A stretch of DNA of 36,229 bases, from the IMG/VR virus record IMGVR_UViG_3300042566_001492. One strand, given 5' to 3'. Source of the stretch: an uncultured virus (IMG/VR IMGVR_UViG_3300042566_001492). Taxonomy: Duplodnaviria; Heunggongvirae; Uroviricota; Caudoviricetes. Below, piece by piece: positions 1 through 36,229 of this stretch. The number at the start of each line of letters is the position of its first letter. Positions within the stretch are counted from its first letter, which is position 1. The notes beneath the pieces were generated by a model. The model searched no databases. It was not told the DNA's origin and was given only the letters and a program-made list of their open reading frames with translations. The position numbers were made by a program, and so were the translations under genes.

Positions 1-342
1 TTTTTCACCTTCTCTAAAAGAATGGTCTGCATAAATTCTTGACAACTCATGCATAATATATTCAACCGTGTCTGAATCTGATGTCCACATTGGAAACCAT
101 TCTTCATCAGCAGTTGGAGGTGATGAATAGTAATAATCTAATTCTTCTCTGAGTCTCTCTGGATCATAACTAGATGATGGTTCACTAACATTTAACCAAT
201 AGTCATAAAAAGAAAATAATTCATCTACATTATTAATAGATTCTTTAGATTTAAGTTCTTCTAATGCTGATTCCCAAATACTTCCTGGTATAGACTTCCA
301 GTTTCTGGACTCAAATAGGTTAAATGATTTTAGATATTTCAT
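1..342 (-). CDS. Hypothetical protein with N-terminal MKYLK tag (partial, runs off window)
   Basis: Read by hand: ATG at 342, MKYLKSFNLFESRNWKS..., open to base 1; TAATATATA at 347-355 (-). Confidence 0.85.
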   Translation of the reverse strand, partial: MKYLKSFNLFESRNWKSIPGSIWESALEELKSKESINNVDELFSFYDYWLNVSEPSSSYDPERLREELDYYYSSPPTADEEWFPMWTSDSDTVEYIMHELSRIYADHSFREGEK

Positions 343-373
343 TTTGTATATATTAAAAATAAGATTATATTTG
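343..373 (+). promoter_or_regulatory. Bacteroidota-type primary sigma promoter (-33 TTTG / -7 TAnnTTTG)
   Basis: TTTG 343-346, 19-nt spacer, TATATTTG 366-373, ATG at 379; spacer contains the divergent TAATATATA motif. Confidence 0.7.
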
Positions 374-378
374 TAGGT

Positions 379-717
379 ATGCAAATCATATTAGGAGATA
401 TTACAATTAAAATGACATCAAATGGACGTGATGAAGATTTTAATACACTTAATTGTATATTCTCAAAAGGTTTCAAAAAAGGTAATGGTTCTAGAGAAGT
501 AAAAAATTTTTACTTTTATCACCAAAGAGGAAAGGGATTAATATTTAAGGGCGGAATGGATTGGTCACCACAAGAAATGAAAGAATATATGGAATTCCTT
601 AAATTAGAATACCAAGAGTTACAAAAGATAAACGATGATATTTCAACAGTAGATTTCTTATCTTATCTAATCTCTAAAAGAAGAACAGAAATTATTAATG
701 ATATAACTAAATTATGA
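379..717 (+). CDS. Hypothetical protein, degenerate C-terminal tag
   Basis: 112 aa ORF ending KRRTEIINDITKL; ATGA overlap with next gene. Confidence 0.75.
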   Translation: MQIILGDITIKMTSNGRDEDFNTLNCIFSKGFKKGNGSREVKNFYFYHQRGKGLIFKGGMDWSPQEMKEYMEFLKLEYQELQKINDDISTVDFLSYLISKRRTEIINDITKL

Positions 718-1325
718 AAGTAATATTCTTAGACATAGATGGTGTGATGAACTCACAGGTCTTTTATAAAGAAAGACACTATCGTAGATGGAGAAAACCA
801 ATTACATATTGGTATGAATTGAAAAGAATTACAAGAAAAGTTTTAGGTATAAAATCTAAACCCATTTCGCTTGCTAATTATAAAACTCCAGACCATCACT
901 ACGAATTTCCTTATCAATTTAATAGATTAGTAGAAGAGACTTGTAAAGAAAAATGGGAATGGTTAAGTGAGTTCTGTAATGATAATAATGTCAAAATCTG
1001 TATCTCATCTACTTGGAAACATCATTTTGGAGACAAAGAGTATAGATTAAAATCAGAACAATGGGGTGATGCTCTTAATCTTTTAGGGTTTAAGACCGAC
1101 ACATTTGTTGGTATCACTCCAAACAAACCATCAAGAATTCGTGGTGAAGAAATAAAAGCTTGGTTAGATAATCATTCAGAAGTAGTCGATTATGCTATTT
1201 TAGATGATGATTCTGATATGTTACCGGAACAAATGGTAAAGTTTCACCACTGTGATGGTTGGTTTGGGATGTCACCAAACCATCTTTATAGAATCAAAAG
1301 ACAGTTTGATGGAAAGAATAACTAG
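714..1325 (+). CDS. HAD-superfamily phosphatase (Swiss-army-knife RNA repair-like HAD domain)
   Basis: IFLDIDGV motif I, ISSTW motif II, RGEEIKAWL, YAILDDDSDM motif IV. Confidence 0.8.
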   Translation: MKVIFLDIDGVMNSQVFYKERHYRRWRKPITYWYELKRITRKVLGIKSKPISLANYKTPDHHYEFPYQFNRLVEETCKEKWEWLSEFCNDNNVKICISSTWKHHFGDKEYRLKSEQWGDALNLLGFKTDTFVGITPNKPSRIRGEEIKAWLDNHSEVVDYAILDDDSDMLPEQMVKFHHCDGWFGMSPNHLYRIKRQFDGKNN

Positions 1326-1448
1326 TTTTATAAAACGTCAGGTATTGAAATTAGCACTTTGGTGGTCGTATAAATTTCCTAAAAGTAAAAATAAAGATAT
1401 ATGGAGATTAGATTAATTTATAATTCATAAATTTTAATATATAAATCT

Positions 1449-2426
1449 ATGAAACATATTAAACTATTTGAGAACTTAGAAGACTTAGTGTATGGTGAAG
1501 TCCAATCACTAATCGACAATAACCAATTCCTTAAAGGCAAGGTAGAGGCTACTAAAGACACTGTATTTGAGGCAGGTGATTACATCTTACTACTTGGTGA
1601 CCTTTCACATATTACAGACGCACACGTTGATGAAACAGTACCAGGTTCTAAATTTAATAAAGGAGTTGATCTCAAAAAGGCTATCATCGAATTAGTTAGT
1701 AATAACAAACCAACTGAAATGACTAAAGGCTTTGGTACAAGTGAAACGAAAGTTGCCGATTCCAAAGAAGCTGAGAAATTTAAGTGGTTAGGATTAGATA
1801 GTAAAAATAAAGTAGGTCAAGAAAATGTACACAAATTAGATCCTAACTCTGATGAATTTAAGTCTATGAATATTTACACTTATAAAGATTCTAGAGGTAA
1901 TGAGTTTAGTATTAAAGTAAAAGAAGGTGCTGGCGAAGAAACTACATTCTTAAGTTTTATTGGAGCTAAGATTGGTGATATTGGAAACAAACCAGTTCTT
2001 TCTGTTATGACGGCATTTCCCGGTAAGAATGGTTCAGAAGTTGCTAATAGAAATGACTTTATGAAATCAGGTTACTATTTTACGACAACTTCTAAGCAAG
2101 TGATAGAATCTTCACACGGTCAAGTTTCTGAATCAAAGGTTCTTAAATTTGATGATTTCAATGAAACTATGCAATATGCGGTCTTAAAAAATTCTAAGGA
2201 TTTACATGATAAAGAAATAGAAAGAAGAAAAGAAAAAGCAGAAAATAAAACTGAAACTAAACCAGTTGATTCTGATAAAACTCAATTTTCTGAAGGTGAT
2301 AAAGATATGGATGTTGAAGAATCAGAACCAGAAATGCAATCACAAGAAGAATCCGAAACAGAAATGCAAGAAGAATCCGAAACAGAAAGACACGAATCAT
2401 TAAGAATCAAATTGTTTGGAAGATAA
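1449..2426 (+). CDS. Hypothetical protein with N-terminal tag and acidic repeat tail
   Basis: MKHIKLFENL; internal ESKVLKFDDFNE; EESETEMQ repeats; TAATATATA at 1435-1443. Confidence 0.85.
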   Translation: MKHIKLFENLEDLVYGEVQSLIDNNQFLKGKVEATKDTVFEAGDYILLLGDLSHITDAHVDETVPGSKFNKGVDLKKAIIELVSNNKPTEMTKGFGTSETKVADSKEAEKFKWLGLDSKNKVGQENVHKLDPNSDEFKSMNIYTYKDSRGNEFSIKVKEGAGEETTFLSFIGAKIGDIGNKPVLSVMTAFPGKNGSEVANRNDFMKSGYYFTTTSKQVIESSHGQVSESKVLKFDDFNETMQYAVLKNSKDLHDKEIERRKEKAENKTETKPVDSDKTQFSEGDKDMDVEESEPEMQSQEESETEMQEESETERHESLRIKLFGR

Positions 2427-2430
2427 GTAA

Positions 2431-3150
2431 CTACTGACACCCAGTAGTATCAATTGTTTGTAAAATATAATCAGCTACTAATTTGTGACCAGATGGTGTT
2501 GGGTGTATTCCATCTGATGTCATACTTTTCAAGTCATATGGTTCAATGAATTGACATCCAGTTAACCTTTCCTTAAGTAACCTTTGTAAGTCTTTTCTTT
2601 TCTGAATATAAGGTATCCAATCAGAACTTTTTTTAAGTAAGTTAGCTGGTCTTCCAACTGGAAGTATATTCATATCCATAAACTTACCTTCTATCTTCCA
2701 TCCTAAATTAACCCAAACATCACAACCCCTGTCGTTAGCTATATCAATTAATCTCTGAAAATTACTAATAGTAGTGTCTAAAGATATAGACATATTAGAA
2801 GCATCATTTCCACCACCATAAATTATAACTCTATCCCAATAACCGGATTTTAATTTCTTAGAACCATTCTGTAACATCCATTTAGATGTTTTTCCACCAA
2901 GCGCCACAACGTCAATAGTTGTTCCACACGGTTTTAATTTTTGACCTAATAGATTTGGCCAAGTCCAAGTAATCTTCTCACCAGAAGAAGTTAAAACAGT
3001 ACTTTGAGAATCTCCAATAATAAGTATAGATTTTGGTATATCTAATGTTACCTCTACCTTTTTAACTTTAAGTTCTTTAATTAACATAGAAGAATCCGCA
3101 ACACTATCGCAGAATACGGTTAAGAATATTAATATTACTAACAATCTCAT
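2431..3150 (-). CDS. SGNH/GDSL hydrolase with signal peptide
   Basis: IIGDSQS (block I), GGND (block III), DGIHP (block V); hydrophobic N-terminus. Confidence 0.85.
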   Translation of the reverse strand: MRLLVILIFLTVFCDSVADSSMLIKELKVKKVEVTLDIPKSILIIGDSQSTVLTSSGEKITWTWPNLLGQKLKPCGTTIDVVALGGKTSKWMLQNGSKKLKSGYWDRVIIYGGGNDASNMSISLDTTISNFQRLIDIANDRGCDVWVNLGWKIEGKFMDMNILPVGRPANLLKKSSDWIPYIQKRKDLQRLLKERLTGCQFIEPYDLKSMTSDGIHPTPSGHKLVADYILQTIDTTGCQ

Positions 3151-3227
3151 TCTTTATATATCACATAAATTAACAAACAAAATGAAAAATCAAACTAAAA
3201 TAAAAAAGATAATAAAAAATATTAACT

Positions 3228-3563
3228 ATGGATTATAATAAAATGAAAAATCAAACTAACGAAAAGTTCGAATCACAAGATTTTGTAGTAGGTGATGTAT
3301 TTTGTGAAATGTTATCTTATTGGGAAGTTATTGTTGATATAACAGATAATGTACTAACTGTTATCAATAACTTATTTGATATAAAAAAGTACACATATGA
3401 AGAATTCACAACACATTGTAAGTATAATAACATACCAGGATATTGGATTGACTTTATCAAAAATGATTCAAGATATGTTGAAAGATATATTAAAGGTTAT
3501 ATCGAAAAGAATAATCTAAATCAATCTGATATAAGAGAATTCAAGTTAGACCTATTAATGTAA
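3228..3563 (+). CDS. Hypothetical protein with C-terminal tag
   Basis: Ends IREFKLDLLM. Confidence 0.75.
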   Translation: MDYNKMKNQTNEKFESQDFVVGDVFCEMLSYWEVIVDITDNVLTVINNLFDIKKYTYEEFTTHCKYNNIPGYWIDFIKNDSRYVERYIKGYIEKNNLNQSDIREFKLDLLM

Positions 3564-3592
3564 CTATATGATGTTTATCAAATTAATCTTAA

Positions 3593-3624
3593 TTTGTATA
3601 TAAATAATTTATTCCTTATATTTG
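3593..3624 (+). promoter_or_regulatory. Bacteroidota-type promoter heading the 3.6-6.9 kb operon
   Basis: TTTG 3593-3596, 20-nt spacer, TATATTTG 3617-3624, ATG 3631. Confidence 0.7.
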
Positions 3625-3630
3625 TCAAAT

Positions 3631-3852
3631 ATGGCAACACAACGTAAATTTGCGGTCACTACTGATAACTCAAATGCTATCGAAGTAGATAGTAAGGGAA
3701 GAACCATTATTAAACAATTAGTTCTTTTAGATGAGGTGACTGGTGACGAATGGAATGTTAGACTATCAAATGGTCAACTAATAGTTGAACCATCAGACTT
3801 AGAAAAAAAAAGAGAGTATAAAATTAATAATTTATTAGACGATGAAGTATAA
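3631..3852 (+). CDS. Hypothetical protein with C-terminal tag
   Basis: ATG 3631 preferred to TTG 3622, which lies in the promoter; ends KREYKINNLLDDEV. Confidence 0.75.
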   Translation: MATQRKFAVTTDNSNAIEVDSKGRTIIKQLVLLDEVTGDEWNVRLSNGQLIVEPSDLEKKREYKINNLLDDEV

Positions 3853-4150
3853 ATCATTTACCCCTAAAGTAGACCAAAAACGTAGATTAGTCCTAACTCG
3901 TTTTTATGCCGGAGTTGGAGATGCTCCAAACTTTTGTTACCAAGTTACACGTATTAATAAAAGTGGTGAGGTTGATAAAAAGTTTAAGACACTTTATGCT
4001 TTTGGAACTGACGACTTTTCTTCTATTAAAGAATTCGTACACAGTTCAACTGGACAAGCTGTAAAAGTATTTAAGAAACCCTTTAAGTCAGTGTTTGGTG
4101 TTAAAGAAAAGAATGACCCTAAACAAGTGTGGAAAGGTATTAGTTTATGA
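3842..4150 (+). CDS. Hypothetical basic protein
   Basis: 102 aa ORF overlapping its neighbours in an operon. Confidence 0.75.
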   Translation: MKYKSFTPKVDQKRRLVLTRFYAGVGDAPNFCYQVTRINKSGEVDKKFKTLYAFGTDDFSSIKEFVHSSTGQAVKVFKKPFKSVFGVKEKNDPKQVWKGISL

Positions 4151-4491
4151 AACAGTTGTGGGAAGATATTGAATTAATTTACAACTACTATAATTATAGA
4201 CAACAGTTAGTCATTGAAGTTCTTATTGATAATCTAATGATTAACTCACATGATAATTATTATGTACTACACTCTATTAAACCATCTGAACCACACATAC
4301 ATATCAAAATAGAAAAGAACTATAATCTAACCAGTATGTGGAATGATGATACAGATGGTATCAGCTATGAACTAAGTGTATCACATAGTAATAAAGAAAT
4401 ATCAGATGATGTTGATAAAAAAGTAGAGTTAGTTAATAACATAATCAAACCTCATTTAAGACAAGCTAAACTTAACAAATTAGGAGTATGA
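4147..4491 (+). CDS. Hypothetical protein with C-terminal tag
   Basis: Ends LRQAKLNKLGV; ATGA coupling. Confidence 0.8.
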   Translation: MKQLWEDIELIYNYYNYRQQLVIEVLIDNLMINSHDNYYVLHSIKPSEPHIHIKIEKNYNLTSMWNDDTDGISYELSVSHSNKEISDDVDKKVELVNNIIKPHLRQAKLNKLGV

Positions 4492-4826
4492 GAATAGTAT
4501 CAAACCGTAAGGGAGATTATGTTCAGGTGTTAGAGGATTTTCTTGGTATGACACTAACAACAGAACGTGAAGTAAGATGGAGTGTTGTTCTTTATAATGG
4601 ACAGGTTATGGTATTCCATGAATCATCAACTCAGATGTGGTCAAAAGATGAATTCATTGAATATAAAAATGATTTGGGATTGGCTCAATGGCGTAGCTCT
4701 TCTCTTAAAGTTGATAGAATGAAACTCTTTGATGAACTTCTAAACTCACTTATTAAGTGGGAAAGAGAATTAAAAATAGATGAAGTCTTAAGAGACGAAA
4801 TGGAATATAAATATTGGGTATGTTAA
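4488..4826 (+). CDS. Hypothetical protein with near-terminal tag
   Basis: WERELKIDEVL near C-terminus. Confidence 0.75.
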   Translation: MRIVSNRKGDYVQVLEDFLGMTLTTEREVRWSVVLYNGQVMVFHESSTQMWSKDEFIEYKNDLGLAQWRSSSLKVDRMKLFDELLNSLIKWERELKIDEVLRDEMEYKYWVC

Positions 4827-5347
4827 AAAATAGTTTTTATAGATTTAATCGTTGGTTGGATAATAATGAGATAACTAAATTTTTCTTATTGTTATTTAGT
4901 GTTGCTCTTTTTACAATACCTTTACAATTTGGTAGTTTCTCAGGAGTTGTAATAAGTTTATCTACTTTATCAATTGTTTGTTTATTCACTTTTTTTAGAG
5001 TTAATATAATGAATGATAAAATTGAATTTGATAGAAGTAAATACAATGTTCCAGAGGTTGGTGAAATTGTTGTAGTTAAGAAAGACTTTTATTATGATGG
5101 TTCATTTAGAAAGTTTATCAATCAATCTGATCAAAGTCAAAAACCAAACTGGTGGAAAGTTACTAAAGGAACTGAATTGATTATCTTAAATGTCGAAGAA
5201 ACAGATGATGATTGGAAGATAACACTAACAAATGAGCAAAATTGGCGAACAAAAGGTGACTTATACTTATACTATCTTGATACTAAAGATTATTGGGACA
5301 CTAAAGCAAATATTAGAAGTAAAATATTAAGTAAGTTAGGAATATAA
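4814..5347 (+). CDS. Membrane protein (2 TM) with C-terminal tag
   Basis: Two hydrophobic stretches near N-terminus; ends IRSKILSKLGI. Confidence 0.8.
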   Translation: MGMLKNSFYRFNRWLDNNEITKFFLLLFSVALFTIPLQFGSFSGVVISLSTLSIVCLFTFFRVNIMNDKIEFDRSKYNVPEVGEIVVVKKDFYYDGSFRKFINQSDQSQKPNWWKVTKGTELIILNVEETDDDWKITLTNEQNWRTKGDLYLYYLDTKDYWDTKANIRSKILSKLGI

Positions 5348-5529
5348 TGAGAAGACACCCTGAAATTAAAGGTTATAAACTAATCATGGATTATCCAGGT
5401 AATCGAAGACCTTTAGGATCATTTGAACCATACACCTCTGGTGAGTTTAGTAGATATCCTCAGATTTGGAAACCAGTCTATTATGATGATGTTGTAAGAG
5501 ATAAAAAGTTAAAAAAACTAGGAATATGA
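5347..5529 (+). CDS. Small protein with C-terminal tag
   Basis: Ends VRDKKLKKLGI. Confidence 0.8.
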   Translation: MRRHPEIKGYKLIMDYPGNRRPLGSFEPYTSGEFSRYPQIWKPVYYDDVVRDKKLKKLGI

Positions 5530-5765
5530 AAGCAGGAGATATTGTTAGACTTAAAAGTGAACATCAATTATATGAATTGGTACCAGGTTTATGTGTTGTG
5601 GGTGAAGTTAGAAAGTTTTCATTTGGAAAAAGACCAAATAGATATCACATCAAAACTTTGAACAAAGACTCAGATGGTTCTCATAGAATGACCTGGGTAG
5701 AAGAACAAGAAATTATATCAATATCTGAAATAAGACAAGAAAGATTAGAAAAATTAGGAATATGA
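5526..5765 (+). CDS. Small SH3/KOW-like protein with C-terminal tag
   Basis: MKAGDIVRLK start typical of small beta-barrels; ends IRQERLEKLGI. Confidence 0.75.
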   Translation: MKAGDIVRLKSEHQLYELVPGLCVVGEVRKFSFGKRPNRYHIKTLNKDSDGSHRMTWVEEQEIISISEIRQERLEKLGI

Positions 5766-5983
5766 TGTATATTTATAAACCACGTAGTGATTGGCATAAG
5801 AGATCCGACTTAACTGAAGGAAAAACTTATGATTGTGAGTGGAATGGTGAAATGGTTTATTCATCTACCGGTGTTTACTTTAGATTGATTTGTGATTTTG
5901 GACATGAGGTTGAAGTACATGAAAGTCAATTTGTTCCCATAGATAAATTGAGAGAGGAAAAATTAAATGAAATAGGAATATGA
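5762..5983 (+). CDS. Small protein (LTxGKxY family) with C-terminal tag
   Basis: LTEGKTYDC; ends LREEKLNEIGI. Confidence 0.8.
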   Translation: MMYIYKPRSDWHKRSDLTEGKTYDCEWNGEMVYSSTGVYFRLICDFGHEVEVHESQFVPIDKLREEKLNEIGI

Positions 5984-6447
5984 AAGAATTATATAAACAA
6001 CTTACTGATACAATAAACTCACTTCCGGGTATTGAATTGACAGGTGATAACTTATCAAACCCATTTGATAAGATTAAATCCAGATGGGGTGGGTGTTGCC
6101 TTTTCTTTTGGTCTGATGAAAAAGATGCTGAAGGTCTTTTCTTTCTTACTAGATGTATAGACACTAGATATTGGGAATTTGGACATCTATGGAGAATTGA
6201 ATTAACTTGTTCAGATCAAATACACTCAAATGGAGACAGACCAATTACTTATAATATTTACAGACCATTTATTGGAGAAGAAACTGAGGACCAAATCGAT
6301 AAAGAGATAAATTCACTCATTGAAAATATGCATTATCATTTTCATCATGATAATTTTATGTCTGGTTTTAATATGGATAGAACTAAATATGATCTAAAAG
6401 AGTGGAAAAGAGAAATGAAGTTAAATGATTTAGGAGTATTAAAGTGA
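5980..6447 (+). CDS. Hypothetical protein with C-terminal tag
   Basis: Ends KREMKLNDLGVLK. Confidence 0.8.
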   Translation: MKELYKQLTDTINSLPGIELTGDNLSNPFDKIKSRWGGCCLFFWSDEKDAEGLFFLTRCIDTRYWEFGHLWRIELTCSDQIHSNGDRPITYNIYRPFIGEETEDQIDKEINSLIENMHYHFHHDNFMSGFNMDRTKYDLKEWKREMKLNDLGVLK

Positions 6448-6551
6448 TGTGTGTAACAAAAGATTATATTGGTAAGTGGTCTTCATTCAGTGCTCATGTG
6501 TTAACTATCGGTGAATGGTATGAAGTATCAAAAGAATATGAAGATTACTAA
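6447..6551 (+). pseudogene. Short or truncated LTxGxxYxV-family ORF
   Basis: MCVTKDYIGKWSSFSAHVLTIGEWYEVSKEYEDY*, resembles N-half of 5762..5983. Confidence 0.4.
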
Positions 6552-6564
6552 ATAAAATATTAAT

Positions 6565-6915
6565 ATGAAAGATTTTTTAGATGATACAGACCTTTTTATA
6601 AAGGAAAATTTAGACTGGATATTAGCCGGTAAATATGATGATAGGTTTAGTAAAGAACAATTAGATAAAATGATTGAACTTAGTTTTCTTTATAATCACA
6701 TAACAATTGAGAATGATGCACTTAAATTTGAATATGATAAATTACAAATAAATCTAACTAATCTTTATGAGCAGTATAGTGATTTAGTTTATCAAATAGG
6801 AAAAGAAGGCGTAAAGAATATGATTATCACCACAATCACCTCACAAGATAATTTTAAGTCAGGGTTTAAGTCATTTATAAGAGATAAGAAGATTAATAAG
6901 ATTATTGATTTATAA
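6565..6915 (+). CDS. Hypothetical protein with C-terminal tag
   Basis: Ends IRDKKINKIIDL. Confidence 0.8.
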   Translation: MKDFLDDTDLFIKENLDWILAGKYDDRFSKEQLDKMIELSFLYNHITIENDALKFEYDKLQINLTNLYEQYSDLVYQIGKEGVKNMIITTITSQDNFKSGFKSFIRDKKINKIIDL

Positions 6916-7245
6916 TCCTAATTCCTTTAATCTTTGTTGTCTAGCATCTGATACAGTTGGAATATCAACACGGGTTGATTTTCCTTTTGTACCATCAGAA
7001 AGTGTAGGAGCGTATCTTATTCTATCATCAAATTTATTTAATCGAGAAAACAGTTTCTTTTCTTTAATAGGAATAAAACCTTTGATAGTACTAAACTGAG
7101 ATTCAGTTAATTCAATCTCTTCGTATTTTAGATAAGTACTATAATCTCCATCTTCACCAGCCCATCTAGGTAGTAAAATAAGTTTATATTGACCATTGCT
7201 TTCGGTTATATAGTCTCCACTATTTGAGTTTATCCAATAATTCAT
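6910..7245 (-). CDS. Hypothetical protein with C-terminal tag
   Basis: Ends ARQQRLKELGL; ATG at 7245 (ORF extends to TTG 7257). Confidence 0.75.
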   Translation of the reverse strand: MNYWINSNSGDYITESNGQYKLILLPRWAGEDGDYSTYLKYEEIELTESQFSTIKGFIPIKEKKLFSRLNKFDDRIRYAPTLSDGTKGKSTRVDIPTVSDARQQRLKELGL

Positions 7246-7330
7246 CTGATTCTTCAATTACATTATTATCCTCGTCATAAATGACTACAGGATTTCCGTA
7301 TATATCCCAAGTTATTTGTTGTATTTCCAT
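7220..7330 (-). CDS. Small acidic protein (36 aa)
   Basis: MEIQQITWDIYGNPVVIYDEDNNVIEESDELLDKLK*; TATATTTG at 7334-7341 (-) directly upstream. Confidence 0.55.
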   Translation of the reverse strand: MEIQQITWDIYGNPVVIYDEDNNVIEESDELLDKLK

Positions 7331-7352
7331 ACACAAATATAAAAAAAATTAA

Positions 7353-7445
7353 TTATTTCTTTGTATAATAATCAAAATAATCTTTACGATCTTTCAATAC
7401 AGTAAGTACAATAAATATCACCGATACTAAAGCTAATATAATCAT
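7353..7445 (-). CDS. Small single-TM peptide (30 aa)
   Basis: MIILALVSVIFIVLTVLKDRKDYFDYYTKK*; TTATATATA just upstream. Confidence 0.45.
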   Translation of the reverse strand: MIILALVSVIFIVLTVLKDRKDYFDYYTKK

Positions 7446-7561
7446 ATACTATATATAAGTCACTATTGAAAAATCACTCGATTTTTGTGTTATTAAATCA
7501 TTATGTTAATTTTAACACCTAAAATATTTTTATTTAACTAAAATATTATTATATTTACAAT

Positions 7562-7759
7562 ATGGAATCAAATATGAAAAAAGTATACGAAGGTAAAATC
7601 TACGAGACTAAAGATAGTTTTGTAGTACAAACAGTTCTGTCCGAGAGATCAGTTAGTATTCAAGATCCTTCTAATTTTATTAACAAACAATTAAAAGAGT
7701 TTGATGGTAAGAATGTTAAAGTAGAAGTTGTTATTAAGATTACCGAATTAGAATCTTAG
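7562..7759 (+). CDS. Hypothetical protein
   Basis: 65 aa ORF, TATATTTA promoter-like box upstream. Confidence 0.7.
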   Translation: MESNMKKVYEGKIYETKDSFVVQTVLSERSVSIQDPSNFINKQLKEFDGKNVKVEVVIKITELES

Positions 7760-8689
7760 TGAACTAACTATTCTTGATATCTCACTATCAACTTGTGACT
7801 TATAATTAGAATCACCTTCACTATAAGTAAAGTTGGTGTACTTTTTTGGTTGATATCTTGTAGCTCCTTGAATCATACTACCCGCCATATTACCTATAGC
7901 ATTATTATTTGATCCTCTCACAACAGCTCTTGTTAATTCATTACCAACTTGTCTTTTGACATTTTGACCCACTTCGTGTCCTAAATCCTGTGGTTGAGCT
8001 CCTACATAAATAAATTTAATATCAGTAAACTTAATAGTATATTCACCATCTTTAATATCTACTTCAATATTTGCTTGTGTTACACCATTAGAATTTCTTG
8101 GTTTAGCCGATAAGTTAAGAGAAGCTATTAATTTATCCTGAGACACTTGAGTAAATCTTAACCCAGATACTTGTCTTAATTTTTGAGATACCTTAAGATA
8201 AATATCATATTTCTTTTCACCAGGACATTGTACTGTTTCACTCCAATCAATTGATTGATTAACTGATAACTCAGTTGGTGTAGGCTCAGAAGTCATTGCT
8301 GAAGTAGGTTGACTAAATGCTAATGATGTTGCTAAAGCTCCAGTTCTTAAGATATTACCTAAACTAATTTCTTCATTAGTGAATTCTTTATATGACTTTA
8401 GTTCCTTAAATTTAACAACTGACTCATCAAATGGTTCTTCCTCTACAGGTTCTCTTTCATCAATAGTATTATCTACTAAACTATCAATAGCCGCTTGAGC
8501 ATCTTCCCAACTTAAGTAATCTTTCCACATTGTACCTTTACCAAAAAGAAGTTCACAATCTTCTGGATTTAATCCTTTTTGTTTCATTACTGGAGTTTGT
8601 GCAAATATTCTATAATTAGAATCTACATCTACTACTGAGTATTCAACCTCATCATTATTAAAATTATCGAATATTTTTAAGTATTTCAT
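7748..8689 (-). CDS. N-tagged protein with internal second tag, hydrophobic segment and possible DUF4468-like domain
   Basis: MKYLKIFDNF; internal KSYKEFTNEE; GALATSLAFSQP; IEVDIKDGEYTIKFTDI. Confidence 0.8.
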   Translation of the reverse strand: MKYLKIFDNFNNDEVEYSVVDVDSNYRIFAQTPVMKQKGLNPEDCELLFGKGTMWKDYLSWEDAQAAIDSLVDNTIDEREPVEEEPFDESVVKFKELKSYKEFTNEEISLGNILRTGALATSLAFSQPTSAMTSEPTPTELSVNQSIDWSETVQCPGEKKYDIYLKVSQKLRQVSGLRFTQVSQDKLIASLNLSAKPRNSNGVTQANIEVDIKDGEYTIKFTDIKFIYVGAQPQDLGHEVGQNVKRQVGNELTRAVVRGSNNNAIGNMAGSMIQGATRYQPKKYTNFTYSEGDSNYKSQVDSEISRIVSSLRF

Positions 8690-8698
8690 ATCAATAAT

Positions 8699-8956
8699 TT
8701 ACATTTTATTTAGTTTATCAGATATGATATCATAAACTTGTTGCTCAGTTTTTCCGTCTTCAGCATGTAAACGGGCATGAAAGAAAACCGATTCTGCAAA
8801 TTTAGTATCATTGCCTAAGTTAATAACCTTTTCAATATTAGAGAAGTAAATTTCACAACCACCTAATGGACTTGATGTTAGTAAACTAACACTAACACCA
8901 TTGATATCAAATTTCTGTGGTGTTCCGTAATTTTCAAAAGTCTTAATATGTAACAT
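8699..8956 (-). CDS. Hypothetical protein with N-terminal tag
   Basis: MLHIKTFENY. Confidence 0.75.
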   Translation of the reverse strand: MLHIKTFENYGTPQKFDINGVSVSLLTSSPLGGCEIYFSNIEKVINLGNDTKFAESVFFHARLHAEDGKTEQQVYDIISDKLNKM

Positions 8957-8983
8957 ATTTATTTATTTATTTTAAGAGATTCA

Positions 8984-9334
8984 TTAAACACCGGTTGATT
9001 CACCACCTGAACGCCATCCAGTATCTATACCAGTTGATTTTTCACCTGAACGCCATCCAGTGTCTTTTCCACCTCTAATTTTCTCTAACTCATAAGAGTG
9101 TTTGTAGTCTGAAACTCTTTTTGTTTTATAACTAAATACCAACCCCTTTAACTCACTTGGTGAATTTTGGGTTGGAACTGCTTCTAATTTCCCAGAGTTA
9201 CCCTGTTGAATAGCTAAATAAAGTGGAGCTAAATCTTCCCAATTGTTAGTAGTAAATAAATCACCACTTGTCAATGATGATATAACGTTTTTTTTAACAA
9301 TTCCAAAATTTTCAAAAGTCTTAATATTTTTCAT
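8984..9334 (-). CDS. Hypothetical protein with N-terminal tag and 13-aa tandem repeat
   Basis: MKNIKTFENF; DTGWRSG(E/G)xSTG twice. Confidence 0.8.
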   Translation of the reverse strand: MKNIKTFENFGIVKKNVISSLTSGDLFTTNNWEDLAPLYLAIQQGNSGKLEAVPTQNSPSELKGLVFSYKTKRVSDYKHSYELEKIRGGKDTGWRSGEKSTGIDTGWRSGGESTGV

Positions 9335-9358
9335 ATAACTAATTAATTTTAATTATGG

Positions 9359-9374
9359 TATATATTAATATATA
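9359..9374. promoter_or_regulatory. Palindromic bidirectional TAATATATA element
   Basis: TATATATTAATATATA perfect 16-bp palindrome between divergent genes. Confidence 0.65.
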
Positions 9375-9392
9375 ATCTTAAAAAATACATTC

Positions 9393-9983
9393 ATGAAAAA
9401 ATCACTACTAATCTTAATTACACTCCTAATATCCGTTAATCTTTTTAGTCAGAAAATACTTAGAGATTCTATAATGATTAAAACAGATATGTTCCAGATT
9501 GTTTACTCTGAAACTTTACAACAACCTAAATGGATTAAATATACTGTACAATGTCCTTCAGGAAGTGCTTCAAGAAGTGGAATGGACTTTTATATATGTG
9601 ATTCAATTACAACATCAGATAATAAAGATTATGAGAATAATCCATATGATAAAGGACACTTAGCTCCAGCCGCCCATTTTAATTGTACAAAAGAAATGAT
9701 ATTTAAAACCTTTACTTATCTTAATTGTGCACTACAACAGGAAAATCTTAATAGAGGAGCTTGGAGATTATTAGAAGCTAAAGAAAGAGAATTGGCTAAG
9801 ACTCAAACGGTAACAGTTGAAATAAGATGTCACTTTACAAAAACATCTAAAGTCTTACCTTCAGGAGCTACTATACCAGATGGATTTTGGAAAACAATTA
9901 CTTATGGTAATGTGGTTGAGAAGTATTACTTTAAGAATGAGAAACCAACAACTACTGATTATACTAAGTTTAAGATTAAGTAA
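9393..9983 (+). CDS. DNA/RNA non-specific endonuclease (His-Me finger, NucA/EndoG-like) with signal peptide
   Basis: YDKGHLAPA, Q..LNRGAW..LE, IPDGFWK; N-terminal signal peptide ending LFSQ. Confidence 0.9.
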   Translation: MKKSLLILITLLISVNLFSQKILRDSIMIKTDMFQIVYSETLQQPKWIKYTVQCPSGSASRSGMDFYICDSITTSDNKDYENNPYDKGHLAPAAHFNCTKEMIFKTFTYLNCALQQENLNRGAWRLLEAKERELAKTQTVTVEIRCHFTKTSKVLPSGATIPDGFWKTITYGNVVEKYYFKNEKPTTTDYTKFKIK

Positions 9984-10454
9984 TTACCAATCGTATCTGA
10001 TACCCCACATATCATCTACATCTATTCCCCATTTATTTAATATGTTTTCTATTTCTTGATAGTTAATATCATTAGTTCCAATGATTGGGTTATCTTCGAT
10101 TCTAGTTTCATAAAGACTCTCTACTCTACTGTTAATACTTTGATAGTCTGGATAAAAAGTAAGTCTAACCGATTCTTGTGATGTAGTGATATATAACCAG
10201 TTAGTAGTATAACCACCTCTGAATATTCCACCAAAATTTCCTCGACTTGCTACTTCAACAACGTGTTGAAATCCGGTAGTATCGATTGGAGTTTCTGATT
10301 TAACTATAATTGATTTATATTGTTTGTAGATAGGAACTTTATCAACTGTAGGTGTTATCTTACAATTATCTAATTCTTTAATTAAACCTAAAAGTGATTC
10401 ACCTTTTTTAGGACCTGTAGTAATATTTTCATTAAACCTTTTAAGATGTTTCAT
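9984..10454 (-). CDS. Hypothetical protein with N-terminal tag
   Basis: MKHLKRFNEN; TAATATATA 10459-10467 (-). Confidence 0.8.
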   Translation of the reverse strand: MKHLKRFNENITTGPKKGESLLGLIKELDNCKITPTVDKVPIYKQYKSIIVKSETPIDTTGFQHVVEVASRGNFGGIFRGGYTTNWLYITTSQESVRLTFYPDYQSINSRVESLYETRIEDNPIIGTNDINYQEIENILNKWGIDVDDMWGIRYDW

Positions 10455-10484
10455 TTGATATATATTAAATTTCTGTGATAAATT

Positions 10485-10514
10485 CTGACGGTCGTCAGTT
10501 TAAAAATTTTTCCA
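10485..10514 (-). repeat. Dispersed intergenic repeat B, copy 1
   Basis: Reverse complement contains TGGAAAAATTTTTAAACTGACG, identical to 29474-29495; includes CTGACG-gt-CGTCAG inverted repeat. Confidence 0.75.
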
Positions 10515-10594
10515 GGAGTTTTTTGTATAATTCTTAAATTGTGTGAAAAATTGGTTAAAAAAATAATATATAGTTTATAAAAAAATATTTGATT

Positions 10595-11104
10595 ATGAAA
10601 TACTTAAGACTATTTGAAAACTTTACAGATGGAGATAATAAATTTCCATTTTCTATAACGGTAAAACCAACAGCTGAATTTGAGAGAAGATTAAAAGATA
10701 TAAAAAATTCTGAAGGAAAACCATCATTTTTGGCTTTAGGTAGTGAATTTACCTTAAAAAGAAATGGTGATAGATTTAATCTTGTTAAAGTTGCTACAAC
10801 TCCATTTGAAGTAACTAGAAACGAATTAGATGGTAAATCATTTCTTGGTAAACAAGATGACCATTGGTTATCATACGATCCTAAAAATTCAGAGATATAT
10901 GTTCATACTTCAAGAAGATTTGGTACTGAATTAAAATTAGATGATAATGAAATAACCAGCACTGATAGAAGATACTCTACTGAAGATTATAAAGATGTAG
11001 GATTAGTTTGGATTGGTGGATACTATTGTAAATTTGAGAAAGGATTTGAAGTAGGTATGAAAGACCATCGTGGTTACTTTGAAATAACTAAAGTAGAAAT
11101 ATAA
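10595..11104 (+). CDS. Hypothetical protein with N-terminal tag
   Basis: MKYLRLFENF from ATG 10595; TAATATATA 10564-10572. Confidence 0.8.
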   Translation: MKYLRLFENFTDGDNKFPFSITVKPTAEFERRLKDIKNSEGKPSFLALGSEFTLKRNGDRFNLVKVATTPFEVTRNELDGKSFLGKQDDHWLSYDPKNSEIYVHTSRRFGTELKLDDNEITSTDRRYSTEDYKDVGLVWIGGYYCKFEKGFEVGMKDHRGYFEITKVEI

Positions 11105-11110
11105 TCTATG

Positions 11111-11140
11111 AAACCTCATCAATTAAGATGGGGTTTTTTT
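11111..11140 (+). terminator. Rho-independent terminator
   Basis: AAACCTCATC-aattaa-GATGGGGTTT followed by T-run. Confidence 0.8.
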
Positions 11141-11205
11141 ATATCTAAAAATTTCCTTATCTTTACACGATATAAGGTTGAATTAGTGAAAAAGATTTGA
11201 TAAAT

Positions 11206-11559
11206 ATGAATGCTAGAGAAGAGTTTATAAAACATATTGGTAGTAGAAAAGTACTTTGTGCTCAAATACAGAACGGTGAGTATTATAGTGATGATGATAA
11301 GCCAGGTATTTTTAGTCTAACTACTGGTTGGACTAATGAAGATTGGAATAAGTTTCTTAATGAAATAGATTTTGATTATGACTCTGGTTATGGTGGTCAG
11401 AATCTATTTGGTACGATTTGGTACGCAGATGGTACTTGGTCCGATCGTGGTGAGTATGATGGATCAGAGTGGTGGGAACATCAAAAGCGTCCCGATATTC
11501 CCACAGAGTTAAATCGTGTTGATAAAGTTCGTGATAAAAAATTAAATCAAATTTTATGA
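11206..11559 (+). CDS. Phage hypothetical protein with C-terminal tag
   Basis: YDSGYGGQNLFGTIW...RGEYDGSEWW; ends VRDKKLNQIL; CCTTATCTTTA box at 11155-11165. Confidence 0.8.
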   Translation: MNAREEFIKHIGSRKVLCAQIQNGEYYSDDDKPGIFSLTTGWTNEDWNKFLNEIDFDYDSGYGGQNLFGTIWYADGTWSDRGEYDGSEWWEHQKRPDIPTELNRVDKVRDKKLNQIL

Positions 11560-11613
11560 TACAAAGAATATTAAGAGAGAAAAGAAAATTAAAAACCTGT
11601 TAGAAATTAAATA

Positions 11614-11826
11614 ATGAAATTTAATATAAGTGACCACTTAAAAGAGATTGATTCTCATCACCACGGTTATGTAGTCGAATTTTTTACCAGTGCAAAAAGT
11701 GGTACGGATTGGTATCGATTAGAGAATAACGAATTAAACCTAGTTAATCATTGGGTACCTGAGAGTAAGTTAGAACTACATAAACAACCGTTAAGAGAAC
11801 AGAAGTTAAAAGAATTAGGACTATGA
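11614..11826 (+). CDS. Small protein with C-terminal tag
   Basis: Ends LREQKLKELGL. Confidence 0.8.
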   Translation: MKFNISDHLKEIDSHHHGYVVEFFTSAKSGTDWYRLENNELNLVNHWVPESKLELHKQPLREQKLKELGL

Positions 11827-11933
11827 TAGTTAGGTGTAAATCAGATAATGACTCTGTTGGTAAACTTAAAGGTTTAACCCCTGATAAGTCATATCCAGTT
11901 ACCGGTATTGATAACGGTTACAGATATATGTAG
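11823..11933 (+). pseudogene. Truncated LTxxKxYxV-family ORF running into the attC-like hairpin
   Basis: MIVRCKSDNDSVGKLKGLTPDKSYPVTGIDNGYRYM*; ATGA-coupled to upstream gene. Confidence 0.5.
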
Positions 11934-12037
11934 TTTTTTCTTAAATTGAAACACAAAACTTAATAATATGAATAAAGATAATAAAAACACAGAAGTTGAT
12001 AACACAGATAAAAAATTACATATATCTGATGTTATAA
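11911..12037. repeat. Long imperfect inverted repeat, attC-like
   Basis: ATAAC-ggtta-CAGATATATGTAGTTTTTT (11911-11939) pairs with AAAAAATTACATATATCTG-at-GTTAT (12010-12035). Confidence 0.6.
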
Positions 12038-12189
12038 CTCGTTTTGGATTACCAGATGAAACGGAGGAAAAAGTATTAAGGTTTTTACACCTCAAAGGTA
12101 TGATTAAAACAAAAACCTATATATTCTCTAATTTTGATGATGTTTATCGTGAAATGTCTGAACTAAGAGAATGGTTGGGTCGTTTATAA
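11968..12189 (+). CDS. Hypothetical protein starting inside the hairpin loop
   Basis: 73 aa ORF; KKLHISDVI is encoded by the right arm of the repeat. Confidence 0.65.
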   Translation: MNKDNKNTEVDNTDKKLHISDVITRFGLPDETEEKVLRFLHLKGMIKTKTYIFSNFDDVYREMSELREWLGRL

Positions 12190-12268
12190 AATGAGTTAAT
12201 AAATTACAACAGATACTTTAATTAATATTCCTTATCTTTGTTCTTTCTTACTTACACTACTTAACGGT

Positions 12269-12310
12269 AGCCTGTAGGACTCTATGTCAAGCCTGTAGGA
12301 CTCTATGTCA
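12269..12310 (+). repeat. Perfect 21-bp tandem duplication
   Basis: AGCCTGTAGGACTCTATGTCA x2. Confidence 0.95.
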
Positions 12311-12445
12311 AGATAGAGTAAATAATCAATTAAGACTTGACTTAACTTAATTGTTTCGCTTGACACTGAGCGAACGAGATAAAACTCACCTCTCTTAAAG
12401 AGCTGGTCCAGTTAATTGGGTGAATCAGTGTTTTTTTATTTAACT

Positions 12446-12709
12446 ATGATTGTATTTAACACCATAAAAAAAGCTGAACACTGGATTAAGTGGTATTCTA
12501 AATTGAATGACTATCAAAGAGGTGGTTATGATTGGGAATCTGTCACGACTTATATTGATGGAGATTTAGTAAAAACTCGTCGTCAAGGAGATGGGTGTGG
12601 ATGTGGTTGTGATAATCACCTTTTTGATTATACTATAGTTCATGGTAGAATCAAAAAGTTCGATACTAAATCTATTCGAGGTGAAAAGATAGCTGAAATG
12701 TTTAGATGA
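12446..12709 (+). CDS. Hypothetical protein with CGCGC motif and C-terminal tag
   Basis: ATG 12446; GDGCGCGCD; ends IRGEKIAEMFR. Confidence 0.75.
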   Translation: MIVFNTIKKAEHWIKWYSKLNDYQRGGYDWESVTTYIDGDLVKTRRQGDGCGCGCDNHLFDYTIVHGRIKKFDTKSIRGEKIAEMFR

Positions 12710-12790
12710 TTTAAATAAAGAGTGGAATGAGTAAATTTTATCTGATCTAGTAAGGTAGTTAGTTATTATATTTATTTAATATATAATAAA

Positions 12791-13516
12791 ATGAGGAAAT
12801 TTTCTAAAATAGTAGAATCCAAAGATTCTGATATTTCAAAGTCTATTGAAGATATATTCATAGAGTTTAAAGATATGGGATTTACTTTTAAAATAGAAGT
12901 AATCGAATCGCACTTTTCAATTAGTCTAACAAGTGATGATAAAATTGATAATATGGAGTGTATTAGAGAATTGTTTACTGCTGATAAAAGAATGGATGAA
13001 ATTGGCTTAGAATATGTTAGTTCAAAATATATTCTTTTAGGTGGTATGTTTGATGATAAAACCTCCAGAATAGATCTTAAGTATAGATTAATCGGTTCAA
13101 CTCCAAAAACTGATGATATAAAAACTTGGAAAGAATTTAAATTATATTGTGAAAATGTTTTAGGTATAGATGGTATATATTCAGATGATTTTAGAATAGA
13201 GGTTTTTGGTAAACACAATTGGTTAGATTCTTGTCCAGATAATTATGAAGGCTTTTATATAGATTATGGTCAAGATAGTAGCGACACTGAAGAAGAAAGA
13301 GAAAATAAAAAAAATCAATTCATAAGTAAATATCCGAAATATAAAGAATTCTTTGATAAATATTTAGACTATGGTGTTGATTGGAATTTAATTCATAAAC
13401 AAGGTGAGTGGAAAACCAGAGTTGATAAAGTAACACCTAATATTTACCCAATACCTTTTAACAAAGAAGGTTTAGAAGTAGTAAAGAAATTAATGGAAAT
13501 AACCGGTCAAAATTAA
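12791..13516 (+). CDS. Variant N-tag protein, DILxELxDxG family
   Basis: MRKFSKIVES; IEDIFIEFKDMGF; TAATATATA 12777-12785. Confidence 0.8.
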   Translation: MRKFSKIVESKDSDISKSIEDIFIEFKDMGFTFKIEVIESHFSISLTSDDKIDNMECIRELFTADKRMDEIGLEYVSSKYILLGGMFDDKTSRIDLKYRLIGSTPKTDDIKTWKEFKLYCENVLGIDGIYSDDFRIEVFGKHNWLDSCPDNYEGFYIDYGQDSSDTEEERENKKNQFISKYPKYKEFFDKYLDYGVDWNLIHKQGEWKTRVDKVTPNIYPIPFNKEGLEVVKKLMEITGQN

Positions 13517-13521
13517 AACGT

Positions 13522-14460
13522 TTAAGATTTATTTCTCTTTTTAGCAAAAGCCATTGCTGCTTCTCTAACCCATTGACCATCTTCTTTTGCTTTTTTACAA
13601 ACATCAATTCTTTCTTTATTACAAGGACCATTACCTGAGATAACTTGATGAAATTCACTCCAATCAATATCTCCTGATATCCAATGACTTGTTTCTTCAC
13701 ACCAATATAAATCTTTATCTGGTATAGTTAGACCTATCAATTTGGCTTGTTTGACTGTAACATCTATAAACTGTTGACGTAGTTCATCATTTGTATGTCG
13801 TTTTATCTTCCATTTAATAGACTGTTCTGTATGTTTAGAATCTTTATCACTCGGTCCAAACATCATAAGTGTTGGCCACCAAAATCGATTAAAAGCATCT
13901 TGGACCATTGACTTTTGTTGTGGAGTTCCTGTAGCTAAGGTATTAACTATCTCAAATCCTTGGCGTTGATGAAATGATTCTTCTTTACATATTTTAACCA
14001 TTGCTCTAGCATAAGGTCCGTATGAACATCTACATAAAGGAACTTGATTCATAATGGCAGCTCCATCGACAAGCCATCCAATAACTCCTATGTCGGCCCA
14101 ACTAAGTGTAGGGTAATTAAATATAGAAGAGTATTTAGATATTCCGTTATGTAAATCATTAATAGTTTCTTCTCTGTCTGCTCCTAAGGTTTCAGTGGCA
14201 CTGTAAAGATAAAGACCGTGTCCGGCTTCATCTTGAACTTTTGCTAGTAGAACGGTTTTTCTTCTAAGATTAGGAGCTCTTGTAATCCAGTTACCTTCTG
14301 GAAGCATTCCAACAATTTCAGAGTGAGCATGTTGTGATATCTGACGAATTAGTGTTTTACGATATTCATCAGGCATCCAATCATTTGGTTCAATTTTAAT
14401 TTCGTTATCAATCTTTTGTTGAAATCTTATATTAAGTTCTTCAATTTTATTCTTTTCCAT
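13522..14460 (-). CDS. paaA: 1,2-phenylacetyl-CoA epoxidase catalytic subunit A (di-iron)
   Basis: [66 protein letters not shown]. Confidence 0.95.
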
Positions 14461-14571
14461 ATTGTAATGGTATATATTAAAAGTTCTTAATATAGATTAT
14501 TTTTTAGGTCTACACACATAATACCATCTTTATAAAGATATAAATCTTCTACAATGATTTAGGTGTATAAC

Positions 14572-15402
14572 TTACTTAATATAAGGTAAATCATCTTGAG
14601 ACCCGCCATTACTAATACCTTTTTTAATTAGTAAATCAACAAAGTTCTTATTCATTGTAACACGTTCAAGATTCTTTGCTGTTCTGTAGTCAGCACCAGC
14701 CCATTCATCCCAAACAGTATAATCTAAATACTTAGAATGAAATACATAATTACTACTACCTATTTCGTGTAAAACGAATGGGTGACCGGCTTTCATATAT
14801 TCCCAATACTTATCTGATGGTTTAATCTTATTAACTCCAAATTCACACTTAAATATATGAATCGTATTGGTATCGAACTTATTAATCTGGTCAACTATTT
14901 TTTGGATAATGGTGTTATCAGCAATATAATCATCATCATCTAAGTAAAAAACCCAACCAGGTTTAACTTCTTTCTCGGCAATTTTTAAGAATACATTATA
15001 TGGTGAATGCTTGAATGTAGCTCTTTGTGATGTTGGAAAGGTATAACAAAAGAATCCATTTTTCTCAAACTTAATCTCAGGAACTTTTTTTGTTTCTCTT
15101 TTTGATTCAACTCCCTCAAGTATAGGAACTTTATCTAAAAATTCTAAGTCTGGTGTGATAAAGTCATCTGTTAAAACATGATGGTTGTAGTTATAATACA
15201 TACCTTCAATTCTTTTAAGATTAGGAACTCTTACTGTTGTTATGTTATCAAATGTTGATAAAAACTCACCAGTTTCAATATCAGGGTAAGTACAGATATG
15301 ATTAATGTTTTTATAAGTTTGTTCGTGTATAGACTTATAACATCTATAGAAGTAGTTTTTTCTACTAACTCTGGTCATAATATTAATCAATGGTTCACTC
15401 AT
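14572..15402 (-). CDS. GT-A fold (family 2-like) glycosyltransferase
   Basis: PLINIMT...SIHEQTYKNINHI; WVFYLDDDD DxD motif. Confidence 0.7.
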   Translation of the reverse strand: MSEPLINIMTRVSRKNYFYRCYKSIHEQTYKNINHICTYPDIETGEFLSTFDNITTVRVPNLKRIEGMYYNYNHHVLTDDFITPDLEFLDKVPILEGVESKRETKKVPEIKFEKNGFFCYTFPTSQRATFKHSPYNVFLKIAEKEVKPGWVFYLDDDDYIADNTIIQKIVDQINKFDTNTIHIFKCEFGVNKIKPSDKYWEYMKAGHPFVLHEIGSSNYVFHSKYLDYTVWDEWAGADYRTAKNLERVTMNKNFVDLLIKKGISNGGSQDDLPYIK

Positions 15403-15481
15403 TAACTTTATACAAAAAAATCAGCAAATAGTTTGTTAAAGAAAAATAAACTGAGTATAATTTATTTTATATAATATTATA

Positions 15482-16447
15482 ATGTATACCAAAGATTTAA
15501 TAATGGTGACAGCTTACTGTCAAACCGAAGAACAGGAAATTGCTTTAGAAAAGTGTATAGATTCTGTTGTTAATACTGGTATGCATATTGCACTTATATC
15601 ACATTCACATATACCACTACACATACAAAAAAAGTGTCATTATTATGTCTATGACCACTTAAATGATATTTCAGATGACTGGAGATTACTTGGATTAAGA
15701 TACTACTTATTCGGTGATAAACGAATTCAATCTATATTCTTTGATAAATACTTTTATGGTTTTTCTATTTATCGAATGTTTTCAATGGGTAGTCAAATCG
15801 CTATTAACTTTGGTTATAAAAACATTCATCACATTGAATATGATTGTTTGGTATTAGATAATGACTTATTAAAAGAACATAGTGAGTTACTCGAAAATTA
15901 TGATTCTGTTATTTATACTAATACTGGAGACGCTGACGGATTTCTTTATGCTCATTGTAAATCATTTAAGACCAGTTCACTTCCCGATCAATTTAAGAAC
16001 TATAATAAAGATTACATGAAAAAACAAATCATTGAACACCAACCGTGTCAATTAGAAATCTTTACAAAAAGATTGTTTATTAATTCAGGAAATAATATCT
16101 TATTCAAGAATAAATCTGAATTGTCTGGTAGATTCACCGGAAGTAAATCATTTTACAATAGAAATATACATCACACAATTTTTTATAATGACGAAGATAA
16201 AACACTGAATATATTCTATGAATCAAACCGTGATGAAAGAATAACTATTATTGTTAATGAAAATAAAGTTATTAACTTAGATGTTCAATCAAATCACTGG
16301 TATGTTAAACCATTGGGAACATTTGACGATATAAATCATATAAGAATTGATAATTCTGTTAAAATCTTATATCAAAAGTCTTTTGACCAGAATGAAAGAG
16401 AAATCTATAAAAATAAATCTTTTTTAAGTGAAGAAGAAAATAATTAA
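15482..16447 (+). CDS. Hypothetical protein, possibly glycosyltransferase-like
   Basis: 321 aa; HIEYDC; first gene of an overlapping three-gene operon. Confidence 0.6.
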   Translation: MYTKDLIMVTAYCQTEEQEIALEKCIDSVVNTGMHIALISHSHIPLHIQKKCHYYVYDHLNDISDDWRLLGLRYYLFGDKRIQSIFFDKYFYGFSIYRMFSMGSQIAINFGYKNIHHIEYDCLVLDNDLLKEHSELLENYDSVIYTNTGDADGFLYAHCKSFKTSSLPDQFKNYNKDYMKKQIIEHQPCQLEIFTKRLFINSGNNILFKNKSELSGRFTGSKSFYNRNIHHTIFYNDEDKTLNIFYESNRDERITIIVNENKVINLDVQSNHWYVKPLGTFDDINHIRIDNSVKILYQKSFDQNEREIYKNKSFLSEEENN

Positions 16448-17258
16448 CTTCACTCCAACTGGAACACAAACTACAAGAGATAATTCTTTTGCTCCACTAT
16501 TACCTAATGAGATAATAGATGAGGTACATAATGCTTGTGAACTTGGTATATCAATTGTTCATTTACATGCAAGAACAGAACACGACTTACAAAATACTTA
16601 TAAAAAAGAAGTTTATCAAAAGATAATTGAAGGTATAAAAAAACATTGTCCTGAATTAATCATCTGTGTTTCATTGACTGGTAGAAACTTTCCAGAATTA
16701 GAAAAAAGAAGTGAAGTTCTACAACTATACCCAGATATGGCATCACTAACAATGTCATCTCTAAACTTCCCAACCGGAACATCTATTAATCAACCAAATA
16801 CTATTTTATCATTAATAGATGAGATGAATAAATGGGGTGTTCAACCTGAGATAGAATGTTTTGATACTGGTATGTTAAACTATACAAACTATCTAATATC
16901 AAAAAATATATTAACACCACCTTATCACATTAATTTTATATTAGGTAATATTTATAATGGCCAATGTGAGTTAAGTAATTTATCATCAATTAAATCCAAT
17001 CTACCCAAAAACTCATTGACTTGTTTAGGTGGTATTGGAAATCAACAGTTGATGAGTAACATATATGGGTTATTAGAATTTGATGGTGTTAGAATTGGAT
17101 TAGAAGATAATCTTTATTATAAAGAAAAAGAAAAAACAACAAATATTGAATTATTGAAAAGAATTCATAGAATTATGGATGATTTAGATATGAGTTGTTA
17201 TCAGTCAAATGAATTAAGAAAATTAGGATATGGAAACAAAATTATTAATAATAGGTAA
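16428..17258 (+). CDS. Beta-keto acid cleavage enzyme (BKACE/Kce, DUF849)
   Basis: TPTG, IVHLHAR, PEIECFD, VRIGLEDNLY. Confidence 0.9.
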   Translation: MKKKIINFTPTGTQTTRDNSFAPLLPNEIIDEVHNACELGISIVHLHARTEHDLQNTYKKEVYQKIIEGIKKHCPELIICVSLTGRNFPELEKRSEVLQLYPDMASLTMSSLNFPTGTSINQPNTILSLIDEMNKWGVQPEIECFDTGMLNYTNYLISKNILTPPYHINFILGNIYNGQCELSNLSSIKSNLPKNSLTCLGGIGNQQLMSNIYGLLEFDGVRIGLEDNLYYKEKEKTTNIELLKRIHRIMDDLDMSCYQSNELRKLGYGNKIINNR

Positions 17259-17868
17259 AGGTGATAATGTTATCACAATGATATTAGATAACTTGTATTC
17301 TGTTAATAGATTACCCGATATACATATATTTAATAATTTAGATTTACCTATATTGAATACATTTCATCACGAATCATTTGATATTAAACTATTTAATAAG
17401 TTAAATATTGATAATTACAAAGAGATAACACTAGGTGTTTATCAACCTCAACATAAAATAAGTATTATCAAAAACTTAAACCCTGACCCTGACCGGTTTA
17501 TTAATGTTATCCATAACGGATTAGAAATGTCTACTACAAGTAAATTAGGTAAAGGTGTTTTGATAAACTCTAAAGTATCGATAGCTGCTCATACAACAAT
17601 TGGTAATTTTGTGTCAATTAATAGACACGTATCAATTGGTCATCACACCATAATAAGTGATTATTGTTCTATTAATCCAGGAGTTAATATTGCTGGGAAT
17701 GTTACTATAGGTAGGGGAACTTTAATAGGAATGGGTAGTAATATTATAAATGGAGTTAAAATAGGTAAGAATTCAATTATAGGTGCTGGATCTGTTGTTA
17801 CTAGAGATATACCTGATAATGTTGTTGCCTGGGGATCTCCGTGTAAAGTAGTTAAAGATAATATTTAA
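17230..17868 (+). CDS. NeuD/PglD-like hexapeptide-repeat sugar acetyltransferase
   Basis: LLIIGKG N-domain, SIGHHTII, IGAGSVVTRDIPDNVVAWGSPCK. Confidence 0.9.
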   Translation: METKLLIIGKGDNVITMILDNLYSVNRLPDIHIFNNLDLPILNTFHHESFDIKLFNKLNIDNYKEITLGVYQPQHKISIIKNLNPDPDRFINVIHNGLEMSTTSKLGKGVLINSKVSIAAHTTIGNFVSINRHVSIGHHTIISDYCSINPGVNIAGNVTIGRGTLIGMGSNIINGVKIGKNSIIGAGSVVTRDIPDNVVAWGSPCKVVKDNI

Positions 17869-17921
17869 TTATTTGTAATTGTTAATAATTATCGTTAACT
17901 TTATACCTAAATTGTTTTATT

Positions 17922-18083
17922 ATGAAAGCTTATTATTTAATTGTTAGTTTATTAGCAACTATTGGTGTTTCTTATTTCTTAACTGATTATCCTTATTTGA
18001 TAGGTATTGTTGGGTTTGGTATTGCTATCGGATATCGAAACGAAGTTGATGAATATAATCGAAAAACCAATGATAAAGGATAA
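17922..18083 (+). CDS. Small 2-TM membrane protein (53 aa)
   Basis: MKAYYLIVSLLATIGVSYFLTDYPYLIGIVGFGIAIGYRNEVDEYNRKTNDKG*. Confidence 0.6.
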   Translation: MKAYYLIVSLLATIGVSYFLTDYPYLIGIVGFGIAIGYRNEVDEYNRKTNDKG

Positions 18084-18107
18084 AAGAGTTGGGTATATGA
18101 TTTAGTA

Positions 18108-18515
18108 TTATTTAGTAGCAACAAATATCAAATTTTGTATTTTAACCTTTTGCCAAGGTTCATATTTCATAAAATCATCAAATTTTTTTATATCTCTACT
18201 TGCGATAACACCCGGTGTTGCGAGATGGTATAATACCTCAATTGAATTATAACCTTCAGATTCTAAATAATCCCTCATTCTAATAAATTCTTCTTTGACC
18301 TCATCAGTTATCAATAATGACTGGTCTCCCCATGAAACAACTCTTATAACAAATTGTGTAAGATTTTCTTTATTGTTTTCAATAATACTTATATCATAAC
18401 CCATATCACTTATAGGTAGTAAAATATCTTTTACATTTAGTATTATATCATCAGCATGTGATTCGTTAATCGATGATTCATCGAGAGTTTCACTAAATCG
18501 TTTTAAGTATTTCAT
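18108..18515 (-). CDS. N-tagged DILxELxDxG family protein
   Basis: MKYLKRFSE; KDILLPISDMGYDISI; close paralog of 25920..26345. Confidence 0.85.
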   Translation of the reverse strand: MKYLKRFSETLDESSINESHADDIILNVKDILLPISDMGYDISIIENNKENLTQFVIRVVSWGDQSLLITDEVKEEFIRMRDYLESEGYNSIEVLYHLATPGVIASRDIKKFDDFMKYEPWQKVKIQNLIFVATK

Positions 18516-18519
18516 ATCT

Positions 18520-18927
18520 TTATGGTGTTTTACAAAAGGTCATTTCAAATTTTGTGAACTTGAATGAATCTTCTAATCCTTCTATCTCACTTTCATCATA
18601 TAATTCAACAACATGATATTCATCACTTATAAACTGAAGAGATTCTAACTTACTAAATGGAATACCTTCTGAATTCATAAATGACATAAGGTGTAAGATT
18701 TCTTCTTTGATTTGTTCCCAAGTAAATAATTGATCTTCACTTAAGTTAATATTAACTTCTCCAATATAATCATCAGCGTATTCCCACATCACATATTTAA
18801 TATTACTATCAGTTAGTGGTAAAAGTATATCATCTAGTTCAGGTTTAATTCTATTATAATGTTTTACAAATGATTCTCCAAAAAAATTAGAAAACTCAAA
18901 TATTTTATATGTCTTTAAGTATCTCAT
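18520..18927 (-). CDS. N-tagged DILxELxDxG family protein
   Basis: MRYLKTYKIFE; DDILLPLTD; HLMSFMNSEG. Confidence 0.85.
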   Translation of the reverse strand: MRYLKTYKIFEFSNFFGESFVKHYNRIKPELDDILLPLTDSNIKYVMWEYADDYIGEVNINLSEDQLFTWEQIKEEILHLMSFMNSEGIPFSKLESLQFISDEYHVVELYDESEIEGLEDSFKFTKFEMTFCKTP

Positions 18928-19718
18928 TTGTATATAATTATTAAATTCTTTAATTTACCAATGAACCTGTGTTCAACAATCTCTCTCCTATTTATACTAG
19001 ACCTTTCATGTTCACTAACAGATAAAACAGAACATCCTTTATATCTATCTCCTAAATAATCAACTACTCTTAATATAACTTCTCTTACCTCATCAAAAGA
19101 AAATCCATCATAGTCTCTGTAATCAGATAGATAAATACAAAGTATTTTATCACCACGTTCTACATGGGGAAGATTCATACCAGAACCCGGTATATGACCC
19201 CACCCAGGAAACTCAGGATCATCATATATCTTTATACCAAATCTACCATCTGTTAATTCATAACAAATCTCAGTAAGATCCTCTCTTACATTAGTACCAG
19301 ACATTGATTCTTGAATTTTATCAGCTGGGAAAATAGTTTCTAATTTAGGCATCTCATCATATATTTCAAACTTATCATATCCATATTTCTTATAGTCTTC
19401 TGGTATAAGTATTAAATAATTATCATTAGGATTTTTAGTAAATTGCTTAACTGAAAAATCTATAACTTTATCATCTATCATAGGAGCAATATGAGCTTCA
19501 ATATTAGAATCAAAATAAACTACTTTAACATTCAAATCTTTTGATTTTGCCCATTTGTAAAACTCACCAGTAAACCAAGCACAATTGGCTTTATTTTTAT
19601 CAAATGATTCTCCAAATCTAAGATCATAAACTTTAGACATATCAGCAATAAACTGATTAGCTATAGTGTCTAACTTAAACATCGATTCAAATATTTTATA
19701 TGGAGTTAAATGTTTCAT
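18924..19718 (-). CDS. N-tagged protein: possible papain/transglutaminase-like domain plus family domain
   Basis: MKHLTPYKIFES; NCAWFT...AHIA...VIDFSVKQF; EICYELTDG. Confidence 0.75.
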   Translation of the reverse strand: MKHLTPYKIFESMFKLDTIANQFIADMSKVYDLRFGESFDKNKANCAWFTGEFYKWAKSKDLNVKVVYFDSNIEAHIAPMIDDKVIDFSVKQFTKNPNDNYLILIPEDYKKYGYDKFEIYDEMPKLETIFPADKIQESMSGTNVREDLTEICYELTDGRFGIKIYDDPEFPGWGHIPGSGMNLPHVERGDKILCIYLSDYRDYDGFSFDEVREVILRVVDYLGDRYKGCSVLSVSEHERSSINRREIVEHRFIGKLKNLIIIYK

Positions 19719-19766
19719 TGAAGTATATATAAATTAGTATCATTATAAATTAATCCGTATATTTGT

Positions 19767-20264
19767 ATGATGATAATACCCGCTTATTATACTCCAAATG
19801 AACTTGACTTAAAAGGAAGACTTCCAGAAGACTTACCTAACCGTACAACTATTGATGATATTCTTCTTGAATTAGAAGACACTAATCTATTTAATATAAG
19901 ATGGATAGACCCATCACAATTTGATTGGAAACCAAATAACAAAAACTATAGTCAATGGATAGAAAGTGGTAAAGCTGTTGTTCATAAAGCGAAATTTGAT
20001 AAACCATTACAATTTACGGGTGAATTCACCGAATCAACTATTAGAATTGAAGAAACACGTTATGATATCTTTAGATATCCTCAACGATTAAATATAGAAT
20101 ACAAAGGTGAGCAATCAAAGCCTAATTTTAATTATATTTATGAATTATGTAAAAGTGTTTATGAAAGATTATCAAACTATATCGGAATTGACGTAATACA
20201 AAATCAATTTCTTTACACTAACTTTCAGATCGATTTTATGATATCTGAATGTAAAATTATTTAA
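19767..20264 (+). CDS. Untagged DILxELxD family protein
   Basis: IDDILLELED; TATATTTG 19758-19765 upstream. Confidence 0.75.
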   Translation: MMIIPAYYTPNELDLKGRLPEDLPNRTTIDDILLELEDTNLFNIRWIDPSQFDWKPNNKNYSQWIESGKAVVHKAKFDKPLQFTGEFTESTIRIEETRYDIFRYPQRLNIEYKGEQSKPNFNYIYELCKSVYERLSNYIGIDVIQNQFLYTNFQIDFMISECKII

Positions 20265-20265
20265 T

Positions 20266-20844
20266 ATGAAAATACATAAATTAGAAGATGGAGATATCAT
20301 TAAGATATTACCAATGATTGATGTTAATGATAAGATTGTTTGGTTTAAGCAATTAGACGCCGCTCATATTAATACTATTATTTTTGATACCAAAAGATAT
20401 CTTAAAAGAATTTCATATGAATTAAGTAGAACCGGTAGAGTTAAATTACCTATTAGTACCAGATACTATATGAACATATTTGTAGATGGTGAAATAAAAT
20501 TATTACATGTTGGTAGAACCTTATTCAATCTAATATCAAATAGTTGTGGATTATTTGATATTAAGTCAGATTATCATATACAGATTGTAAGACAAGAAAG
20601 TATGGGATTTCCTATTTATGATAAATCCACCGTGATTAGAAAAAGTTGGACACCACCAGTTGATATTGATTCCGAAGAAGAATGGTTAAACTGGATTAAA
20701 TCTAATCAACCTGACTTAATAAGTTATATAAATAATAATAGTATATTTGTTCATAAACAATTACTTATTGAGTATTTGGGTAAAGATATGTTATCTGAAT
20801 TAATATCAGAAGACAGACAAAAAAAACTAAATCAATTGATATAA
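20266..20844 (+). CDS. Divergent gp32-like ssDNA-binding protein with C-terminal tag
   Basis: IKILP, RYYMNIFV, GRTLFNLI, LFD, GFPIYDKS recall the T4 gp32 core; ends DRQKKLNQLI. Confidence 0.5.
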   Translation: MKIHKLEDGDIIKILPMIDVNDKIVWFKQLDAAHINTIIFDTKRYLKRISYELSRTGRVKLPISTRYYMNIFVDGEIKLLHVGRTLFNLISNSCGLFDIKSDYHIQIVRQESMGFPIYDKSTVIRKSWTPPVDIDSEEEWLNWIKSNQPDLISYINNNSIFVHKQLLIEYLGKDMLSELISEDRQKKLNQLI

Positions 20845-20921
20845 CCAATCTGATTTTTAGTTATACAGTTGTTTATATCCAACGAATTCCTTATCTTTGT
20901 AGTATAAATCCACTACACATT

Positions 20922-21608
20922 ATGACTCAATTCTCTATTAACGAAAGATTCAATTTTTTACAAGACCTCACCAACATGGTGATATATGATGTTACACCTT
21001 CACTTATTGTGACTGGAGAAGGTGGTCTTGGTAAAACTCACTCTGTGTCTCAATCTATTGACAATGCTGGTTTAGAAAATAGTGAATTTGTATTCTTTAA
21101 GGGTTACTCAACCGCTCGTGGCCTTTACAACACTCTTTATGATAACAATGGTAAACTAATCATCTTTGACGACTGTGATTCTGTCTTAGAAGATAAAGTA
21201 GCCTTAAACATACTTAAATCAGCCTTAGACTCTTATGGAAGTAGAACTATCTCTTGGATGGCTAAGATGAATAAAAACGATGAATATCCTCAACAATTCG
21301 ATTTCACCGGACGTATTATCTTTATCTCTAATAAGACTAAATCATCTATTGACGGGGCTATTCTTTCACGTTCATTAACAGTTGATTTAACTATGACTCC
21401 TGATGAAAAGATTGAAAGAATGTCTACAATACTTCCAAACATCTTACCTGAGTATGATGATCAGATTAAAGTAGAAGCTCTTGATTTCTTAGCTGAGAAT
21501 AAAACAGTTGCTAATATCAATATGAGAACGTTTATTATGGTTACCAAAATGAGATTCTCTAATCCAGAGAACTGGATGAATATGGCTTCTTATATGTTGA
21601 ACTCATAA
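20922..21608 (+). CDS. AAA+ family P-loop ATPase
   Basis: Walker A GEGGLGKT, Walker B IIFDDCD, sensor IFISN, Arg finger LSRS. Confidence 0.85.
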   Translation: MTQFSINERFNFLQDLTNMVIYDVTPSLIVTGEGGLGKTHSVSQSIDNAGLENSEFVFFKGYSTARGLYNTLYDNNGKLIIFDDCDSVLEDKVALNILKSALDSYGSRTISWMAKMNKNDEYPQQFDFTGRIIFISNKTKSSIDGAILSRSLTVDLTMTPDEKIERMSTILPNILPEYDDQIKVEALDFLAENKTVANINMRTFIMVTKMRFSNPENWMNMASYMLNS

Positions 21609-21635
21609 TACAGAATTCCAAACGGAATTCTGTAT
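21608..21635 (-). repeat. Palindromic repeat A, copy 1 (perfect hairpin)
   Basis: ATACAGAATTCC-aaac-GGAATTCTGTAT. Confidence 0.75.
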
Positions 21636-21691
21636 ATTAACTAAAATTTTATTACTAAAAGTTGTTTTTGTGTAATAAAAATACTATCTTT

Positions 21692-21723
21692 ATACCATTG
21701 GGTTTGGATACCATTGTGTTTGG
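21692..21723 (+). repeat. 16-bp tandem repeat upstream of the tRNA-like gene
   Basis: ATACCATTGGGTTTGG ATACCATTGTGTTTGG. Confidence 0.85.
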
Positions 21724-21768
21724 TTTAGTTGATATAAGGAGTCCAACACTGTTGAATCGATTTATTAT

Positions 21769-21874
21769 AGTCAGGTGGCGGAATTGGTTAGACGCTGAAT
21801 TAACGAGTGGATAGTGTGCCATTGGGGAAGGGCCAAGAAAGTTACACATACAGGTTCGAGTCCTGTCCTGACTA
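21769..21874 (+). tRNA. tRNA-like RNA, Leu/Ser-type D-arm, anticodon undetermined
   Basis: Acceptor AGTCAGG/CCTGACT+A, D-arm GGCGGAATTGGTTAGACGC, T-arm ACAGG-TTCGAGT-CCTGT; central region oversized. Confidence 0.7.
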
Positions 21875-21900
21875 CTAGCTAATATATTATCAAAGAAATA

Positions 21901-22395
21901 ATGAGATTAAAACAAATTAAAGAACAAATAACCACTAACACTGCCACTATTAAGAAATTACAATCCGAGATATCTAAACTATCTCAAGAGAACGTAAAAC
22001 TAAATAACGGATACGATGATAAACTAATCGAATACTTCAAGGAGTATATTGAACTGGGTACTACTTATAATGTAGTTAATAAATATTTTTATTTCACAGG
22101 TGTACAAACCGGTGTTAAAAAAGATGATAAATACTACTCACCTAACTTCAATGATGGTGATACATTCGAGTTTATTAAAAAGAATGCCAAGTCTATTGTT
22201 ATTAAATGTACAAAGAAAGTTCACTCAACGTACAACAATGGTTCTGTAACAAAACGTATAGAAAATAACCCAGGTTGGACCTTTCGTATAGAAACAGAAT
22301 CATTATATCAAAATTTAATTAAAGACGAAGTTTTCAAAGATTCGTTTAACAAGTATGTAATGAGAAAAGAAGCCTTACAATTATTAGGTATATAA
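21901..22395 (+). CDS. Coiled-coil hypothetical protein with C-terminal tag
   Basis: Ends MRKEALQLLGI. Confidence 0.8.
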   Translation: MRLKQIKEQITTNTATIKKLQSEISKLSQENVKLNNGYDDKLIEYFKEYIELGTTYNVVNKYFYFTGVQTGVKKDDKYYSPNFNDGDTFEFIKKNAKSIVIKCTKKVHSTYNNGSVTKRIENNPGWTFRIETESLYQNLIKDEVFKDSFNKYVMRKEALQLLGI

Positions 22396-22397
22396 GC

Positions 22398-22428
22398 TTT
22401 GTAATATGGATCTTTATCCTTATCTTTG
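22398..22428 (+). promoter_or_regulatory. Bacteroidota-type promoter
   Basis: TTTG 22398-22401, 19 nt, TATCTTTG 22421-22428. Confidence 0.7.
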
Positions 22429-22433
22429 TTATG

Positions 22434-22521
22434 TCAAAGATGAGGTAGTAGCGGCAACTCCAATCTCACAGACGGGCGAGGGTAAGACCACGAAGTAAAT
22501 CAAGGGCAGGCTGTTTTTTTT
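22434..22521 (+). ncRNA. Candidate small RNA
   Basis: GC-rich non-coding tract between a consensus promoter and a T-run; TGAGGT/ATCTCA and ACAG/CTGT pairings. Confidence 0.45.
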
Positions 22522-22532
22522 ATAAAAATACT

Positions 22533-22558
22533 TACAAAAATCCATTCAGAATTTTGTA
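22533..22558 (+). repeat. Palindromic repeat A, copy 2
   Basis: TACAAAAATCCATTCAGAATTTTGTA; its TTTG is the -33 box for TATCTTTG 22576-22583. Confidence 0.75.
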
Positions 22559-22610
22559 AATCTGTATATTATCCGTATCTTTGTAGTATAATAATAAAAA
22601 CCACTACACT

Positions 22611-23066
22611 ATGTCTATCCCTTACACAGCAACCACTTTAGCCATCAAAGGTTACTCTGAGTCCCTTCTCGCTAAGTCTGAAACTCGCGACTGCGTTGTT
22701 AGAGCCATAGCATCAGCTTATGACATACACTATGATAAAGCTCACCAGTGGGTAGCAACTACCTTTAATAGAAAACCTAAAAGGGGAACTTATGGTTTTC
22801 CTCAAGGTATGAATAGAATGTCTGATAACAACACCCGATTCAACTATAAGAAGACTAAGACTATTGACTCTAAGTTCCTAACAACCAATGGTGGTAAATC
22901 TAAAATGTCTGTTGGTACCTTCGTTAAAGAATATGATAAAGGCACATACATCATAAGAGTGTCTGGTCACGCTTTCACCATTAAAGATGGTTCAGTTATC
23001 GGAAATCCTAATGATGCTACACAACTAAGAAAAGTGGTTAAGAATGCTTGGAAGATAGGTTCTTAA
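22611..23066 (+). CDS. Phage protein with possible Cys-His peptidase-like dyad
   Basis: DCVVRAIA ... YIIRVSGHAFTIKDG. Confidence 0.7.
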   Translation: MSIPYTATTLAIKGYSESLLAKSETRDCVVRAIASAYDIHYDKAHQWVATTFNRKPKRGTYGFPQGMNRMSDNNTRFNYKKTKTIDSKFLTTNGGKSKMSVGTFVKEYDKGTYIIRVSGHAFTIKDGSVIGNPNDATQLRKVVKNAWKIGS

Positions 23067-23112
23067 ATTGATATACTTGATAGTCTCTGTTCCTGTAATT
23101 AATATATAACTA

Positions 23113-23997
23113 ATGAAAAAGTTATTGTTTTTATTACTTATTATTCCAGCAACATCATTTGCACAAATATCACAACCAGATACATTAAAACTCACTGATA
23201 AAGAGTTGTTTGGTGAAAGTGGTAACTTAAACAATGTAGGAGTATTACAATCTTATGTTAATTTCTCAAAAGATGTTCTTTCAACATCAAACCTTTCAAT
23301 TGGCGTAATAGGAAGACAAGTATCTACCACTCTTAACTTAGGATATAATAGATCATCATTTGATGAAAAATGGGAACATAAATTCTTACTATCAGTAAAC
23401 CCAGTTTGGAAATACTATGGTATAGGATGGGGTATTAGTAGAAACCTAGAAAAAAGAACAACTACTTTACAAACATTCTATTCAACAGACTTTAAATTTC
23501 AAAATGATATTACCCTATCATTTATAGATATAATCAGAACTAAAAAGTGTGGAACATTTGGTTATAGTTTAGTAGCATCTAAAACATTTTGGGGTAGCTA
23601 TGAAGGTCAATGGCAAGGTGAATATATTGTTGATACAAACGGTAACTGGGTATCTAATGTTTATCCAATAATGTCTCCTTCTAGTGAAATGAATTATAGA
23701 GGTATGTTAATGTACACATACACATACAAAACAAAGTTAGTTAATATATCTCCTCAGTTATTTTTTATGAGTGATGTTTATAAAATATTTAAAGATAATA
23801 CGTTAAACATAGCTTATCTAAATAAATTTAACCTAGACTTATATTATGGCACATCTTTAGATTGGAAAATTACTAAGAAATTTGTACTGAATACTAATAT
23901 TAGATTTAACACAACCCTAGATAAATCATCAGAACAAGTTGGATATAAAAAAGCTAATCCTATCCTATTTATGATAGGAACTAATTTCGAGTTCTAA
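23113..23997 (+). CDS. Putative outer-membrane beta-barrel protein
   Basis: Signal peptide ending SFA/Q, alternating beta-strand pattern, C-terminal IGTNFEF; TAATATATA 23100-23108. Confidence 0.75.
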   Translation: MKKLLFLLLIIPATSFAQISQPDTLKLTDKELFGESGNLNNVGVLQSYVNFSKDVLSTSNLSIGVIGRQVSTTLNLGYNRSSFDEKWEHKFLLSVNPVWKYYGIGWGISRNLEKRTTTLQTFYSTDFKFQNDITLSFIDIIRTKKCGTFGYSLVASKTFWGSYEGQWQGEYIVDTNGNWVSNVYPIMSPSSEMNYRGMLMYTYTYKTKLVNISPQLFFMSDVYKIFKDNTLNIAYLNKFNLDLYYGTSLDWKITKKFVLNTNIRFNTTLDKSSEQVGYKKANPILFMIGTNFEF

Positions 23998-24014
23998 TAT
24001 TACAATAAAAACTT

Positions 24015-24214
24015 ATGAAGATATTTTGTTACGGGTCTAATATGAACACCGAAAGAATAACCGAAAGATGCTCTTCTTCTCGTTTTATTAGTCGTGCTAA
24101 AGTTAATGGCTGGAAGTTACTCTTTAATAAAAGAAGTAAAGATAAATCCGGTAAAGCAAATCTAATTTATACCGGTGATATGAGTTCAGTATGGGGAGGT
24201 TAATGTTAGGTGAT
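24015..24214 (+). pseudogene. Internally deleted copy of gamma-glutamylcyclotransferase gene
   Basis: First ~61 codons match 25408..25857, then join directly to GGTTAATGTTAGGTGA, the 3' end of the full gene. Confidence 0.85.
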
Positions 24215-24281
24215 TATGATACTCAGTTATATGTAGTTTTTCTAAATTAATATTTAATATATAGTAAAAAAAACATATGAT

Positions 24282-24737
24282 ATGAAATATGTAAAGCTAT
24301 TTGAGGATTGGACAACAACCATTGATAACACACACATTGGTCATTGGTTGGCTAAGTTAGAGCATTTTTTAATATCACAAAATATAGAAGTAGAGAAGTT
24401 TTCTCATAATATACTTTTTGAGCGTGATTTTCAACCTGATAGAGTCAGTATTGTATTATGGGATGGAGGTCCATATAATCTAAGGATTATGTTTAGTAAT
24501 AAATTAGGAATCGGAAAAAGTTTGCATGATGTTGATGGGAACAAAGTGAAAGATTTGAAATCGTTAATTATGGATTTCTACAATAGACACGTTAAAGAAG
24601 TGGCCGGTAATGAATTTATGGGTCATAAACCAGCCTTAAGAGTAAAATTTATTAATGAAGAAACCATGTTATATCGTGTAGTTGAAGAAGCTACTATATT
24701 AAAATTTGACTATTATTCCCGGTCGTACGGTTCGTAG
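24282..24737 (+). CDS. Hypothetical protein with N-terminal tag
   Basis: MKYVKLFEDW; TAATATATA 24255-24263. Confidence 0.8.
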   Translation: MKYVKLFEDWTTTIDNTHIGHWLAKLEHFLISQNIEVEKFSHNILFERDFQPDRVSIVLWDGGPYNLRIMFSNKLGIGKSLHDVDGNKVKDLKSLIMDFYNRHVKEVAGNEFMGHKPALRVKFINEETMLYRVVEEATILKFDYYSRSYGS

Positions 24738-24766
24738 AATGGGTTTAGAAAAAAAATTAGACTATT

Positions 24767-25411
24767 GTGAAACACTTAAAATTATTTGAAGATTGGAGTC
24801 CTAATTTAGGTTATAATGAATCCGAGAAAGAACAGTTGAAAACAGACTATGAAAAGTATGTAATGTCTAAAGATTATATTCCTAATCTTATAGAAAAAAA
24901 AATACAAGAAGCTTTTTCTAATCATCCAATATTACACCAAATAAAATTTAGTGTTGAATGGGAGCCTACTCCTTTTGACGAACTAATTAAATTTAACTCT
25001 GATATGGGTTTAAACCTATTGTCACCAAACAGCCATCTTTTAGATGTTTGTGTTGCTGGATGTCTTAGAATAATTGCTGATAAGTATTTTACAGTAAAAC
25101 AAGATGATTACTCAGACGAACTAGCTTTGATAATGGAAAGAATTTCTTCAGTTTTAGCAAAAGCGACCCAAGATTTAAATGGAAAGTTAATATTACCACC
25201 AAGTCAATATTTAGAAGATTCTAGTCATGGTCCAATCTGTTTTTTAAGAAACAAAACAAAAGCAACACATCCTGCTTTTACAGGGATGCCAGATGATGAT
25301 TCATTTCCAGGAAGAAAAGGTTACAATCCGTCATCTAATAAAAAATTGACAATAACTACTTGGTTATGTTTAGATAAGAACGAATACTTAGGTGATATAA
25401 ATAAGTTATGA
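24767..25411 (+). CDS. Hypothetical protein with N-terminal tag
   Basis: GTG start, MKHLKLFEDW. Confidence 0.8.
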   Translation: MKHLKLFEDWSPNLGYNESEKEQLKTDYEKYVMSKDYIPNLIEKKIQEAFSNHPILHQIKFSVEWEPTPFDELIKFNSDMGLNLLSPNSHLLDVCVAGCLRIIADKYFTVKQDDYSDELALIMERISSVLAKATQDLNGKLILPPSQYLEDSSHGPICFLRNKTKATHPAFTGMPDDDSFPGRKGYNPSSNKKLTITTWLCLDKNEYLGDINKL

Positions 25412-25857
25412 AGATATTTTGTTATGGTTCTAATATGAGTTCTGAGAGGATAACTGAGAGATGTTCTTCTTCCAGTTTTATTAGTCGTGCTAGTGTTATT
25501 GGTTGGAAGTTATTATTTAATAAAAGAAGTAAGGATGGTTCTGGTAAGGCTAATTTGGTTTGGACCGGAGATGAGAGTTTAGTGTGGGGTGTTATATTTG
25601 ATATAACAGAGGATCAGAAGTCTATATTGGATAAGTTTGAGGGTTTGGGATGGGGATATGATGAGGTGAAGATTCGTGTTATAAATGATTTAGGTGAAGA
25701 GGTTGAGTGTGTTTGTTATATAGCAACTGATGGTAAGTATTTAGATAATAATCTAAAGCCATATGATTGGTATAAAGAATATTGTTTAATAGGTGCTAAA
25801 CAACATAATCTACCTGAAGATTATATTTTGACATTGAATGGGGTTAATGTTAGGTGA
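25408..25857 (+). CDS. Gamma-glutamylcyclotransferase (AIG2/GGCT-like)
   Basis: FCYGSNM, VWGVIFDI, LDKFEG, GAKQHNLPEDY. Confidence 0.85.
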   Translation: MKIFCYGSNMSSERITERCSSSSFISRASVIGWKLLFNKRSKDGSGKANLVWTGDESLVWGVIFDITEDQKSILDKFEGLGWGYDEVKIRVINDLGEEVECVCYIATDGKYLDNNLKPYDWYKEYCLIGAKQHNLPEDYILTLNGVNVR

Positions 25858-25881
25858 TAGTGGAACAGTGTTCTTTAATAA

Positions 25882-25907
25882 TACAAAAATCCGTTCATAA
25901 TTTTGTA
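25882..25907 (+). repeat. Palindromic repeat A, copy 3
   Basis: TACAAAAATCCGTTCATAATTTTGTA between convergent genes. Confidence 0.75.
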
Positions 25908-25919
25908 AATATTGATGTA

Positions 25920-26345
25920 TTATACCTTAACAACAAATAATAAATTTCTTAATTTGCTTGAGTTCAATGGATAATGGCTAAAATCTATACCAATGAACTC
26001 ATTAAAATCTACTTCTATTTGTGACGAAGGAGTTGGTTCTTTGACATAAAGTGCTTTAACTGAATTAATACCTAAAGATTCTAAATACTCTTTCATTCTG
26101 ATAAACTCATCCTTAACCTCATCACTCACCTTTAATGCAGTATCAGTATAACCAACAACTCTTATGTAGAATTTACCTGTTCGTGTAAAATAGGTTGGGT
26201 CTTCTGTAATACTTATATCATAACCCATATCAGATATAGGTAATAAGATATCTTTTATTGTTTGTTTTATCTCATCAATATTAGATTCATCAACACTCTC
26301 GTTAAACCTCTTTAAGTATTCACTCTTACTTTGTAAGTATTTCAT
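25920..26345 (-). CDS. N-tagged DILxELxDxG family protein
   Basis: MKYLQSKSEYLKRFNES; KDILLPISDMGYDISI; TAATATATA 26351-26359 (-). Confidence 0.85.
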   Translation of the reverse strand: MKYLQSKSEYLKRFNESVDESNIDEIKQTIKDILLPISDMGYDISITEDPTYFTRTGKFYIRVVGYTDTALKVSDEVKDEFIRMKEYLESLGINSVKALYVKEPTPSSQIEVDFNEFIGIDFSHYPLNSSKLRNLLFVVKV

Positions 26346-26391
26346 ATATCTATATATTAATAAGTAATAATAAATCTTTAGATATTAATAA

Positions 26392-26416
26392 TACAAAAAT
26401 CCGTTCAGAATTTTGT
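26392..26416 (+). repeat. Palindromic repeat A, copy 4
   Basis: TACAAAAATCCGTTCAGAATTTTGT. Confidence 0.75.
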
Positions 26417-26628
26417 TTTTATTTATTCTTTGGTCTCTGTGGGTCACCACCCTTAACATAACTCGGGACCTCTAAGATATGTTTAACCATTCCTCTAAGA
26501 ATCTTTAACTCTAATCTAAGGGGCTGATACTCGTCACCATCAGAAGAAATATCAAATAGGAAGATTAACTTTACTCAACATTTGATTTGATACGTGTGTG
26601 TATATTTCTGTGTTATGTGTAATAAAAA

Positions 26629-26841
26629 TTAAACTTTCACTAATTCATCTTTACTGAATTCCATTTTTCCAAATCTACCTAAATCAACCCAATAAGACCA
26701 AGGGTCTTCAAGTATCCTTGTGTTCAATTTAATTATGTCATAAACCTTTCCTCTTGGACTTCCTTCAAATGAAGGTATCTCAACAATATCTCCAATTTTT
26801 ATCTCTGATATGTTTTCGTTAAATTTTCTAATATGTTTCAT
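26629..26841 (-). CDS. Small N-tagged SH3/KOW-like protein
   Basis: MKHIRKFNEN from ATG 26841; IKIGDIVEI. Confidence 0.75.
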   Translation of the reverse strand: MKHIRKFNENISEIKIGDIVEIPSFEGSPRGKVYDIIKLNTRILEDPWSYWVDLGRFGKMEFSKDELVKV

Positions 26842-26960
26842 AGTAATATGTTTAATTTTTACTAACACATAACAAGGTGTATATGTAAGTTTTTTATTTA
26901 GTTCATGAGTATATATTAAAGTTTAGAAGAGAAAACCCACTCACTGTTATATATGTTCAT

Positions 26961-27098
26961 TTATTTCTTCTTCTGATTGAATAAATAAACCCAACTTACT
27001 TTCAAGTATTTTTCTCTGAAAGTTCTGTCACTAATAATACGTCCTGTAATCTCTGACTCTAACTCAATAATCCTTGATATAATTTCCTGATCCGTCAT
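26961..27098 (-). CDS. Small hypothetical protein (45 aa)
   Basis: MTDQEIISRIIELESEITGRIISDRTFREKYLKVSWVYLFNQKKK*. Confidence 0.4.
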   Translation of the reverse strand: MTDQEIISRIIELESEITGRIISDRTFREKYLKVSWVYLFNQKKK

Positions 27099-27316
27099 AC
27101 TAATTATATCTCTCTTACGGCTTTTTGTTTTTACAAATCAGAGCAAATCAAAGTCGGTCAAAGCCAGTCTGAATGCGTAAAAATAAGTCGAAAAAATAGG
27201 GTCGTCTAGAACGTACTGGGGGTAAGGGTTTCAGACGATGATGTATATACGGATCAGTACCTTATGATAGGTTTGAGAAGAGACTGATGGGCGTCGATAG
27301 GATTCACTCAAAATTA

Positions 27317-27342
27317 TACAAAATTCCGTTCATTTTTTTGTA
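27317..27342 (+). repeat. Palindromic repeat A, copy 5
   Basis: TACAAAATTCCGTTCATTTTTTTGTA. Confidence 0.7.
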
Positions 27343-27391
27343 TGTTTTTTACTACCTTAAAACTTCGCCAGAATTCTACCATAAAACTAAT

Positions 27392-27712
27392 ATGAATGAG
27401 TTTGATAAATTAAGAACAATTATCACCCTAAAGAAGTTAATAATTCACCATCAGTATTGGGAGTTAGCAGCTTATTTAAGGGATAGGGAAAGAACCGAAT
27501 TCCATAATATTAGTATAGATTTATCTAATTGTATACCTAAGAATATTACTATATCCGATTATCTTTATATGATAGTTTTATTAGATGAGTGGGAGTCTTA
27601 TAAGATATCATTAGTAGATGAAGACCATCAGATTCTTTCTATAAGAGAATTAGTTGAGGGGGAGTTTATCGATATAATACGTCAGATAAAGTTAAGTTCT
27701 ATTCTAAAATAA
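27392..27712 (+). CDS. Hypothetical protein with UVR-like motif and C-terminal tag
   Basis: ATG 27392; QYWELAAYLRDRE resembles the UvrB/UvrC motif; ends IRQIKLSSILK. Confidence 0.7.
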   Translation: MNEFDKLRTIITLKKLIIHHQYWELAAYLRDRERTEFHNISIDLSNCIPKNITISDYLYMIVLLDEWESYKISLVDEDHQILSIRELVEGEFIDIIRQIKLSSILK

Positions 27713-27892
27713 CCACCATTTCTTTTTAAGTACTTTATTTAGTTTTTGTTCTCTTAATGCTTGTGGTGAGTAGTATCTATTATAACAATCATTACATATC
27801 ATAACAATATCTATTTCTCCTGTGGTAGGATCAAATTCTTTACTTGTCATTATTTTACCACATTTATCACAACCACCAGTAAGTACTATCAT
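27704..27892 (-). CDS. Small zinc-ribbon protein with C-terminal tag
   Basis: CDKC...CNDC; LREQKLNKVL. Confidence 0.75.
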   Translation of the reverse strand: MIVLTGGCDKCGKIMTSKEFDPTTGEIDIVMICNDCYNRYYSPQALREQKLNKVLKKKWWLF

Positions 27893-27898
27893 AGTTTA

Positions 27899-28264
27899 TT
27901 ATTTAGTTATAATGAATTCACATATTTCTATTTCTAATCCTTTACGTTGTTGGAACATAAACTCTATTTTGATTGGATGTCTTTTAGTATCGTCATTAAG
28001 TAGTGAACTTCGTGAACTCAGTATATTATGTATAGTAGTATCTCTTACTTCTGATAGTGTAGGACCGTTTATATTTATTTTCCAGTTATGTATTAGATTA
28101 TTCCCATAGATTCGACTTTCTATTTGTTTATCTAAGCTTTCTTTTATTCTATTGATATCTTTATACATTTGTGTATATTCGTAGCAAAAAAACTTAAACG
28201 TATCTTTTATATACTTTGATTGAATATCATAAAGTGATTGGTGTTTATATTCATCTATTAACAT
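27899..28264 (-). CDS. Hypothetical protein
   Basis: 121 aa ORF in a minus-strand operon. Confidence 0.65.
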   Translation of the reverse strand: MLIDEYKHQSLYDIQSKYIKDTFKFFCYEYTQMYKDINRIKESLDKQIESRIYGNNLIHNWKININGPTLSEVRDTTIHNILSSRSSLLNDDTKRHPIKIEFMFQQRKGLEIEICEFIITK

Positions 28265-28526
28265 AGGTAGAATCTAGTGAATGGTCGTGTAGGATAAAAG
28301 GAGGATTGATAGTTACTTTAGTTCCATCGGAGTTATGATAGAATAATGATTCACCGTCAAAGTCAATAGTATCTGTATACCAGATGGCTTCGTGTAGACC
28401 TTTATCTGTATTAACGAATCCGTGGATTTCATATTTCCATTCTTTTTGTTTATTGTTAGAGCAATTAACAGTAAGTAGAGTTGTTGTTAAGAGTAAAAGG
28501 GTTAAGATAGTTGTTTTCATATACAA
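28251..28526 (-). CDS. Putative lipoprotein
   Basis: MKTTILTLLLLTTTLLTVNCS: hydrophobic leader with Cys. Confidence 0.65.
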   Translation of the reverse strand: MYMKTTILTLLLLTTTLLTVNCSNNKQKEWKYEIHGFVNTDKGLHEAIWYTDTIDFDGESLFYHNSDGTKVTINPPFILHDHSLDSTYVNR

Positions 28527-28738
28527 TGGTCTATTATAGGTTGATTATTTTGATTTTTATAGTCTTTTTGGAATATAAGTTGATTATGGTGTTTTATGTC
28601 TACATTTCCTGATTCATTTCTTTTAGTTATGTGATAGTTAGGAATGTTTATAAGCATTTTAGTTCCATCGTCATAGGTTACAGTGACGTTGTTTTGAGTT
28701 ATTTCCAGTTGTTTGATATTATTTAGGGGATATATCAT
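28517..28738 (-). CDS. Hypothetical protein
   Basis: 73 aa ORF in operon. Confidence 0.6.
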   Translation of the reverse strand: MIYPLNNIKQLEITQNNVTVTYDDGTKMLINIPNYHITKRNESGNVDIKHHNQLIFQKDYKNQNNQPIIDHCI

Positions 28739-28752
28739 ACTTATTATATTAT

Positions 28753-29427
28753 TTAGTTATTAAAGAGTTTATCTAGTTTAATTGTTCTTATATCTTCTGT
28801 TATTTGTTTTTTCAGTTTATTTAGTTCGTTATCTTTTATTATGTTAGGATGTTTTATAACATTATCTAGTTTATAGATATAGTGATTTATTCTTTGTTCA
28901 GAGTGTTGGTAAAGAAACCAATCTAGTTTATTTACTGATACGAATTCATTTTGGTTAAGATTTACGTCTTTATATAGTTGTGATAGTTTATCTAATACTA
29001 TTTGGTTATTATTTAATAAAACAATCATATCTACGTTTATATAGATGATATCTTTGTTATTACTTATAATATCATTATAAAGTAATTCGGAGTATATTAG
29101 AGGTATTGGAGTTTTCAGTTTATGGTAAAGAGTATTTACTCTGGTTAACCAGTTTTTGTATAAGGTTTCTGATTGTGATTTTATTAGTTGTTTATTTTCG
29201 AGGAACCATCTAAGATTGTTTTTAGTATCTTCTAGGTTTATTTTTGGTGTGTTGTCGATTAAGTTATTTTCTAGTGCGTTTAGGATGATAGTTGGATAAA
29301 ACTGTTTGATATCGATTAATATTACATCTTGTACGGTTTTTGATTCGTAGTCTAGGTTTATCCAAGTAAATCCAGTAGCGGGTAAATCTTGGTGTAAGGC
29401 TTGTAATATTTGGTCTTTGTAAAGCAT
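28753..29427 (-). CDS. Degenerate family-B DNA polymerase palm-like protein with C-terminal tag
   Basis: DIKQFYPTII (motif A-like), VNTLY (motif B-like), IYINVDMI (motif C-like); ends IRTIKLDKLF. Confidence 0.55.
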   Translation of the reverse strand: MLYKDQILQALHQDLPATGFTWINLDYESKTVQDVILIDIKQFYPTIILNALENNLIDNTPKINLEDTKNNLRWFLENKQLIKSQSETLYKNWLTRVNTLYHKLKTPIPLIYSELLYNDIISNNKDIIYINVDMIVLLNNNQIVLDKLSQLYKDVNLNQNEFVSVNKLDWFLYQHSEQRINHYIYKLDNVIKHPNIIKDNELNKLKKQITEDIRTIKLDKLFNN

Positions 29428-29473
29428 TTCGTGTAAAGATAAGGATAATGTGGTGGGTGGCCAAAATTCCTGG

Positions 29474-29531
29474 TGGAAAAATTTTTAAACTGACGTGCCG
29501 TCGAAAGGGTGTGATGGAAAAATTTTTTAAA
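29474..29531 (+). repeat. Dispersed intergenic repeat B, copies 2 and 3
   Basis: TGGAAAAATTTTTAAACTGACG 29474-29495 and TGGAAAAATTTTTTAAA 29515-29531. Confidence 0.75.
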
Positions 29532-29587
29532 TCTTCGACATCAGAATAAATTAGAATAATTAGATAAGGGTAATAATATATAGTATA

Positions 29588-30127
29588 ATGAGATACATAA
29601 AAACATATGAGGGTTTATTTGATTTCTTGAGAAAGAAAGAAAAGGTTAAGGTTACATTTGATGATATCATGGAATGTTTATATGATTTAACTGATGAGTC
29701 TAGAATTAAAAATGAATTGAATGGTGATAGTTTCGATGGTATATTTGCTTCTCAAGATGTTGTATTTAAGAAAAGACCATCATTGAGTTTAGATGATGAC
29801 TTTGATGCTTTTATGAATGATGAGCTTTTCAGAGATATGAACTTTACGATAAGAAGAAATTCTATTTCTTTTGATTTTGTTTATAACCCAAATGAAATAT
29901 CAGATGAAGAGGTTAATGAATTACTATTAAATTGTAAATCTAAGTTAGTAATATATGGTTGTAAGATATCATTCTTTATTGGTTGGGGTCAAGGAGAAGG
30001 TGGTTATAATGATAAAGAATGGTCAGACTTTATTTCTATGATTGATAAAACAATAAAAAAAACATATTCACCTGAAAGAAGAAGAAACATTACTGTTAAA
30101 ATAGAATCACCTTCTGGGTTTAATTAA
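29588..30127 (+). CDS. N-tagged family protein
   Basis: MRYIKTYEGLF; IMECLYDLTD; TAATATATA 29574-29582. Confidence 0.8.
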   Translation: MRYIKTYEGLFDFLRKKEKVKVTFDDIMECLYDLTDESRIKNELNGDSFDGIFASQDVVFKKRPSLSLDDDFDAFMNDELFRDMNFTIRRNSISFDFVYNPNEISDEEVNELLLNCKSKLVIYGCKISFFIGWGQGEGGYNDKEWSDFISMIDKTIKKTYSPERRRNITVKIESPSGFN

Positions 30128-30351
30128 ACTCCAAGTTTTTTTAATTTCATTTCTCTTAGTTCATCTACACTTAATTCAATATCTTCCCAATTACCGGTAT
30201 CTAGTACTTGAACTTGTTTTTTATAACATCGTTTACACAATCTTTTTGTTAGAGTGATATGAGCTTTGTCGTCTCCTAAAGAAGAGTGTATATGTATTTT
30301 ATCTTGTTTATAAGACCAGTTATGTTTTATTATTTTACAAAGAAATGACAT
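30124..30351 (-). CDS. Small Cys/His zinc-binding protein (DUF1660-like) with C-terminal tag
   Basis: LCKIIKHNW...CKRC; ends LREMKLKKLGV. Confidence 0.75.
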   Translation of the reverse strand: MSFLCKIIKHNWSYKQDKIHIHSSLGDDKAHITLTKRLCKRCYKKQVQVLDTGNWEDIELSVDELREMKLKKLGV

Positions 30352-30406
30352 AAGGGTTATAGTTAGTAATTTGTTTTTGTTACCTACTTATTTAATATAT
30401 AATGTA

Positions 30407-30958
30407 ATGAGATACTTAAAGATATATGAAGAATTTGATGAGATACCTTCTAATTTTATTAGATTAGATAGTATTGGTCATGTTTTAGATCCTAATGAAG
30501 GTCTTATTTATGCTCTTCTTAAAAGAGGTGGATATGACCAAATGAATCCATATGATGTTGATGAACATGAAGTTCAAGGGTTAAGTATTGAAGATATGGA
30601 GGTATTAGATAAGTATTGGTTATCAGTAGATACTTTGGTTAAAGACAAGATTAATTTTGATTTGATAGAAACTACTAAAGAGTTGGCCCTAAATTATTTA
30701 GATGAAGGAGACCGTTTGATTATTTACGCATTTATTTCAGACATTTTAGTTTATACCGAGATATTTAGTCATGATGTAGAGTCGGTTAAGTACCCAAAAT
30801 ACTTTAAGACTAAGTTAGATATTATTAGTAGTAGTGATGATATTAAGTATATAGTTAGATTAGATGATAAGAAATACTATTTTGAATCTGAAAAATCTAA
30901 AGAGTTGAGTTCTTTAGTTAAAGAATATTTTCCAACTGAAAAAGTAGATAGTCGTTGA
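30407..30958 (+). CDS. Hypothetical protein with N-terminal tag
   Basis: MRYLKIYEEF from ATG 30407; TAATATATA 30393-30401. Confidence 0.8.
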   Translation: MRYLKIYEEFDEIPSNFIRLDSIGHVLDPNEGLIYALLKRGGYDQMNPYDVDEHEVQGLSIEDMEVLDKYWLSVDTLVKDKINFDLIETTKELALNYLDEGDRLIIYAFISDILVYTEIFSHDVESVKYPKYFKTKLDIISSSDDIKYIVRLDDKKYYFESEKSKELSSLVKEYFPTEKVDSR

Positions 30959-30963
30959 TAAAA

Positions 30964-31929
30964 TCAACTTAATTCTTTTTTAATCATATCGAATACTTTT
31001 TGATAATCAAATTTGACAATGATTGCTTTTGTACCGATAGATTTTTTAGCCGCTTCTTGTTGCCAACCTCCTTCTTTAAATCCTTTAATATCCTCTTCTT
31101 TAAGTTCTCTGAACTCTGCTTTGTATCCGTATTTACCTAGGTCATAAGATCCGGTATTATTAAAGTTACCAAGTACATATTTAACAGCCTTATCGAACAC
31201 TTCAGAATTTGTATTATAAACTCCTTTAGTTATAGAATTCCAATCAAATGTTTTAATAAATATTCCATTTTTTTGTTGATAAAGACTTTTTCCAAAAAAT
31301 TCTTCTCTAAACTTTTTAGTGTAAAACTTATTACCTGATGAAAATCTATCAAAATTATCAAGAACTTGTTTTGAGATTTTATTTTCAACTTTATCATTGA
31401 GTTCATCATCTAACTTTTTAGTAATAAAATCTCCAGTAACATCAGAACTGGCGACAAGCCAAACAGAATATCCATTATTTTCAATAGTTAAATTATGATA
31501 AGCTTTATCAAAACGAGCACAAAAAGAAGCTATCTCTTCATAGATAGCAAGAAGTCCGTTAACATCACTATCCAAATGATAACTTATATCTCTGCTAGGA
31601 TACCCACCAAGTGAAACCGATTTATATAATTTACCACCTTCTTTCTTTTTAAACAATTTGATTTCATAGATAGCATTCTTTGCCCATTCTATATTAGATT
31701 TATATTCTCGATTATAATAATCACTACTATATCCACCTTTTATCGGATTACCTTTTTCATCTGCTAAATATCTTTTTTGAGATTTCTCGTCTATCTCAAA
31801 TCCGATATCAGTTAAATAAAGTAAAGATTCGTAAATATTATTCCAAGAATACTTGAATCCATCTGGTATAATATCATCTTCATCTTCATCAATATCCTCA
31901 AATATCTTATAAGATCTTAAATATTTCAT
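30964..31929 (-). CDS. N-tagged family protein
   Basis: MKYLRSYKIFED; IYESLLYLTDIGF. Confidence 0.85.
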   Translation of the reverse strand: MKYLRSYKIFEDIDEDEDDIIPDGFKYSWNNIYESLLYLTDIGFEIDEKSQKRYLADEKGNPIKGGYSSDYYNREYKSNIEWAKNAIYEIKLFKKKEGGKLYKSVSLGGYPSRDISYHLDSDVNGLLAIYEEIASFCARFDKAYHNLTIENNGYSVWLVASSDVTGDFITKKLDDELNDKVENKISKQVLDNFDRFSSGNKFYTKKFREEFFGKSLYQQKNGIFIKTFDWNSITKGVYNTNSEVFDKAVKYVLGNFNNTGSYDLGKYGYKAEFRELKEEDIKGFKEGGWQQEAAKKSIGTKAIIVKFDYQKVFDMIKKELS

Positions 31930-31933
31930 ATGT

Positions 31934-31949
31934 TATATATTAATATATA
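31934..31949. promoter_or_regulatory. Palindromic bidirectional TAATATATA element
   Basis: TATATATTAATATATA with a start codon exactly 4 nt away on each side. Confidence 0.75.
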
Positions 31950-31953
31950 CTTT

Positions 31954-32448
31954 ATGAAATTCTTAAAGCCTTGGAACTTATTTGAATCAGTATTTTATTT
32001 AACTAATAAGGAAGATAAGTCTTCCAAAGAGTTATCAAAAGAGTTAGAATGGATTGAAGACTCTACTTTAGACTTAGTGGATTCTGGATGTACCATTAAA
32101 GTAAGAACTTACTATGTCGAAGAAAAATCACTTGGTTTAAATATTACAATTGAAACATACAGGTTAAATCAAATGCTTCCAATTGAAGTAGGTGATAATC
32201 TACTTACAATTGATTCTTATTTAAGAGAATTAGGATTTGTAGGTTATAGTCCGTATGATTATGATAATCCCTACTCATCAAGTCGTTATCAAACTAAAGT
32301 AGACGCTTCACTTGATGATGTTAAAAATAACTTTGAGAGAGAGTTGTCACAGTTTGTTCAAATGTTATCTAGGTTTACAGTTAAAGCTCCATTTGATACG
32401 GTCAGAGTGTCTTATTTTAGACCTGACGTAATTGAAACTGATAATTAA
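31954..32448 (+). CDS. N-tagged family protein
   Basis: MKFLKPWNLFES from ATG 31954; IEDSTLDLVDSG; IDSYLRELGF. Confidence 0.85.
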   Translation: MKFLKPWNLFESVFYLTNKEDKSSKELSKELEWIEDSTLDLVDSGCTIKVRTYYVEEKSLGLNITIETYRLNQMLPIEVGDNLLTIDSYLRELGFVGYSPYDYDNPYSSSRYQTKVDASLDDVKNNFERELSQFVQMLSRFTVKAPFDTVRVSYFRPDVIETDN

Positions 32449-32458
32449 TATATACAAA

Positions 32459-32551
32459 ATGAAGTGGATTAAATTATATGAACTTTATAATTATGAACTT
32501 AGTCAGAAGTTATCAGAAATATATAAAAGTGAACTTATAATTAAACCATGA
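32459..32551 (+). CDS. 30-aa peptide consisting mostly of the N-terminal tag
   Basis: MKWIKLYELYNYELSQKLSEIYKSELIIKP*; TAATATATA 32446-32454; ATGA-coupled to next gene. Confidence 0.6.
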   Translation: MKWIKLYELYNYELSQKLSEIYKSELIIKP

Positions 32552-32961
32552 AACATTTAAGAAAATTTAATGAGTCTTCTGTTGAAGATATTAAAAGTAA
32601 TTTAGAGGATATCTTATCTGATTTTTCTGATAATTATATTCCTGTTGAGATTAGACATACTACGGTTACAAAAACAATGGCTTTTTCAATTGCTTTAGGT
32701 GATGAGTATGCTGAGACTTCCAGCAAGCGTCTTCATATGATTAGTATTGTTCCTAAAGATAATAAAGATGAGTTTCTAAGATTATATGATTATATGGAAT
32801 CAGAAGGTTATGACTTTTCGTCAATGTCTTATGACTTTGCTGGAGATATCGTTATATTAAAAATAGAACAAATTGGATTAGGTATAGACTCTTTCTCTAA
32901 TCAGTTATTCAATGGTATAGACGAAACTTGCTACTTAAAATTATTCTTTAGAAAAAAATAA
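32548..32961 (+). CDS. N-tagged family protein
   Basis: MKHLRKFNES; LEDILSDFSD; RLYDYMESEGY. Confidence 0.85.
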   Translation: MKHLRKFNESSVEDIKSNLEDILSDFSDNYIPVEIRHTTVTKTMAFSIALGDEYAETSSKRLHMISIVPKDNKDEFLRLYDYMESEGYDFSSMSYDFAGDIVILKIEQIGLGIDSFSNQLFNGIDETCYLKLFFRKK

Positions 32962-32982
32962 AATTAAAAAAATATATACTGA

Positions 32983-33729
32983 GTGAAATACTTAAAAACA
33001 TATAAAATATTCGAGTCTTGGATTGATGATCCTAAGTTCTTTAGATTTAGTAGAGAAAAGATGGATGAAGGTGAATTTACACCAGGTAAAAGAACAATGT
33101 GGGGACCTGATAATTTCAATGATTGTTTAATTAAATTTGGATTTCCTGATAAAAAACAATGTATTCATTTTATGGATTCCGTTGCTTTCAATCCTGAATA
33201 TAAAGGATCTTATGGTAGTTATACTTATCAAATAACGGTTGATAATAACTCAAGTTTAGGTTGGTCATTTATTGTTCCAATCAATGAGTGGTTTTATAAA
33301 GGAAGTCCACTTCAGTATGCTTTAAGAAATGGTAATGAAGTTGTTAAATCAATAATGGAAACTCCTTATAAAGATTTAGGTCCTTATGATGAAAAATTAG
33401 ATGAGATAACTAAATACTTATTTGATTTTGATGTTATTGGAACTGGAACTATTGAAGACTTGAAGAAGTCACCACATTATGGTAAAGAAAGTTTATTTGT
33501 TTGGACTTCTGATAAAGTTATTATTACAAACTATGAGATTAAAAAAGAACCAAAGGTAGGTACTTATAAAAATGAAAGAGTTTTAACTTCTAACGACTTC
33601 ATAGAAAGAGGAGTTTCACCTCAAAACATTGGAAAATTCTATCAATCAGAATTAGGTAAATCGGTTAAAAATCTTTCAAGAGAAGAAGCTCTTGAAGTCT
33701 TAGATAAATGGATATTGACTCAACAATAA
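32983..33729 (+). CDS. Hypothetical protein with N-terminal tag
   Basis: GTG start, MKYLKTYKIFES; AAATATATA upstream. Confidence 0.85.
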   Translation: MKYLKTYKIFESWIDDPKFFRFSREKMDEGEFTPGKRTMWGPDNFNDCLIKFGFPDKKQCIHFMDSVAFNPEYKGSYGSYTYQITVDNNSSLGWSFIVPINEWFYKGSPLQYALRNGNEVVKSIMETPYKDLGPYDEKLDEITKYLFDFDVIGTGTIEDLKKSPHYGKESLFVWTSDKVIITNYEIKKEPKVGTYKNERVLTSNDFIERGVSPQNIGKFYQSELGKSVKNLSREEALEVLDKWILTQQ

Positions 33730-33736
33730 CAAGCAT

Positions 33737-33766
33737 AAAAAAAGGGTGACAAAATCACCCTTTTTT
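33737..33766. terminator. Bidirectional intrinsic terminator
   Basis: A-run GGGTGA-caaaa-TCACCC T-run between convergent genes. Confidence 0.85.
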
Positions 33767-33789
33767 ATTTTTACTTAATTTTATTAAAA

Positions 33790-34350
33790 TTAGATATTTA
33801 GACTTTCAATGATTCTGTTAAAAACAGAAGAAGTTCTTAAACTTTCTCTTGATAATGATGGAGCGGTTGTTTTTGCCATTTCTTCTTCACCCTCAACACC
33901 TGGGATAGGATCATTTCCTTTACCATAGAATGGATTTTCTTGACCTCTAGCTATAGCTTGTCCTGCAACTTTAGCATTAAATCCAATCGTGTTAGAATCA
34001 ATTCCTAAATCTACTGCAAAAACTGAAAGTACTTCAGTTAATAACTGAAACTGGTCAACATTAAATCCTTTACATAATCTATTATAAATGTCTCTAACTT
34101 CAGGAGCTGTTGTCGGAAATAAATTTACTCCGGTTTCTTCTTTGTAACGTTTTAAGGTTGGAAGTCCGTCAGCACTTGAATAAAACGCTGCTATAGTTAA
34201 TAACAATAGACTTAGTAAGTCCTTTTTATTGCTGTCTAAAGTTTTAGATAATTCCAATAAAGCTTGGTTTCTACCTTCTTTAGTTATTTTTTTAGGTACG
34301 AATTCTTCATTAACAGAGTTAAACTTCGTAAAACTTTTTATTGATTTCAT
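33790..34350 (-). CDS. Hypothetical protein with N-terminal tag
   Basis: MKSIKSFTKFNSVNEE from ATG 34350 (alternative start 34359). Confidence 0.8.
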   Translation of the reverse strand: MKSIKSFTKFNSVNEEFVPKKITKEGRNQALLELSKTLDSNKKDLLSLLLLTIAAFYSSADGLPTLKRYKEETGVNLFPTTAPEVRDIYNRLCKGFNVDQFQLLTEVLSVFAVDLGIDSNTIGFNAKVAGQAIARGQENPFYGKGNDPIPGVEGEEEMAKTTAPSLSRESLRTSSVFNRIIESLNI

Positions 34351-34448
34351 AAATATCATTTTATTTTTATTATATATTTATTTTAGAAATTAAAAAAATG
34401 ACTTTTTTATAAAATTTTCTTAGTTTATATTAATTAATATATATGGTT

Positions 34449-34844
34449 ATGAAATATCTAAAATCATATAATTTATTTGAGTCTAAGACTGATGTTATGT
34501 ATGAAATATATGACGCTGATGAACTAGACAGAATTGACCTCATCATCGATGATATCAAAGATATGGTTTTAGAGTTAGGTGATATTGGTTTATACACAAC
34601 GGTTGGTTATACACCAATGACTTTAGTGGGAAGAGAAAAGACACCTAAGATAATGGTTGAGATTCAAGGTGATTCATTACTATGTTCATACAATGAAGAT
34701 GATATTTATTCAGCTTTTGAAAGGATTAAAGAATATACCAGTTCAAAAGGTTATGTTACTGGATTCGGCAATTGGGAAAGAGAAACTAGAGACTCAAACG
34801 GAAGAAAAAATATTTCAGTTTATCAAATGTTAATACAAAAATGA
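34449..34844 (+). CDS. N-tagged family protein
   Basis: MKYLKSYNLFES; IKDMVLELGDIG; TAATATATA 34435-34443. Confidence 0.85.
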   Translation: MKYLKSYNLFESKTDVMYEIYDADELDRIDLIIDDIKDMVLELGDIGLYTTVGYTPMTLVGREKTPKIMVEIQGDSLLCSYNEDDIYSAFERIKEYTSSKGYVTGFGNWERETRDSNGRKNISVYQMLIQK

Positions 34845-35695
34845 GATACTTAAAATCATACAAACTATTTGAGAGTCATTCAGATATCATTGATCAATGT
34901 GATGATATACTCATTGAGCTAAGAGATGATGGATTTAAGACTAAAATTTCATCACCAGCAGACTGGATAGTTGAAGTATATGTATCGAAGCCTGATTTTG
35001 TCTGGAGTGACGTTAAAGACACACTTTTGAGATTAAAATACTTTATGGAATCTAATGGTTATATTTTATCTGGTGAACTCGGTCGATGTGAAAGTCATTC
35101 AATATATGATCCTATGACATTTGATGTTATCACAACTAAATCAACTACATTAAAATTTCATAAGAATGATGCGGTTTCAGAATCTGTTGAAGTTGATAAT
35201 AGTAAAGATATTATTACAGAATGTTTTTTACCAGTATCAGATATTGTTAATGTAAGTATTGGTGAGTTTAAGAATATGATTTCAGTTAATGTCAACTTAG
35301 ATAGCAGAGTTAGTGGAGAATTAAAAGAGTCAAAGTGGGGTGTTGAGTATAAGCCAGTAATTGATGGCGAGTATATAAGTGAAGAAATATCTTCAGCTAT
35401 CAATCATTGTTTAGGTGAAGATTTTGTTCTTTACAGAGCTGAAGTCAAATGGAAAAACGCTGGTGAGTGGTCTGAGATGAATCCTGACAAAAGTGGAATC
35501 GGACCTGGATTTCTAGAAGCTTATTTTACACAAAGAGGATTTATACAAAAAAGTTGGGAAATGAATAGAAGGCAGATAGTTCGTAATGTTAAGTCTTCTA
35601 ATTGGACTAATATTAAACACGATACTAGTTTAGTTCCTGAATTTATTTTGTCAAGAGGTGATATGCTGCGTTCTATCAAACTATACTTTCAATAA
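34841..35695 (+). CDS. N-tagged protein with two family domains
   Basis: MRYLKSYKLFES; DDILIELRDDGF and ITECFLPVSD. Confidence 0.85.
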   Translation: MRYLKSYKLFESHSDIIDQCDDILIELRDDGFKTKISSPADWIVEVYVSKPDFVWSDVKDTLLRLKYFMESNGYILSGELGRCESHSIYDPMTFDVITTKSTTLKFHKNDAVSESVEVDNSKDIITECFLPVSDIVNVSIGEFKNMISVNVNLDSRVSGELKESKWGVEYKPVIDGEYISEEISSAINHCLGEDFVLYRAEVKWKNAGEWSEMNPDKSGIGPGFLEAYFTQRGFIQKSWEMNRRQIVRNVKSSNWTNIKHDTSLVPEFILSRGDMLRSIKLYFQ

Positions 35696-35717
35696 TCCTA
35701 ATTTAATATATAATCAA

Positions 35718-36161
35718 ATGAAACGATTAAAGACATATAAATCATTTGATAGAGTTGATGAGGGTTGGAAGGAAAATATCTTAGCCGCTATTACATTAGC
35801 ATCAAATGTTGCTTACTCACAACCTAAATTTGACACAAGTTTTCAAGTCACTCCTAAGACTGAGTTAGTTGAACCAGAACCAGTTGATGATAAAAGACAA
35901 TTCTATTCTGCTTGTTTTCAATTGTGTGAAGAATTAAAGAATCCTCAATTAACATTTGAGCAAAGAAAAGGTTTAGTTGAGGCTCAACTTTACTTTCAAT
36001 CAAAAAGAGATGGCCAAAAACCTCAGAAGTTATCTGATTATGGAAAAGCAGCCGTTAAGTCAGTAATGAATACTATTATGAATTTAGATATTGATGAAGT
36101 TGCTAGACTTTCTGAACTGGGTCAAACTGGAAAACTAACTGCTGAGATATTAGGAAAATGA
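35718..36161 (+). CDS. N-tagged protein with internal signal-peptide-like segment
   Basis: MKRLKTYKSFDRVDEG then ILAAITLASNVAYSQP; TAATATATA 35704-35712. Confidence 0.8.
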   Translation: MKRLKTYKSFDRVDEGWKENILAAITLASNVAYSQPKFDTSFQVTPKTELVEPEPVDDKRQFYSACFQLCEELKNPQLTFEQRKGLVEAQLYFQSKRDGQKPQKLSDYGKAAVKSVMNTIMNLDIDEVARLSELGQTGKLTAEILGK

Positions 36162-36229
36162 AACAATTAATTAGGTACAAACTATTTTCAGAGGCTCGTT
36201 CTGAAAGAGAATTAACACAGACTATATCA
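36158..36229 (+). CDS. N-tagged protein (partial)
   Basis: MKQLIRYKLFSEARSE..., open to window end. Confidence 0.65.
   Translation, partial: MKQLIRYKLFSEARSERELTQTIS

Follow-up and report, generated by a model that had tools for sequence, protein, structure and literature searches.

More than half of the genes in the window, the 36,229-nucleotide stretch of DNA from an uncultured giant lake phage that was analysed here, bear one or the other of two short terminal tags, one N-terminal and one C-terminal (Table 1). Accessory genes make up the window, a fast-turnover region of this uncultured megaphage of freshwater Bacteroidota: just 12 of its 69 proteins have homologs in the relatives. The tags were noticed in an initial annotation, and that observation is confirmed; no description of such a two-tag arrangement was found in the literature searched. 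The annotation further proposed that the tags form a sorting code. This is partly supported, as the tags are portable, exclusive, promoter-linked and kept mostly at the protein level, but it is a reading that we infer, since the late-type promoter is not specific to N-tag genes and also precedes 103 untagged ORFs of the relative G001.

Sequence, position and exclusivity of the tags

The gene set comprises 69 non-overlapping ORFs, picked greedily from ORFs of at least 40 aa by simple rules of our own, as were the transcription units. The N-tag, MK[YH][LI]Kx[FY]E, opens 20 of the 69, and 25-26 with the five variants recognised by eye; the tag proposed in the annotation is thus real, its count nearer 25 than the roughly 27 suggested. 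In its extended form it is a ten-residue start, MK[YH][LI]Kx[FY]E[ESN][FY]. The expression matches after none of 159 internal Met residues of window proteins, and the core without Met falls inside the first 25 residues in 15/15 occurrences in the window. The C-tag, R[DEQ]xK[LI]xx[LI][LG], lies in a terminal helix of 18/69 ORFs with a stricter expression and 20/69 with a looser one, in line with the roughly 21 first reported; the gene at 4814-5347 (…RSKILSKLGI) is a further case outside the expression, and that at 21901-22395 is doubtful. Its fuller form, phi-x-x-phi-R-[DEQ]-x-K-[LI]-x-x-[LI]-[LG], is an amphipathic helix of 13-16 residues in which Arg and Lys are invariant; in most proteins 1-4 residues follow it, with a full range of 0-13. 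It is found at 26% of C-termini, whereas about 620 internal segments of equal size give 2 matches (0.3%).

No ORF carries both tags by the stricter expression (0/69; one-sided Fisher p 7e-4), and the looser one gives a single weak double at 32983. Exclusivity and promoter association also hold in two relatives fetched whole, G001 (46 N, 73 C, 0 both, of 661 ORFs) and G002 (34 N, 14 C, 0 both, of 261 ORFs). As the annotation had stated, the genes for PaaA, BKACE, a hexapeptide transferase and GGCT have neither tag.

The bodies behind the tags are diverse, as first described: after tag trimming, 3/190 N-tag pairs and 0/153 C-tag pairs in the window are alike (BLASTP, E<1e-3), and C-tag bodies belong to different Pfam families (DUF1660, DUF2158, Cse60). 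These counts bear on the idea that the tags are just what has been conserved best in two large paralog families that diverge quickly. Runs of true paralogs in G002 do have the N-tag and the next 30 residues in common (MKYLKLFENFNQSEID…), five G002 paralogs share a 30-residue C-terminal region, and three N-tag pairs in the window are detectably related. Most tagged bodies are nevertheless unrelated, with different lengths and families; the protein at 11197 has phage T5 homologs of which T5p065 shares the body but has no tag; and in one N-tag ortholog pair the window protein at 34841 has about 105 extra residues between tag and shared domain. We therefore regard shared descent of the tagged proteins as a highly improbable account of the tags, and portable modules as the preferred one.

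Among clade homologs of the 11197 protein the tag is kept in 119/120 of the matches listed, and conservation over the final 14 residues equals or exceeds that of the body in 6/6 ortholog pairs between the window and G001 (mean 0.73 vs 0.48). AlphaFold2 (60 sequences) predicts residues 108-119 of the 11197 protein as a terminal helix, at a confidence (block means 66 and 53) below that of most of the body (mostly 64-88).

Promoter classes

TAATATATA occurs at 19 exact sites in the window, compared with 3.9 +/- 1.9 in 200 first-order shuffles; 14 of the 19 precede an N-tag gene or variant, one is ambiguous, and four precede untagged genes (9393, 12791, 23113 and PaaA at 13522). It is a putative late-type promoter belonging to the phage itself, and a gp55-like factor probably takes part in reading it. 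It heads the units of 19/20 N-tag genes, compared with 10/49 of the others (p 7e-9), as the annotation had claimed; for C-tag genes the share in late units is 0/18, compared with 29/51. The annotation also placed C-tag genes mostly behind host-like boxes, and TAnnTTTG boxes are indeed present at or beside 366, 3617, 7334, 11158, 19758 and 29434. C-tag genes fall in units with a host-type TAnnTTT[GA] box in 15/18 cases, compared with 15/51 of the others (p 9e-5); the box is degenerate, and a first automatic test gave 6/18 and 11/51, which is not significant. The TAnnTTTG 8-mer alone is weak (51 window sites, 12 intergenic), and the host-type boxes sit in an extended CC[TG]TAT[AC]TTT[GA] context. 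In G001, 36/46 N-tag genes are in late units, compared with 161/615 others, and 4/73 C-tag genes, compared with 193/588.

Table 1. Tagged genes and promoter boxes in the window
Feature	Coordinates	Strand	Details
N-tag gene off left end, variant	1..342	-	MKYLKSFNLFE; TAATATATA 13 nt upstream
late-type box TAATATATA	347..355	-	
host-type -7 box TATATTTG	366..373	+	precedes 379-717 and 714-1325
late-type box TAATATATA	1435..1443	+	
N-tag gene, 325 aa	1449..2426	+	MKHIKLFENLE
C-tag gene, looser form	3228..3563	+	end SDIREFKLDLLM
host-type -7 box TATATTTG	3617..3624	+	heads operon 3631-6447(-6915)
C-tag gene, true start probably ATG 3631	3622..3852	+	end EYKINNLLDDEV; G001 ortholog keeps tag
C-tag gene	4147..4491	+	end HLRQAKLNKLGV
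C-tag gene	4488..4826	+	motif RELKIDEVL, 12 residues before end
C-tag gene missed by regex	4814..5347	+	end NIRSKILSKLGI
C-tag gene, 60 aa	5347..5529	+	end VVRDKKLKKLGI
C-tag gene, 79 aa	5526..5765	+	end EIRQERLEKLGI
C-tag gene, 73 aa	5762..5983	+	end KLREEKLNEIGI
C-tag gene	5980..6447	+	end REMKLNDLGVLK
C-tag gene	6565..6915	+	end IRDKKINKIIDL
C-tag gene, last of unit	6910..7257	-	end DARQQRLKELGL
host-type -7 box TATATTTG	7334..7341	-	precedes 6910-7257 gene
N-tag gene, no own promoter	7748..8689	-	MKYLKIFDNFN
N-tag gene, no own promoter	8699..8956	-	MLHIKTFENYG
N-tag gene	8984..9334	-	MKNIKTFENFG
two back-to-back late-type boxes	9359..9374		9359-9367 -, 9366-9374 +
N-tag gene	9984..10454	-	MKHLKRFNENI
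late-type box TAATATATA	10459..10467	-	
late-type box TAATATATA	10564..10572	+	
N-tag gene	10595..11104	+	MKYLRLFENFT
host-type box TATCTTTA	11158..11165	+	precedes 11197
C-tag gene, phrog_3972 body	11197..11559	+	end DKVRDKKLNQIL
C-tag gene	11614..11826	+	end PLREQKLKELGL
C-tag gene, looser form	12416..12709	+	end SIRGEKIAEMFR
late-type box	12777..12785	+	precedes untagged 12791-13516
late-type box	14471..14479	-	precedes untagged PaaA gene 13522-14460
N-tag gene, no own promoter	18108..18515	-	MKYLKRFSETL
N-tag gene, no own promoter	18520..18927	-	MRYLKTYKIFE
N-tag gene behind TAATTTATA variants	18924..19718	-	MKHLTPYKIFE
host-type -7 box TATATTTG	19758..19765	+	2 nt before ATG 19767
C-tag gene	20266..20844	+	end SEDRQKKLNQLI
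doubtful C-tag gene	21901..22395	+	end RKEALQLLGI; behind TAATATATT
late-type box	23100..23108	+	precedes untagged signal-peptide gene 23113
late-type box TAATATATA	24255..24263	+	
N-tag gene	24282..24737	+	MKYVKLFEDWT
N-tag gene, GTG start, no own promoter	24767..25411	+	MKHLKLFEDWS
variant N-tag gene	25920..26345	-	MKYLQSKSEYLKRFNES
late-type box TAATATATA	26351..26359	-	
N-tag gene if inner ATG used	26629..26841	-	MKHIRKFNENI; box 26910-26918, 77 nt upstream
host-type box TAGGTTTG	27268..27275	+	precedes 27287
C-tag gene	27287..27712	+	end IIRQIKLSSILK
C-tag gene	27704..27892	-	motif REQKLNKVL, 8 residues before end
C-tag gene	28753..29427	-	end IRTIKLDKLFNN
host-type box TATCTTTA	29434..29441	-	precedes 29427
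late-type box TAATATATA	29574..29582	+	
N-tag gene	29588..30127	+	MRYIKTYEGLF
C-tag gene, DUF1660-like zinc ribbon	30124..30351	-	end ELREMKLKKLGV
late-type box TAATATATA	30393..30401	+	
N-tag gene	30407..30958	+	MRYLKIYEEFD
N-tag gene	30964..31929	-	MKYLRSYKIFE
two back-to-back late-type boxes	31934..31949		31934-31942 -, 31941-31949 +
N-tag gene	31954..32448	+	MKFLKPWNLFE
N-tag gene	32548..32961	+	MKHLRKFNESS
N-tag gene, GTG start	32983..33729	+	MKYLKTYKIFE
variant N-tag gene	33790..34350	-	MKSIKSFTKFNSVNEE
late-type box TAATATATA	34435..34443	+	
N-tag gene	34449..34844	+	MKYLKSYNLFE
N-tag gene, no own promoter	34841..35695	+	MRYLKSYKLFE
late-type box TAATATATA	35704..35712	+	
variant N-tag gene	35718..36161	+	MKRLKTYKSFD
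variant N-tag gene off right end, open-ended	36158..36229	+	MKQLIRYKLFSE

Peptides or nucleic-acid signals

Codon usage indicates that both tags are maintained by selection mainly at the amino-acid level. For the N-tag the competing idea is a nucleic-acid or translation signal, in which late mRNAs start at or beside the ATG, the first codons serve as a ribosome-loading or initially transcribed region, and the peptide is a by-product. TAATATATA starts 13-14 nt before the ATG at 11/19 window sites and in 84/124 IMG/VR matches, leaving almost no leader, and codons 2-4 are biased (AAA 93% vs 78%, TAC 60% vs 19% and TTA 84% vs 56% in the genome). The preference for NAC at codon 3, where Tyr is TAC in the stated 60%, means that a constraint on the nucleotides or on translation operates as well. 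However, codon 3 switches between Tyr and His while codons 5-8 show about genome-like synonymous usage, the untagged G001 ORFs with their own late box lack the peptide, and of the 100 N-tag genes in the window, G001 and G002 taken together, 46 lack their own late box; NAC is favoured more among genes lacking a box (30/45) than among those with one (21/47). Within the window, 7/20 N-tag genes lack their own promoter and two have GTG starts, so the tag is independent of a promoter directly before the gene. A signal acting mainly in the nucleic acid or in translation is thus very unlikely to explain the N-tag.

The corresponding proposal for the C-tag is a DNA or RNA element at gene ends, acting in translational coupling or as a recombination linker for cassette shuffling, as do the PeSL modules of T4-type phages. 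The LGI-stop codons contain AGGA and an overlapping ATG, and in G001 the end of a C-tag gene touches or overlaps the following start in 47/73 cases, compared with 185/661 for genes in general; LGI-type ends do so in 12/15 cases. Yet 12/18 C-tag genes in the window and 26/73 in G001 do not abut a downstream start; those at 6910, 27287 and 30124 are last of their unit or convergent on another gene; synonymous codon usage at the conserved residues is close to that of the genome, with Arg as both AGA and CGT in the window and G001; and the endings vary (LGI, ILK, ILN, LLNEY) around a constant R-D/E-x-K-L/I core. We give such an element scarcely any credence as the origin of the C-tag.

The N-tag as a candidate capsid-loading signal

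The N-tag is best read as a capsid-loading or propeptide signal like the T4 capsid-targeting sequence (CTS), by analogy. Mullaney and Black 1996 is reportedly the reference cited for the T4 CTS. As PMC9958956 and PMC8442874 describe it, this sequence spans about 10 residues at the N-terminus, can be moved between proteins and is cleaved a single time by gp21; the internal proteins IPII and IPIII carry it until the prohead protease gp21 removes it. By comparison, the N-tag is likewise about 10 residues at the extreme N-terminus, with an MK start, aromatics and Glu; it is portable among unrelated proteins; and its genes, like those of T4 internal proteins, stand behind a phage late promoter in a fast-turnover region. 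It differs from the CTS there described in having no sequence identity beyond a general flavour, and in marking about 7% (G001) to 30% (window) of ORFs rather than a few proteins.

The likeness fits a clade in which relatives have a T4-type head module, a gp21-like protease and a gp55-like factor. This clade is a megaphage group with a T4-type portal, gp21-like protease, gp23-like capsid and gp55-like late factor; the head genes are seen in relatives, 60-72% identical to the window phage in one marker protein. G001 encodes a portal, a gp23-like capsid protein, a late sigma factor (phrog_234) and a head maturation protease (phrog_207, E 1e-31) that is 29% identical to T4 gp21 over 107 residues and is joined in one protein to a scaffold-like part in which 11 [LI]AE sites recur every 14 residues. 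Across IMG/VR, at least 121 loci combine TAATATATA with MK[YH][LF]K; at positions left free by that pattern, F/Y stands at residue 7 in 92/103 ORFs, and E at residue 8 in 63/103 and at residue 9 in 30/103. The strict LGI-stop pattern of the C-tag has 44 loci there, and at least 4 of these contigs are among the N-tag matches listed.

As a CTS counterpart on a subset of late-type-promoter proteins, the N-tag would bring accessory proteins of unrelated kinds into the prohead scaffolding core, and a gp21-type protease would probably clip it after the conserved Glu. A hydrophobic-x-E triplet occurs within the first 14 residues of 16/20 window N-tags and within residues 21-34 of 5/20 of the same proteins. 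Many tags, however, have T, K, R or S instead of L or I at the position three residues ahead of the Glu. Against a T4-type cut rule, the T4 capsid cleavage site LTE|A aligns by BLAST to a G001 stretch without Glu. Against capsid loading itself stand the number of tagged cargo genes, 25 within 36 kb and so far above T4's handful, a primase-like Toprim protein among the N-tag proteins of G001 and G002, and the finding that 0/78 of these proteins match head or tail PHROG categories.

The last result would also suit a scheme in which neither tag is capsid-related and both are handles by which a phage proteostasis kit would fold, or degrade at a set time, the late accessory proteins (N-tag) and the early ones (C-tag). 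Relatives encode ClpP (one seen in G001, two in G002), a 700-710 aa ClpC-like ATPase, ClpS, Hsp70 (DnaK) and DnaJ, and 4/5 a DUF2201 vWA-metallopeptidase. Gene presence is not binding, however, the ClpC-like protein has no recognisable N-terminal receptor domain, and the length, position, presumed late expression and conserved Glu of the N-tag suit the T4 precedent better; we consider proteostasis handles for both tags unlikely.

The C-tag as a candidate docking helix

The C-tag is best read as a portable helix for docking or disposal. It is carried by small proteins, unrelated to one another, from host-type and putatively early operons, and may dock them to one shared reader. Our best guess for this reader would be a protease or unfoldase complex by which early proteins are removed or handed over, with ClpP plus the ClpC-like ATPase, or the vWA-metallopeptidase, as candidates in relatives. 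These candidates are drawn from gene presence in relatives, where ClpP sits among C-tag arrays; ClpX was not found among the relatives' proteins scanned.

Clp unfoldases recognise short C-terminal peptides as degrons or tethers, among them the ssrA tag, the MuA-type tail and the SspB XB peptide. The C-tag resembles them in being short, C-terminal, shared by unrelated proteins and assigned a proposed single reader, and many C-tags end hydrophobic-hydrophobic-Lys in a clade that encodes Clp proteins. Unlike these degrons it is a helix of 13-16 residues with invariant positions, and unlike ssrA-type degrons its motif need not lie at the very C-terminus. Encapsulin cargo-loading and microcompartment encapsulation peptides are short terminal peptides that address unrelated enzymes to a protein shell, and encapsulin shells have the phage capsid fold. 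The C-tag is similarly short, terminal, and amphipathic or Gly-containing hydrophobic, but its genes lie in early-type rather than late operons, and neither BMC shell nor tubulin families were found in three relatives. In T4, the C-terminal tails of gp43, gp55 and gp33 bind the sliding clamp. The C-tag likewise is a short hydrophobic tail common to several proteins of a T4-like phage, but its carriers are small proteins without assigned function, and it is absent from the G001 polymerase fragment, gp55-like factor, ligase, helicases, primase and gp32.

Taken together, a capsid-loading N-tag and a docking C-tag make up the best explanation of the arrangement, one to which we give about an even chance. 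In that case the N-tagged cargo of this megaphage would ride inside the capsid and be delivered into the next cell along with the DNA.

Two terminal peptides mark separate sets of genes

Across 69 non-overlapping ORFs of the window (greedy longest-ORF choice), we searched for a shared start of about ten residues, MK[YH][LI]Kx[FY]E (N-tag), as M[KR][YH..][LI][KR]x(0-6)[FY]x(0-2)[ED] at the ORF start, and for a shared C-terminal helix, R[DEQ]xK[LI]xx[LI][LG] (C-tag), as R[DEQ..]x[KR][LI]xx[LIVM] inside the last 22 residues. The N-tag was found in 20/69 ORFs, with 5 further variants recognized by eye, 3 at the window ends, and the C-tag in 18/69, with one additional case at 4814-5347; the approximate totals of the initial annotation (27 and 21) hold. 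After an internal Met the N-tag expression was never matched (0/159, window), and its core without Met was N-terminal in 15/15 occurrences in the window, 37/41 in G001 and 27/28 in G002, two uncultured relatives fetched whole. By eye, 2 of the 4 internal core matches in G001 and the single one in G002 have an internal Met that is possibly the true start. The C-tag expression matched 26% of C-termini vs 0.3% of equal-sized internal windows.

The two tags had been described as mutually exclusive and as absent from the recognizable metabolic enzymes, and both statements stand. No window ORF carries both (0/69, one-sided Fisher p 7e-4), nor does any of the 661 ORFs of G001 (46 N-tag, 73 C-tag) or the 261 of G002 (34 N-tag, 14 C-tag). 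In IMG/VR, at least 121 loci combine TAATATATA, the late-type promoter box, with MK[YH][LF]K, on contigs reaching 640 kb. Among the matches listed, 103 distinct ORFs have F/Y at position 7 in 92 cases and at position 10 in 50, and E at position 8 in 63 and at position 9 in 30, positions 7-10 being residues left free by the search pattern. The strict ending R-[DE]-x-K-L-x-x-L-G-I-stop occurs at 44 IMG/VR loci on ~30 contigs, at least 4 of which recur among the matches listed for the N-tag pattern. The two-tag pattern is confirmed and general to the clade. Tenacibaculum phage PTm1, the nearest cultured phage, has a single N-tag pattern match in 224,680 bases and so does not use this tag. A published description of either tag was not found in the titles and abstract openings of literature on huge phages, CTS/prohead protease, late promoters or phage degrons, and a term search of the bS21-phage paper PMC9723584 returned neither 'promoter' nor 'motif' from the text covered.

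Tagged genes follow different promoter boxes

The late-type box TAATATATA occurs at 19 window sites (3.9 +/- 1.9 expected), 14 of them before an N-tag gene or variant and 4 before untagged genes. Genes were grouped into units on the same strand with gaps of up to 150 nt bridged, and boxes swallowed by long ORF calls were also sought. By this rule 19/20 N-tag genes lie within TAATATATA units vs 10/49 other genes (p 7e-9), bearing out the proposed link between this tag and the late-type box, whereas C-tag genes are absent from such units (0/18 vs 29/51 others). The association is kept in the relatives: N-tag genes lie in late units in 36/46 cases vs 161/615 in G001 (p 2e-12) and in 24/34 vs 60/227 in G002, and C-tag genes are depleted from them in G001 (4/73 vs 193/588, p 1e-7). 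In G002 the C-tag association with late units was not significant. The late box is shared with other genes: in G001, 103 ORFs without a tag have a box of their own.

The companion claim, that C-tag genes are linked to host-type boxes (TAnnTTT[GA]), depends on how units are drawn. At gaps of up to 150 nt it stands, with 15/18 C-tag genes in such units vs 15/51 others (p 9e-5); at gaps of up to 80 nt it is non-significant (6/18 vs 11/51), while the N-tag result is unchanged. The host-type box is degenerate: TAnnTTTG occurs 51 times in the window, and 12 of these sites are intergenic. The individual boxes named earlier were found at or beside their positions, within a longer shared context (table). 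The Bacteroidota housekeeping promoter has a -7 box TAnnTTTG, and the arrangement seen in the window, where TAnnTTTG stands a short way upstream of a unit's first gene, appears to match it. Contigs from four lake metatranscriptome libraries cover parts of both gene classes, although strand, ends, level and timing are not readable from them and DNA carry-over is possible.

TAATATATA begins 13-14 nt 5' of the ATG at 11/19 window sites and in 84 of the 124 IMG/VR matches listed (loci L001-L121), a spacing that predicts late mRNAs with almost no leader, and several host-type boxes lie merely 2-6 nt 5' of the ATG (19758, 3617). Two opposed, overlapping TAATATATA pairs form palindromes heading divergent late-type genes. 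At 12233 stands a well-formed host-type box, TTCCTTATCTTTG, with no convincing ORF in the ~180 nt that follow (12233-12420); it might serve a small RNA or give 12416-12709 a long leader.

Coordinates of features in the window and in the relatives G001 and G002
Feature	Genome	Coordinates	Strand	Remark
Host-type boxes, CC[TG]TAT[AC]TTT[GA] context	window	366, 3617, 11158, 19758, 20892, 22576		upstream of first gene of unit
Host-type boxes, CC[TG]TAT[AC]TTT[GA] context	window	7334-7341, 29434-29441	-	upstream of first gene of unit
Opposed TAATATATA pairs	window	9359-9374, 31934-31949		
C-tag gene 11197	window	11197-11559	+	phrog_3972 member
P-loop protein	window	20922-21608		
Signal-peptide-like start	window	2431-3150	-	untagged
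Signal-peptide-like start	window	9393-9983	+	untagged
Signal-peptide-like start	window	23113-23997	+	untagged
Rfam tRNA match	window	21769-21874	+	
ORF overlapping the tRNA match	window	21655-21849	-	probably spurious
62-aa ORF	window	24015-24203	+	
Gamma-glutamyl cyclotransferase-like gene	window	25408-25857	+	
Protease-scaffold fusion	G001	59876-62038		locus L154
Toprim-bodied N-tag protein	G001	252984-253577	-	MRYLKLYEEF…
ClpS	G001	40370-40654		proteostasis kit
ClpC-like ATPase	G001	284643-286775		proteostasis kit
ClpP	G001	440754-441512		proteostasis kit
DnaJ	G001	317471-318523		proteostasis kit
DnaK	G001	328736-330619		proteostasis kit
Proteostasis-kit genes	G002	16311-17015, 155678-156346, 137112-139214		

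Both tags behave as portable peptides

The bodies behind the tags are diverse. Once the tags were trimmed, only 3/190 N-tag pairs and 0/153 C-tag pairs from the window were still similar, and C-tag bodies include DUF1660, DUF2158 and Cse60 domains; Pfam and PHROGs searches with the tagged proteins added almost no annotation. Across all 6 ortholog pairs of C-tag genes, conservation of the final 14 residues equals or exceeds that of the body. The protein of C-tag gene 11197 aligns with T5p065 of phage T5 up to the tag and then diverges, and DKVR[DE]xKLNxIL is kept by 119 of the 120 clade homologs listed. AlphaFold2 (60 sequences) models its residues 108-119 as a terminal helix, with less confidence than the greater part of the body (mean pLDDT 73.5, against 66 and 53 in the last blocks).

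Selection on the underlying nucleotides was weighed against selection on the peptides. The conserved C-tag residues use synonymous codons much as the genome does, with Arg as both AGA and CGT, and the endings are diverse (LGI, ILK, ILN, LLNEY), the core being fixed and followed by 0-13 residues. C-tag genes overlap the next start in 47/73 cases in G001, while 12/18 in the window do not. Codons 5-8 of the N-tag are likewise ordinary, but codons 2-4 are biased; codon 3 favors C-ending forms (Tyr TAC 60% vs 19%, His CAC 47% vs 32% genome-wide, in the window, G001 and G002), and more so among N-tag genes without a late box of their own. In the window, 7/20 N-tag genes lack their own promoter and 2/20 have GTG as start codon. 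We conclude that selection on both tags acts mainly at the peptide level, and that the first codons are under a minor added constraint.

The window as part of a megaphage genome

The window has 27-31% G+C across its 36,229 bases, with short genes densely packed on both strands. Its positions 1-20000 had no DNA-level match among 50,697 phage records (megablast), and an IMG/VR scan with a 38-mer from the window found no exact copy. Its P-loop protein shares 60-72% identity with proteins from IMG/VR contigs that are 172-476 kb long, one of which is G001 (476,236 bases, estimated 97% complete). The capsid protein of G001 in turn shares 69% identity with that of LR756502, a 642-kb uncultured phage, and 29% with its counterparts in Lak phages and PTm1. 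This P-loop and capsid kinship to large uncultured phage genomes identifies the window as an accessory region of an uncultured megaphage. Homologs (E<1e-5) in G001, G002 or 30 related loci exist for just 12/69 window proteins, which marks the region as one of fast turnover. Sequencing runs containing the window DNA carry lake-water metagenome labels, and the host is putatively a member of the Bacteroidota, judging by the host-type boxes and lipoprotein-like signal peptides.

Starts resembling signal peptides occur in three untagged window genes, which encode a GDSL lipase, a non-specific DNA/RNA endonuclease and a protein without assigned function; late-type boxes precede two of these genes. 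ARAGORN found no tRNA in the window, and Rfam gave one match (34.5 bits, gathering score 29) that spans 106 nt over model positions 1-71 and so probably contains an insertion; an ORF overlapping it is probably spurious. A 62-aa ORF copies the first ~22 residues of a full-length gamma-glutamyl cyclotransferase-like gene lying 1.2 kb downstream, with two N-tag genes between them, and looks like a truncated duplicate of it.

The N-tag resembles a capsid targeting sequence

According to PMC9958956 and PMC8442874, internal proteins of phage T4 enter the head by a portable sequence for capsid targeting (CTS), N-terminal and ~10 residues long, which gp21 removes. A T4-CTS-like capsid-loading signal is the most likely reading of the N-tag, by analogy with T4. 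As in T4, a short N-terminal peptide is shared by unrelated proteins (20/69 window ORFs), and relative G001 has a T4-type module that comprises a gp20 portal, a gp21-type protease joined to a scaffold, and a gp23 capsid. In G001 the gene order follows T4 (portal, head maturation protease, capsid protein), kinship to gp23 is seen for the capsid protein, and a gp55-like late sigma factor is encoded (phrog_234, E 4e-6). The protease matches phrog_207 (E 1e-31), with Pfam S77 PF03420 below cut-off (22.9 bits), and is 29% identical to T4 gp21, including the GE.(D/N)HP and VSSR stretches.

This protease forms one fusion protein with a scaffold-like region, in which about eleven repeats of 14 residues (YSEY[LI]AENLDKNI) precede an acidic His/Glu-rich stretch. 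The 11 [LI]AE triplets, spaced at a 14-residue period, are the kind of site cut by the T4 protease (L/I-x-E), and the repeat is similar to the core of the T4 CTS (YQEFIAE). Hydrophobic-x-E also occurs in 16/20 window N-tags vs 5/20 control stretches, the residue three before Glu often being polar, and the gene immediately upstream of the G001 portal gene carries an N-tag. The capsid cut site of G001 is not alignable with that of T4; INE↓N was considered for it and dropped, as BLAST places T4 LTE↓A elsewhere, weakly (E 0.024).

Against the capsid-loading reading stand the often polar residue three before Glu and the unalignable capsid cut site, and none of the 78 N-tag proteins of G001 and G002 matches a head or tail PHROG category. 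Complex prediction for two copies of the G001 scaffold repeat with the portal-adjacent N-tag protein scored 0.00 in two runs without controls and counts neither for nor against it. One G001 N-tag protein has as its body the Toprim part of a DNA primase (phrog_849, E 3e-36), which is unexpected cargo for a capsid-loading tag. As a putative capsid-loading signal read from sequence, the N-tag would greatly expand a kind of signal that is already known.

The C-tag as a possible docking helix

The logo of 105 C-tags shows hydrophobic residues at -4 and -1, then R, D/E, x, K, L/I, N/K/D, x, L/I, L/G, with the conserved charged residues within the hydrophobic face of the helix. On this pattern, the C-tag resembles a helix that docks into a specific groove. 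None of the known systems with which it was compared matched it. Clp-type degrons place their recognition element at the extreme C-terminus, whereas the 8-residue C-tag core is followed by 0-13 residues, ending exactly at the terminus in 2/105 and two residues before it in 48/105. A sliding-clamp-binding tail, a motif borne by polymerase and further clamp clients, is unlikely because the listed replication and late-transcription proteins of G001 lack the C-tag; the gp45 C-domain family, sought for this idea, was not found. Compartment targeting (phage nucleus, BMC) found no support in the families searched, with tubulin in 0/3 and BMC shell proteins in 0/3 relatives.

Candidate readers can be named from gene content. 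The relatives encode ClpP, a ClpC-like ATPase without a recognizable N-domain, ClpS, DnaK and DnaJ, and a DUF2201 (DUF2201_N) vWA-metallopeptidase is present in 4/5; the MoxR partner of such a peptidase was sought and dropped (AAA_3 in 0/5 relatives, E<=0.001). One ClpP gene lies amid C-tag gene arrays in each of G001 and G002. The reading we favor, at low odds, is a docking or disposal tag read by a Clp- or vWA-peptidase-type machine, as the presence of these genes might hint.

Implications for huge phages

A sorting-code reading of both tags is plausible. A more specific scheme, which we regard as improbable, is that Bacteroidota megaphages address their proteome through two channels, capsid loading by the N-tag and docking on a proteolytic or unfolding machine by the C-tag. 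The N-tag would bring dozens of late accessory enzymes per genome into the capsid, to be injected as a pre-made effector set, and early proteins, more than 1/10 of the proteome, would dock by their C-terminal helix on one phage-encoded machine and be cleared on schedule, perhaps with the host targets they hold. The C-tag arm would then amount to F-box-type adaptor tagging in phage form.

If the N-tag loads capsids, simply inspecting sequences would be enough to list the proteins that a whole uncultured giant-phage clade injects, and the tag would be ready-made for packaging foreign proteins. If one partner reads the C-tag, more than 10% of a megaphage proteome would be under a single undescribed recognition event, which would offer a new handle on the organization and timing of the early program of huge phages.
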